Shown: positions 1 to 64,000, counted from the first letter of the stretch. The stretch: 64,000 bases of DNA from Chiloscyllium plagiosum (GCF_004010195.1 NC_057718.1:101404629-101468628), one strand, 5' to 3'. Notes: generated from the letters alone by a model not told the origin. Made by a program: numbers and translations.

Positions 1-654
1 TAGATGGGACCAGGAGCCTGAATGCTGCCTACCTCACTGGCATCGCCATCTTGGAAAGGATTGTGCACTGCCTTTCTAGTACGAGAACATCGTACCATAA
101 CGATAACAGCTCCAAATCCTGTGTTCTATGCAGAAATATATCTGTACACATGTTGAGTCAATGATGGCTCCAGTTGAAAATTTGTTATCACTGGAAGTTG
201 AGTTCAATTGTCAACTTGGCCCCAAGTCAGACAGATATGGTCTAATGAGTAGCAGCAAGCTGAGGTTTTTTTTTTGCTAAGAGTTTTGGTGCCTCTCTTT
301 CTCAGAGAGTTAATCAGTCAGTGGCAGACAATTTGGTCTGTGAGGATAATTAATCATTCTTTTCATTGTCTATATGTCAATGCAGCTCTTACCTCTTGAT
401 AGCCATTGGGAGAGGATAGATAACTCATTTGACCCAAACATGTTTTCATCAGGTGCCTAGTGTGATGCATGTTGGAAGTTCCAGCTGCTTCACTTCCCCA
501 GCCCTGGCTCATGTTTACATTAGTCCCTGTAACTTGAATGCAACTTGAACCACTTAGTTTTCCACTTTATTCTTTGTTTTTACTCATAGAGGCATTGGAC
601 AGTACAATGCTAAATATTTTTGTTAAAAATTGGCCAGTTAAGTGAGCACCAAAG

Positions 655-790
655 TAATGGTGACACAAGAAAAATCCTTTATCACCCAGCCCGAGTAGTT
701 AGGGTGTGGAATGCACCGCCTGGAAACGTGGGGGAGGCAGGTTCACTTGAGGCATTCAAAAGGAACATTGGATGTCTTTTTGGATAGCAA
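655..790 (+). mobile_element. Old CR1-type LINE 3' fragment
   Basis: Degenerate FTQRVVRVWNALP-type tail (cacccagcccgagtagttagggtgtggaatgcaccgcc...gcattcaaaagg), shared with other CR1 copies in the window. Confidence 0.6.
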
Positions 791-885
791 TAAATGCAGA
801 GAGTACTGGAGAAACTCAGCAGGTCTGGCAGCATCTGTGGAGAGAGAGGAACAGAATTAACGTTTCGACTCTTCTTCAGAACTGG
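790..885 (-). mobile_element. PLE family B terminal fragment with partly deleted hammerhead motif
   Basis: ctggagaaactcagcaggtctggcagcatctgtggagagag...ttaacgtttcgactcttcttcagaac. The reverse complement gives CTGAAGA-A-GAGTC-GAAACGTT, lacking the 3' half of stem II. Confidence 0.65.
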
Positions 886-1059
886 AAGGTATTGGGAAAA
901 TAGATTGTTTTTTTATACTTTTGAAAGAGGCAGAGGATGAGCAAGAGGACATTTGGTGTAGAGGCCCTGTCCAAAAGACAGAGGTTGTAATCATGGAAAA
1001 AGGAAAACAAAATGTAAAATGGATGTAATTCTTTCACTGTGTGACACGAATGTTACTGA

Positions 1060-2060
1060 CCACTTTTACGTCTAAGTCTGGATATTGTCCAGGTCTTGCT
1101 ACATTTGGGCATGAGCTGCCTCATTGTCTGAGGAGTCATGAATGGTGCTGAACATTGTGCAATCACAAAACAGATATCCCCACTTCTGACCTTTAGATGG
1201 AGGGAAGGTCAATGATGAAGCAGCTGAAGATGTTTGGGCCTAGGACACACTACCCTGCGGAACTTGTGTTGCTGTGGTAGTGTTCCTACTTCTGAGCCAG
1301 GAGCCCTGGGTTCAAGTCCCGACTGCTCCAGACACGTGGAAGAACATAATTAGTCATGGTTAATCGAGAATATCTACCCTGAGGAATTTCTGAAGCGATG
1401 CCCTGGAACTGAGATGACTGACTTCCAACAACCACAACTATCTTCCCATGTGCAGGTATGACTCCAACCAGCAGAATGCTTTCTCATTGATTTTAGTATT
1501 GATAGGGCTCCTATGATGCCATGTTCAGTCAAATGTAGCCTTGATATCGAGGACTATTGCTCTCCCCTCACCTCTGGAATTCTGCTGTTTTGTCCATGTT
1601 TGAACCAAGGCCGTAATGAGGTCAGGAGCTGAGTGGCTCTGGGGGAACCCAAACTGGGCATCACTGAGCAGGTTATTGCTGAGCAGGTGCTGCTGGATAG
1701 CACTGTGGACGATCCCTTCCATCACTTAACTGATGATCGAGAGTAGACTGATGGGGGCAGTAATCGGCCGTGTTGGATTTGTCCTGCTTTTTGTCTACAG
1801 GATACTTTTGAACATTGAGGCAGGTGCACATGTTGACGCTGTACAGGAGCAGCCTTGGTAGTGGTTCGGCAAGTTTGAGAGCAGTGTTATGGAAATATTG
1901 TCAGGGCACATTATCTTTGCAGTATCCAGTGCCTCCAGCCATTTCTTGGTATCATATTGCGTGAATTGAATTGGCTATAGACTGGCATTTGTGATGCTGA
2001 ACACCTCTGGAAGATGCACTTGCAGCTGAAGCTGGATGCAAATGCTTCAGGCTTCTCTTT
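1060..2060 (-). mobile_element. LINE (L2/CR1 group) reverse-transcriptase fragment, degraded
   Basis: ORF 1525-1725 reads HLLSNNLLSDAQFGF..HSAPDLITALVQTWT...LDIKATFD, the non-LTR RT QxGF and LDxxxAFD motifs. Flanks continue the element with stops and frameshifts. Confidence 0.8.
1266..1373 (+). mobile_element. Short (~110 bp) tRNA-head SINE inserted in the LINE
   Basis: tgtggtagtgttcctacttctgagccaggagccctgggttcaagtccc (B-box GGTTCAAGTCC). Flanked by a 16-bp duplication with 2 mismatches: ctaccctgcggaactt 1250-1265 and ctaccctgaggaattt 1374-1389. Confidence 0.7.
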
Positions 2061-2158
2061 CACACTCATTCATTGTTTTACACATAACCCTTGTACTGCA
2101 TGTAACTGGAAAGGCCCTGAGGTCCAGAATTCCTTTTCTAACCCTCTCCATGTTTCTA

Positions 2159-2725
2159 AGAACAAAGCAGCCTGCTTGATTGGCACCACCACTCCCTTTA
2201 CCACCAGAGCTCAGTAGCAGCAGTGTGTACTATCTACAAGATGCACGGCAGAAATTCAGCAAAGATCCTCAGACAGAACCTTCCAAACCCATGGCCACTT
2301 CCATCTAGAAGGACAAGGACAGCAGCTAAATGTGGTAATACCACCCCCTGCAAGTTCCGCTCCAAGCCACTCACCATCCTGACTTGGAAACAGGAGAAGG
2401 TGAGGACTGCAGATGCTGAAGATCGGAGTCGAGAGTGCAGTGTTGGAAAAACACAGCAGGTCAGGCAGCATCCAAGGAGCAGGACGTTTCGGGCATAAGC
2501 CCTTCATCAGGAATGAGCCTGACCTGGAAACATGTCGTTGTTCTTTCGCTGTCACTGGGTCAAGATCCTGGAATTCCCTCCCCAAAGGCATAGTGGATCT
2601 ACCTACAGCACATGGACTGTAGTAGTTCCAGAAGGCAGCTTACTCCCACCTTCTCAAGGGGCAACTAGGACGGGCAATAAAAGCTGGGCCCAGCCAGTGA
2701 TGCCCAAGTGCCACGATTAAATAGA
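2159..2725 (+). mobile_element. 3' end of L2/CR1-group LINE, interrupted by a PLE fragment
   Basis: Reads NKAACLIGT...VCTIYKMH...KILRQNLPNP...SWNSLP, ending in gggcaactaggacgggcaataaaagctggg. Same family as 5028-5715, 27025-27300 and 43460-43740. Confidence 0.75.
2393..2517 (-). mobile_element. PLE family A fragment with intact minimal hammerhead core (2483-2510, minus)
   Basis: Reverse complement reads attc-CTGATGA-A-GGGC-ttat-GCCC-GAAAC-GTC. 15-bp TSD with 1 mismatch: cctgacttggaaaca 2378-2392 and cctgacctggaaaca 2518-2532. Confidence 0.8.
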
Positions 2726-2894
2726 AATTTTCATTACCTCCTTTTTGAAGCTACTTACAACCTACCTCTTTGACCAGGTTATTTATCATCTGTGCAAGTA
2801 TTTCCCTAACACTCTGATGAAGACCGTTGGGATGTTTTATCGTGTTAGAAGTGCTATTTAAATACGAATTGTTATGGTCACACACTGCAGTGAA

Positions 2895-3235
2895 AAGATG
2901 GCAGAGTGCAGATGTGACTGGATTATGAATCCACAAGTCTAGGCTAATGCCTTGGACCCGTGGATTCACACCCCACCACAGCAGCTGCTGGGAATTAAAT
3001 TCAATTAAATTTGCAGCATAACACTAATCTCAGTGACTATAGCAACTATCATTCCATGTTGTAAAAACCCATTTGGTTCAATACTGTCCTTGAGGGAATC
3101 CTTTTCCCAGTCTGTCCTTGATATGAATCCAGACCCCAGCTGAAATCGCCAGGGAACACACTCAGTTCAAAGGCAATTGGGAATGACACCAGTACCAACC
3201 TTTACGTGCAGTGCCCTATCTGTGAAAGTAATTCG
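2895..3235 (+). mobile_element. tRNA-derived SINE, family 2, degraded
   Basis: tgactggattatgaatccacaagtctaggctaatgcc...gtaaaaacccatttggttcaatactgtcc...aaggcaattgggaat, homologous to the clearer copies at 16760 and 47505. Confidence 0.6.
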
Positions 3236-3364
3236 AAAACAGAGTAGTGCACAGGACAATATTGAGAAACTGAGTTTGTTCTGGCTTGATACACATGTAA
3301 CTATGAGCAATGAGATTTAGAAATTGTGTCTGCACTGTCCATATTGAACAAGGCATCAAATAAA

Positions 3365-3555
3365 ACGGTAAAGTCCTCCTGGACTAGAGGGTAGCTGTCT
3401 CATTAGCGAGAGATGACTGATGGCTGTTTAGCCTGAGGGTCACCATACCTCAGGTGATGGGAAGGGTTGAGAAGGAGGTCACCTCAGCCAGTGCAGGAGT
3501 GGAACCCATGCTGTTGGCATCGCAAACCAGCCATCCAGCCAACTGGACTAACCGA
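3365..3555 (-). mobile_element. tRNA-derived SINE, family 4
   Basis: Reverse complement starts tcggttagtccagttggctggatggctggtttgcgatgccaacagcatgggttccactcc. Homologous to 32300-32500 and 57235-57395. Confidence 0.6.
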
Positions 3556-3742
3556 TCATTAACTGCATGGGAGGGTGTCAACCTGTCAAAAGTAACCTAA
3601 GCGATTGTTTTTGATCCAGTTTGTAAAGAAACAAACTTGTCAGTCAAATATTTGAAATGCTTCCAGTGGTTAAAAGATGCTTCTGATTGGAGGCTTCAGT
3701 TGTGTGGCTATTGTAGTAACCAAACTGATGTGTTACATACAT

Positions 3743-3863
3743 CAAAAAGTGTGGTGCTGAACACGCATGTCTTGTCAGGCAGCATCTGAGGAGAAGGAGA
3801 GTCAGGATAGCACCACACTCTTTAACTCTGATCTCCACCATCAGCAGTCCTCACTTCCTCCTC
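3743..3863. mobile_element. PLE family A short fold-back relic
   Basis: aagtgtggtgctg...gtcaggcagcatctgaggag then agcaccacactc...gcagtcctcacttcctcc. Flanked by ctgatgtgttacatacat and ctgacgtgttaggtacat (18 bp, 3 mismatches). Confidence 0.6.
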
Positions 3864-5027
3864 CTGACGTGTTAGGTACATTGTGTTGAGCTTACACACT
3901 CCTCGCATCAGCTTTAAGGTTTTGGTTATCAACGCGTGCAGTGGAATTGGTCAGTTGAAGCTGCACTCCCTATTTTTTTCTGTTTTAGACCACCTGTGAT
4001 GTTGTCCTTAGTACAAAGAGGTCTCCACTTGCCGGTGAGTAAGGAGTGGGCAGGTGCGCATTATCAAGCTACCTTCCAGTTGAGGTTTCAAAAGAAAAGA
4101 TCAAAGAGAACTTCTAAGATGTTTCCATGCCTGAAAGACAGAGCTTCTCATTCCAGGTTCTTTAAAAGCATTCTGAGGATTACCTGAGTTCGCACTCAGC
4201 TTAACCCTTTTTAGAAAATGCAGTTTATTATGGATTCTCTCAGGGACAACAATATTCTTTGAAATGCTTTGTTGAGGGCAGGCATGGTAACATTGGCAGT
4301 AGGGACTGGATCCTGAGAGACTTGAGGCAGAGTTATCAGCCGGGGTTTTTAAAAAGCTATCAAATCTAAGAAGTTATGCCAAATTTGTTTATTCCAAAAT
4401 ATTATTTATCATCTCAAATATACATCAAGAGCAACCTAATGAGTGTTGAATTGGCACTATAAAACATTTCATTACTGGAGAAATTGCATTACATACAGAG
4501 AATTTTGTATGAAAGTCAAAGCCATTAGTCACAGAACCTTCTGAACTTAATTAACGATCATTTCCAACTCAAAATGGGAGAGTGTTTTATTTCAGCATTG
4601 CATGTAATAAATTTATAATCCCATTATTCACAATAATTCTGTACACAACTACACAAAATAAACCATTCTGCCACTTTTGCAAATCCAATAAATATTTGCT
4701 AACACAGATTACTAATAAAGCCCATTTCGTTTCACAATATTCCCTTTACATCTGCCTTCTGTTGAGTGTCACTAAAATCCGACAAGTTTTTGAGAATAAT
4801 TGTGAGGGGATGCGTTACATCATATGCCATCTTATTGTAATCCTCAGTATGTCAGGCAACACCTGTGGAGAGAAAAGGGAAGGAAGAAAAGACTTATATT
4901 TACATTTCACGTCTCAGTCACCGAATGCCTCAAATACGTTCCAGCTCATGCATTATATTTTTGAAGTGTAGTCACTGTTGTTACAAAAAAGGTAATCCAT
5001 TTGCACACAGCAAGATCCCACAGCCAG

Positions 5028-5715
5028 ACACTGACTCCCCAAAGCCTGTCCATCATCGACAAGGCACGGGTCAGAGGTGTGAGGGAATATTCCCCACTTG
5101 CCCTGGATGGGTGCAGCTACAACAACACTCAAGAAGCTCGACACCATCCAGGACAAAGCAGTCCCCGATTGATTGGCACCGCATCCACAAACATCCACTC
5201 CCTCCACCACCGACGGTCAGTAGCTGCAGTGTGTACCATCTACAAGATGGACCGTAGAAATTCACCAAAGATTCTTAGGCACCACCTTCCAAACACATGA
5301 TCACTTCCATCTAGAGGGGCAAGGGCAGCAGACACCTGGGAACACCACCTCCTACAGGTTCAGAAACAGAAATTGTTGGAAAAGCTCAGCAGGTCTGGCA
5401 CCATCTATGAAGAGAAATCAGAGTTAACGTTTCAGGTCCAGTGACCCTTCCTCAGAAAGTCCAATTTGCAACATCCGCAGTTCTTTCAGTTTTTAACTCC
5501 TGCAAATTCCCCTTCAAGCCACTCATCATCCTGACTTGGAAATATATGGCAGTTCCTTCAGTGTTGCCTGGACAAAGCCCTGGAGCTTCCATCTGAACAG
5601 CACTTCAGGTGTATCTCCAGCACATGGACTGTAGCGTTTCAAGAAGGCAGCTCACCACCACCACCTCGAAGACAATTAGGATCAAGTAATAAATGCTGAC
5701 CCAACCCGCGAATAA
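5028..5715 (+). mobile_element. 3' portion of L2/CR1-group LINE, interrupted by PLE family B
   Basis: ORF 5001-5300 reads LTPQSLSIIDKARVRGVREYSPLA...HSLHHRRSVAAVCTIYKM, a LINE ORF2 C-terminus. The tail is ctcaccaccaccacctcgaagacaattagg...aataaatgctg. Confidence 0.8.
5360..5496 (-). mobile_element. PLE family B fragment with intact minimal hammerhead core (5426-5455, minus)
   Basis: Reverse complement reads CTGAGGA-A-GGGTC-actg-GACCT-GAAAC-GTT-aactc. Nested inside the LINE. Confidence 0.75.
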
Positions 5716-5734
5716 AAGATTATTTTATTTCGTA

Positions 5735-5990
5735 TGTGATATTGGCTGAGACACAAATATGGCCACTGACACTGGGGAAAAGGGTGTTGTGCTTTGAAAT
5801 AAAGCCTGTGGGATTTTTTTAACGCCCAGCCGAGCCAGCGGATGGAACTTCAGTTTCAATACTCACTCAAAAGGCAGCACCTCTGACAGTGCAGCACCCC
5901 TCAGTGCTGCAGGAGAGTGTCAGCCTAGAGGTTTGTGCTAAAGCCCAGGGGTGGGACTTGAACCTGGAATCTGGTGATTCAGGAGTGGGC
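5735..5990 (-). mobile_element. Deu-domain SINE (SacSINE1/AmnSINE1-like)
   Basis: Reverse complement contains ggttcaagtcccac...ctaggctgacactc...gcactgaggggtgctgcactgtcagaggtgctgcctttt, a Deu-like core. Its L2-like tail is at about 4885-5025. Confidence 0.65.
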
Positions 5991-6084
5991 TGATGCTATG
6001 TTATTGACTTGAAATGGTCACAGATGCTCCCTAAGCCGCTGAGTGATTCCAGCAATTCCAGATTTCTGGCATCTGCTACATTTG

Positions 6085-6400
6085 ATTTTGACTTCGTAGA
6101 ACAGGCCCCTTGACCCAATAAGTCCACACCAACCTTCGGACGTGTATCCCACCAAAACTCATGCCCCATTACTCTACAGTTACCCCTGACTAATGTGCCT
6201 AACGTACACATCCCTGAACACTGTGGGCAATTTAGCATGGCCAACTTACCTAACCTGCACACCTTTGCCTTGTGGGAGGAAACCGTAGCACTCGGAGGAA
6301 ACCCATGCAGACACAGGGAGAATGTGCAAACTCTACATAGACAGATGCCCGAGGCTGGTATCGAACCCAGGTCTGTGGTGTGTGAGGTACCAGTGCTAAT
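6085..6400 (-). mobile_element. HE1-type V-SINE
   Basis: gggcaatttagcatggccaac...ctgcacacc...gtgggaggaaaccg...tgcaaactc...gaacccagg is the reverse complement of the HE1 V-domain and tRNA head. Confidence 0.85.
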
Positions 6401-7656
6401 CTTTCATTTGAGCCGCTTTTATCTTATCTTCTCAGCCTCCCTGCACCCTTCTGTTGCTAGGCATTGTACAGTATTCGTTAAGTAAGTTAGTGGTACATAG
6501 TTTATTGATCTTTTGCAAACTCCAACAGCACCATTCTAAATGGCCCAGTGGGTTAGCAAAACTGCTGCCAGTCTTTTTTTTAACTTCCTTCTTCTACTGC
6601 ACATCTTTATGAAGCATTCACAATTTGTCTTTTTCTCCTGCACGTAGCATGTTATGCGGGGTGTAGGCGATCGTACAGGCTTGCGTTTTTAATTCTTGCA
6701 GCTTTCATTATTTTTTGAAGGTTAATTCATTCCTTAGGACACATCAACCCACTCAGATCATTATTAGCTGTATCAATATTGATGCACCTGATAATGATCT
6801 GAAATTGTGGATCAAAAATGCCTTGAAGAAATCAACTCTGTAATAGTGAAGGCAGAAGGACCTCTAATAAAATCACACTGTGTACTCAATGGAGAGGGAG
6901 GTATTTTTATGAGAGTGAGTTATGTTGGGAAGGAGTCTATATGCTGACAGTTGCGTATGTAAATAAGTTTGCTTTTGACAACAAATTAATTATCTGTTGA
7001 AGTTTGCATATTTAAACTGCTGTCATTAATATGCATACTGACACATAGACTTCTTCAAAGCCAGTGCTTTAATGAATGATCCAGTCAGTTTGACAGTAAA
7101 ATATGCAATGATTCATTAAAGTAGAAGGTGGCAGCTTCCTATCTCTGCTCCTTTCATCAAGACATAAAACACAAATGACATTTAAATTGGGCACAACCAG
7201 CCAAATTGTGTATTTTTGATGTATAAGTTTGCTAGATGTAACTCATGTTGCCTTTACCTCGACTGCTTTTGAACTGCTTCTTTTGTGTCCTCCTATCCTT
7301 GCTGCATTCATACACACTTCACTGTTAATGTTCCATCTAATTCCCGATGAGGGCAGCTGATGTAAATCCAAATATCCACTCCCCTACTTATGTGTTTCTT
7401 CCTTCCACAACCTCTCAATATCCTCCACTCCTCTATCCTCTTTTCTGATCCATTTGTCTCCATGTAGCTATCCTTGCTTTCAAAATCCAGCTTGCCTGTT
7501 ATTAACAAAATGAAAATTGGAATGAGGAAAGACAGTCTTTTTCTCTGCATGTAGATGTCTCTCAAAAAAAAATCCATTGTTCCCAATTAAAATTTATGGC
7601 CAACAGGAACTAATGGATTCAAAACACAAACCTTTTTTTTAATGAACAAGAAACAA

Positions 7657-7948
7657 AACTAGAGGGCATAGGTTTAAGGTGAGGGGGGAAAGATTTATAA
7701 GAGACCTAAGGGACAACTTTTTCATGCAGAGGGAGGTGTGTGTATGGAATGAGCTGCCAGAGGAAGTGGTGGAGGCTGGTACAATTACAGCATTTAAAAG
7801 GCATTTAGATGGGTATATGAATAGGAAAGGTTTTGAGGGATATGGGACAAATGCTGGCAAGTGGGACTCGATTAATTTAGGATATCTGGTTGGCATGGAT
7901 GAGTTGGACCGAAGGGTCTGTTTCTGTGCTGTATAGCTCTATGACTCT
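7657..7948 (+). mobile_element. HER1/CR1 LINE 3' end
   Basis: TRGHRFKVRGERFIRDLRDNFFMQREVCVWNELPEEVVEAGTITAFKRHLDGYM, the CR1 ORF2 C-terminus, followed by a ctctatgactc tail. Confidence 0.9.
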
Positions 7949-8091
7949 GCAGGTAAATAAAAGCCAAAGTACTGCACATTGGAAATAAAATGAGAAAGAC
8001 TATAGAAACTCATTGAGTCTGGCAGCATCTGTAGTGAGAGAAAAACAGACCAAAACACCGGTGAAATAGTTGGAGATTTTATACTGTTGTA

Positions 8092-8425
8092 AGCACGGTG
8101 GCTCAGTGATTAGCACTGCTGCCTCACAGTGCCAGGGACCTGCATACTATTCCAGCCTTGGGCGACAGTAATTGTGGAGTTTGCACATTCTCCCTCTGTC
8201 TGCATGGGTTTCCTCTGGGTGCTCCAGTTTCCTCCCACAATCCAAAGATGTGCAGGTTAGGTGAATTGGCCATGCGACATTGCCCATAGTGTTCAGGGAT
8301 GTGTAGGTTAGGTGCATTAGTCAGGGATAAACATAGGGTAGGGGAATGGATCTGGGTGCGTTACTCTTCCTAGGGTCGGTGTGGACTTGTTGGGCTGAAG
8401 GGACTGTTTCTACATATAGGGATTC
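8092..8425 (+). mobile_element. HE1-type V-SINE
   Basis: gcacggtggctcagtgattagcactgctgcctcacag...gtggagtttgcacattctccc...ccaaagatgtgcaggttaggtgaattggccatg. Confidence 0.88.
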
Positions 8426-8837
8426 TCTGCAACTCTTTTAAAAGAAAATGTTAATATTACCCTGAAGAGATGTTTCAACTCTTTCTCTGTCACTCTCATA
8501 TGTGCTCACACAGCTGCGCAGACCTCTATTGTTTAAAATAAGATCATTTAAAGTTATGAATGACTCGATAGCAAAGGTTCTATCAAATGTTCCACAGCAA
8601 TTTCACAGATATGTTTTGTAGTCTAATCACTATTGCAATGTGGAAAGCCGATGTCTGTCTTCCAATAATTTAAAACAAACTGATTTGAAACCAATTTAGT
8701 CAGTCCATTTGGTGGACAAGTTCCAGTGAATCCTAGGAACTTAATTGTGCCGTAGATGCCGAGGCTGTACAATATGCATTCAGTTAGTGTACCTGGGACA
8801 AAATTTGCAAAGACCAAACAAGGTCAAGTTAAGAGAA

Positions 8838-9069
8838 TGTAGTGATTGGACCATGCCTCAGTGAATATTATTGAGTATGAAGTCCTTGATTGGGATTATT
8901 AACCTGCGCCAATTGGGGAGCTCTGGCTGACAGATATTACCAGGAGATTCAGAAGGGCTCCTCAGTCTAAGCACTAACTCTGAGCTGGCTGCTCAGGGTC
9001 CACGTACTGTGAACAAGTAAATAAAGGGTGACTTGGTGATGGGATACCAGCCGCTGTGCAGTTATTTCA
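8838..9069 (+). mobile_element. Solo LTR (~230 bp)
   Basis: Starts TGtagtgat, ends ttattTCA, has internal aaataaa, and is flanked by gagaa and gagag. A homologous inverted copy lies at 11013-11235. Confidence 0.65.
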
Positions 9070-9648
9070 GAGAGGTTCAGGCCTTTGAGGCAAAGCTTTA
9101 ACAAAGCATAAGAAATCATAATGAACAAGTCCACGGATACATCTACAAAGAATTGGCCATGGGAAGGAAAGGTTAATCATGGGCTTTCCCCTCCAGGATA
9201 GAGTCACCCTCTTCCCACCCCCACCCCCACAAACACAGATGTACTTAGGTTGAAATTGAAGTGATCACATAATAATGTATTGGGACTTTAAGTGGGGATT
9301 GGGGTGGCGGGGGAGGAGATGGTGCGGAGGGGGTACTTAATAGCTTGACATTCAGGCAAAAGTATCACTCTGCAAAGGTTATTCAGGGAAGCAGGGAGCA
9401 ATGTTTTTTACACCAAATCCTCAATATCCATAGGGGATAGAAGCATGGATCTCTCAAGAATAAAGAAAAATGCAGATTTCACTATAAGAGAAATCCCCGA
9501 TTTACAGCTATCTGTAGAGGCTTTTCAATTCGGTGAAAAGCGAACATTGGGTCTGTTGCCAACTTTAAGAGTACTGATGAGGAATGTAATGAGGAGTGAG
9601 TGCAGAAAATTTTTAATTAACTAGTTCTGACATTTTGTGTGCGCACTT

Positions 9649-9847
9649 CTTGTGCAGTGGTAGTGTCCCTATTTCTGAGCCAGAAGACCATGGGTACAAA
9701 TCCTACTTGCTCCAGAATGGGTAATAACATCTCTGGATAGGCCAAATAGAAAATATCACGGCATGTTATGACACTCCTCTGGAGCAGGTGGGTCTTGGAC
9801 CTAGGCCTCCTTGTTTAGAGGTAGGGATACTACCAATGCACCACAAG
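9649..9847. mobile_element. Tail-to-tail inverted pair of the short tRNA-head SINE
   Basis: cttgtgcagtggtagtgtccctatttctgagcc...ctccaga...aataacat, followed by its reverse complement atgttat...tctggagcagg...agaggtagggatactaccaatgcaccacaag. Confidence 0.65.
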
Positions 9848-10849
9848 ATACTAAGCAATGCTTTTTTTGTCTGCTCAATACAAAATTATCAAGCAAAGAA
9901 AATGTAAAGGTTTAGCCAGCTGAAGAAAAATGATGACAGTAGGTCCACTAACTTAATCTTTTCTGATTTTTTTTGCGTATCAATCTCAGCCTCTGGAGAG
10001 ACTCTTGAACATTAAGCAGTTCTTCCAAATACTCATTTATAGACTTCTTGTGAAGATACCTGGGGGATAAAAGAATGCAAATTCAAATCCTTAATGAAAT
10101 TTGCAAACCTAGCACTGGATGTGTTGCTTGCAAACACCATTATTTTGCTCTCACTTCACAACGCTGAAAGACCCATTTGTTTGCCAGTGAAACATCATGC
10201 AAACCTGAAATGTTTTGCCTGCTCATGGCAAATTAAAGTCCAATCACATTTCAGTCTGCCGCATCATTCTAATCATCTGTTGGAGTAAACATAAGGCATG
10301 GGGGATCTTAATTTATGCAGGATCACGACCATGTTTTTAAATAAAACATTTACATTAGATTGCATCTAATGACTGAAGTTAAACAATTTGAAATTAAGAT
10401 AAATAATGTGTCACCCGTGTCTTTGGACTTGTGTGATACCTATGTTTGAAAAAATTGTATTTTAAACATATTTTTTGCATCAATAGATGACAAATATATT
10501 TTCAGTCTTAATATCTCCATCCTCTGTTGCAACAGTCTTATTGATTTCCTTTTGTGGATTCCTTCACCCAATGAATGCAATACTGCCTAGGATTAGAGTG
10601 AGCATGGAAATATGTGTCTTTTGTGCCCTGGGATGGTATTTACCCATTTGATGTTCAGCGACTATTGCATCGCATTGCCCCCCCTTGGGGTGCATGCTGA
10701 AAATCTACTGACTCCTTATCCACATTCTTTAATAAAATGGAGAGGTGGGTTACTCAGGAGATATAATGTCCATATGTGTTGGCACACACCCAACCTCTAA
10801 TCACCCTGAAACTGCATGAAGATTTTCTGTTCATCTGGGTCAGTTGTCA

Positions 10850-11455
10850 AACTCTTACAGAGCATTTTAGGTTCAAATCCCACTCCAGAGAATTGAGCAT
10901 CAGAGTCTAGGCTGTTATTGCAGTACTGAGGGAGTGCTGCACTGTCTGAGGTGCTGTTTTTAGATGAACATCTTGTCTAAACTCAAATAGATGAAAAAGA
11001 TTTGTTGGTACTTACAATAACTTCACAAAGGTTGGTGTCCCGTCACCAAGTCACCCTTTATTTACTGGTAGTTTGTACACGGGCTGTGACCAACCATCTC
11101 TGAGCCAGTCCCTTGAAACAGGAGACTCTCTGAAATCCTGTTTATGCCTGTCAGCCAGGGCTCCCTGATTGGCCCAGGCTAACATCAGTCAAGGATCTCA
11201 TAGTCAGTAAGATCCACCTGGTTGGAATCACTGCAGAACTGTTTGACAGTGAGCAAGAATTTTAACTCCTCTGTTTTTTTTAACTCTATTGGTGAAAATG
11301 CAGATGATCTGTTTGATGGAGCCTCCTGTGCACAAATTGGTTGCTGCATTTCCTGCAACACACCAGGGGCTAGCTTCAAGAACACTTTATTGACTGTAAA
11401 GTGCTTTGAGGCATCCGGATGTTGTGAAAGGCTCTTTATAAATGCTAATCTTTCG
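10850..11455 (+). mobile_element. Deu-domain SINE split by a solo LTR
   Basis: Head and core are ggttcaaatcccactccagag...gcagtactgagggagtgctgcactgtctgaggtgc. The tail after the LTR is tgactgtaaagtgctttgaggcatcc...tgtgaaaggctctttataaatgc. Confidence 0.65.
11013..11235 (-). mobile_element. Solo LTR, same family as 8838-9069
   Basis: Reverse complement reads tgcagtgattcc...gtaaataaagggtgacttggtgacgggacacc...gttattgta. Flanked by gtact and gaact. Confidence 0.65.
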
Positions 11456-12449
11456 ATGTTTCCAAGAAACACTTTAATAGGTGCCTATGCCATAACAACA
11501 AATTGATATTTCAAGAATTGTGCAGTACAAATCTGCCTGCTCTGCTTCTCTTTATTTATCCGGCAAGTTCTAGCGTATTTTCAGGATCCTGATTTTTTTT
11601 CTAGTGTATACAAGCACAAACCCGGTTAAAGCTCCATCGAAACAACATACTCGGTGCTTAACCCAGCAGCAACGATATTTTGCCAACTTGATGTGCAGGC
11701 AACTGAGGACTGAAGGCTCCAGATATTGTGGCATTATTCAATTTGACAATTTTGCCACTTTTTGCAATAATAAAGTGTTGAAACTACAACATGTTACACT
11801 TATGACAGGCACAGCTTGCCTACATCAAACACATCTAGATTTCCATCTGCTGATTCAATGTAGCAAAATGATATTAAGATTCAGCATGGATATAAAATGA
11901 GGAAGCACCTTTTCACAATATTATCATAACAATTCACTCAATAATTTATAATTTACTTTGTAATGGCATATTTCTGATTTGTCCCTATTTCTTGTAGTTA
12001 GGAGCAAGGTGTATGTATTATTTAGAAGACAGTACTTTGATTGCACCTCAAACAAATTTCAATTTTCTAAGTAAGTATGAAGGGCATGGTTTTATGGCTT
12101 GCACTGTTGTATCTGAAAGGAAAGGTACCATAGCGCAGCTTATTGTACAAATTAAGTGGATTACTGACCACCTCCCTTGAAACTATATCAATCGACCCTT
12201 GTTGCACAGTAAAGGGAAATCTGCAAACTCTGTGGCTGTACTAGACCTTTAGGAAGGTTTTCTCTGAGTCCAATCATTTTGGATGACATTACTAAGCTTG
12301 TAGTTCTGTTCAAGAAAATGACAAACAGTAAAGAAGATTGAAACATAGTGAAACAATTTAACGTGCATTCTCAGAATCTTTTACTGCTCTGACTGTTCAT
12401 CCAACATACAATATTCCAAAGTACTTATATGGTGTATTATGTCTGAGTC

Positions 12450-12698
12450 ATGGCTCAGTGATGGCCTCTGTTATCTCTGACACTGAAGGTTGTGGATTTA
12501 AGTCCAATTTCAGATGTTTGAGCTGAAACTCCGGATCGACGCTCCCTTCTGAAGGCAGTGCTGCACTGTCAGAGATGCTGTATTTCAGGTGAAACACAAA
12601 CTCAAGACCCATCCGCCTTCTGAATGTTGTGAAATATCTCATGGTATTATTTCGAAGTTGAATTTTCACCAGTGTCCCCATCAATGTTTGTCCTTTGA
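12450..12698 (+). mobile_element. Deu-domain SINE
   Basis: tggctcagtgatggc...gaaggttgtggatttaagtcc...agtgctgcactgtcagagatgctg. Confidence 0.6.
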
Positions 12699-12712
12699 CC
12701 AATAACTTCGAG

Positions 12713-12837
12713 GGAAGAAGGGCTTATGCCCGAAACGTCGATTCTCCTGTTCCCTGGATGCTGCCTGACCTGCTGCGCTTTTCCAGCAACACATTTTCAG
12801 CTCTGATCTCCAGCATCTGCAGACCTCACTTTCTCCT
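12713..12837 (+). mobile_element. Young PLE family A 3' fragment, truncated inside the hammerhead core
   Basis: gaagggcttatgcccgaaacgtcgattctcc...cagcatctgcagacctcactttctcct. Exact 14-bp TSD ccaataacttcgag at 12699-12712 and 12838-12851. Confidence 0.8.
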
Positions 12838-12879
12838 CCAATAACTTCGAGACCAACCTCAGAGCCATTATAAAATCTG

Positions 12880-12978
12880 ACAGAACTGCGGAAGCTGGAA
12901 ATCAGAAACAAAAGCAGAAATTGCTAGGACAGAGAAATCAGCGTTAACGTTTCAGTTCCAGTGACCCTTCCTCCGAAT
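12880..12978 (-). mobile_element. PLE family B fragment with mutated hammerhead
   Basis: agaactgcggaagctggaaatcagaaacaaaagcagaaattgc...gttaacgtttcagttccagtgacccttcctccgaa. Confidence 0.65.
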
Positions 12979-13289
12979 CCTCCCATTATTCTCTCCATCA
13001 GCTTGAGTAAACTGAATTGAATGTCGCACTGAACTTTGCTTTGTGTGAGATCGTCTATGATACGATTAAAATCTCATAATGAATACCTTTATAACTATAT
13101 TTATCCTGTTCACTGTTATATATGTGGAATGTAATATGAATGTGGCTTTTTCTCAGTTGAAAAAACAAGTACAGCTGCCCTTCTGGACGTCTGGTTGAGA
13201 AGCTTTGTGAGAGTTTGACAAAGAAAGGTTTTTGTTTCGCTTTACAATGAGGGATTTAATCATTTAGCATTCAGTTCCCTAAGAAAATG

Positions 13290-13650
13290 CTGAATTACTT
13301 GTACCTTTTATGACACAAGGGTGTCCCAAAGCAATTTGTAACTAATGAAGTAATTTTGAAAGATGGTTGTCATTGTGATGTTGGAAACGGGACAGGTTGT
13401 CTGCACACAGCAAGTAATGGGATAATTACCAGATAATCTTTTAAAGATAATGTTGCCAGAGGAATAAGTATTGGGCAGGAAACTAGGAGTCTTACGTACC
13501 CACTCTTCTGCGAAATAGTGTCATGGATCTTCTTTCCCCACATGAGATTTAATGGAAAAATGGCGCCTCTGACGGGGTGACACTCCCTCAGTATGCCACT
13601 GGATTATCAGCCTCAACCTTTGTACTCAAATCTCTTGAACACACTCAATT
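13290..13650 (-). mobile_element. Deu-domain SINE, degraded
   Basis: cccaaagcaattt...aatgaagtaattttgaag...tgcacacagcaag...gcctctgacggggtgacactccctcagta matches the other copies in reverse. Confidence 0.55.
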
Positions 13651-14163
13651 GGAAGTGAGTCCCACCTATAAAATATGGCTGACGCACCTATGCTACATCG
13701 GAGATGTGGCTTTCTGGTTGAGACAATCTGTGCAGAATGCTTTCTGAGAACGGGCATTTCCTATAGCCAGAAACAGAGACCGTGCATAATAACTATGTTT
13801 TTTTATCACTCTTTGAGCTGTCATGTTTATCCCGCATCAAAATGGTCCCCGGTGTGGTTAAACTTGCAACAATTACATACTTTGGAATTCATTATTCGTT
13901 AAATAAACAAACTGCTGAATTCCACGGGGAGACAATGCAGTCAAAAGTCGGACTGTGCCATGCTATTTCTGTAAATTCATTTCAAGCCCAGCTTAGCTGA
14001 TGCTGCAGCTCTACCTCCCCCCCTCTCCCCCCTCTCCCCCACCATGAATACTCCCACAGGAGCTGTCCCCTAGTACCTTCGTGCATTTTGATGCTAAAGC
14101 AGGTTGTACATAAAACAAATAACACGAGTCTTACTGAAAATAGAATGTGGAACTTGTTTTGAC

Positions 14164-14361
14164 CAAAAGCAAAGCAGCCCAAAGCCTCTTCTGAGCTTAA
14201 CTGTGTTCCATTGAGAAGTTTTCTCAATGATAGAGGTTAAGATGCTGCCTGACCTGCTGTGCTGTTCCAGCAATAAAGTTTCAACAAAAGCAAAGCAGCC
14301 CAAAGCCTCTTCTGAGCTTAACTGTGTTCCATTGAGAAGTTTTCTCAATGATAGAGGTTAA
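14164..14361. repeat. Exact 77-bp direct duplication flanking a 44-bp PLE family A piece
   Basis: 14164-14240 is identical to 14285-14361. Insert 14241-14284 is gatgctgcctgacctgctgtgctgttccagcaataaagtttcaa. Confidence 0.92.
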
Positions 14362-15754
14362 AGCTGCATTAAAACTTTAGAATGCACTCCAGGGAAATGG
14401 TGCTTACAGCCCAGAGAGGCCATTTGGCCCAGGCTATCTTGCCAGCTCTTTGCTCAAGTAATCAAAATCTAATTCCACTGCCCTGTTATTTCTCTGTATC
14501 TTCCTCGGTTCAAATGTTTAACTACTTTTCCCTTCGAAGATACAACAGTTTCTGCTCGCACTACTCCCTGTGGCAAACCATGATGATCTCCATTGAACCA
14601 AGCAGAAGAAATAGTCTCTCCCAATTCCCAGCATCCAAACCTTTTATAATTTAAAACAAAACCTCGATTAGATCTCTTATTAGCCTTGTTCACTCCACTG
14701 TGAAGAATAGTGTATCAAGTCACTTTATAACTCTAGTTTCTCATCCCTGGCGTCATCGTGGTAATCTATTCAGTACTCTCTCCGTAGTTTCACTGTTTGT
14801 TTTATAATTGGAAATCCTAATGCTCCGACTGTGGTCTAACCATTACCAGAAACAAATTTATTAACTCTTTGGTCTTGCACTGTATCACTATATAAAAAAT
14901 ACCACTACCCTTTTTTTGTGGCTTTCTCTTCCTGCACTCTGTCTTTGAATAATCACTCTTGTCAATTGAGTATAAGTGCCTGTAAATGTTTTTAATTTCA
15001 AAGTGCATTCACTCCAGTTTTCCCCCAATGTATTGCAGCTTCCAGCACTCTGACAGCCCAGCTTATTCCACCCTGGTGTCTTGGATGTCCGGCTCTCTTG
15101 CTGACTACCCAATGCTACTTTTCACTCTGTCAAAATTTCCCCTGTTTCACACAATGTTACAAGTTGAGAAGCAATGGAAGAGAAAAAAGAAATATTCTCA
15201 CAGATCTCTGAAGTAATGTCCCTGAGGAGTTGGCAGAGATAATTCCCGAAGTGTAAGAGGTTTGAGATTTGTTGTGGTACCTGGGGACGTCTGTGGTGCA
15301 TAATTCTTGCCTGTGAGGATAGGGGCTGCTCATGTTGATGCTCGTTAGGAACCGAGTATGTGTTCCAGATACAAATGCAAAAAACTGCAGCTGCTGCAAA
15401 TCTGAAATACAGCAAATGACAGAGACTGATGAAAGGGAATGGACATGAAAAATTAACTCTGTTACTCGCTACATAGATGCTGCTTGGGCTGCAATAGTTG
15501 TGTAATAAGCCAACTTTTTTTATCAATCTAAAAACATAACGCTGCTCGGCTGCTCCTTGTTAAATTGGAACATTCAAAAAAATGCAGAAGAAGGCTAAAC
15601 ACATCATGCAAATTTGCAGTCCTTAGAGCACTTTTAAACCCATTCGATATAATTGTCTCACAGTTTATATTTGAATTCTGAAAACCTTCTTAGCATTTAC
15701 CGTTTTCATTTCATCTGGCTCTAATGGTGAGCCAAAGGGATACCTCTCCATTTG

Positions 15755-15960
15755 TTTTGATTATTTGATTTATTGTTGTTGTCGCATTTACCTAAGTACG
15801 GTGAAAAGTTTTGTTTTGCGAGCAGTACAGGCAGATTAGGACACACAAGGATGTACAGATTGTAGGGTGATTGAACGGAGTGAGGAATACAAGGTTACAG
15901 CTGCAAGGGAGGTGTAGTCATCTTTACAGACTTAGAAATGCAGAACAATTGCAAAAAACG
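15755..15960 (-). mobile_element. 3' tail of a Rex/Babar-like LINE or its non-autonomous derivative
   Basis: atttgatttattgttg...tacggtgaaaagttttgttttgcgagcagtacagg resembles the reverse complement of the tail at 22200-22280 (ttttcactgtgccttggtacacgggacaat...caaattcaaatt). Confidence 0.55.
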
Positions 15961-16480
15961 TGAGAATAAGACCTGCTGTAGAGAGTTGTCCTGTGTCGGC
16001 GCCATCTTGAGAATAAGACCTGCTTGTAGAGAGTTGTCCTGTGTCGGCGCCATTTTGAGAATAAGACCTGCTGTAGAGAGTTGTCCTGTGTCGGTGCCAT
16101 CTTGAGAATAAGACCTGCTTGTAGAGAGTTGTCCTGTGTCGGTGCCATCTTGAGAATAAGACCTGCTTGTAGAGAGTTGTCCTGTGTCGGCGCCATCTTT
16201 AGAATAAGACCTGCTGTAGAGAGTTGTCCTGTGTCGGCGCCATCTTGAGAATAAGACCTGCTGTAGAGAGTTGTTCTGTGTCGGTGCCATCTTGAGAATA
16301 AGACCTGCTGTAGAGAGTTGTCCTGTGTCGGTGCCATTTTGAGAATAAGACCTGCTGTAGAGAGTTGTCCTGTGTCGGCGCCAACTTTAGAATAAGACCT
16401 GCTGTAGAGAGTTGTCCTGTGTTGGTGCCATCTTGAGAATAAGACCTGCTGTAGAGAGTTGTCCTGTGTCAGTGCCTTCT
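15961..16480. repeat. Minisatellite, 11 tandem copies of a 47/48-bp unit
   Basis: Unit is tgagaataagacctgc(t)tgtagagagttgtcctgtgtcggygccatyt, contiguous with no spacers. Copies 2, 4 and 5 carry an extra T. Confidence 0.97.
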
Positions 16481-16759
16481 TGAATCAACATTTACCTGTT
16501 CGCTAAAATCAAGAGAATGATTGCCTGTGTCTCTTCGATGTATCTGTGAGTGAGCTTAAAGTAGGGCACGCTTGTGTAATTATATTGCATATTTTGTCAA
16601 GAAGGTTCATCTGACTTTTCAAAATAAAGACAGAACCTTAGAAAATGGTTTCCAGAAGTCACATGACTGTTCTTGTCCATGAATTGCAGTCTAAAAGCAG
16701 ACAGACCAACGTGTTAGCTCGGTGTCAATGACAACGGAGTTGTTTAGAATGAAACTAGG

Positions 16760-17080
16760 GAGGCAGTTATGCAGTGGTAATGTCGCTAGGCTAATAATCG
16801 AGCACCTTCAGCTACTGTTCCGGAATTACGGGTTTGAATCCCATCATGGCAGCTGGTGACATCTGATTCCAGTAAAAATCTGGATCAGTTCTTCAGGGAA
16901 GGAAATCTGCCATCTTTACCTGGTCTGGCCTAGATGTGACTCCAGACCCACAACAATGTGGTTGACTCTTCACTTCTCTCTGAAATGACAAGCTTAGCAA
17001 ACTCCTCAGTTTGACTATGGATGGGCAATAAATACTGGGCCAGCCAGGAATTCCCACATCCCATGAGCGTATAAAACGAA
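16760..17080 (+). mobile_element. tRNA-derived SINE, family 2
   Basis: gcagtggtaatgtcgctagg...gggtttgaatcccatc...agggaaggaaatctgccatctttacctggtctggcctagatgtgactccagacccac...gatgggcaataaatactgggccagcc. Confidence 0.75.
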
Positions 17081-18835
17081 AGCAAAACAATGAAGGTGTG
17101 AGAATTCAAAGCTTCTAAGTGAAGGACATCTCAAGGAATTCCAGCATAATTGATCCTGTTTAAAACATAAATCTGTTTTCCTGCTTCTTTTTAAATTGGA
17201 ACATCCAAAAAATTAAGAAGGAGGTTGATGTGCACTATGCAAATTTACAGTTTATGGCACGCTTCATAGATCCATCTGGTGTGGTTGTAGTGCAGTTTAG
17301 ATTTTGATTCTGCAAACCTTTTTAGTTCCGAGCAGGAATCATGGTGTCTCATTCTACATAGGCACCAGTGACACATCTGAATTACAGGATAATGGCAATT
17401 TACAATTTGTATCATTTAATACAAAAAAAACTTTAAAGTTTATTCCGGCTAATATTGTATGCCATTTCAATTCTGATCTTTGTGGACTCTGTCTGCCAAA
17501 AAGACATTGAGAATACCCTTCAATGTGCAACAGAAAAAAGATAATAAATGTAATGGTCTGTTTAAAGGACCATATTATCCAAAGTAATTAGGTCACAGTG
17601 GACTGTGTGCTCAAGGTATTAGGCAAAATGGTGCACACATCACCAAATAAACTTCAAAATTGAATTTTTAATGAACCAAGCATTGCACAGTGCAAATAGA
17701 TGACACACCGGACCATAATTCTTATGCAGTTAATCAAATGAAATGATAATCGTGTCTTAAGATGCAGTAAATGTGGCTGTCCTGTTGACAGTATATGTGC
17801 TAAGGGGATGTGCCAGTGAACACTGGAATCTGGGCTCCACATACAATGTGTTTGTCACTGAATTTATCTGACATAGTAACATTGGAAAAGCCTCACCAGT
17901 AGCCATTATGACACAGGAGGGGGGAGCTCAGCAAAAGATTTCAAGCCTCTTGCGCATTGCACTGAGGATAACCGCTCCATCGTTTCTGACCATGCATTTG
18001 GAAACTAAGCTGTGGAAATCCCCCTCTATATCCTCCAGCATCCAGCTTCCTTTATTCCTTTAGGACGCTCCTTAAAGGCTGCCCCTTTGGCCAAGTTTTA
18101 GACACCTGTCCCTAATTCTCTTTAAGTGGCTCAGTGTCACATATTTGATAATTTTGCAAAGCACCTTGGGAGGTTTGACTATGATAAAACCGCCAAATAG
18201 GTTACTGTCACTTTTTGAACAGATCTATTCACAGAAATAGTTTAACTTCATTGGAACAATTTGCAACATTGGAAATCCAGCCTTGGGTTTAGCACACACA
18301 CACTCAATCAGGCGGGATGGGTAAGCTTAGTCTCTGTTATCTGGAGCAAGGTACTGCATGGGCCAGCACAGTATGTTGACCTGTTCTGAAGGAAGGTCTT
18401 TTTCCCTGGTTTGGGTGAGTCTAAAACAAGAGTGCATAGGTTTAAGGTGAGAGGGGAAAGATTTAAAAAGGAGCTGAGGGGTTACTTTTTCACACAGAGA
18501 GTTGGCAAATGGGACTAGGTCATACTGAGATGCCTGGTTGGTGCAGACAAGTTTTCTGTTTCTGTGCTGTGTGACTCCGTGATTTGACTTGCTTGATTAT
18601 TGTCACATGTACCTCGGTACAGTGAAACATTTTGTTTTGTGTGCAGCACAGGTAGGTCACAGCATACAAAGTGCATTAGGGTAATAGAACAGAGCGAGAA
18701 ATACAATATTATGGCTGTTGAGAAAGTGCACAAAGAGCAAGATCAACATTAAATTTAAAATTTAAGAGGTCCATTCAGTAGTCTAATAACAGCGGGAAAA
18801 GAGCTGTTCTTGAATGTATTGGTACCTGTATGCAA

Positions 18836-19600
18836 ACGAGTTTTGAGAAGATTTGTAGCTCAGGTTCTGAATGTAGGTTTGCTCACTGAGCTGGAAGATT
18901 CATTTTCAGACGTTTAATCACCATACTAGGTAGCATCTTCAGTGAGCCTCCGGATGAAGAACTGTTCATGATTCCTGTTTTCTATTTATATGTTTGGGTT
19001 TCTTTGGGTTGATGATGTCATTTCCTGTTCACTTTCTGAGGGGGTGGTAAATCGGGTCCAATCAATGTGTTTGTTGATGGCATTCCAATTGGAATTCTAT
19101 GCTTCTCGTAATTCTCGTGCGTGCCTCTGTTTGGCTTGTCATAGGATAAATGTGTTGTCCCAGTCAAAGTCGTGTCCTGAGAGATGGTCATGTCATTTTG
19201 TGGCTAGTTGATGTTCATCTCTCTCACTAATATCCTTATGTACAGATGAGGAAGGGCACCACTTCGACTGGGACAACACATCCATCCTAGGACAAGCCAA
19301 ACAGAGACATGCACGAGAATTCCTAGAAGCATGGCATTCCCGACCGGAACTCAACAAACACGTTAACTTGGACCCAATTTACCACCCCCTGAGAAAAAGA
19401 ACAGGAAATGACATCAGCATAGGAAATGGCATCACCACAAAAAAATGACATCACCAACCCAAAGAAACCCAAACATATAAATAGAAAGTAGGAATCATCA
19501 GCAGTGCTTTGTGCGGAGGCTCACTGAAGATGTTACCTAGTATGGTGACGAAACATCTGAAAATGAAGCTTCCAGCTCAGTGAGCAAACCTACATCCAGA
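18836..19600. mobile_element. Penelope-like retroelement 3' end in inverted (fold-back) arrangement, with GIY-YIG endonuclease C-terminus and hammerhead motif (family D)
   Basis: The plus frame from 19221 reads LSLISLCTDEEGHHFDWDNTSILGQAKQRHAREFLEAWHS...NKHVNLDPIYHPLRK, the HxFDW...IL...R..LEA tail of PLE GIY-YIG endonucleases. About 18866-19200 is an imperfect reverse complement of about 19260-19600. Flanks are tgtatgca and tgtataca. Confidence 0.85.
19521..19560 (+). ncRNA. Minimal type I hammerhead ribozyme motif (PLE family D)
   Basis: tca-CTGAAGA-T-GTTACC-tagtat-GGTGAC-GAAAC-ATC-tga. Stem II has 6 bp and stem I is UCA/UGA. The inverted copy near 18906-18944 keeps ACGTC but has TAAA in place of GAAA. 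Confidence 0.6.
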
Positions 19601-20869
19601 TGTATACAGCTCTTTATATCTTGTGTCTGGTGGGAGAGAGTGGAAGAGAGTATAACCGGGGTGGGCCCTTGATGATGGTGGCTGTTTTCCTGAGGCTTTG
19701 GGAAGTGTAGATGGAGTCTGACTCTCTTTGACTTGTCGATTGGGCAGCCTAAACAAAGCCATCAGTAACATTTGTCTTGGACCCAAACTAGGTTGTATAG
19801 TTTTTGGCAAGCTGTAGTTTTACGGTGAAATGTACTCGATTCTAAAGCATGAAAAGGAATTGAGAATTTTACATTTGGCTGCATTTGCTGACCTGGGAAC
19901 ATGTGTTGTGGCTTTGAAATCTCTGAACTAAAGAATGAAGAAATCTTAGCAAACCCTTAGAAGTGAAGAATAAAGGAAAACTGATTCAGAGGAAACCATT
20001 AAAGGAGATAGTTTTAAAAATATTTTAAAATTGGCTTCATGCGTGCTTAAAGAAATTGGAGGTCATCTTGAATTTATCACTCTATTATCGATGTCGACAA
20101 ATCTTCCAACTCCTTTAAATGTGGTTTTGGACATTGCTGTATGTGGTGGCCCTCTCTTATTTACTTCTGCTGTCATCGGTGTTGCCCACATTACAGCTTA
20201 AGTACACAGAGGGGTAGAACTGCCCAGGTTGGGATGTAATTAACGATTCAGTGCAAGTTGTAGCTAAAATTGGGTTTGTTAGTGAGATGTGGGTTTTTGT
20301 CTCTCCCTTGAGATTGCACTCATTCGCATTTTGCTGAACGTAAAATCTACTACAAACCAGCATAAGCGGGTGTCATTTTAAAGTTGCTTCTACAATATGC
20401 TTTGATATATTGAGAAGTGGTGACTTGGTGCAGTATGATTAATACAGCTAAAATCTCTAAAGCAGTTTTGGAGAAAACGTTTCAAGTACAGAAGTAGTCA
20501 TTTTGACAATTTGCTTTCTCTAAGTCGGACAATTATCAAAACAGAAATATCTTTAGAGAAGGAATTCTTTAAAAGTATAAGGGACTGTTTTGATGAAGTG
20601 ATGTGTAGACATCAAAGCCATTTGTAAGTTTATTTCTGTTTTATTGTATTGAATGAGCTTAACCAATATGAGAATCTGTAGGATAAGGTAGACATACCCT
20701 TTTGGAGACACTGCAATCGCAGTTTGAAACTTCTGTCTATTTGGTTGTAGAAGGATTTCAGTGGAACTCATAATAAATTAAATTTAGTTCACATGGGATT
20801 AAATACACAGAACAGTTAAGTACCAGGGAATGTGAACTAGATTGAGGTGACCTAGTTTGCAAAGTGACA

Positions 20870-21200
20870 TGATAAGATCATAAGAAATGGAAGCAGGAGT
20901 AGGGCACTCAGCCTCTTGAGTCTTCTCCTTCATTCAGCAAGGTGACAACTGATCTACATCAACTCTATTTTCCTGCTTTATCTGCTGCCCTTGATTCCCT
21001 TCCTGCCCTCATAAGAATCCATCAGCTGTCTTCTTTAATATTGTCAATGACTGAGCATTCATGGGCTTCTAGGACAGAGCATTCCCAGATTCAAACCCTC
21101 TAAATGATGAAATTTCTCCCCTTCGTTGTAACTGATGGACCCTGCAGTCCTAGATTGCCTAGATTAGGGGAAACAGCCTCTGAGCATTGGTGGGCTGCAA
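20870..21200 (-). mobile_element. Old CR1 LINE 3' end
   Basis: cataagaaatggaagcaggagtagggcactcagcctcttgag...ccttgattccc...agagcattcccagattc is the reverse complement of a CR1 3' UTR. Confidence 0.6.
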
Positions 21201-21324
21201 TTGAGCTTCTCTGTGCTACCCCACCATACACACTTTCCAATCTTGATCACCTCTAATTTTCCCAAGTATAAAGAACAAGGAAAGTCTATGCGTGCCTCTG
21301 CAAATGTAACAAAATAGAGGAAGA

Positions 21325-22280
21325 TTGGGGGCAATATTTCATCCTCACTAACACTGGAGCCCCCCAGGGGTGTGTGCTCAGCCCCCTACTGTACTCACTG
21401 TATACCCATGACTGCATCACCAAATGCCAGACTAATGCCATTTACAAATTCGCTGATGACACCACCATAGTTGGTCGAATTTCAGATGGCAACAAAACAG
21501 ACTACAGACGGGAGGTGGAAGACCTGGACAAATGGTGCACTGAGAACAACCTTGCTCTCAATGCCAGCAAAACCAAGGAACTCATTATTAATTTTCGGCA
21601 GGATGTTACATATGTCCCCTACACATTAACAGCACAGAGGAGGAACGAGTGGAGAGTGTCAAGCTCCTAGGAGTGGTCATCACAACAAGCTTTCTTGGAC
21701 TCTTCCATGTGGACGCACTGGTTACAAAGGCCCAACAATATCTCTTCTTCCTTAGGCCACTGAGGAAATTTGGCATGACAGTGGATACCCTTGCCAAACT
21801 TCATAGGTGCGCCATCGAGAGCATTCTGTTTGGATGTATCTCTACCTGGTATGGCAACTGTACCATTCAAGATCGGAGACGGTTACAGAGAGTGGTGAAC
21901 TCGGCCCGGACAATCACAAAGGCAAACTTCCCACCTACAGAATCCATCCACCAGGCCCACTGTCAAGGAAAGGCCGCCAGCATTCTCAAAGATCCATCCC
22001 ACCCTGGCAATGTTTTTCTACATCCTCTACCATCACGGAGAAAGTTCAGAAGTCTGAACACACGCACAGCTACTCTACTGCAGTTAGAATACTGAATGGA
22101 CTCACAAACTCTTAACATTCACCTGTACCTGTGTTTTTGTTTTTGCCGCTGCTGACCTATTATTTACTTATCTATGTTACTTAACTCTGTGATCTTCCTG
22201 TATTGCTTGAGAGACAAAATTTTTCACTGTGCCTTGGTACACGGGACAATACATTCAATTCAAATTCAAATTCAATTCAC
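21325..22280 (+). mobile_element. Rex1/Babar-type LINE, 5'-truncated, RT C-terminal half plus tail
   Basis: TGAPQGCVLSPLLYSLYTHDC...YKFADDTTIVG...LNASKTKELIINFR, then after a frameshift KAQQYLFFLRPLRKFGM...CAIESILFGCISTWYGNCT. Ends in an (attcaa)n tail. Confidence 0.88.
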
Positions 22281-22649
22281 TTAGTGTTTGATCGGAGTTG
22301 GTCCAAGTATGTTTGCCATCCTGTAGGTGCCTGCAACTTGCCAGCCAATTCATTTGTGAAGTTGACTCACCTGTGGCCCTTGTTATCCCTCACTCGAGCT
22401 TCTCTCCAATTAGTTAAGCTGCACATTTGACAAGTCATAGAGTCATAGCCCAGTCCATCACGCAAGCCAACCTTCCATCCATTGACTCCCACTGCCTGGG
22501 AAAGCAGCCAACATCATCAAAGACCCCTCCCACCCCAATTACACCCTCTTACACCCTCTTCCATCAACTGCAGGATATAGAAGTTTGCATTCACGTACCA
22601 ACACATTCAACACTTACCCTGGCCTTGCCTCGCTCCAACTTTTTTTGAA

Positions 22650-22980
22650 GAATCCCTCCAGTGTGGAAACAGGCCATTTGGCCCAACAAGTCCACACCGA
22701 CCCTCCGAAGAGTAACCCTCCCAGATCCATTCCCCTACCCTATTACTCTACATTTACCCCTGACTAATGCACCTAACCTACACATCCCTGAACATTATGG
22801 GCAATTCAGCATGGCAAATTCACCTCTTTGGATTGTGGAAGGAAACCAGAGCACCAGAGGAAACCCATTCAGACACAGACAGAATGTGCAAACGCAGCAT
22901 GGACAGTCGCCCATAGCTGGAATCGGACCCAGGTCCCTCGCATTGTGAGGCTGTGGGGCTAACCACTAAGCCACCATGCC
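22650..22980 (-). mobile_element. HE1-type V-SINE
   Basis: gtgtggaaacaggccatttggcccaacaagtccacaccgacc...gggcaattcagcatggc...ctaaccactaagccaccatgcc. Confidence 0.85.
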
Positions 22981-23629
22981 ACATTTCTGCAGCTCAAACA
23001 GGATCACCACACCCACCTCACTGCAGGCTCAAGTAGTTAAAACAGGGTGAACTAGGGCAGAGGTGCTAGTGAGTCAGCTGTCTATTTTTGTGGTGGGAAG
23101 TTTGTGTTTCACACACACAGTGTTCCACCTCTGCCCAACTTCATCCTGTTTAACCAGTGGCTACCAGGGAAGGCCATTGCTTCAACCCTGGGTCTCACGC
23201 CAAGTTAGCCCACTCCAGGAGGGGCAGATGTCGAAGCAGCACTGCTTTTCTAATAGCCCCCAGATTAGTGGCATGTTTTCCTAGTCTTTATCTCTACCCC
23301 TTGTTCCTTGTTTGAAAGAAGGCAGGTGTGTGAATGACAGATGAGCTTTCTCTCAGGTATCACACCCCAGTCCATTGCTCCATTGCCATTGACATGGCAG
23401 CACAAGGGGAACGGCACCCCTCCGATTACATTACCCAGAATCCATGGGCAACTCTCTGCTGCTGAAAAGAAATATCAACTTCAGTGAAGATACACAGTTG
23501 ATAAATTTGAATACTACCCTCTGGTTGTAGTTGAGCTCTGTTTTGAAGTATACGCAGTGAGTTGGACCATTCGCCATTTTACTGGGTTTTTCTTCCTGGG
23601 TATTAAAATGTTGCCAATATTGTTTTGTC

Positions 23630-23990
23630 TAATTCATTCATGGGATGCGATCATCACCAACTTTATACTCTGTCTGTGGTTGGAATGATTTTCTTGACTA
23701 TTTCATAGTTGACCACGTTACTGTGGGTCTGGAGTCACGTGTGGGTCAGTGCCGGTAAGGGCAGCAGTTTCTTGCCCCAAAGGACGTTAGGGAAGCAGGT
23801 GGGTTTTTAAAATGACAATCAGCAATGGTTTTATGGTCTTCAAATTGACAGTGTCATCCCTAGACTTTTAATTGCATACTTGTATTGAATTCTGATGCCA
23901 CCTTCTGCTATTGTGGAACTTGGGACCCCAGAATAGTATTCAGGCCTCTGGATTACTAGCCCAGCAACAATAACTCTCGACCATGGCCTA
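23630..23990 (-). mobile_element. tRNA-derived SINE, family 2, degraded
   Basis: ctgtgggtctggagtcacgtgtgg...ggtaagggcagcagtttc...ctctggattactagccc. Confidence 0.6.
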
Positions 23991-25814
23991 CTTACAATTC
24001 AAACTACTTGAAATTTAAAAGTGGACATCTCATCATGTCTGAAATAAAACTAGTGGGGGAGAAAAAAGAACATGTTTTATAGATGACCTCTTGGGTTTTA
24101 GGTTTGTTTACTTTCACTGTGTGATTAGCCAACTCTAGTCTGTAATCCAGATCCGGTTCACCCCATCGACCGCCAATTCTGGCAACATAGAAATGTCAGT
24201 CGACTTATTTGGCTCCTCAAACCTTCCCTCCCATTCAGTCAGATCGTGGTTAATCTGTGTCATTGCTCTGTTTGTTCGCCTTATCCTATTCCCTTAATGT
24301 CCTTGCCCAACAAAAATAAATCAGTCTCCATTTTGAAGTGACTTCAGTAGCAGCAGACATCACAGTATTGCCACTGCTCCCAGATTTTAAATATTATGCT
24401 TCGTCATCAAAGTAAAATTATCAGGATTTCATTTTAAAAAAAAACAGGATTTAGAGGCATTTTAAAATGAAGAAAATGTCTCCACAAATGTATTTAAATA
24501 GGGAAAGGCTGAATTCAAATAAAGAGAATGTGGCCTGTGGGAGTTGAGTCGATTTTATTAATACAAGGAGGATCAATGTTCGCAATAGATTGCAAAAAAA
24601 ACACACAATATAGAGAGGCATTAGGAAAGCAGCTGTCAGACACTGTGAGAAAGCAAGAAATGTTGTTGCTGAAGCTTTGAGTAGCCTTTCTGATCTCTTG
24701 GCTGGCTTTCAGTTCCAATTTAGTTTTTTTTCAAAAGGCAGCACGTTTTTGAATCCAACACCCCCTCCCACCCCCACGTCTGGCTGCCTGAACATTTTAT
24801 CCCTCACTGTCACCCCAGTGATAATACCAGCCCTGGTTTTGAACGCACTTTTGGTTCATTCGAGAAACCTCCCTCCTGATTAAGAATCCTCTGGTCCTAT
24901 CAACCAATTCCATTGTGATGTTGCAGTCTCTTAATCTCTCAAAGCCCAGGGAGAGAACCCATCTCATCTTTAACTATTGCTTCAGTTTCTATCCAGCTGA
25001 CATATTAAGTGTTGGCACCTGGATCCCAGATTCTCCTTAAAACAAGGAAACTTGTTTGCTTCCCCCCTCTGATTTTAACTCCTGAAGGAAGATAGTTTAT
25101 CTTGGACATTCAGAAGCTGTTGTACCCTCTGAAATTTCAGGGGCAGGAGGAGCACCCAGGTTGGGCTATTTGCATCACTCTGCTATTACCCTGGCATAAG
25201 CATCTCACAGAACTGTTCCAAAGGCAGAGGTCACACCACACCTAGTTGGAGTCCGACAGGTTTAATTGAAATCACAAGCTTTCAGAGTGTTGCCCCTTTG
25301 TCAGGTTCATGTACAGGAGTACAGTGAAAGTAGACAATTTCGCCCCACATTGCACCAACTTACGTACTAAGTATCTAGGTACAAATTTTAGATACAAAAT
25401 AGAGAGCAAATGCAATGCTCAACAAATGCTCTTATCTCAAATTTGTTTTGTTTGACGAAAATAAAATGTTTGCCGAGACAGTATTGAGAGGGTGCATGTC
25501 GAATATAGATTAAGATATTAATGAAAGAGTTCCTGCAGAAAGTTCCTTGGGTTTGAGCAGTATTTTTGAAGGCCAGATAGAGTTAAGACATTAATTTGCT
25601 TCCTAGAAGAGAGATCATGTAGCAGAGCTAAACAAAACTGAGCTGAACAAATCCTGCTTGGAGTGTTGGTGGGGTAGAAAGTTGCAGAAGGGCAAACATT
25701 GATTTTTTTTGTGACTCGAGGTATTCTCTTACAATTGTGGTTAGATAGCTGAATAAATCTTGCAGGAACTTGTACGTGCAGTACATTTATAAGGATAAGG
25801 TTTTAATAATTGAT

Positions 25815-26414
25815 TTGGAGTTTCTGGTGTTGGACTGGGGTGTACAAAGTTAAAAATCACACAACAGGTTATAGTCGAACAGGTTTATTTGGAAGCACTA
25901 GCTTTCGGAGCACCGCTCCTTTATAAGGTGGTTTTGGAGTATAAGATCATAGGACACAGAATTTAGAGTCATAGAGATGTACAGCATGGAAACAGACCCT
26001 TCGGTCCAACCTGTCCATGTCGACCAGATATCCCAACCCAATCTAGTCCCACCTGCTAGCATCCAGCCCATATCCCTCCAAACCCTTCCTATTCATATAC
26101 CCATCCAAATACCTCTTCACTGTTGCAATTGTACCAGCCTCCACCACATCCTCTGGCAGCTCATTCCACACACGTACCACCCTCTGTGTGAAAAAGTTTC
26201 CCCGTAGGTCTCTTATATCTTTCCCCTCTCACCCTAAACCTACGCCCTCTAGTTCTAATTGTGGCAACATTTATAGCACTATAAACGTTTGCTATAAATT
26301 CTGTCTCTTACGATCTTATACTCCACACCCACCTAATGAAGGAGCAGTGCTCCGAAGGCTAGTGCTTCCAAGTGAACCTGTTGGACTATAACCTGGTGTT
26401 GTGAGATTTTTAAC
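25815..26414. mobile_element. PLE family C fold-back element with a nested HER1 fragment
   Basis: Arms aagttaaaaatcacacaac...ggaagcactagctttcggagc and gctccgaaggctagtgcttcc...gttgtgagatttttaactt are inverted. Exact 12-bp TSD ttaataattgat at 25803-25814 and 26415-26426. Confidence 0.8.
25966..26257 (-). mobile_element. HER1/CR1 LINE 3' end nested in the PLE
   Basis: agagtcatagagatgtacagcatggaaacagacccttcggtccaac...ctctggcagctcattccacacacgtaccaccctctgtgtgaaaaag. Confidence 0.9.
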
Positions 26415-27782
26415 TTAATAATTGATGTAAATTTGGGTGGAATCTGCTGGGGGGAGTGGGTGGGTGGGAAGGTAGAGAATGAGTACATGAAAGCTTCCTT
26501 CTCAGCAGCTCCTGTATTTGTGGCTTGGCTTTGAATAATTGGCTTCCTTTCTCAAAAAGACCAACAGATGGTCTCTGCTTTTACAGAATATATATTGAGT
26601 CTATGCATGAGAGGTTTCTCATTGGTCTGCCAAAGTATTTAAATTATTCCAATCACCTGGTTCTGCATGGGCATGCGTTCTGTTGAATGTCAGACTTGCC
26701 ATTGGCTGAAAGTAGGCCAACTCTTCCCTCCGAATTCTCATCTTTAGAGTGGCTTTCTCAGTCACCTTTTTCACGTTTTTGTTCCAACACATTTTAGATG
26801 TGGCGGTTTAATTGGAATAAAAAGAGGGTCATCAGGTTGTGAGATTACATGGCACATTTGGTGGCCTGCGCAGTTTTCCTCTCGTTAAATTGTGTCGGAG
26901 GAAAGTTAGGGACAGCGTGCAGGATCACTTGCAATTGGCTAAAGAACCTGGTGAGCACATTTAAACAAGAGGTTGCAGTCTCCTGCAGTCTGACACACTC
27001 AGGCTCCTTGACCAGCTCCTTCCTACCCCATGACCTCTACTGTAAGGACAGCAGATACATGGGAACACCATCATCTGCAATCTCCCCTCCAAGCCCCTCA
27101 CTATCTCAACTTGGAACGATATCAGCCATTTCGGTATCCTGGAACTCTGTCCCGAAAGGAACTGTGGTGTACTTCCACCCCAAGCTTTGTAGTGATTGAA
27201 GAAGGTGACTCACTATCACCCCCTCCAGGGTAACTAGGGATCAACAAGAAAGATCGCCCTAAACCAGGGGCACTCACATCCTGTGGGTGAATTTTTTTAA
27301 AAAGACCATCACAACCTTATGGTGATTTTATTGAAATAAATGCTGCACTTCTCGAACATTCTTAGCTATATTTTATTGCCTGATGAAGAGAAATGGACTG
27401 CCAAGACATTATCACCCCACCTCCCCACTGGTGACATCCATCAGGAGGTTAGGACAATAGAAGTTTATGGAATTTTAGATTTTATACAGATGGCTGTCCA
27501 CTGTGATGTGAATGCTAGAAATCTGGAATAAAAGCAGAAAATGCTTTAAATACCCAGTGGGTGAGGCAGCAACTGTAGATCCTGTTAGGTGCCAGTTGAG
27601 TGACCTGATATGCACGCACCGATAATTTATTTGAAAAACATTTCCTCAAAAGAACACAGATAGTCCATGGAGCAGCCCAAAGGGTCACGTATAAACAGTG
27701 GAATTATGGTCATGTTCAACTGATCACATGACCCTAAGTAAACAAAAGTCCCCAACCAAGATGTTGTTTTGACCTCTTTCTT

Positions 27783-27992
27783 TTACACAGAGGGTGGTGT
27801 GTATATGGAATGAGCTGCCAGTGGAAGTGGTTGAGGCGGGTACACTAACAACATTTAACACGCATTTGGACACATACATGGATAGGAAAGGATTAGAAGG
27901 ATATGGGCCAAGTGCAGGGAAATTTGACATTTTGGTCGGCATGGGCCAGTTTGGGTCAAAGGGCCTGTCTCCGTGCTGTAGGAATCTATGAT
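27783..27992 (+). mobile_element. HER1/CR1 LINE 3' end
   Basis: FTQRVVCIWNELPVEVVEAGTLTTFNTHLDTYMDRKGLEGYG. Confidence 0.85.
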
Positions 27993-28699
27993 GATATAAC
28001 TACTCCTGCCAGCCACTTGCAAGCACTCAGTTGAAGATCTAATAATCTCTGCTTTGAAAGGTAATTATTCTCGGTGTCATTAATTGAATGTCTGTGTGTC
28101 AACAGCTGACTCTAGTGCAGCTGGCCTTCAGTAGGACTCTGTTATCTTGTAAGAAAAGCCGGTTCCATGACAAACGACCTGAGTGTTATGAAGGACGAAG
28201 CAATTACAGAATGCCCCGACCTCAGGAGATTTCCGACAGAGCTGCCAATGTCAAGGGAGCTGTGCAGCGTTAGTTACTTAGATTTGAAATGGTGGAATGG
28301 AAGGAGTGTTGTCAGTGGCTGAGGATAGCAGGAATCTAGGGATGGACTGTGAGCAGAACAGGGCTGGAATCCCACAATGATTTAGACTCCTCCTTACAGC
28401 ACTTATGATGTATTTGCCTACTTGGTGCATCACACACATTCTTCTGAGGAGCAACGTGCCATAAAAATAAATTGTGTTGTGCTGTGCCTCTCAAGGTCAC
28501 TATGTTGAAAGCCCAGGTATGCAGTGAAATGGCTGTTGGACTTGTTTGTTTCAGTGCACCTGCCTCCATTGGGTTTGCTGTGTTGGTGCTTGGTCAGTTG
28601 AATTGGTCTGCTGAAACATCACGAGAAACAAAGGCCCTGTAGTTTGGGTGTTGGAAATGCTACATCTTTTTGACACTTGGTCTGTATGGGATTGGGAGA

Positions 28700-29228
28700 C
28701 CGCACATGGAGTATTGCATGCAATTTTGGTCCCCTTACTTGAGGAAGAAGGTATTGTATTGGAAGCAGTTCAGAGGAGATTGATTCTAGAGATGAAGATT
28801 TTGTCTAATGAGGTGAGATTGAGCAGTTTAGGGCTGCATTCTGTGGAGTTCAGAAGAAATGAGAGGAGATCTAATTGAGGTACGTAAGGAGGATTGAAAA
28901 AGTAGATGTTTCCTCATTGGGGAGGGGCAGTCCAGAACAAGGTGTCATAGTTTAAGGATAAGGGGATGACAGATTTAAAACAGATGAGGAGAAGTTACAT
29001 CTCTCAAAGGATGATAAATCTGTGGAATTGACTAGCCTGGAGTTTTGCTGGGATACAGAATAAATTTAGAGAGGAGATGGACGGATTTTTAATTAGTAAT
29101 GGGTAAAGGGTCATGGAAATTGGGCTGGAAAGTATACGTTTATTCTGAGATGAGATCAGCCACGATTGTATTAAATAGCAGAACAGGTTTGAGGGGCTGA
29201 ATGATCTACACCTGCTCCCAATTCTTAT
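28700..29228 (+). mobile_element. CR1 LINE 3' fragment, second subfamily
   Basis: Degenerate RPHMEYCMQFWSPYL...LEAVQRR...LHSVEFRR.RGDLIE, with tail gaggggctgaatgatctacacctgctccc. Confidence 0.75.
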
Positions 29229-29300
29229 GATTTGGAGATGCCGGTGTTGGACTGGGGTGTACAAAGTTAAAAATCACACAACATCAGGTTATAGTCCATA
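29229..29300 (-). mobile_element. PLE family C terminal fragment
   Basis: gatttggagatgccggtgttggactggggtgtacaaagttaaaaatcacacaacatcaggttatagtcca, near-identical to 30686-30755. Confidence 0.7.
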
Positions 29301-29756
29301 TTGATAGGAAGAGGAGGCCATTCAGCCCCTCGAATGTTGTCTACTGCCACAGATAATAGAAACCTGTCTCTTGGAGGATGCAAAATAGCAAATAGTCTGA
29401 ATGGGAAGGGAACAAATTTGTTCTGATGTGGCCTATTATGACTGATTTATACTTGATTGATCAGCATTATATTGGAAAGATGAAGCATGCTGTGTTAATT
29501 CATGTGTGTAATCATTTGTAACAGATTGTGTGTTTTGTTTCCTGAACAGTTCTGCTGAGTCATAACACCATGTAATTTGCTGCATAGGAAGATCATGTTG
29601 AGTATGTCATAGACCTCACAACTTCAAAGTATATAGAATGCAGTATGGTCAACAATATTGAAAACGTAAAGAAAACACAGGAAGATATAACCGGGTTTAC
29701 AGAGCAACTGGATAGAGCAAATTTAGAAGAACAAAGAGTCATTGTTGTAGGAGGGA

Positions 29757-30293
29757 AGGCCACATATGGAGTACTGCATGCAATTCTGATTGCCTTGCTA
29801 TAGGAAGGATGTCATTAAACTGGAAAGGGTGCAAAAAAAATTTACAAGGATTGACAAGATTGGAGGGTTTTAGCTATTGGAAGAGGCTAGATAGACTGGG
29901 ACATTTTTCTCTGGAGCCTAGGAGACTGAGGGGTGACCTTATAGAGGTTTATAAAACCATGAGGGGCATAGATAAGGTGAATAGGTAAGGTATTTTGCCC
30001 CCAGGGTAGGGGAGTCCAAAACTAGAGGGTACAGGTTTAAGGTGAGACGGGCAAGATTTAAAAGAGATCTGAGAGACAACTTGTTCAAACAAAGGGTGGT
30101 CCTTATATGGAACGAGCTGCCAGAGGAACTGGTAGAGGCAGGTTCAATTGCAACATTTAAAAGACGTTTGGACAGGGACATGGATAGGCTATGAGCCAAA
30201 TGCAGGAAAATGGGACTAGTTCAGTTTGGGAAACCTGGTCGGCATGGTCCAGTTGGGCCGAAGGGTCTGTTTCCACACTATATGACTCTATGA
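29757..30293 (+). mobile_element. HER1/CR1 LINE 3' end
   Basis: RPHMEYCMQF...KLERVQKKFTR...FSLEPRRLRGDLIEVYK...RGYRFKVR...WNELPEELVEAG, with an actctatga tail. Confidence 0.9.
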
Positions 30294-30685
30294 TTAAGGA
30301 AACCTTTTTTTCTTCTTTTGTGGAATGTGAGTGTCATGGGCAAGGCCAGCATTTATTACCCCTTCCCTAGTTGAATAGGTGGTTGGTATCTGTCTGCTTC
30401 CTGCAGGGTGTTTTTATCTGATGTTCTCATGCTTCTGTATTCTCCTGTAACATAAGAAACCAGGCGTAGTTATGATGGTGTTAGAGAATCTAGCAAGCTC
30501 TTATTACCACAATCTGTTCTAAACACAAACATGGGGCACAGAGCTTCTGAGCTAATTTTAAGTTATTGAGTTGCAACAGAGCAGCATGCTTCCTGTAGAG
30601 TGCCATGCTTCAAGTGATCTGAGGTAAGATGGAGTCTGAGATCTTTGTCTTGAGATCACATGCTACAATGCAATGATCATATCAT

Positions 30686-30820
30686 GATTTGGAGATGCCG
30701 GTGTTGGACTGGGGTGTACAAAGTTAAAAATCACACAACACCAGGTTATAGTCCAACAGGTTTATTTGGAAGCATGAGCTTTCGGAGCGCCAAACCTTCT
30801 TCACCTGTTGGACTATAACC
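30686..30820. mobile_element. PLE family C short fold-back
   Basis: ggttatagtccaacagg...gagctttcggagcgc...cctgttggactataacc. Confidence 0.75.
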
Positions 30821-31145
30821 AAAATGCTACTGTCTTGTAGCTGCATTCATGAACTACTGCAGCCTATGTGGTGTATGTGGAGCCACAGCACTGTTCCCAA
30901 GGCAGGTCCATTATTCCTGAAAACGTGTGAACTCCAAGGGATAGGGGACCAAAATCATCTGGAATAAGAGATACACATGTTGTCAAAAATTTCGACACAA
31001 TTTGATAAAGCCATGCAATGCAGAAAGAAAATGCTTGGTTTCGTTTCTAAGGGGAATGAATTCAAAAGGGAGGAAGTTATGTTGGAGGTTTTATGTTGAA
31101 ACCCTGTTGCAAACACAATTACTTGCATTTATACAGCATCTCTTA

Positions 31146-31412
31146 ATTAGATTAGATTAGATTACATTACAGTGTGGAAACAGGCCCTTCCGCCCAACAA
31201 GTCCACACCGACCTGCCGAAGCGCAACCCACCCATACCCCTACATTCACCACCCACCCAACACTACGGGCAATTTAGCATGGCCAATTCACCCGACCTGC
31301 ACATCTTTGGACTGTGGGAGGAAACCGGAGCACCCGGAGGAAACCCACGCAGACACGGGGAGAACGCACAAACTCCACACAGTCAGTCGCCTGAGGCGGG
31401 AATTGAACCCGG
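31146..31412 (-). mobile_element. Young HE1 V-SINE, 5'-truncated, with (attag)n tail
   Basis: attagattagattag...cagtgtggaaacaggccc...gcctgaggcgggaattgaacccggg. CpGs are retained. Confidence 0.9.
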
Positions 31413-32299
31413 GTAATGTAATGAAATGTGTAAATGTAATGTGTAAATGTAATGAAATGTATCAACGCACTTCAATAGAGCAATTATTGAGCTACAGAAG
31501 GAGTTACTGGGACAGATGCCCAAATGTTTGAAAAAGGCAGGTTCTGAGGTTGTCTTAAAGGAAGAGATGAAAGAGAGGGGAGTAGAGAGGAGGGAGAATC
31601 CAAAATTCAGGGTCCGACCTTCTAAGGGCACAACTATTGAACAATTAAAATCAGATGGCCTCCAATTATGCCTTTGTGCACACATTTAAATAATGATTTC
31701 CAATGTCTCTGAAGCAGCTCGAGCTTTGACCTCGGCTTTCTGGCTGAGAGGGATGGACACTACCACAAGAGCCCCTCTCCCACCCCAAATACTTTCAATT
31801 ATGTGGCATGCAATGGTGTGTGTTTTTTTTTAAATCTGTCATTCAGTTGATAGATTTACTTTCTAATCAACCTGTTCAAAGATGTTAGAGCACACCTCAG
31901 GCCACCTGGTCCAAAGATACGGATATTACTCACTGCACCACAAGAGTCCCCAAAGGGGAGCCAACTTTTTTTTAAAACCAATAAACTTTCAACAAATCGC
32001 CCATGTAGGGGAGCCAGCCCTTAAATATATGAACTAGTGAGTATTAGTTGTGTTCGATAATCTTCAGAGCAGGTCTTGACTCATTCTTGAAGGGCACATA
32101 ATTTATAGCATTGTCTCTATACAGTGGCAGAGGAAATGTACATAAATGCCAGAATTCACGTGAGTGAATTAAATAAAAACTTGAAGCAACATTGTAAGGG
32201 GAGCCCTATGTAACTGACTTCTCTTTCACCAAAATTGTTTGTATTATCTACCAGCTTCCATTGTTTGGCAGAGATTTACTGTACTTCCTCGTGGCACAT

Positions 32300-32500
32300 C
32301 AGGTAGCTCAGTTTGCTGGATGGCTGGTTTTATGACAAAAGAATGGGTTCAATGCCTGCATCGGCTGAGCTGACTTTGAAAGACTGTCCTTCTCAACCTC
32401 TCCTCTCTCCTGAGACATGATGAACCTCAGGTTAAATCACCACCAGTCGTCTCTCTCTAAAGAGCGACCAGCCCTTTGTTCTGAGCGGGGCAATGGTGAT
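32300..32500 (+). mobile_element. tRNA-derived SINE, family 4
   Basis: ggtagctcagtttgctggatggctggttt...tgggttcaatgcc...ccttctcaacctctcc...cctcaggttaaatcaccaccagtcgtctctctctaa. Confidence 0.65.
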
Positions 32501-32656
32501 TCCTTTCTTTAGTTGTTCATGATTAGATCATTGAGGTTTAGCTGTGCTTTTGTGAAAGTGTTGAGTAATTACTTACAATGATTAGATCTGTGATTGCATC
32601 TCATTTTATTCCATTATGTTTCTCTTTAATTTGTCAATTTATTTTTCCAATTGCAG

Positions 32657-32687
32657 GCGTTTCCTTGTATATCCACTGGCATCTACG
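32657..32687 (+). CDS. MACROD2: Single 31-bp internal coding exon of a macrodomain ADP-ribose glycohydrolase, most likely MACROD2 (MACROD1 not fully excluded)
   Basis: Pyrimidine-rich acceptor ...tttatttttccaattgcag | GCG TTT CCT TGT ATA TCC ACT GGC ATC TAC G | gtgagt consensus donor. Translates to AFPCISTGIY(G), as in MACROD2 ...RSVAFPCISTGIYGFP. As I recall, the human MACROD2 exon for this peptide is also 31 bp with phase 0/1. Too short for the ORF track. Confidence 0.88.
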
Positions 32688-33315
32688 GTGAGTGCAACTT
32701 TTCTTGATATTTGTTATGATGTGTGACATAGATGACTCCACTTAGGTCTCTTAAAATGGCTTTGCTTTCTCTTATGTGCAATCACAATCATTCTGGCAAA
32801 TCCGTTTGCAGCTATTCCGGTTATTTCCGGCCTAGCTAATCACTTCCCCATGTATTAAGCACTGCAGCACAATTTGTGACCCTTAATGAACCTCTGATTT
32901 AAATTGGGATTAATCTTGTTTAGGCTTTAGTCTATTGAATGTTTAAGGAGTCCAGCACTCTGATTGGATTTTGGCAATTTTCATGCCAAATGTATATCCC
33001 TGGCATAGTAAGTTCCGCATGGAAATTGAAGGGCTTCTTTGTGATTGATTCAACATGGATTATTGTTGTGTTAGCCTCAGTCAGCCGCAGTTCACCTGAT
33101 CACTCCACATGGACTCAGCGGGTCTTCCTCACAGATTTGCAACAGTGATATAGTTACTAACTTCTGATTTCCTTTGCAAGTGGAAACATGTGTTTGTGTT
33201 GTGTGATGCAGTGAGACTCCAGAGTTTGGTGAAGTGCACAACATTCAGTGTATGAGGTATGAAATAAGTTGCATTATTTTAAATACACATCTTGGCTGTC
33301 ACAATATAAAGGGCA

Positions 33316-33697
33316 TGTACTCATTGGAATTTAGGAGAGTGAGAGGCGACCTTATTGAAGTATTTGAGATTTTCAGGGGGCTTGACAGGGTAGGTACAGA
33401 CAGATTGATTCCCCTTGTGGAGACCCCCATTTGAGACAGAGATGAAGAAGAATTTCTTCTCTCAGAGGGGAGTGATTCTGTGGAATTCTTTACCACAGAG
33501 GGCTGTCATGGCGAGGTCGTTAAGTAGATTCAAGGCTGAGATAGACAGACTTTTAATCAGGAAGGGAATCGAGGGTTATGGGGAAAAGGCAGGAAAGTGG
33601 ACTTGAGGATTATCAGATCAGCCATGATCCCATTGAATGGTGGGGCAGACTCAATGGGCTGAATGGCCTTATTCTGCTTGTACATCTTATGGTCTTA
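33316..33697 (+). mobile_element. CR1 LINE 3' end, second subfamily
   Basis: MYSLEFRRVRGDLIEVFEIFRGLDRV...TEMKKNFFSQRGVILWNSLPQRAV...FKAEIDRLL. Confidence 0.88.
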
Positions 33698-34419
33698 CGT
33701 TATTATGAAGAAGGCATGCGGCACCACGGAATGAAATGCTGCGCTTCCAAATATCTTGTCCTAATTACTCAGAATAAAACGTCATATGGATTACACACAG
33801 GAGTTGTAATAACATTATTTTATGAAAGAGTTAAGATGATATTAACATTGTTGCGTACTGTATTTAAAGCAAGAGGTGTTGTACGTAGTCATCACTTCAG
33901 TTGCAAATGCCTTTTGGTCCTGATGCATTTTTCACAGAAGTTACATTTGATTGGCTTGATGGAGGTTGAGAAGATCCTGAACGGTCTTCATCTGGTGGAT
34001 GTGGGAAGAATGTTTTCTGCTTGTGGGTCAGTCCTGCCCTATTTCAAATTCAGGGGGTCACCCTTCCAGGGCAGAGATGACTAGATTTCTTTTTCTTTCT
34101 GAGGCGCATTTTGTTGCCTCTTCTGGGAGATTGCACAGCTGCCAGGTTGTGCAGAGGGGGGAGGGGTGTCGGAGGAGGCATGGAGCGATTAGTAAGACTG
34201 GTTCAGTCGCCATGGCGACTGTTGAATCTTCTACTCCACCATTTTCACATGTTTGTATTGTTCCCATCCCCAAAGGGGATACATACAAGGGCAGGGCTTC
34301 ACCCTGACAGGAATCTCATCCTACAGCTGATCATCTTGAAAATATTCGGAATATGTATCAACGAATCAAACAGATTGTCCTTGGTAATTTTAATATTGTT
34401 TTGATGGAGCAAATGTGAA

Positions 34420-34770
34420 GGATGGTGGCTCAGTGATTAGCCCTGCTGCCTCACTGCGCCCGGGACCTTGGTTCGACTCCACCCTCAGGCGGCTGTCTGT
34501 GTGGAGTTGGCATATTCTCCCCTGTATCTGCTTTGGTTTCTTTCAGGTGGTCCGGTTTCTTCCCACACGCCAAAGATGTGCAGGTTAGGGTGGATTGGCC
34601 ATGCTAAATTGACCATAGTGACTAGGGATGTGCAGGCTAGGCGGGTCGGCCATGGGAAATGCAGGCTTCCGGGCATGGGGGTGGGTCTGGGTGGGGTGCT
34701 CTTCAAAGGGTCAGTGTAGACTCGCTGGGCCGAATGGCCTGCCTCCACACCGTAGGGATTCCATGATTCT
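34420..34770 (+). mobile_element. HE1-type V-SINE
   Basis: ggtggctcagtgattagc...ggttcgactcc...ccaaagatgtgcaggttagggtggattggccatgctaaattg...gggccgaatggcctgcctccacac. Confidence 0.85.
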
Positions 34771-34867
34771 ATGTAAAAACCCACATGACAAAATTAATTG
34801 CACCCCCTAGCTTTTCACTCAGTAAGATGAGAGGAAATGTACAACACAAAGTCTCGTGATTTTAAAT

Positions 34868-34998
34868 GATGTGGAGGTGCTGGTGTTAGACTGGGATGGA
34901 CAAGGTCAGAAGTTACATGACATCAGTTTGTAGTCCAACAGATTTATTTGAAATCACAAGCTTTCTGCGCACTGCTCCTTTGTCAGATTCACCTGAAA
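34868..34998 (-). mobile_element. PLE family C fragment
   Basis: ggaggtgctggtgttagactggg...tagtccaacagatttatttgaaatcacaagctttc...gctcctttgtcag. Confidence 0.65.
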
Positions 34999-34999
34999 C

Positions 35000-35565
35000 G
35001 GCACAGAAACAACTTGATCCAACTCGTCCATGTTGACCACATATCCTATATAAACCCATCCAGATACCTTTTAAATGCTGTAATTATACCAGCCTCCACC
35101 ACATCCTCTGGCAGCTCATTCCATACACACACCAGCCTCTGCGTGAAAACGTTGCCCCTTAGGTCCCTTTTAAATCTTTCTCCTCTCACCTTAAACCTAT
35201 GCCCTCTAGTTCTGGACTCCCCCACGCCAGGGAAAAGTGCCTGTCTATTTACCCTATCCATGCCCTTCATGATTTTATAAACCTCTATAAGGTCACCCCT
35301 CAGCCTCCGGCGCTCCAGGGAAAACAGCCCCAGCCTATTCAGCCTCTCCCTGTAGCTCAAACCCTCCAACACCCTTGTAATTCTTTTCTGAACCCTTTCA
35401 AGTTTCACAACAACCTTCCTATAACAGGGAGACCAGAATTACATGCAGGATTTCAATTGTGGCCTAATTAATGTTCTGTACAGCTGCAACATGACCTCCC
35501 AACTCCTGTACTCAATGTCCTGACCAATAAAGGCAAGTATACCAAACACCTCCTTCACTGTCCTA
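35000..35565 (-). mobile_element. HER1/CR1 LINE 3' fragment
   Basis: ORF 35046-35408 reads KLERVQKRITR..LEGLSYRERLNRLGLFSLERRRLRGDLIEVYKIMKG...WNELPEDVVEAG. Confidence 0.92.
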
Positions 35566-36324
35566 TTCTATACAATGATTTTGAAAATGCTGGCTTGCAA
35601 CATGTGAATGTATATTTGATTTGCTGAGATTGTTGTCTTGCCATATGGGGTTCCCCACCCCTCTTGTACAGAAGAACAACAGCAATGCAATGTCATATAT
35701 GCTCCCAAGGCTCTTTGCAGTATTCAACAGAAAGCCAAAGCAACAGACATCAGGAAAGATGACAAATTCTCGACCAAAAGACTATGCTGTATTTCAGATG
35801 CATCTCACAGAAATGTAATGATCCCAGCTGCTAGTAATTCTGGACCTAGGATCCCTGGCTTGATGGATCATGTATTTAATATTTTGCAGTTGGTTAACAT
35901 TGTTGTTATTTGCTGAAACTTAGTTACACAAGGCTGCAGGTGTCCTTTAACAACAGATCATAAGTTTATCACACAAAAGAAGGAAAAGAACAAAACTATA
36001 TGTAGAAGACAGAAAGATCTTAACTCAAACATTTAAATAACCTGTCCTACTGAGTGTTTCCAACATTTAGTTTCTTTTATTGAAGGAGACATTAGCACAA
36101 GTAGCCAAAAATTTGGCCAAGGCAAATAGTCATTGAGAAGGGAAACAGACCCTTCAGTCCAACTCGTCCATGCCGACCAGATATTCTAAACTAATCTAGT
36201 CCCATTTGCCAGCACTTGGCCCATATCTCTTTAAGTACTTCCTATTCATATATCCACCCAGAGACTTAATAAACGACATCTACCACTCTGCCTTCATCAA
36301 TCTTTTTGATTACTTCATTAAAAA

Positions 36325-36515
36325 TGTGTGTGTTAGGTGGATTGGCCATGTTAAATTGCCTACCATGTCCAGGAATGTGCAGGCTAGGTTGGCTAACCAT
36401 GGGAAATGCGGGGTTACAGGGATAGGATAGGGTTGGGTCTGGTTGGGATGCTCTTCAGAAGGGACAGTGTGGACTCAATGGGCCGAATAGCCTGCTTCCA
36501 CACTGTAGGGATTCT
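36325..36515 (+). mobile_element. HE1 V-SINE 3' half
   Basis: gttaggtggattggccatgttaaattgcc...gggccgaatagcctgcttccacactgtagggattc. Confidence 0.75.
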
Positions 36516-36737
36516 GATTGTTGAAGGAGGGAGTTCCAGGCCTCCGGGCTGGGCTGCTGCAGGCACAGCTTTCCAAAGTTGAGCAGTTAAGATAGGACAT
36601 GTCCAAGGGACCAAATGTGGATGAGTGCAGAGATTGTGGAAGGTATGGGATGCGAGTGGGTGGGGGGGGGTGTTGCTGAATCCTTCACACAATAAGCATA
36701 GTGAATACACATTAGCATAGAATCTGAAGTAGTTGCA

Positions 36738-36975
36738 ACTTTTTCACACAGAGGGTGGTATGTGAATGGAATGAGCTGCCAGAGGAAGTGGTGGAGGCTG
36801 GTACAATTACAATGTTTAAAAGGCACTGGATGGGTGTATGAATAGGAAGGGTTTGGAGGGATATGGGCCGGGTGCTGGCAGGTGGGACTAGATTGGGATA
36901 TCTGGTTGGCGTGGACAGGTTGGACCTAAGGGTCTGTTTCCATGCCGTACATCTCTTTAATCCTATGATTCTATG
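36738..36975 (+). mobile_element. HER1/CR1 LINE 3' end
   Basis: ttcacacagagggtggta...tggaatgagctgccagaggaagtggtggaggctgg...aagggtctgtttccatg. Confidence 0.88.
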
Positions 36976-37849
36976 ACCTAATCAGATGGAGAAATAAAAT
37001 CTTCATTTGCAATATTTTAGGAAGGTGGAATTATCCCAAAGATTTTTTGCTGCCACACTCTTGGGGTTGAATAGGATTATAAGATTCCTGCCTGTTTTAA
37101 TACCATCAGATCTAATATTCAGATTCCATCTGTTGTGTGTGGTTGATTGCTCAGTGGAATTTTGAAAACAGATGAATAAAAATGGGAAAGGAATGAAGAT
37201 GTGAAGATAGCAGTCTGACTGCATGTTGCTAGTATTTTCATTCTTAACGGCTGGTGAGTGAAAAATGCATTTTGTTTGATTCAGGTTTAGTTTTTTTTTG
37301 TGAATGTTTATTGAGAGGACTGAAAGGCCATCCTTTCTCCTGGCAACTTTTCATGTTCTGGATGTTTTATTATCATGCTGCAAGCCACAACCCCAATATC
37401 TGCTGGTCATAAGATAAAGGGGTCACCTATAATGAGCATATGCAGAACATTAAAGTGTTCACATTCAGAAATGGAGCCAGACAAACTACTTTCACAATTA
37501 AGTCTGATGCAATAAATTATTCGCAAAGTGCACAGTTTAGTGGGTCCAACGAGCATTTAGATGATGTTTCTAGAGGGGAAAGGGTCAGGTGACCTTTTCA
37601 GTTTGACTAGCTTTTGGAGAATGATGTGTTGGAAATTGTAGTTGCCGTCATCTTCCTAAAAGTCCTTGTTTCAAGAAACTAATCTTTGGGTGTCGTTAAC
37701 AAGAGTAGCTTTTTTTTCTGGTGGCTATCCTTCAGTGCTTCCTGAGTAGGTTGTGGTGAGCTGCTGCTTGAAGCTTAAACATGGAGATGCTCTCTCAACA
37801 CTGTCAGGTAACAATTTCTAGCACCTCACCCAGCGATGGTAAGGATTTG

Positions 37850-38870
37850 AGTAACAGGAATCTTGCTGCAATTTTATAGGGCCTTGGTGAAACCACACCC
37901 GGCATATTGAGTGCAGTTTTGGTCTCCTTATCTGAGGAAGGATATTCTGGCTATTGAAGGAGAGCAATGATAGTCTACCAACCTGGTTCCTGGAATGGCC
38001 AGACTGACATATGAAGAGTGACTGGAACAGTTATAAATATATTCACTGGCGTTTAGAAGAATGAGGAGGGATCTCATAGAAACCTCTAGAATTCTAACAG
38101 GACTATGCACAGTAAACAGAGGAAAGAAGTTCCTGATAACCAGGGACTCCAGAATTAGGGGTCACAGTCTAAGGATATGGAGTAGCTATTTTGGACTGAG
38201 ATGAATATAGGATTTGGGAGGTCATGTTGCAACTATATAGGACATTAGTCAGACCACCTTTGGAATACTGTGTGCAATTCTGGTCTCCCTGCTGTTGGAA
38301 TGATGTTGTGAAACTTGAAAGGGTTCAGAAAGGATTACAAGGATTTTGCCAGGGTTGGATGGTTTGAGCTAGAGGGAGAGGCTGAATAGTCTGGGGCTGT
38401 TTTCCCTGGAGCATCGGAGGCTGAGGGGTGACCTTGTAGAGGTTTATAAAATCATGAGGGGCATGGATTGGGTGAATAGCCAAGATTATTTTCCCCAGGG
38501 TAGGGAATCCAGAACTAGAAGGCATAGGTTTCGGGTGAGAGGGGAAAGATTTAAGAGTGATCTAAGGGGCAACATTTTCATGCAGAGGATGGTATGTTTA
38601 TGGAATGTGCTGCCAGAGAAAGTGATGGAGGCTGGTACAATTACAACATTTAAAAGGCGCCTGAATGAGTATATGAATAGGAAGGGTTTAGAGGGACAAG
38701 ATTAATTTATCTGGTCGGCAAGGACGAGTTGGACCAAAAGGTTTGTTTCCTTGCTGTACATCTCTATGACTCTATGAGGAGAAATTCCTTCACCCGGAGA
38801 GTGGGGAGCCAATCAAATTCTGTGCCACAGAAAGCAGTTGAGGCCAGAACGTTGAATGTTTTCAAGATGA
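37850..38870 (+). mobile_element. Nested CR1 LINE fragments: older copy (~37850-38205, resuming ~38775) interrupted by a HER1 3' end (~38206-38776)
   Basis: The older copy breaks at ggactgagatga and resumes atgaggagaaattccttcacccggagagt. The inner copy encodes RPPLEYCVQFWSPC...LERVQKG...RRLRGDLVEVYKIMRG. Confidence 0.8.
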
Positions 38871-39193
38871 ATAAAACAAAGAATTGCAAGTGGTGGAAAT
38901 CGGAAACACAAACAGAATTTACTGGAGAAGCTCAGTCAGTCTTGCAGCATCTCTGGCGAGAAGAAAGAGTAATTGCTTTGGGTCCAGTGACCCTTCATTA
39001 GTGGCAGCTGGGAAAAGATGGCATCCATGCTGAAGACATGGTTTTGGGCATGGAGGGGGCAGGGGGCAGGGTGTGTGGGTAAAGGAGTGCACATTTGGTG
39101 GAAACAGAGCCAAGAGAGAGAGAAAATCAGTTAGACAAAGGAGTGGATAACGATAAACCAAAGAGAAAGAACAGCTACTAATGAGAATCATTA

Positions 39194-39530
39194 AGGCGGC
39201 ATGGACTCTCAGTGGTTAGCACTGCTGCCTCACAGCGCCAAGGACCCGGGTTCGATTCCAGCCTCGGGTGACTGTCTGTGTGGAGTTTGCACATTCTCCC
39301 CGTGTCTGCTCCGGTTTCCTCCCACAATCCAAAGATGTGCAGGTCAGGTGAATTGGTCATGCTAAATTGCCCATAGTGTTCAGGATTGTGTAGGTTACTG
39401 CATTAGTCAGGGTAAACATAGGGTAGGGGAATGGGTAGATTATTCTTAAGATGGTCGGTATGGACTTGCTGGGCCAAATGGCCTGTTTCCACACTGTAGG
39501 GATTCGATGATCTTCTATGATCTATGATCA
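39194..39530 (+). mobile_element. HE1-type V-SINE inserted in a longer PLE family B relic (~38870-39625)
   Basis: ggcggcatgg...cagtggttagcactgctgcctcacagcgccaaggacccgggttcgattcc...tctatgatctatgatc. The PLE part has ctggagaagctcagtcagtcttgcagcatctctgg...gggtccagtgacccttcattag. Confidence 0.8.
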
Positions 39531-39632
39531 TAAATGGGTGAAAATGGTTTGGCTGTGCAGAAAACCCCTGTGATGACATGGTCTGGGGTGTGAGAAAAGG
39601 ATGTGGAAGAACGTGCTCAGGCTGAATCTGTG

Positions 39633-39914
39633 TTGAATTCTCATGCCCTAATAAGGGCCATATGCTGGAAAATGGGGTTAGAATAGTTTGATACTCATTT
39701 TTGACCAGTGCAGACTAGCTGGACTGAAGTGCCTTCTTCTGTCTTGTCATTAAGTTTCAACTTTGATCTCCAGCATCTGCAGACCTCACTTTCTCCTTGA
39801 ATTCTCATGCCCTAATAAGGGCCATGTGCTGGAAAATGGGTTAGAATAGTTTGATACTCATTTTTGACCAGTGCAGACTAGCTGGACTGAAGTGCCTTCT
39901 TCTGTCTTGTCATT
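39633..39914. repeat. 119/118-bp direct duplication flanking a 45-bp PLE family A terminus
   Basis: 39633-39751 and 39797-39914 differ by one substitution and one 1-bp indel. Insert 39752-39796 is aagtttcaactttgatctccagcatctgcagacctcactttctcc. Confidence 0.92.
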
Positions 39915-39977
39915 CTCTATGAAGCTAATAGTAAACCTCCCGAGAGCCCACATCTTCCACCTAATTAGCAGTCAGCT

Positions 39978-40165
39978 CATCTGGAGAAACTTAGCAGGTC
40001 TGGCAGCTTCTGTGGGGAGAGAAACTCGAGTTAACGTTTTGAGTCCAGAACTCTAGTTCTGGAGGAGAATCATTGCAGACTCGAAACTTTATCTCTGTTT
40101 CTATTCTGAACTTGCTGCATTTCTCCAGCATTTACTGTTTTCATTTCCGATCTCCGGTATTTTGC
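39978..40165. mobile_element. PLE family B fold-back relic
   Basis: ctggagaaacttagcaggtctggcagc...gagttaacgttttgagtc, then gttctggaggagaatc...gactcgaaac...ttctccagca. Confidence 0.65.
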
Positions 40166-40857
40166 CTTTAATTGACGGATAGCTTCCAGGCCCCCTGGTC
40201 ATTTTCACTGTGCCCATTATCATGGAGTTTTTTTTTCCCTTTTTGTAAATGTGAGTTGTGGCACCTGAGGACAGGATTGAAAACGCCAGCAAAAGAAAAC
40301 TGGGTGGGAGGGTGATGATCGTTTGAACGACAGATGTGAATAAGGGCTGTCTAATGTTTTACATTTGAAGTTTTACAAATTGCATTACCTGGCCTTTTTA
40401 CAATAGTTGCGTGAACATGATGCTTTAGTCTAATCATTTCAAATTCATGCGGCATAATGAGTGATGTCTTCAAAACGTTTGTCCTCCTTGAAATTATTCT
40501 TTGGAAATTTGAAATTAACCTGACAGGCAGCTTCCTAGGTGCAGAATCATTAGACAATACAGAGATTTGACCTGGTCTTCTCAGCTCTAATTGCTGCAAA
40601 CTTTTAAGATCACTTTAATTGCTGTTCTCACCTGTGGGCATGTAGTGGTGTTATTAGAGAAAATGTGATGGAAGCTTAGTGTTCCAGTGCCTACCTTAGC
40701 TGGGCTGTCTATTTCAGAAGTACTGGTTATTAATAGACTACTCGAAGATGATGTAATTTAGAAGTTGTGAATTCTCATGCGCATTATGCAAAACAAAGAT
40801 TTTATTCCTGGATCTGAGAGCAGAGAATCACAGTACACTGTATTTGCCCAGCCATAT

Positions 40858-41083
40858 AATCCCTACAGTGTGAAAGCAGACCATTTGGCCCATTGAGTGA
40901 CCGGAGAGCATCCTACTTAGACCCACCACCCTGTTCCCTGTAACCCTGCATTTCCCATGGCTAACCCACCTAGCCTGTACATCCTGTACACTATGGTTAA
41001 TTTAGCATGGCCAATCTACCCTAACCTGCACCTTTTTGACTGTGGGAGGAAACCGGAGCACCCGCGGGAAACCCACACAGACA
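40858..41083 (-). mobile_element. HE1 V-SINE fragment
   Basis: aatccctacagtgtg...aatttagcatggccaatc...gactgtgggaggaaaccggagcaccc. Confidence 0.8.
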
Positions 41084-41275
41084 GGTTATCAGAGCTGTTA
41101 AGAAACTCTGAATGCTCTTTGACCTTAAGGACTGCTACAGTCAGTTTATGTCTCTTTAAATACATCCAATTGAGGATTCAAACCAGCTCATGGTTCGAAG
41201 TGGTTTTCAATCTTGAAGAGGAATGGCGTAGATATTTGATTTGTTACCATGGGGTGGGGATGGGGTAGGGGCACA

Positions 41276-41631
41276 CAGGATGGGACCATTCACTGCCGCT
41301 GATTAGCCACTGCCTTTCACCGCCAAGGATGCTTCGCCACCGCCCAATGGCGGCTGAGGACGATTCGCCACCGCAAGAGTTTGTAACTCATTTTTATGTA
41401 TAAACCAATAAAATGACATTTATATCACCTATTTTTATCAATATGTATTATGTTGTTGTATAAATAAAGGGGTCTGAGAAGTATAAAAGAACAGGCGGGA
41501 GGGAAAACAATCAGTACATATATATATTTCCGGTGACGAATTCTCTCCAGAGGTGAAACGACCCCAGTGGAGAAACGTTGGTGGCGAACCGGCAGTGGCT
41601 AATCGGCGGCAGCGAATCGTCACCAACCCTA
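41276..41631. mobile_element. Non-autonomous hAT-type DNA transposon (MITE), 356 bp
   Basis: Exact 8-bp TSD ggggcaca at 41268-41275 and 41632-41639. Imperfect ~55-bp TIRs: caggatgggaccattcactgccgctgattagccactgcc versus the right-end reverse complement tagggttggtgacgattcgctgccgccgattagccactgcc. The centre is AT-rich. Confidence 0.85.
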
Positions 41632-41807
41632 GGGGCACATGATGCCCTGGGCTCTGCTGTGCCCTCTCGACAATGTCTGGACAAATAGTCAGAACAGATC
41701 TCCTGATGGCCTGCACTTATCTAAGGGACCGAGGACCAGGGACAGAAAGCAGAAATTGCCCCTTGGATTAGACAGAATGCGCGGGGAAAGCATTTGGTTT
41801 CACCATA

Positions 41808-42745
41808 AAGCCATAACTTCTAAGAGTAGAAGTAGGCCATTCAGCCCATTGAGTCTGCCCCACCATTCAGTGAGATCATGGCTGATCTGATAATCCAATT
41901 TCCTGCCCTTTTTCCCAATAACCCTTGATTCCCTTCCTGGTTAAAAATCTGTCCATCTCAGCCTTGAATATACTTAATGGCACAGCCTCAACAGTCCCCC
42001 CGTGGTGAAGAATTCCACAGATTTACTTCCCTCTGAAAAAAGGAATTCCTCCTCAGGGGATACCCCTTCATCTGGGCTTGTATACCCTTGAGTTTCGAAG
42101 ACTGAGAGGGGATCTGATTGAGACGTATAAGATTATGAAAGGATTGGACACTCTGGCAGTAGGAAACATATTTCCACTGATGGGTGAGTGCCGAACCAGA
42201 GGACACAGCTTAAAAATACGGGGTAGACCATTTAGGACAGAGTTCAGGAGAAACTTCTTTACCCAGAGAGTGGTGGCTGTGTGGAATGCTCTGCCCCAGA
42301 GGGCAGTGGAGGCCCACTCTCTGGATTCATTCAAGAAAAAGTTGGATAGAGCTCTCAAAGATAGTGGAATCAAGGGTTATGGAGATAAGGCAGGAACAGG
42401 ATACTGATTAGGAATGATCAGCCATGATTATATTGAATGGCGGTGCAGGCTCGAAGGGCTGAATGGCCTACTCCTGCACCTATTGTCTATTGTCTATGAT
42501 ATCCCTCTGGTCCTAGACCCTCCTACAATGGGATGCAATCTTTCAGAATCGACATTGCCAAGCTTCCTAAGCATCTTGCTTGTTTCAATAAGGTCGCCTC
42601 TCATTCTTCTAAACTTCAAAGAGTGCAGGTCCAATCTCGTCAATGTCTCCTCATAAGAAAATTCCTCCCTACCTGAGATCAACCGAGTGAACATTTTCTG
42701 GCCTGCCTCCAGTGCTGGTATTCCTTTCCTTAGATAAGGGAAGAT
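41808..42745. mobile_element. Minus-strand CR1 3' end interrupted by a younger plus-strand CR1 3' end (~42072-42497)
   Basis: Inner ORF 42078-42407 reads LYTLEFRRLRGDLIETYKIMKGLD...RTRGHSLKIRGRPFRTEFRRNFFTQRVVAVWNALP with a (tattgtc)n tail. The outer copy is seen in ORFs 41988-42206 and 42494-42823. Confidence 0.88.
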
Positions 42746-43459
42746 TACCCAGATCCTGTCCAACCTGCTGAGTGTTTCTGTAGCTGCTGTCTTTTCATTG
42801 AATGATACAACACAAAGAGTCATTCAGCTCATCTTTGAAAGAGCTATTTAAGCGATTCTCTCTCAGTGCTTTGCATGTCCTTCCAGGCAGCACATTCTAG
42901 ACTACCACAGATTGCAGCAGCAAGACACTGGGGCTGCTCTCCCGGGAGGAGATGTGATTCGAAGGAGAAACTGATGGAGTTATTCAGAATCATGGACGAG
43001 TTAGACTGGGAGAAACTGCTCCTATTGCTGGAAGGATCGAGAGTAATAGAATGGGTAAACAAAGCAATGGAGCCATGAGGGAAAACGTTTTCACACAGCA
43101 AGAGGTTAGCATCTGGAACGGGCTGCCTGAGAATGTATAGGAGATAGGATCAGTTACTGCATTCAAGGTGGAGTTGAATTAATATCTGAAAAGGAGCGAT
43201 TTGCAAAGCTTTGGGGGGGGTTTGGAGGGGGCAGGCAGGGGAGTAGATGGCTTGCTTCTTCAGAGAGCCAGCACGGCGAAGACAGGCTGAAGGGCCTCAT
43301 TCAGTGGTGTCATGATTCCATTCTGTTTTCAATACATTCCAATGTATTTGTATACAATACAATACAATACAATACTGTATTTGTACAGTTAGCAACCATT
43401 CTCACAAAGTATTTTGTAATACAGTGCAGTGGAATTGCTTCTGCAGACTTTTTAAACTC

Positions 43460-43740
43460 TGTCATGGGCTGAGACCATCACTGAATGGGCCAATATTTGT
43501 TGCTGACCCTAATTGCCCTTGAGAAGGTGGTGATGAGCTGTCTTCTTGAATCGCTGCAGTCTCTGAAGTATAGGTACGCCTCCAGTGCTGTCAGGGAGGG
43601 TGCTCCAGTATTTTGACTCACAACAGTGAAGGGACAGTGACATAGGTGTGGGTGAGGATGGGGTATGATATGATGGGGAACTGGCAAGGAGTGGTGTTCC
43701 CATGTGCCTGCTGCCCTTGTCCATCCCGCCTGACAGGAAT
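43460..43740 (-). mobile_element. L2/CR1-group LINE 3' end
   Basis: ccctaattgcccttgagaaggtggtgatgagctgtcttcttgaatcgctgcagtc is the reverse complement of the tail at 2620-2700. Confidence 0.7.
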
Positions 43741-43785
43741 AGAGATGTAGAACGTTCTGATGAAAGCCATATTGAGTTGCTGCAA

Positions 43786-44307
43786 CAAAAACAGAAATTG
43801 CTGTAAAAGCTCAGCAAGTCTGGCAGCATCTATGGAGAGAAATCAGATTAACATTTCAAGTCCAATGACGATTGGGTTCTGAGGAAGGGTCATTTGACCT
43901 GAAACGTTAACTCTGATTTCTCTTCACAGATGATCCAGACCTGCTGAGCTTTTCCAGCAATTTCTGTTTTTGTTTCTGATTTCCAGTATCCGCAGTTCGT
44001 TTGGTTTTTAGATTAGATTAGATTACTTACAGTGTGGAAACAGGCCCTTCTGCCCAACAAGTCCACACCGACCCACAACCCAGCCAGACCCATTCCCCCA
44101 CATTCCCCTAACACTATGGGAAATTTAGCATGATCAGTTCACATAACCTGCACATTTTTGGACTGTGGGAGGAAACCGGAGCACCCGGAGGAAACCCACG
44201 CAGACACTGGGAGAACGTGCAAACTCCACACAGTCAGTTGCCTGAGGCGGGAATTGAACCCGGGTCTCTGACGCTGTGAGGCAGCAGTGCTAACCGTGGT
44301 GCCCAAC
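43786..44307. mobile_element. PLE family B fold-back (43786-44009) plus nested HE1 SINE (44010-44304, minus), inside one TSD
   Basis: Inverted arms aaaaacagaaattgctg.aaaagctcagca and tgctgagcttttccagcaatttctgttttt. Exact 13-bp TSD tgagttgctgcaa at 43773-43785 and 44308-44320. Confidence 0.85.
43874..43913 (+). ncRNA. Minimal type I hammerhead ribozyme motif (PLE family B), intact core
   Basis: GGGTT-CTGAGGA-A-GGGTC-attt-GACCT-GAAAC-GTT-AACTC. Stem I is 5 bp, stem II is 5 bp, and stem III is the palindrome ACGT. Confidence 0.7.
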
Positions 44308-45307
44308 TGAGTTGCTGCAATGTCTTGTAGATGGTACCAAATGAACGCTGTAGCAGTGACTGTTCGTCATTTGGTGCAACTTTAAAGTATATTTCTGCTA
44401 CTCTTGCTGTTTTAATCCTCCTGATTACTCTTCACGTGAATTCCCCCCCGCCACCAAGTGCATAGATAGAAAATACAAGGGAGTTCTCTGAACATTAAAT
44501 GAATATTATAATGTGATCAGACGAAAGACATAGGCAACACTCCAAATTCAATTGTGACTTTAAACAGGCCAGTAATATACTCAAGTTGTAACTTTCCTCT
44601 GTAATTAAGCCAGGTGGCTTTTGGTTTTGAAATACCTGGGCAGGAGTTATTGAAGACAAAAGCACCAAAGGAGCTGCACTGCACAGATGGTAATAGCTGG
44701 CTTCCAGTCTGTTATTAGATTGTGGCAGATAGAGTTCAGCTGAAGTTTGAAACTGTTCGAGTAAAGGTTAGGAAGTTGCTTGAACCCAGAGATTAAATTA
44801 CCACAGAATGGAAACCAGCTGTGACTCTTTTAGGATAGAAATTTGAATCAAACTCAAAGTTCACGGCGCAATAAAGTTATTGAGAGTTACAGAAACGTGT
44901 CATGAATCATAAGCGGACCAACTTCATAACATCAGCAAGAAGGTTTTCCTGGGTACTGTGCTTGGTCAGGGGTGGAATTGGACCTATTGACTGAAGTTCT
45001 TTTTTTCTAAAGGTGGTAAGTATGACCATGGGGAATAGGAGTGGGCCATGCTGCCCCTCCAACCTGCTCCGTCACTCAATAGATCTCATGGTTGATCTGA
45101 CATTCCTTGTGTCCAATTTCCTGCCCTTTCCCCATAACCCTTCATTCCCTGACTGATCAAGAATCTATCCCAGTCTTAAATATGCACAAAGATTCTGGCC
45201 CCCCTACCCACCCACTGCTGCATCATTGAGGTTCCTCTGAAAATAATACTGTTCTTTGTTCTCCCTTCCAAAATGAACAACTTCACATCTTTCCATATTA
45301 TTCCATA

Positions 45308-45720
45308 TAAAAACACACAGCACCAGGTTATAGTCCAGCAGGTTTATTTGGAAGCACTAGCTTTAGGAGCGTTGCTCCTTCATCAGGTGGTTGGAGAGTA
45401 TAAGGTCGTAGGACACAGAATTTATACCAAAAGTTTACAGTGTGATGTGACTGAAATTATATATTGAAAAAGACCTGGATTCTTTGTTAAGTCTCTCATC
45501 TTTTAGAATGACCATGTTGGTTTCAGTTTTTTCACATGTAAATCCCAGAACTTTCTTCAAATTACATTCTCAAGTGAACTTTAACAATTGGTGCGATGTC
45601 GGCCCAGATAATGCATTGAGGTGCCCTGTGTGAGGCTGTCTGTGCCACAATGTTCAGGCTGATTCTAATCTAAAAAAGGGGTTTACAAAATTTTACATGG
45701 ATTCATGCAGTTTTTGAGCA
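45308..45720 (-). mobile_element. PLE family C, longer 3' region
   Basis: caccaggttatagtccagcaggtttatttggaagcactagctttaggagcgttgctccttcatcaggtgg. The hammerhead on the minus strand has TAAA in place of GAAA, and about 330 bp of upstream element sequence follows. Confidence 0.7.
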
Positions 45721-45789
45721 TATTATAGTCCATTTGCTGATGTTTTGCTCAATTATTTAACCTACCAATATCGCTCTGTAAGCTATTTG

Positions 45790-45975
45790 GTTCTTAGAGA
45801 TTTTTGAGGAAGTCTCAGCTGGACTGGATAGAGAGGAACCAGTAGATGTGTTGTATTTGGACTTCCAAAGGTGTTCAATAAGGTAACTCCTAAAAGGTTA
45901 AGTCATAAGGTAAGAGCGCACGGTGTTGGAGTTAGTATATTGACATGGAGTGAGAATGTGGTAATGGGCAGGAAA
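45790..45975 (+). mobile_element. CR1 RT fragment
   Basis: LEIFEEVSAGLDREEPVDVLYLDFQ(K)VFNKV.PKRL..KVRAHGV. Confidence 0.75.
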
Positions 45976-46964
45976 CAGTCACTAGAGCTAAGTTCATCCT
46001 TTTAAAGCTTCCTTGGGATCTCATCATGTATAACATTCCAGGCTCTCCCTGTCTCTCCAGACAGCCATTGGATTTACATCTACAGGCAAGCTTTAGCTGT
46101 ATGTTTTTTTTTTTAAATAGTGCCCTTTCTAGTTAAGGTTTGCCATGTCCATGAGTGACCCGAGGTTGTAATCATTGGACATGACACCTAAAGAGCAATA
46201 ACTGGATGAGTAGGTTCCAAAATAATGTCTGCTCCCTTCTCACTACTTCAGCAGTTAAGATATGAGTGAGGAAGTCCACTGGGGGTCTGCTCAACTCCCC
46301 AGCAATTAAGACCCTGACATGGTCAATTAATGGCTTTAACACACACCATCCCAATCACGTGACTTCCCAGTGGATGAGAGTCAAGTGATGAGGAGATCAG
46401 GATGCTGGGTTAAGGGAGCCTCCATTTGCCTCAACCTGGGGTCCAGTGGGGGCAAGACAAGGGAGGCAGGGACTTCTGTTGAAAGAGCCCCGTCCTTGCC
46501 TTACAACCCCCTCCTCCACTCTCCCTATGACCCCTGTCCTGTGATGCCCGGGAGAAAGCCGCCCACTTTCTCGCAGTTGGATGCACTGTAGTCTGTGACA
46601 GGGCCTCCTGTGACAGTCTCTGGGCGTAGAATATTCCAGATCCGGCCCGGGCTTTTGGCAGGGTGTGTGGGTAGAGAACACAGTTGGGCAGGAGGAAAGT
46701 ACAATTCCCTTTCCTTGCGGCAGATTGAAGTTCTCCCTTCACGTGCTGCCCTACCTTATTGGCCAGGGAACCTCCAAACCTGTTGGGCTCGTCAGCTTTA
46801 CATCTGGGGAATTTCTGAAGGAGAGACTTCTTTTTGCTTTGTAGTCTCAGTCAAAAAGAATTCAGCGTCATGTGGATTTGCATCCTTTAATGCAAGGCAA
46901 AACCTCATTGGAGAGCTTTCCAAAAAATATCAGGTCAAAGCGAAATCAATGCCCAGTCTATTAA

Positions 46965-48205
46965 TGCCAGATTATTAATCTAGAGACCCAAGTAATGATT
47001 TATGGGCCTGGGTTCAAATCCTGGTGTGGGATTGTGGAAATTCACAATTAAGAGTTGAAAGATTTCTGTAACCATTGTCAGAAAAACCTATCTGGCTCAT
47101 TCATGGCCTTCAGGGAAGGAAATCTGCCATCCTCACCTGCTCTGGCTTACGTTTGCTCTCTGGGCCATTAGGGATGGGCAATAAATGCTGGCCTGCTAGA
47201 GCTATCTACATCCTGTGCATGATTAAAACAAAGTCCCACAGTCCACAGATGTGCAGGTTGGGTGGGGATTGGCCATGGTAAATTGCCCATAGTATCCAAA
47301 GATGTGCAGGCAAGGAGCATCAGCCATTGGAAATGGGGGGTTACAAGGATAGGGTGGGGTGTAAATGGGTCTGGATGGGATGCTCTTCAGAGGGTCTGTG
47401 TGGACTTAATGGGTGAAATGGCCTACTTCCACACTAAAGGGATTCTGTAGTTCTATGAAAGTCAAAGGTGTTACAAATTGAGTAATGTTGCAGAGGTGAT
47501 AGTCAAGTGATAATACCACTAGGCTATTAATCCAGAGACCCAGGTCATGTTCTGGGGTCTCAGATTTGAATCTCACCACGGCAGATGGTGGAAATTAAAT
47601 TCAGTAAAAATCTGGGATTAAGTGTCTAATGATAACCATGAATTCTTTGTCAATTGTGGGGAAAACCCCATCTGGTTCACTAATGTCCTTTAGGGAAGGA
47701 AACTGCCATCCTTACCTGGTCTGGCCTACATGTGACTCCAGAACCATAGCAATGGCATTGACTCTGAACTGCCCCCAGGCAATTAGGGATGGGAAATAAA
47801 TACTGGCCTGGCCAGAGTTGTCTACATCCCATGGCTGAATAAGAAAAGACAGCCTGGAGTGATTGCAAGCCTAATGCAAAGCAACAGAGGTAGAAAAACA
47901 GAGAAAGCATCTCACTGCATAACAGTGCCATCAATGCTCCTCCGTCAGGGTAGCCCAATACAACAAAAGGACTTGCTCAGAGAGCAACTGATGACCATGA
48001 ATCCATTGTCAATTGTCAGAAAAGCCCATCTGCTCCGCTGATGCCCTTTAGGGATGGAAATCAGCCATCCTTACCTGGTCTGACCTACATGTAACTCCTG
48101 ACTCACAGCAATGTGGTTGACTCTTAACTGCCTTCTGGGGAATTAGAGATGAGCAATAAATGTTAGCCTGGCCAGTGATGCCCTCAACTTGTGAAGGAAT
48201 AAAGA
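46965..48205 (+). mobile_element. Cluster of three family-2 SINE copies (~46965-47232, ~47505-47845, ~47985-48205) and an HE1 3' half (~47233-47455)
   Basis: Repeated agggaaggaaa.ctgccatcct.acctg...ggcctacatgtgactcc...attagggatgggcaataaatgctggcc motifs, all on the plus strand. Confidence 0.8.
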
Positions 48206-49169
48206 AACGGTAATATTAGATATGACAAAAATTTGAAGTTGGCACTTGAGCTGAGATCTGAAATGGCAGCTCCCAATGAGAGGGAAAACACTTGTCTGCC
48301 AAAGAGGTTAGGTGAACCGAGCTTCTGTTGATTTTAATTGGGAGAAGTGCAGGAGTTATACCTGTACTGAAGTCATTTCCCCTAACCTTCCCTCACCTTT
48401 AATCATTCCCTCGATTACAATCGTGAATTACCCTGGGCCAGTAGGTGTCATTGATCTCGAGTGATGACACACATGAAGTTCGAGATGCCTCCTGATGCTG
48501 ATTTGAAACTCTCTTCTCCATATTTCTCTTCCTCAGAAGTTTGGAGTGGGGGGTGTTGGGGGGAGTAGAGTAGAACAGATACTGTAATACATGACCTGCC
48601 AGAGGACTTGTAGCCTGGGCAGTGCTGCCCTGTCCCGGTACTGAAGACTGACCTCTTCACTGGACAGAAATCTCTCATAAAAAGAAGAAAGACTGCAATT
48701 ACAAGTTTCTGTAAATCTCAGCAGAATATTGTTAATTTCCAAGCTGGAATGTGTGAAATTGGCCAGCTCCGGTGCAGAGGCACTCACACAGTGGGGTGCA
48801 ACATACTGCTTGCTTTTGCTAATGAGGATAAAATGAATAAGCCAGAAGGTTAAGTTATCCATAAATTGCATCTCAGCTCAATAAAGCATTAATAAAATGG
48901 TCAATAAACAACAGTGTGTTATAATTTATTACCAGAATAGATCACCAAGAATAGAAGTGGGGGAAATAAAAGTTAATGAGAACAAAAATAATGGGCTGAT
49001 AGTTTCTCTTCAGTTTCTTCTATTACTGAACAGATTTAATGATGAAATAAGATTTTCAAATGTTTTGCAAAAATTAACGGCATTGCTTAAACATTCAGGT
49101 GAATGTTTGGAATCTTAAAGGTCCCTGGTATGGTCATCGGTTAGTGTTAAGCAAACAGTGAAACCACAG

Positions 49170-49750
49170 AGTGGAGATGCTGGTGTTGGACTGGGGTGGA
49201 CAAGGTCAGAAGTCACATGACACCAGGTTATAGTCCGACAGATTTATTTGGAAGCAGTGGCTTTCGGAATTATACCCTGGTGTTGTGTGATTTTTTAACT
49301 TTGTATACCCCAGTCCAACACCGACACCTCCAAATGTAGAGAGATCAAAAGATCATGCAAATGGTGTGAGTGGAGTGTAAGATAATAAGTCTCTGCAGGT
49401 GACTAAAAGTGTCAGATGATGTGAGTAAATTGTGAACAGCAATAACAAGTGAAGGGATGACCTATAATCCGATGAAATGAGACCGAGAGATAATTACAAA
49501 AAATTAAATGTAAGGCAGTGCTGGAGACAAACCAAATGACTGGAATAACATGATAGGTATCAGAGTCACATGCCAAAGTAATTAGTAATTTCCAAAACCG
49601 TACAAACTAATTAAGGTAGAGAGTTTAAAACAATTTATCAAGAAGCTGGTGTCAAAACAAGGCAGTAAGGAAGATTTTACAGGTACAGAACGGTTTGGTG
49701 ATGTCACATGTAGCACAACGTGAATCCGAGATCATGTCTGAGGTCACAGG
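49170..49750. mobile_element. PLE family C fold-back (49170-49335) and probable adjoining PLE 3' region on the minus strand
   Basis: tggagatgctggtgttggactgggg...caccaggttata and tataccctggtg...ccccagtccaacaccgacacctcca are inverted arms. Confidence 0.65.
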
Positions 49751-49937
49751 GTGACAGCTGCAGTGGGCAGTATCATGTGGGAGTTTGTATGATGTGGGCT
49801 CTGGCAGAATCGGACGTGCAGTCTGGCAATGCCTATCTCGACATCAGTCGCAACTTGCTGCATTTTTGGTGCTTTTCAAAAGTGGCGACACGGGCAGTGA
49901 GGAGTTACCATTTGGCAGAGATTAAAGCTTGTTAAAG

Positions 49938-50385
49938 ACCATAAGGAATAGGAACTGGAGTAGGTCATTTGGCCCACAAGCCTGCTCTGCCATTCAATAG
50001 GAACATGGTTGATCCGACATTCCACACATTCATTTTCCTGCCCTTTTCCCGCAATCCTTGACTTCCCTACTAATCAAGAACCAATCCATCTTGGCCTTAA
50101 CTATACACAAGGACTCTACCCCACACAGCTCTCTGTGGCAAGGAGTTCCAAAGACTCACAACCCTCTGAGAGAAGAAATTTCTCCCCATCTCAGTCTGAA
50201 ATTGGTGCCCCTTTATTCTGAGACTATACCCTTTGATTCTCGACTTTCACCTGAGGGAGAAACATCCTCTCAGCATTGACCCTGTCAAGCCCCTCAAGAA
50301 TCCTGAATGTTTCAATGGGATCACCTCTCATTCTTCGATACTTCAGGGGGGTAGAGTCCCAGCCTGTTTAGTTTTTGCTCAGAGT
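49938..50385 (-). mobile_element. CR1 LINE 3' end
   Basis: Close match to 63608-64000 (ccccacacagctctctgtg.caaggagttccaaagactc.caaccctctgagagaagaaatt...tgaccctgtcaagcccc). Confidence 0.85.
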
Positions 50386-50739
50386 CCATCTCCCTCCATT
50401 ACGAGTGATGTTGTGAACAGACCAATTCAGCTCATTAGTGTTCAACCTTCCATTTTACCAAAGGAGCTCGAAAAGGAAAGCAGGGAGGGAATTGGCAGGA
50501 TTCAGGTCACTGCTTACTATAAGGACCTCCATGTTAGATAGGAGGCAGTGACCTCTCAGGACACACTCCATGGGCATTAACCACACGTACCCGACATCCA
50601 AGGACATCAACACCTGACAACTGGCAAATGTCAGTCACCAAAAGCCCTCTGATCCACTCACAGCGCTCCAGTGCTCACCGGGAACTCTCAGTGTGATGTT
50701 GCAGCAAGGACAGTCAGGATACATCCCTCTTAAAGAAGC

Positions 50740-51190
50740 CAAATAACTGCCAGGACACCACCTATCCTGACTCTTGTGGACTTATTGTGGGCTGTCTTCC
50801 TCAGGCTATGGATGAGAGGCAGCTATTAAGGGAGAGCATGGCACAGCTGTTGGTGCATTTGGGAAGTTGTCCCGAGTGAGGACATGCATGGTTAGTGGTA
50901 TCAGGGGGGTTGGGGTGGGTAACAGCGAATGAGGCACGTGAGAGTGATAGAGCATGAGCCTTGGTGGGAGGTGAGGGCAGGAATGGAGAGAGAGAGGGAG
51001 GGTGAGGTATCAGAGAGAAGAAGGTAGCACTTACACTGGCAGAGTGGAGATGCTCACTGGTCGTCTTCCTCCAGGGCATGGTCTGGTGTCATGGCACCCA
51101 CGGCTGTAAAGGTGGGTGAGAGGACATCCACTTCCAGCAGGTCCCTGGTGCAAAGTAAGGCAATAGTTTCCTCCTGTCAGTCATTTTCAG
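50740..51190 (-). pseudogene. Degraded Myb/SANT-like gene of a PIF/Harbinger transposon (two-exon remnant)
   Basis: Minus strand reads MTDRRKLLPYFA..DL..., then RKTTSEHLHSAS followed by gtaagt, and after an intron-like gap RKTAHNKSTRVRIGG. This resembles the RKKxNDL...AHN...TGGG pattern of Harbinger Myb/SANT proteins. Recognised by eye only. Confidence 0.4.
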
Positions 51191-52427
51191 GGTGAACCGT
51201 GCAGAGCAGACTCTGGACTGACAGTGCTCGACCAGATACACGGCTATGAGGGATGGCGGTGAATTCTGGGATTTCACCTGAGTGACGAGTTGTTGAGGGA
51301 ACGGAATGAGGATAGGTCATCAACGAGGTGAGTTGGATGAGAGAGAACCCACGAGGTCTCATGCTAACAGAGCTTCCAGAAACACAATGTAACTCAGACT
51401 TAGACAAGGGAGAAGGGAGATTCAGCTCCATATTTTAATTGCCCACGGCATGATTGATCCATTGGAGATTACGGATTCTTCAATGTCCAATGACACAAAA
51501 TTGAAAGTAGAAAGGCAGTGACAATTCTAATTCTGTTGAGTTGTTTTGAGCTGTCTTTCTTCTGTAATGTGTTGCCATGTATCTCCTCAGGCTGCAGGGT
51601 TGTGGCAGGGTATTGTTCAAAGCCAGAAACAATGGGTGGTCCTCCTTGCTTAGTGACAGTCACTCCAAAACTCATTCACTGTGGCTGTTCCGGTGCCATA
51701 TCAATGCAAGGCATTTTTTTCCTTTTCCTGCATTCATTCAATGTTTTCTTTTGAAATAGATTACTTTCTGGTGTGTAATGGCTGCAGGCAAGAACACTTT
51801 TTGTCTGTTCCGCGTCACAAAATGATTCTAATTAGTTGCTACTGTACCAAGGCAGAGAGATGTCGGGTTAGGAGAGTGCAATTTGCTGAGCAAATGAATA
51901 CTTCTTTCTCCCTGTGTGTGTCAAAGTAGTTAGGGAGCAAGCTGCATAGTTTGTCAGTAATTATAAACATGTCATTTATCAACCAGAGCTTTGTCAATGC
52001 AGGAAACAAGATGCTTTTCCTGTTGTTGTTTCTTTGGTCACTTCCTTTAGTTGTTTGTACTCCCATTGTGTCCATTATAGCTGTGCTGGATGTTGGATGC
52101 TGGATGCTGGATGCTGGATGGGCAGACCCTTACCTTAGATCTGCAGGGCAGAGACTTTCCATTTCATACTTGTTGCAAAATTGAAAGTTATTTTCTTATC
52201 AGTACATGATTACATGATGCAAACCTTTCTACACAGTGCAGTCATTCTGAACCATCCATTCCCTTTGATGTCCTTACCATGGACATCGAGTGCCATCTGA
52301 TTGTCCTGTCATAAATTAAGGTGGTTTTGTGAGGGAATGTGCATTGCAAACAATTTCTCATTGACTGTTCCTCCAAGAGAATCCCGCAAATGTTGCCATA
52401 TGAAAATGGAGCAAAGTTCGACTATTT

Positions 52428-52747
52428 GGGCGGCACGGTGGCACAGTGGTTAGCACTGCTGTCTCGCAGCGCCAGAGACCCGGGTTCAGTTCCCGACTCA
52501 GGCGACTGACTGTGTGGAGTTTGCACGTTCTCCCCGTGTCTGCGTGGGTTTTCTCCGGGGGCTCCGGTTTCCTCCCACAGTCCAAAGATGTGCAAGTCAG
52601 GTGAATTGGCCATGCTAAATTGCCCGTAGTGTTAGGTAAAGGGGTAAATGTAGGGGTAGGGGTATGGGTTGGTTACGCTTCGGCGGGTCGGTGTGGACTT
52701 GTTGGGCCGAAGGGCCTGTTTCCACACTGAAATTAATCTAATCTAAT
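52428..52747 (+). mobile_element. Full-length young HE1 V-SINE
   Basis: gggcggcacggTGGCACAGTGGttagc (A box), GGGTTCAGTTCCC (B box), V-domain, gggccgaagggcctgtttccacactg and a (taatc)n tail. Confidence 0.93.
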
Positions 52748-52844
52748 TACTGGAGAAGGGCTTACGCTCAAAACCTTGGCTCTCCTGCTCCTCGGATGCT
52801 GCCTGACTGACTATGCTATTACCAGCACCACACTTCTTGACTTA

Positions 52845-53118
52845 GAATCTACAGCCCATCGAAACCAGACCACCCTTTTTAAAGAGCATTCCATCCCATC
52901 CCTGTAACCCTGCATTTCCCCTTGGCTAACCCACCATGGGACAACTTAGCATGGCCAATCCACCCGAACCTGCACATCTTTGGGTTGTGGGAGGAAACCC
53001 ACGCAGATGCGGGGAGAATGTGCAAACTCCACGCAGACAGTTGCCTGAGGCTGGAATCAAACCCAGGTTCCTGGTGCTATGAGGTATCAGTGCTAACCAC
53101 TGAGCCACCGTGTCACCC
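52845..53118 (-). mobile_element. HE1 V-SINE, tail-to-tail with the preceding copy
   Basis: ttagcatggccaatcc...gtgcaaactccacgcagacag...gtgctaaccactgagccaccgtg. A PLE family A fragment (52750-52842) lies between the two SINEs. Confidence 0.85.
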
Positions 53119-54339
53119 AGTTGAGGTGGGCTCATTAAGTACATTCAAGGCTGAGATTATTTGATTTTTAATCAGTGATGGAGTTGAGGGTAATCTCATT
53201 GAATGGCGAAGCAGATTGGTTGGGAAAGATAGCCTGCATCTGCTCCTGCATCTTATAGTCTGAGCTCTGGAGCAGGTGGGACTTGAACCTGCACCTCCTG
53301 GCTCAGAGTTAGGGATGCTACTGCCATGCTGTCAGAGCCGTAAACTCGACAGGGTGTATGTTCAGGAAAATAAACGCTGACACAGCACCACCCTGTTTGA
53401 CCTTGAAGGAAGAGTCCCATTTCATTCCTTGCTTTCCCTTCAGCAGCTTCTTCAGAGATCTGCTCAGCTGTGCGACCCTGTAGCATTCTTTGTCACTTGC
53501 TTGGAAGGCTTCCGAGTATGATTAATGTCCATGAAACCAAAATCAATATTGCGTTTGTTGAAATTGTAAGCTAAATAGATTAAATGGACTCACTGTGATG
53601 TACTGCTCCTTTTTGGCTTGACTTGTCCTCTGTCCCATGATTAAAGGCTTCTCAACATGTAAAGGATTACGTGCTTTATTTCCCCGGCCTCCCACTTTGC
53701 TCCGCACAGGTTTATAGATAAATAAAATGTGGGGAAAGTTCATAAAATTCTCGTTGGAAGGGACCTGGAAGTATCCTGCTTTCTCTCTCTTTGGGCTTTC
53801 AGTCACTGAGGGCCATCAATCACTCTGATTCTGTGGAGTTAAGAAAACGATTAACGGAATGGGTTTAAGCAGCAGTAATACCAAGACGCTGCTAAATGTC
53901 AGACCCAATCATACACTCAGACAAGGTGAATTAATTATCAATGGTTTTAACTTTTATTATGGGGAGAATTGAATATTAATAATGAACTCATCCATCCGTG
54001 AGCCAATTTACACTGAAAGTAATGCATTTCAGTGATGCATACGCTCCTGAAAAAGTCACCTGTCTGCCTGGAAGGTGTAGAATTAGCACTGACTAACATT
54101 TCCAACCTCCTATACTCTCAGAAACAACACTTGATCCTAAAGCATTGTTATTGATCTTTGCGAGTGAGCGCTCCCTGTACCAGCTATTGGGGAAATATAC
54201 TGTAACGCATTGCACTGGATCATATTGCACCTCTCCTCACTTATAAAAGCAACCTTTTCCAGTTTGACAAAGGTGCTGACGCCTCCACAATTACGGCTAA
54301 GCATCCCCAGCTACATGCAAATCCCTTTCGACAAGACCC

Positions 54340-54830
54340 ACTTTCCCGGGCAAAGCATCTGGAGAAGAAAATGCTCAATTTGGCAATTACGTCTTAGTAA
54401 TGCTGTCGCTGACAGGTGCTGCTGTCACTGCTCCCACTCAGTGGTAAGCAGTGTTTCAGGGAGGACCTGATGACAGTCCCTTTCCCTAAAGGCTAATTGC
54501 AATGCCACTGCACAGAGTTGGGGCTCAGCTGCTGCATGTTGTCACTGTGCTCACTGATGCCCTACCTGTCACCTGGTACAAGCTCACCAGAAGACAGATC
54601 TGCTGCCACTCTCCTCTTTCCTGGTTGGGATCCACAAGACCTTCTTGGCCTAGGTGAGAGAGAAAAATGGTAGTCTAATGAGAAGAGGCTTTCGGTTTTA
54701 CCAAGATGCACTTTCCTTGCAGGTGCCAGTTATGACAGACATTGTTACAGAGATGACGAGGAGGACCTGGATGCTTGGTCTTACTCCTTTGAGATCCTAA
54801 GCTCTTCTCCCACTACGTCCTTACGACATC
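54340..54830 (+). pseudogene. Possible highly degraded Harbinger (HARBI1-like) transposase remnant
   Basis: Scattered peptides QLRLSNAVADRC and VTVLTDAL resemble Harbinger transposase N-terminal motifs, followed by an acidic DDEEDLD. No intact frame. Confidence 0.25.
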
Positions 54831-55122
54831 ATGGCACGCTAGCTCAATGGTCAGCACTGCACCAGGGATCTGAGTTGGATTCCACTGTTGGGTGACTGTG
54901 TGGAGTTTGCACATTCTCCCTGTGTCTGTGTTGGTTTCCTCCCACAATCCTAAGATGTGCAGGTTAGGTGGATTGGCCATGCTAAATTGCCCATTGTTTC
55001 AAGGGATGCGTGGATTAGGTGGGTAATATAGGGTTATAGGGCAAGTCTGGGTGAGAATCTCTTCAGAAGGTTGGGATGGGCCGAATGGCTTGCTTCCACA
55101 CTCTAGGGATTCTATTCTATTC
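54831..55122 (+). mobile_element. HE1-type V-SINE
   Basis: tgtgtggagtttgcacattctccc...aagatgtgcaggttaggtggattggccatgctaaattgccc...ctattctattct tail. Confidence 0.82.
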
Positions 55123-55395
55123 TGTCATCTTAGTAGGTGATAATAAGGCATTCTTCAGCTCAAACCCCATTCAGAACTGTGCATCCCCGTACAATAGATC
55201 AGATAAACTTGAAATAATGACAGAAAACAAAGGCTTCATAAGGAGACTACTTTTGAACCAAAATGCAAAGTGCTGAAGAAACTCAGCAGGTCTGACAGTA
55301 TCTGTGAAGAGAGAAACAGAATTAATGTTTCAAGTACAGAGATTCATTCTTCTTAAGAACAGATTACATTTGAAAAACTTTAAAGAAAAAGATTT

Positions 55396-55805
55396 ACAAA
55401 GATGTTGCCAGGGTTTGAGGATTTGAGAGTTATAGGGAGAGGCTGAATAGGCTAGGGCTGTTTTTCCTGGAGCGTTGGAGGCTGAGGGGTGACCTTATAG
55501 AGGTTTATAAAATCATGAAGGGAATGGATAGGGTAAATAGACTAGGTCTTTTCCCTGGGGTGGGGGAGTCCAGAACTAGAGGGCATAGGTTGAGGGTGAG
55601 AGGGGAAAGATATAAAAGAGACCTAAGCTGCCAGAGGAAGTGGTGGAGGCTGGTACAATTGTGGCATATAAAAGGCATCTGGATGGGTATATGAATGGGA
55701 AGGGTTTGGAGGGATATGGGCCGGGTGCTGGCATCTGGTCGGCATGGACGGTTGGACCGAAGGGTCTGTTTCTGTGCTGTACATCTCTATGACTCTATAA
55801 CTCTA
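55396..55805 (+). mobile_element. HER1/CR1 LINE 3' end with internal deletion
   Basis: YRERLNRLGLFFLERWRLRGDLIEVYKIMKG...RYKRDL joined directly to LPEEVVEAG, with tail ctctatgactctataactcta. Confidence 0.88.
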
Positions 55806-57407
55806 AGTTTAGAAGTTTGTTGGGTTGGACTTATTCTGTTAAACTTAAGTCCTACATAGCCTAGATTACCAATGAGTTATCTTCATTAGTCTGATGACAG
55901 GCTTTCATTTCCCCCGACCCCCCCCCCTTCCCCCCCACCAAAAGAATGTAAAATCAATTTTTGTCATTTTGGTTAGAAGGTTAATTTGTTCACCTTCAGG
56001 TGATTAAGGAAGCAATTTGTGACATCTCTGCATAATTTATACATCACTTCTTCAGTAAAAATGGATTTGGTTCATTCTCCAAAACCTCATTTACAGAGTT
56101 ATGGAGTCATATAGCACAGAAGAGGCCTTTCGGCCCATTGAGTCTGCACCTATCGACACAAAACCCACTTGGCCCGTAGCCTTGAAGAGTATTTCAAGGG
56201 CCCATCTATGTACTTTAGAAGAACCATGATCATTCAGGAGAGGATAGTTCCTGGTTGTGGATTTCCCCTCCTGATTGTTCAGCATATACAATGTAGCGGT
56301 TTGCTGAACCGTAGAGAGCTGTAATGCGCCAGGTTTAATTTGAGAACACAGTTAGCTGATCTTACCGGGGGCAGAACACTGCAGGTGATCTCATCCACCC
56401 TGCACTGGCCAAGGGGGAGATTTCATCCCATCTCCTCACTCCTCAATGTTATTCAAAAAGATTCCCTCCCGCCCTTTGCTATAAAGTGCACAATAAAGTA
56501 TACAAGATGTGGGTCAATTCCCCTGTACCTGCCGAAACATCTTATTCAGAGAGTCTCATGGTGAATTCCGATACAGTCATAGTCAAAGAGGGGACAGTCT
56601 ATCAAGTCTGCATTGGTCAGAAACAAGACAGCTGTTCTCAGCTCATTTCTCAGCACTTGGCTCACAGCTTTGTTTTCTTGGCATTGTAAGTGTGCATCTA
56701 AATGCTTCTTAATTATCCAACGTCACTATCTCCATCATTCCTGCAAATGCACTGGAGTTGACTGAGACAGACAGTCAGCAGCTTTAAACCTGGAGGGTTC
56801 CTGCCTTTCCCATTCTTACAGGCAGTGAGTTCCAGACTCCCCCCACCCTCTGGGTGAAAGAGAACTTCCTCCCGTCTCCCTTAAACCTCCTGTCCCTTAC
56901 CTTAAATCTATTCCCCCCCCCCTCCCCCGTCTCCCCCCCCTCCGACCCTGGTCACTGATCCCTCCACCAAAGGGAGAAATTTCTTCCTTTCTCCTCTGTC
57001 TATGTCCCTCGTAGTTTTGAACATTTAAACCACAGTCTCCACTGCTGCAAGGAAAACGACCCCAGTCGGTCCAATCTCTCTTCATTACCGAAGCGCTCAA
57101 CTCCCAGGCAATGTCCTGGTAAATCCCCTCTGCACCCTCTCCAGTGCGATCACATCCCTCCGATAATGTGGATTCCAATTTATCCTCCAAATGATTCTCC
57201 ACTTTCCCTTGTTTCATAAAAAGCCAAGCTGCCATTGTCCCAGAGGAGCCTAAGGCTGCTCTCTCATTAGGAGCAGCACATGAGGAGTTTGACCTAAGGG
57301 TCACCACACTTCAGACAAAGCAGTGGGGTCACGATTGTGGGAGCTTTGTGGTGTCCTCAGCCGGTGTGGGAAGAAACCTTGAGTCTTGGCTTGACAGAAT
57401 GAGTCTT

Positions 57408-57616
57408 GAGTCGAAAAGTGTGGTGTTGGTAAAGCACAGCAGGTCAGTCAGCATCCGAGGGGCAGGAGGGTCAGGAGCTACTGGTACATTCCTGATGAAG
57501 ACCTTACGCCTGAAACATCGATTCTCCTGCTCCTCGGATACTGCCTGATATGCTGTGCTTTTCCAGCAATACACTCTCAACTCTGACTCCAGCATCTGCA
57601 GTCCTCACTTTCTCAT
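57408..57616. mobile_element. PLE family A fold-back with degenerate hammerhead (57492-57519, plus)
   Basis: aagcacagcaggtcag.cagcatccgagg and cctcggatactgcctga...tgctgtgctt are inverted. Core reads CTGATGAAGACCTTACGCCTGAAACATC. Flanks are agaatgagtctt and agaaagagtctt. Confidence 0.75.
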
Positions 57617-57624
57617 AGAAAGAG

Positions 57625-57960
57625 TCTTTCCACCCTGCTGTGGGCTATTTTACTCCTGGAATGAGAAGGAGGTGTTATGGCAGGTGAAAGTGGGCAGCGT
57701 AGCTATCAGTGCTTCAAGTGAGTAGGCAGCGCAGTGAGCATGCAGGGTTAGAGCTTTCAGGGAGTGGAGTGAGGCTAGATGTTGCAGGCAGGAGTGAGAG
57801 AGGTGGAGTATGTGGCCTGCTAGGAGATGGGTGCTGTACCTGAGACATACCGGAGAGAAGATGGTGGAACTTATGCTGATGGGGTGGGGCAAGTCGATGA
57901 GGCAATCCACCAGACCTCTAGTAGTCTGGGAGAGATTGCAGGGTGGGTAGGTGGTAGGTG
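57625..57960 (-). pseudogene. Possible second Harbinger Myb/SANT-like remnant
   Basis: Minus strand has QHKFHHLLSG, an intron-like pyrimidine tract ending tctcattccag, then gagtaaaatagcccacagcagggtggaaaga (about E.IAHSRVER), parallel to 50740-51190. Confidence 0.3.
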
Positions 57961-58999
57961 AGTTGACCTTGAACTGTATTGACACTGCCAGTAATTGCAA
58001 AAGTGGAAAGTGTTCCATTCTCAGGCTTGGCATCACTCATCTTAATGAGCATAGAAACGAGAACGCAAACTCAATATAACCTAACTGTGCAGTGAATGTA
58101 AAATCTCTGTGCATTGGGAAGCTCATTCAGAATGCAATGTTTATATTATTGGTATGCGACCGAAAATATCTCTGAATTAATGCTGTGGGACTGTTATGCT
58201 ATGCTGCGAGCTGTGTTGTATTGAAAGGTTTCAGTCCTGTTTCACTGCCTTGTCTCTGACCCTCAGCTTTGCTCGAGAATCATCGACACTGTTCAGTGCT
58301 TTTTGTCCTCTTCAGTATTCTGAGCAGGCACACACTGCAGCAAACTGGACCTGCACTCCTCTCATTACCTCACTGGGGCCTTTCTTTTTTATCTTCAGTG
58401 AAATTGAGCTTTTTGTCAAAAATTGTCCGAGCTGCTCACAAAATCAGTTGACAGGGAGGCACCAGCAGTGACTTTTCTCTCGAGCGATTTGATTCTCGCA
58501 CGTTCTCTGAGATTGCAGTGTGCACAAATGAAGGACAGGAGAGTCAGTCTTCGGCTGATGGACTCAGTGTTGAAGTAGCTACGCTGCTGCCCATCACATT
58601 TTGCAGAGAGGCTGTGCTGAAACGTGTAATTGTCAGACGCAGCTTTCGAGTGCGCCTCCAGAGATAAAGATTGAAAGTGGATATTCTGATGAAAAGTTAA
58701 TCCGGGCAGAATTGATTCATGAGTTTGCAATGAAACTTGTTAAAAATCATATATGAGAGCTATAGTGGGGATTGCATTATGAGTTTGACAGACACTTTCT
58801 TGTCTTTATCCAGGATTGTCAGTGATTAAAACGGAGGGTTGTTTCCAGGAAAATGTTTATTTTTGATAATTCCTTACAACTTTGAACAAAAGGCTTTCCA
58901 CTTAGAGGAGTTGTGTTTCTCAGCAGCCAGACAAATTTTATTTTGGGTGAATTTATTAGAATGCAAGGTATTTGCTCATGTCAAGATCTCCTGTTTGGA

Positions 59000-59230
59000 T
59001 CTTTTTCTTTCATGAGGGTTTCTCTAGCCAGACCAGTATTTATTGCCTCATCCGTAATTGCCCAGAGGGCAGTTAAGAGTCAACCACATTGCTGTGGGTC
59101 TGGGGTCACATGTAGGCCAGACCAGGTAAGGATGGCAGATTCCTCTTCTCAAGGGCATTAGTGAACCAGATAGGTTTTTCAGTACAATCGGCAATAGGTT
59201 TATGGTCATAATTAGACTCTTATTTCCAGA
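59000..59230 (-). mobile_element. tRNA-derived SINE, family 2
   Basis: ccagtatttattgcctcatccgtaattgcccagagggcagttaagagtcaaccacattgctgtgggtctggggtcacatgtaggccagaccaggtaaggatggcagatt. Confidence 0.8.
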
Positions 59231-59454
59231 TTATTAGATCCCCTTGCAGCGAAGGTGCTGGATTGCTAATACAGAGCTCTGCACTGATTCAGTGGTGTTG
59301 TGAAAGATAACTGAGGAGCAGCTTGGAGGCACAGTGTGATGGAACTTGCAGTGTCATGGATAGGACAAGAGCTAGGATCCTGACTGCAGGCTGGCACTAA
59401 ATGTAGGCTCCATTCCCTGTCGCATTGTGGTAGGTCAGTTCGAAACTAATCTCG

Positions 59455-59820
59455 GTGACAATGGAGCTTGCATCAATTGGTGTAACAACCCATTTGGTTC
59501 ACTCTTGCCTTCCTTATCTGCCATCCTTATCTGGTCTGGCCTACACAAGACTCCAGATCCACTGCAATCCATGGTTGTCTCTGAACTGCCCTCTGAAATG
59601 GATTCAAAAGCAGAAATTGCGAGAAAAGCTCAGCAGTATCTGGCAAAATCTGTGGAGATTTTCCAGCAATTTCTGTTTTGGTTCCTAGTTTACAGCATCC
59701 TCGGTTTTTATTTTAAGGTTTTCACTCCGTAATGGGCTAGCGGGCCATTCACTTCAAGGGGCAGTTAGGGATGGGCATCAAATGCTGGCCCTGCCAGTGA
59801 CATCTGACACCCCATAATAA
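59455..59820 (+). mobile_element. Family-2 SINE interrupted by a PLE family B mini fold-back (~59603-59715)
   Basis: The SINE ...actgccctctgaaatgg is interrupted by caaaagcagaaattgc...gcaatttctgttttg and resumes aatgggctagc...gggcagttagggatgggcatcaaatgctggcc. Confidence 0.7.
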
Positions 59821-60629
59821 AAACAAGGGAGAAGTTGGCTGAAGAGAGACGTTCTCAGAAACCTCGGGCTATTTTGCCTGTCCTTTATCTTGACTGTATT
59901 TCGTATGTAGGATACCTGGACAGGGGGAAGAGAGAAATTAGTGACCGAAACATATAATTGTCTTATGTTTTGGGAAAGCAGATCTCAGGATATAAGAACA
60001 CATAAAAAAAACAGGCGTACGCAGGAGTGTTGGTTAGCGTCACGAAATACATTGAAGTGCTTGTTAGAAAATTAAAACCAATCTGCTTTGAACCTCAAGC
60101 TTGAGTGAGCTGCTGTTACTGCAGCCTTCCGAATGTTCTCATTTCCAGAATCAGCAGTCTCTCTGATCTCCCTCAATGAGATTGCCAATTTAGCATCAAT
60201 TTATGTTGAATTGCAGGGGAATAGGGTTGGGGCTGCCAGAACAGATTCTGTGATCGAGATTTTTAATCCCATTACTGTGCAAGACTTCTGTCGAGATTTT
60301 CACAAAGGACAGAGTGTCGCCGTGTCTGAAAAATAAACAAAGCAAGCTAAATTTGTCATGATTACAAAGCTCTGTTTTCTTGGATGCTAAATTGAAGTGT
60401 GATGAGGTCAGAATGCCTTGTCTCACTGTCTTTGACCTTGCATTGCAATCCAAGACAACAGGCTAAATCTGTGCTGGGAATGCAGAAACTCAGTACACAT
60501 GAGACACAAAGGACTGATAAAGATTATGTATAAAAACAAAATACTGTGGACTCTGGAAATTGGAAGCATGCACAGTGAATGCTGGAAGAACTGAGCAGGT
60601 CTGGCAGCACCTGTAGAGAGTCTCGCTGA

Positions 60630-60837
60630 GGAGATGCCAGTGTTGGACTGGTGTGGACCAAGTTAAAAATCACACAACATCAGGTTACAGTCCAACAGAT
60701 TTATTTGGAAGTACGAGCTTTCGGAGCACTGCTCCTTCGTCAACAACCTGTTACCTGATGAAGGAGCGGCGCTCTGAAAGCTAGTGCTTCCAAATAAACC
60801 TGTTGGACTATAACCTGATGTTGTGCCATTTTTAACT
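60630..60837. mobile_element. PLE family C fold-back
   Basis: agttaaaaatcacacaacatcaggttacagtccaacagatttatttggaag and cttccaaataaacctgttggactataacctgatgttgtgccatttttaact are inverted arms. Confidence 0.82.
60752..60786 (+). ncRNA. Minimal type I hammerhead ribozyme motif (PLE family C), intact core
   Basis: TAC-CTGATGA-A-GGAGC-ggc-GCTCT-GAAAG-CTA-GTG. Stem III is the palindrome AGCT and stem I is UAC/GUG. Confidence 0.68.
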
Positions 60838-60851
60838 CTGAAGAAAGTGTG

Positions 60852-60886
<35 letters not shown>

Positions 60887-60992
60887 CAGACAGAGTTGAC
60901 ATTTCGAGTCCAGTCCGACTCTTCTTCAGAACAATGAGTAGTTTGTGTTATTCTGTGCAAAGATCTGTTGAAGCAATCACATTTGAACAAGG

Positions 60993-61215
60993 CAAAAGTG
61001 AGGACTGCAGATGCTGGAGATTAGAGTCAAGATGAGAGTGGGGCTGGAAAAGCACAGCAGGTCAGGCAGCATCTGAGGAGCAGGAAAATCGACGTTTCGG
61101 ACACAAAGCCTTCATCATTCCTGATGGAGGGGTCCTGCCCGAAACGTCGATTTTCCTGCTCCTCGGATGCTGCCTGACCTGCTGTGCTTTTCCAGCCCCA
61201 CTCTCATCTTGACAC
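60993..61215. mobile_element. PLE family A fold-back with hammerhead remnants on both strands
   Basis: About 61027-61100 is nearly the exact reverse complement of about 61139-61213. Flanks are ttgaacaagg (60983-60992) and ttgaacgagg (61216-61225). Confidence 0.85.
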
Positions 61216-61479
61216 TTGAACGAGGATCTGAAATGTGAATGACAGTACATAAGGGGATGGAGCACCTTATTTGTGAAAAGGAGCCAACATTCTCAGGGTC
61301 AGCAAAGTAAAACAAAGAATTGTGGAAGCCTGGAATAAAACAGAAGTTGCTGGAGAAATTCAGCAGGTCTGGCAGCATCTGTGGAAATGCACAATGTTAA
61401 CTTTGTTTTCTCTCATCAAGGAAGAGTATATCGGTGGACAGTCACAGTCCAGAGACTTTTATTTATATTTGCAATCATG

Positions 61480-61875
61480 TATTTTATTCAAAATTATCGA
61501 TAAGTGCATTACAGAAAAGTTGAAGACAAGTGATAGATGGAAAACAATAAGGGAAAATCATGGATTATGCACTTTGGTAGGAAAAGGAGTGTAGACTATT
61601 TTCTAAGCGGGGAAAGGCTTCGGAAATCTGAAGCACAAAGAGACTTGGGAGTCCCACTTCGAGATTATCCAGGTTAACATGCAGATTCAGTTGGCGGATA
61701 GGAAGGATGAGGGAACATCTGATTGAAACTTATACAGAATACTGAGAGGCCTGGAGAGGGTGGACGTGGAGAAGATGTTTCCAGTAGTAGGAGAGACTAG
61801 GATCTGAAGGCACAGCCTCAGAATAAAAGGATGACACTTCAGAACTGAAATGAGAAGGGATTTCTTCAGCCAGTA
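61480..61875 (+). mobile_element. CR1 LINE fragments
   Basis: MHFGRK...DYFLSGERLRKSEAQRDLGV, then (G)NLIETYRILRGLERVDVEKMFPVVGETR...FRTEMRRDFFSQ. Confidence 0.75.
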
Positions 61876-62029
61876 ATAAAACCATAGCGATGTACAGCAC
61901 AGAACCAGACCCCTTCAGTTCAACTCATCCATGCCAACCAGATATCCTCAATGAATCCAGGCCCATTTGCCAGTAATTGGCCCAATTCCCTCTAAGCCCT
62001 GAATCTGTGCAGAGGGTTGCAGAGGCCAA

Positions 62030-63234
62030 GTCATAGAGATGTACAGCATGGAAACAAACCTGTTGGTCCAAACTGTCCACGCCGACCAGATATCCCAACC
62101 CAATCTAGTCCCACCTGCCAGCACCCGGCCCATATCCCTCCAAACTGTTCCTATTCATATACCCATCCAAATGATTCTTAAACATTGTAATTGTACCAGC
62201 TCCACCACTTCCTCTGGCAGCTCATTCCATACACGTACCACCCTCTGTGTGAAAAAGTTGCCCCTTAGGTCTCTCTTATATCTTTCCCCTCTCACCCTAA
62301 ACCTATGCCCTCTAGTTCTTGACCCCGCGGCCCCAGGGAAAAGACTTTGCCTATTTACCCTATCCATGTCCCTCATAATTTTGTAAACCTCTATAAGGTC
62401 ACCTCTCAGCCTCCGACGCTCCAGGGAAAACAGCCCCAGCCTGTTCAGCCTCTCCCTATAGCTCAAATCCTCCAAGCATACCAGACGCCTTCCTCACTAT
62501 CCTATCTACCTGCGATTCCACTTTCAAGGAGCTATGTGCCTGCACTCCAAGGTCTCTTTGTTCAGCAACACTCCCTCGGACCTTACCATTAAGTGTATAA
62601 GTCCTACTAAGATTTGCTTTCCCAAAATGCAGCACATCGCATTTATCTGAATTAAACTCCATCTCAGCCCATTGGCCCATCTGATCAACATCCCTTTGTA
62701 ATCTGAGGTAACCCTCTTCGCTGTCTACTTCACCTCCAATTTTGGTGTCATCTGCAAACTTCTAACTGTACCTCTTATGCTCACATCCAAATCATTTATG
62801 TAAATGACAAAAAGTAGAGGACCCAGCACCAATCCTTGTGGCACTCCACTGGTCACAGGCCTCCAGTCTGAAAAACAACCCTCCACCACCACCCTCTGTC
62901 TTCTACCTTTGAGCCAGTTCTGTATCCAAATGGCTAGTTCTCCCTGTATTCCATAAGATCTAACCTTGCTAATCAGTCTCCCATGGGGAACTTTGTCGAA
63001 TGCCTTACTGAAGTCCATATCGATCACATATACCGCTCTGCCCTCATCAATCCTCTTTATTAGTTCCTCAAAAAACTCAATCAAGTTTGTGAGACATGAT
63101 TTCCCAAGCTCAAAACCATGTTGACTATCCCTAATCAGTCCTTGTCTTTCCAAATACATGTACATCCTGTCCCTCAGGATTCCCTCCAACAACTTGCCCA
63201 CCACCGACATCAGGCTCACTGGTCTATAGTTCCC
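62030..63234 (-). mobile_element. HER1/CR1 LINE, RT domain to 3' end, internally deleted and frameshifted
   Basis: [17 protein letters not shown]...[19 protein letters not shown]...[14 protein letters not shown]...[21 protein letters not shown], then in a shifted frame FADDTK, MEFNSDKC and RRRLRGDLIEVYK. Confidence 0.95.
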
Positions 63235-63235
63235 A

Positions 63236-63405
63236 TTGAGTGCCTTTAAGACCAAGATAGATAGGTTCTTGATTGGTAAGGGAATCAAGGGTTACAGGGA
63301 AGAGGCTGGAGGATGGGGTTGAGGAACATGTCACCCATGATTGAATGGTGGAGTAGATCCGATGGGCTGAATGGCCTAATTCTGCTCCTTTTCCTTCTGG
63401 TCTAA
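63236..63405 (+). mobile_element. CR1 3' end
   Basis: tttaagaccaagatagataggttcttgattggtaagggaatcaagggttac...gatgggctgaatggcctaattctgctcc. Confidence 0.8.
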
Positions 63406-63607
63406 GTCAGATATTGCAGAAGATCCAATGAAAACTCATAGTGTGTACACCTGTTGTTTAGAGAGAATTGGTTGAATTAACTCCATTTCACTTCATCACT
63501 TCAGGGGTCCCTTTTTAGCGTGAATTGTCAGGCTGGAACTCGGGGGGAGGAAATGCTGAATTGAGTCAATCAAGTCTACATATAGACAAGCCACCAAAAT
63601 GCAAACA

Positions 63608-64000
63608 ATTGAATAAGAATAGTAACAGGAGCAGGCAATTCGGCCCCTCAAACCTGTTCCCCCATTTAATAGGATTGTGGCTGATTCAACATTCCTCACA
63701 TCCACTTTCCTGCTCTTTTCCCTTAACACTTTATTCCCTGACTGATCAAGAATCTATCTACCCAGCCTTAAATATATACAAGGACTTTACCCCCACAGCT
63801 CTCTGTGACAAGGAGTTCCAAAGACTCTCAACCCTCTGAGAGAAGAAATTCCTCCCCATCTCCGTCTGAAATTGGTGCCCCTTTATTCTGAGTCTGTACC
63901 CTCTGGTCCTAGCCTCTCCCATGAGGGGAAATGTCCTCTCAGTATTGACCCTGTCAAGCCCCTTAAGAATCCAATATGTCTCAATGAGATCACCTCTTAT
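63608..64000 (-). mobile_element. CR1 3' end, runs off the window
   Basis: Minus strand encodes RGDLIETYWILKGLDRVNTERTFPLMGEARTRGYRLRIKGHQFQTEMGRNFFSQRVESLWNSL. Confidence 0.88.

Follow-up and report, generated by a model that had tools for sequence, protein, structure and literature searches.

Minimal type I hammerhead ribozymes have been known in Penelope-like elements (PLEs) since 2014 (Cervera and de la Pena, 2014, PMC4209133), and the sequence-only reading of the present locus had treated this as established. The motif class described there in metazoan PLEs combines a type I core with an extra nucleotide that sits after position 9 and before 10.1, a G10.1-C11.1 pair, a palindromic 15/16 helix III and a short helix I, and it occurs mostly as single truncated copies and in opposite-strand pairs. 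Insertions of canonical EN+ PLEs have been described qualitatively (Craig et al., 2021, PMC8557442; Arkhipova et al., 2013, PMC3846280). They show an adjacent inverted arm with 5' truncation, an optional tail of 30-40 bp at one end, a pLTR and a variable target duplication; TATA- and Inr-like motifs were noted in a rotifer pLTR, and self-priming on an antisense template was proposed. For Poseidon PAc of Anolis (Frangieh et al., 2024, PMC11167929), two internal start sites of the reverse transcriptase (RT) define the tail, both strands are cut and extended, the RNA template is uncleaved and the ORF starts at or just after the ribozyme. In that work the two start sites showed no difference between strands, and the later steps were left open. 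Non-LTR retrozymes (see also PMC7229834) are head-to-tail arrays of non-coding repeats with PLE-derived type I hammerheads, including one chondrichthyan with a mean unit of 363 bp (10.64898/2026.07.22.740005).

Many of these traits recur or appear to recur in the shark Chiloscyllium plagiosum. The explanation that we judge best, and quite probable, is that its repeats are the terminal repeats of four PLE families with a minimal hammerhead, and that the abundant short stumps are likely cDNAs of an uncleaved leader.

Hammerhead motifs in the window and in the genome

The window, i.e., the whole stretch of 64,000 nt analyzed here, holds 38 family arms. The ribozyme core is covered in 21 of them, so the earlier count of more than 15 intact or decayed motifs stands. 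The following features were annotated:

2397..2517, minus: family A arm (Neptune-type PLE end), tailed, 5' end at -7; hammerhead 2483-2510, 3' strand of helix I deleted
5364..5457, minus: family B arm, untailed, 5' end at -2; hammerhead 5426-5455
18845..19218, minus: tailed inverted arm of family D that spans the stretch from within the endonuclease code through a decayed hammerhead; approximate outer end
19219..19600, plus: family D sense arm (Poseidon-type) with endonuclease end, 3' UTR/promoter, hammerhead and short end
19239..19445, plus: GIY-YIG endonuclease reading frame, C-terminal fragment; no Pfam match alone, longer copies match PF01541 below the curated cut-off
19476..19481, plus: TATAAA box, -48 from hammerhead C3; putative promoter
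19524..19557, plus: minimal hammerhead of family D with a decayed helix III palindrome
25816..26416: inverted pair of family C, its arms 25816-25968 (minus) and 26277-26416 (plus) separated by about 300 nt
43787..44011: family B head-to-head pair; short arm 43787-43869 (minus), tailed arm 43877-44011 (plus), hammerhead 43879-43908 (plus)
45309..45720, minus: longer family C copy, extending to -338 in the 3' UTR
49172..49331: head-to-head pair of family C, each arm cut short within the ribozyme or behind it
57417..57617: family A head-to-head pair, hammerhead of the plus arm decayed
60630..60840: family C head-to-head pair; tailed arm 60630-60742 (minus), short arm 60753-60840 (plus), hammerhead 60755-60783 (plus)
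60793..60798, plus: family C AATAAA poly(A) signal at +38..+43; use of the site behind it seen for copies of the family in one RNA run, not for this copy
60898..60929, minus: B-related hammerhead with GAGTC/GACTC stem II, palindrome decayed, adjoining a microsatellite
60983..61225: head-to-head pair of family A, with its tailed arm at 60990-61117 (minus) and its short arm at 61113-61216 (plus)

The last pair is flanked by 10-nt target duplications (60983-60992 and 61216-61225, one mismatch) and forms a single long hairpin in the fold prediction. All hammerheads reported from the sequence were recovered at their positions, and the B-related one at 60898-60929, for which no strand had been given, lies on the minus strand. 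A strict descriptor (core, stem II of at least 4 bp, Watson-Crick palindrome and NUH) has 4 matches in the window, against a mean of 0.03 and a maximum of 1 in 200 block-wise dinucleotide shuffles; omission of the palindrome gives 6 matches against 0.30. The Rfam hammerhead families have no match in the window at gathering thresholds. A palindromic helix III, as claimed before, is a feature of the families (ACGT in A, B, U and D, AGCT in C), but not of the D copy (A-C-A-T) and the B-variant copy (A-T-G-T) of the window, a loss that fits CpG decay. In the main group of family D, ACGT is retained in 62/62 strict matches, the descriptor itself demanding the palindrome. Two traits were absent from the architecture first described, namely helix I (3-4 bp, covarying) and the stump nature of most copies, which are often joined head to head. 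In the window A copy at 2483 the bases 3' of the cleavage triplet are lost, and helix I is therefore gone.

Random sampling of 761,494 bases yielded 41 strict matches versus 0.1 in shuffled sequence, all 41 with the extra nucleotide, which also follows A9 in 273/273 strict matches from all fetched DNA. Extrapolation from 761 kb puts the number of arms in the genome at about 1.1 million, and most copies are stumps 85-135 nt long. Descriptor-intact motifs are estimated at about 190,000, 84,000 of them with a helix I of at least 3 bp. About 4,000 and 9,000 motifs were counted in coelacanth and Xenopus (PMC4209133), but the descriptors differ and these numbers are therefore not like for like. No shark is named in the searched parts of that text and its supplement.

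The motifs contain the parts of a minimal type I hammerhead: CUGANGA and GAAA boxes, NUH triplet, 3-8 pair, short helix I and loopless palindromic helix III. The majority stem II of every family opens with G-C (G10.1-C11.1), H17 is never G among the family majorities, and the catalytic positions are all retained across the four diverged families. Between subfamilies the core is invariant while N7 and loop II vary, and helix I covaries (ATTC/GAAT, AGTT/AACT, AGCT/AGCT, CAC/GTG, TCA/TGA versus CCA/TGG). Helix I contains a U-U mismatch in one large subfamily of A, and many single copies are decayed. A U3-A8 subfamily is present in 1,499 exact copies of a 28-mer (control 0); it represents a compensatory change of the core 3-8 pair in an amplified subfamily. 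The same variant was described in Schistosoma (PMC4209133).

Identity of the repeats

The proposal that these repeats are ribozyme-bearing PLE termini is borne out by linkage to RT and GIY-YIG endonuclease, a tail running into the ORF start, inverted arms, tails and target duplications. Endonuclease code lies directly upstream in all four families (copies with upstream peptides: L030 for A; L052 for B; L077 for C; L005, L009 and L019 for D). Fragments of D match Pfam GIY-YIG with E values of 6e-4 to 0.03, below the curated cut-off, and those of A and C gave no match to it. The closest proteins carry RVT_1 and PF26215 domains, and two close proteins (P0002 and P0045) read through into the hammerhead region. 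RT linkage in the shark genome was examined in family A only, where the tail lies 2.2-2.5 kb downstream of the RT DKG motif in 12/12 fetched RT copies and a hammerhead is present at 11/12 of these loci. The family A tail runs on into the ORF start (L406, L437, L435, L103), in the order hammerhead, tail, ORF start. Thus a terminal repeat stands before and after the ORF and overlaps its start in family A, as in a pLTR; continuity from tail to ORF is known from this family only, and a complete repeat-ORF-repeat copy was not seen. The arms show the structure of EN+ PLE insertions, with an inverted 5'-truncated arm, an optional one-end tail of 30-40 nt and target duplications. It is almost certain that they are PLE termini with genuine minimal hammerheads.

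A CX2-5CxxC linker before the endonuclease is found in Neptune/Nematis and absent in Poseidon (PMC8557442). Copies of A (L028, L316) and of C (L077) have this zinc-finger linker, the single B copy read (L052) has a degenerate form of it, and D lacks it. By this motif, which does not separate Neptune from Nematis, A, B and C appear to be Neptune-type and D Poseidon-type. The four families had been described as having dissimilar flanks, which does not apply to A versus B: both have a common tail of 30-35 nt with 84-90% identity and similar endonuclease peptides, and are relatives.

The repeats are not non-LTR retrozymes in the array sense, since we found 8 same-strand neighbours within 400 nt among 233 arms, in contrast to 59 head-to-head pairs. 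Two internally deleted tandem two-unit copies, with units of 328 and 334 nt, are exceptions.

Paired arms and 5' ends

Among 174 insertions, 115 are single arms and 59 are head-to-head pairs, with no tail-to-tail pair. Each family has two fixed 3' ends, tailed (long) and untailed (short), and exactly one arm is tailed in 53/59 pairs (p about 1e-10 versus 0.5); the other 6 are long+long or short+short. In 16/52 pairs the short arm outreaches the long arm on the 5' side by more than 15 nt, in one of them by about 880 nt. Junctions and arm lengths vary from copy to copy. Target duplications of at least 7 nt occur in 39/57 cases versus 8.6 in shuffled flank pairs. Allele discordance between the arms of a pair is 20/279 (0.072) in family A, for which random pairing gives 0.378 and background 0.057, and 7/26 (0.27) in family D, nearer to random (0.39) than to background (0.07). 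Both arms of a pair derive from one subfamily, the alleles of D being often discordant, although gene conversion could also be the source of arm similarity.

These pairs may arise as follows. The endonuclease would cut both strands 8-18 nt apart, and the two DNA ends would prime reverse transcription at a pair of internal start sites separated by 30-40 nt. Both would likely use a single RNA (twin priming). Each cDNA would run off at the RNA 5' end, slightly trimmed, and the two would then be joined head to head. Stumps are likely run-off cDNAs, made by the RT as it copies the uncleaved 5' leader and ends at the transcription start, and long copies would come from priming at the downstream repeat. 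L1 twin priming would be alike in that the second nick primes on the same RNA and leaves an inverted piece with microhomology at the junction; the two L1 cDNAs cover different parts of the RNA, the second site being variable. In the shark pairs, however, both arms cover the same RNA part from two fixed sites. In contrast to the Anolis PAc work (PMC11167929), the genomic pairs show each end using a different one of the two sites.

Twin priming on one RNA seems to us an even call. The main competitor, plausible but with a smaller share of our confidence, is that the arms stem from two RNAs on an asymmetric protein dimer, or from fold-back of the first cDNA (self-priming, PMC3846280), gene conversion afterwards preserving the similarity of the arms. 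For the PAc protein, dimerisation is predicted and extension of both strands was described (PMC11167929). Certain junctions (L140, L091) resemble tight hairpins, and the discordance of D arms points in the same direction. Palindromes are also prone to conversion. However, fold-back from a tailed cDNA cannot yield a short arm that extends further 5', and two independently primed RNAs would predict that about half of the pairs are long+long or short+short. The data are compatible with a dimer whose subunits have one fixed site each and which binds two RNAs of the same locus. That the short palindromes are an independent MITE- or SINE-like non-autonomous element, transposing as a unit, would suit their small size, inverted arms, target duplications and very high copy number. 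It is very improbable and largely refuted by the variable junctions and arm lengths, the one-sided tail, the many single arms and the identical ends that continue into PLE coding sequence in long copies.

The 5' ends of the arms form a pile-up of about tenfold at a point that differs between families, about 30 nt behind a TATA-like box and 4-18 nt ahead of the core. The truncation hazard is 0.062 per nt at -10..+7 versus 0.004-0.008 elsewhere (end points from local alignment, uncertain by 1-3 nt). For the 499 non-targeted arms, the number of ends is 114 at -3..+2 around the inferred start, compared with 16, 5 and 6 for the bins upstream of it and 68, 36 and 20 for those downstream, the start positions having been set from the same kind of data. 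Family D has the TATA-like box at -48 and family C at -40, while in B, U and A its position is -35/-37; it was seen in 2/3 (B) and 2/5 (U) long copies, and A has only TTTATCT (3/5 long copies) in place of the TATAAA of the others. The median short end is at -16 in D versus -4 to -6.5 in the other families (p < 0.001; four of the 24 short D ends have one common flank and are hence not independent), while C (-6.5) does not differ significantly from A, B and U (p 0.35-0.58). With a TATA-type promoter in the terminal repeat, transcription would begin at about -18 in D, -8 to -10 in C and -4 in A, B and U, and the transcript would therefore have the ribozyme as its first structure. For A, B and U this start falls on the first base of helix I, so that promoter and ribozyme structure are told apart only by D and, weakly, by C. 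In one poly(A)-primed RNA run, reads extend upstream of the inferred start and no transcript 5' end was observed. The arrangement is not universal, since the internal promoter of D. virilis Penelope is TATA-less and an intron precedes the ribozyme there (PMC2377424, PMC4209133).

We consider it likely that the pile-up marks the transcription start. Stalling or breakage at the upstream edge of a folded or protein-bound hammerhead would be an unlikely source, even though the A, B and U ends cluster on the helix I 5' strand, C has no statistical shift, and the D arms of the non-targeted set, 14 of which lie in the pile-up, have ends there at -16..0, a smaller shift than in the pattern set. The D pile-up begins at -18, 15 nt upstream of the D helix I and 30 nt behind TATAAA, and the profile, sharply bounded upstream, shows a trimmed tail on the downstream side. 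A polymerase travelling 3' to 5' on the RNA is expected to stall before a structure, not after it.

Cleavage, poly(A) sites and meaning

No excess of 5' ends was found at the cleavage site (14 ends versus 18 and 16 in the neighbouring 6-nt bins). In the RNA run there was no sign of cleavage: read depth is flat across the site and polyadenylated reads span it. We infer that the template RNA is uncleaved, in agreement with PMC11167929. Isolated monomers fold no better than shuffles in 4/6 cases, and C favours another fold. The predicted ribozyme may be selected only in active master lineages and would likely cleave only with help (dimer or element protein), the putative cleavage not being the template-making step. 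Each of these observations would also suit a motif kept as a protein-binding fold or for promoter or start-codon overlap, which never cuts in the animal; likewise, 8/9 Xenopus dimers showed no cleavage (10.64898/2026.07.22.740005) and catalytic mutants did not affect insertion in vitro (PMC11167929). We give this little credence, given the catalytic positions kept in four diverged families, the compensatory 3-8 change in an amplified subfamily and the lack of G at H17; moreover, the anole PLE motif cleaves when the protein is present (PMC11167929).

In family C, a poly(A) site just behind the ribozyme is used by family copies in one RNA run. The C repeat thus seems to have an LTR-like order: TATA, start, hammerhead, AAUAAA, poly(A) site, tail.

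The motif class, including extra nucleotide and palindromic helix III, and the pairing of ribozyme and PLE are not new (PMC4209133). Added here are the copy estimate, the U3-A8 subfamily count, the family C poly(A) site, and the 5'-end and arm-pairing maps, which the cited parts of that paper do not contain. Compared with PMC8557442 and PMC3846280, the one-tail rule is counted (53/59), fold-back fails in 16/52 pairs and the ends pile up about 30 nt behind a TATA-like box. A joint reading, somewhat short of an even chance, is that the genome holds about a million read-outs of insertion, with a TATA-driven start before the hammerhead, both ends priming on one uncleaved RNA at two fixed sites, and a family C promoter-ribozyme-poly(A) unit whose roughly 200,000 copies supply host poly(A) sites. 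If true, two fixed priming sites on one RNA would explain both the inverted repeat and the one-sided tail. At stake are the origin of inverted repeats and one-sided tails, the RNA start and the purpose of the hammerhead in PLEs (PMC3846280, PMC8557442, PMC11167929), for which the shark genome predicts starts at -4, -9 and -18, one RNA with two primers and an uncleaved template. A hairpin-forming or poly(A)-signal-bearing short insert about every 4-5 kb of a vertebrate genome would have consequences for repeat annotation and transcript ends in sharks.

Hammerhead motifs and their assignment to Penelope-like elements

All six motifs quoted in the sequence-only reading were found in the window sequence, in family A (2483-2510, minus strand), B (5426-5455, minus; 43879-43908, plus), the B-variant (60898-60929), C (60755-60783, plus) and D (19524-19557, plus). 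A strict descriptor matched 4 sites in the window, where 200 shuffles gave a mean of 0.03; with a relaxed descriptor the numbers were 6 and 0.30. The Rfam hammerhead families at gathering thresholds gave 0 matches there. More than 15 motifs had been claimed; the window holds 38 family arms (copies of the terminal-repeat end), of which 21 cover the core. Of the quoted copies, those of D and the B-variant have lost the palindrome of helix III. Dissimilar flanks were proposed for all four families, which does not apply to A and B: these have tail sequence (the optional 30-40 nt at the 3' end) and endonuclease similarity in common and are therefore relatives.

A random sample of 80 stretches of 10 kb at round coordinates of large contigs comprised 761,494 non-N bases. 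It contains 41 strict C3-G8 motifs against 0.1 in 20 shuffles, all with the extra nucleotide and 18 with a helix I of at least 3 bp. In a larger set of fetched sequence (1.66 Mb, enriched through the searches themselves), 273/273 strict matches carry the extra nucleotide, and the three helices covary from one family to the next. A subfamily related to B has the 3-8 pair switched to U-A and helix I changed along with it; one U3-A8 28-mer occurs in 1,499 exact genome copies (control: 0). Positions are counted from hammerhead C3 as 0.

Loci of the U3-A8 B-related subfamily (U) elsewhere in the shark genome
L251-L280 (G000:C1); L105, L132, L133: helix I AGCT/AGCT, TATAAA box at -35/-37

Among the copies, N7 and loop II differ by subfamily. 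Core and tail decay alike, with no extra core conservation in inserted copies (non-CpG sites 93-99% in both), which argues for selection on master elements and not on inserted copies. Monomers have weak predicted folds (z +0.1 to -2.1), and a palindromic insertion is predicted to form a single hairpin of -180 kcal/mol with the motif buried.

The random sample yielded 174 insertions with 233 arms in all (A 122, B 52, C 50, D 9). Extrapolation from these large contigs to 3.56 Gb gives ~0.8 million insertions, ~190,000 descriptor-intact motifs and, with a bootstrap range of 0.88-1.30 million, ~1.1 million arms. Exact-pattern genome counts are hard floors (A 3,612, B 189, C 2,449, D 388). For whale shark introns, a PLE expansion is mentioned in 10.1101/443036.

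The identity as PLE termini is supported by long copies elsewhere in the genome, which in all four families have GIY-YIG endonuclease code upstream of the terminal repeat. The D copy of the window starts within the last part of such a reading frame; a Pfam search of the window's endonuclease fragment gave no match. A cysteine linker, described in PMC8557442 as a trait of Neptune/Nematis that is absent in Penelope/Poseidon, is present in A, B and C and absent in D. The closest database proteins are from Chiloscyllium, Stegostoma and Hemiscyllium, with at most 86% identity, and carry RVT_1 and PF26215, which points to a carpet shark as the likely host; in two of the entries the reading continues into the hammerhead region. 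Among family A RT copies with long flanks (n=12), 12/12 have the A tail and 11/12 the A hammerhead at a distance of 2.2-2.5 kb downstream of DKG. The tail runs on into the ORF start in four loci, and hammerhead and tail are therefore a 5' leader as well as a 3' end. Family C sequence was found in sequencing runs of four organisms, A and D in runs of three. None of the runs listed for C was recorded as RNA, which does not bear on expression.

A first look at genome G000 gave 16,032 candidates for the N-terminal part of the family A RT, with 91-96% identity to a Chiloscyllium protein in the best of them. Open frames of more than 880 codons are common among those listed, and parts of long family A loci read N. 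The annotated Chiloscyllium MAP3K7 isoform X3 (P0055) ends in a family D-like endonuclease fragment, which suggests exonisation or mis-annotation. L103:9120-9734 and L159 represent another Poseidon-type subfamily, which is more diverged and differs in its 3' UTR and in stem II. At L213, L375 and L393, a D hammerhead adjoins the tail end of an A arm without a gap, at a short CTCA word common to both, which may reflect nested insertion or between-family template switch. The window also contains other repeats, and at least one of its inverted-repeat structures includes a family A arm.

Other repeats in the window
21272-22095 (+), 62725-63291 (-), 35046-35438 (-), 42009-42407 (+): fragments of other LINE-type elements
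21272-21667, 62725-63288: RVT_1 matches in the LINE-type fragments
15895-16484: tandem repeat region with open frames on the minus strand
52427-53119, 36141-36941, 41828-42475, 59063-59595: further structures with inverted repeats, 500-800 nt long

Distribution of 5' ends and the poly(A) site of family C

The truncation hazard of the arms is 0.062 per nt at -10 to +7, compared to 0.004-0.008 in five other intervals. For copies chosen by exact patterns, with a short end defined as -30 or later, the medians of the short ends are -5 in A (24/30 copies), -4 in B (27/30), -6 in U (25/30), -6.5 in C (16/30) and -16 in D (24/90). The D ends differ from every other set (p < 0.001); those of C do not. 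Long copies carry TATAAA-type boxes at -48 (D, 39/64), -40 (C, 12/14), -35/-31 (B, 2/3) and -35/-37 (U, 2/5), and family A has TTTATCT at -37 (3/5). In each family the upstream edge of the pile-up lies ~30 nt behind the TATA-like box. The Penelope element of D. virilis has a TATA-less promoter with an intron (PMC2377424).

We infer from these genomic copies that the pile-up probably marks the RNA start. Among 499 non-target arms (identity at least 82%; duplicates, edge-cut and N-adjacent arms removed), 6, 5, 16, 114, 68, 36 and 20 ends fall into successive bins through this putative start. The predicted cleavage site has no peak of 5' ends in the random sample or in this set, where 14 ends fall at the site against 18 and 16 in the neighbouring bins. 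Two observations on D run counter to the start-site reading: its non-target ends are less shifted (-16 to 0), and one flank is common to four of its ends. The latter also bears on the idea that the pile-up is due to subfamilies with divergent upstream sequence, which was dismissed since the upstream flanks of single copies in the random sample are unique save one pair. The AG in front of the B core was considered as a splice site and rejected because it is kept in most copies and nothing upstream is in common. The BLAST top matches of family B showed a GGG at the 5' end, as if non-templated or cap-derived; neither the random sample nor the pattern set has it, and it is a query artefact. Directly downstream of the ribozyme, at about +35 to +50 (e.g., window 43915-43930), the tails of B and U contain a polypyrimidine tract, a CAG and then an ATG, similar to a strong 3' splice site.

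In family C, 24/30 copies have AATAAA (12) or ATTAAA (12) at +38 to +43 with a GU-rich stretch behind. The poly(A)-primed single-cell run X20 (one sample, ~2% read, from an organism that may not be this species) yielded 2,811 reads on a C copy, 1,088 of them with poly(A) after +55 to +58, a position without A-rich DNA. The reads stem from several allele sets and their depth is flat across the cleavage site. Run X21 gave 0 reads, which says nothing on expression. No poly(A) site in A or D was seen among the loose ends listed, the A piece having ended before the tail.

Head-to-head arms and comparison with known systems

Arms of the random sample are paired head-to-head in 59 cases and tail-to-tail in 0. 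The 3' end takes one of two positions in each family, and the 30-40 nt between them are the PLE tail. A tailed and an untailed arm are combined in 53/59 pairs, against 5 short+short and 1 long+long (p ~1e-10 vs independence); the sole long+long pair belongs to D, whose reference ended before the tail. Target duplications of at least 7 nt flank 39/57 pairs, compared to 8.6 in shuffled flanks. Allele discordance between arms is lower than at random in A (0.072 vs 0.378), B (0.071 vs 0.395) and C (0.119 vs 0.364), and the agreement is weaker in D (0.269 vs 0.390, 10 pairs).

Self-priming of the first cDNA (fold-back) could be considered for such pairs. In 16/52 pairs, however, the short arm exceeds the tailed one by >15 nt on the 5' side, and fold-back from tailed cDNA cannot produce such an arm. 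Two RNAs on an asymmetric protein dimer may instead be the source of the paired arms. In PMC11167929, RT starts at two internal sites in vitro and both strands are extended on uncleaved template. Double priming on one RNA seems to be the simplest joint reading of the pairs and these in vitro data: both target ends would prime on the same RNA, one per start site, and both cDNAs would run to its 5' end.

The ribozyme features of the shark families all match the minimal type I hammerheads of PMC4209133. The families belong to this known kind of PLE ribozyme and stand in canonical PLE insertion structures (PMC8557442, PMC3846280). They are not retrozyme arrays except for two deletion tandems of 328-334 nt. 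These are internally deleted family A units at L103:2139-2715 (334 nt) and L437 (328 nt) with two direct hammerheads each, the former also with an inverted arm and a target duplication. Such units could form the dimer in cis and resemble retrozyme seeds.

Our literature search, with most subscription journals and Repbase/Dfam outside its scope, found no report of hammerheads in shark PLEs, of PLE twin priming or of a poly(A) site in PLE terminal repeats. Nor did it find the start-site pile-up or a count behind the one-tail rule; shark entries may exist in subscription journals, in Repbase/Dfam, in supplement file 1 of PMC4209133 and in the bioRxiv supplements. The shark families are ordinary as a ribozyme finding, and they are a useful, testable handle on PLE insertion.
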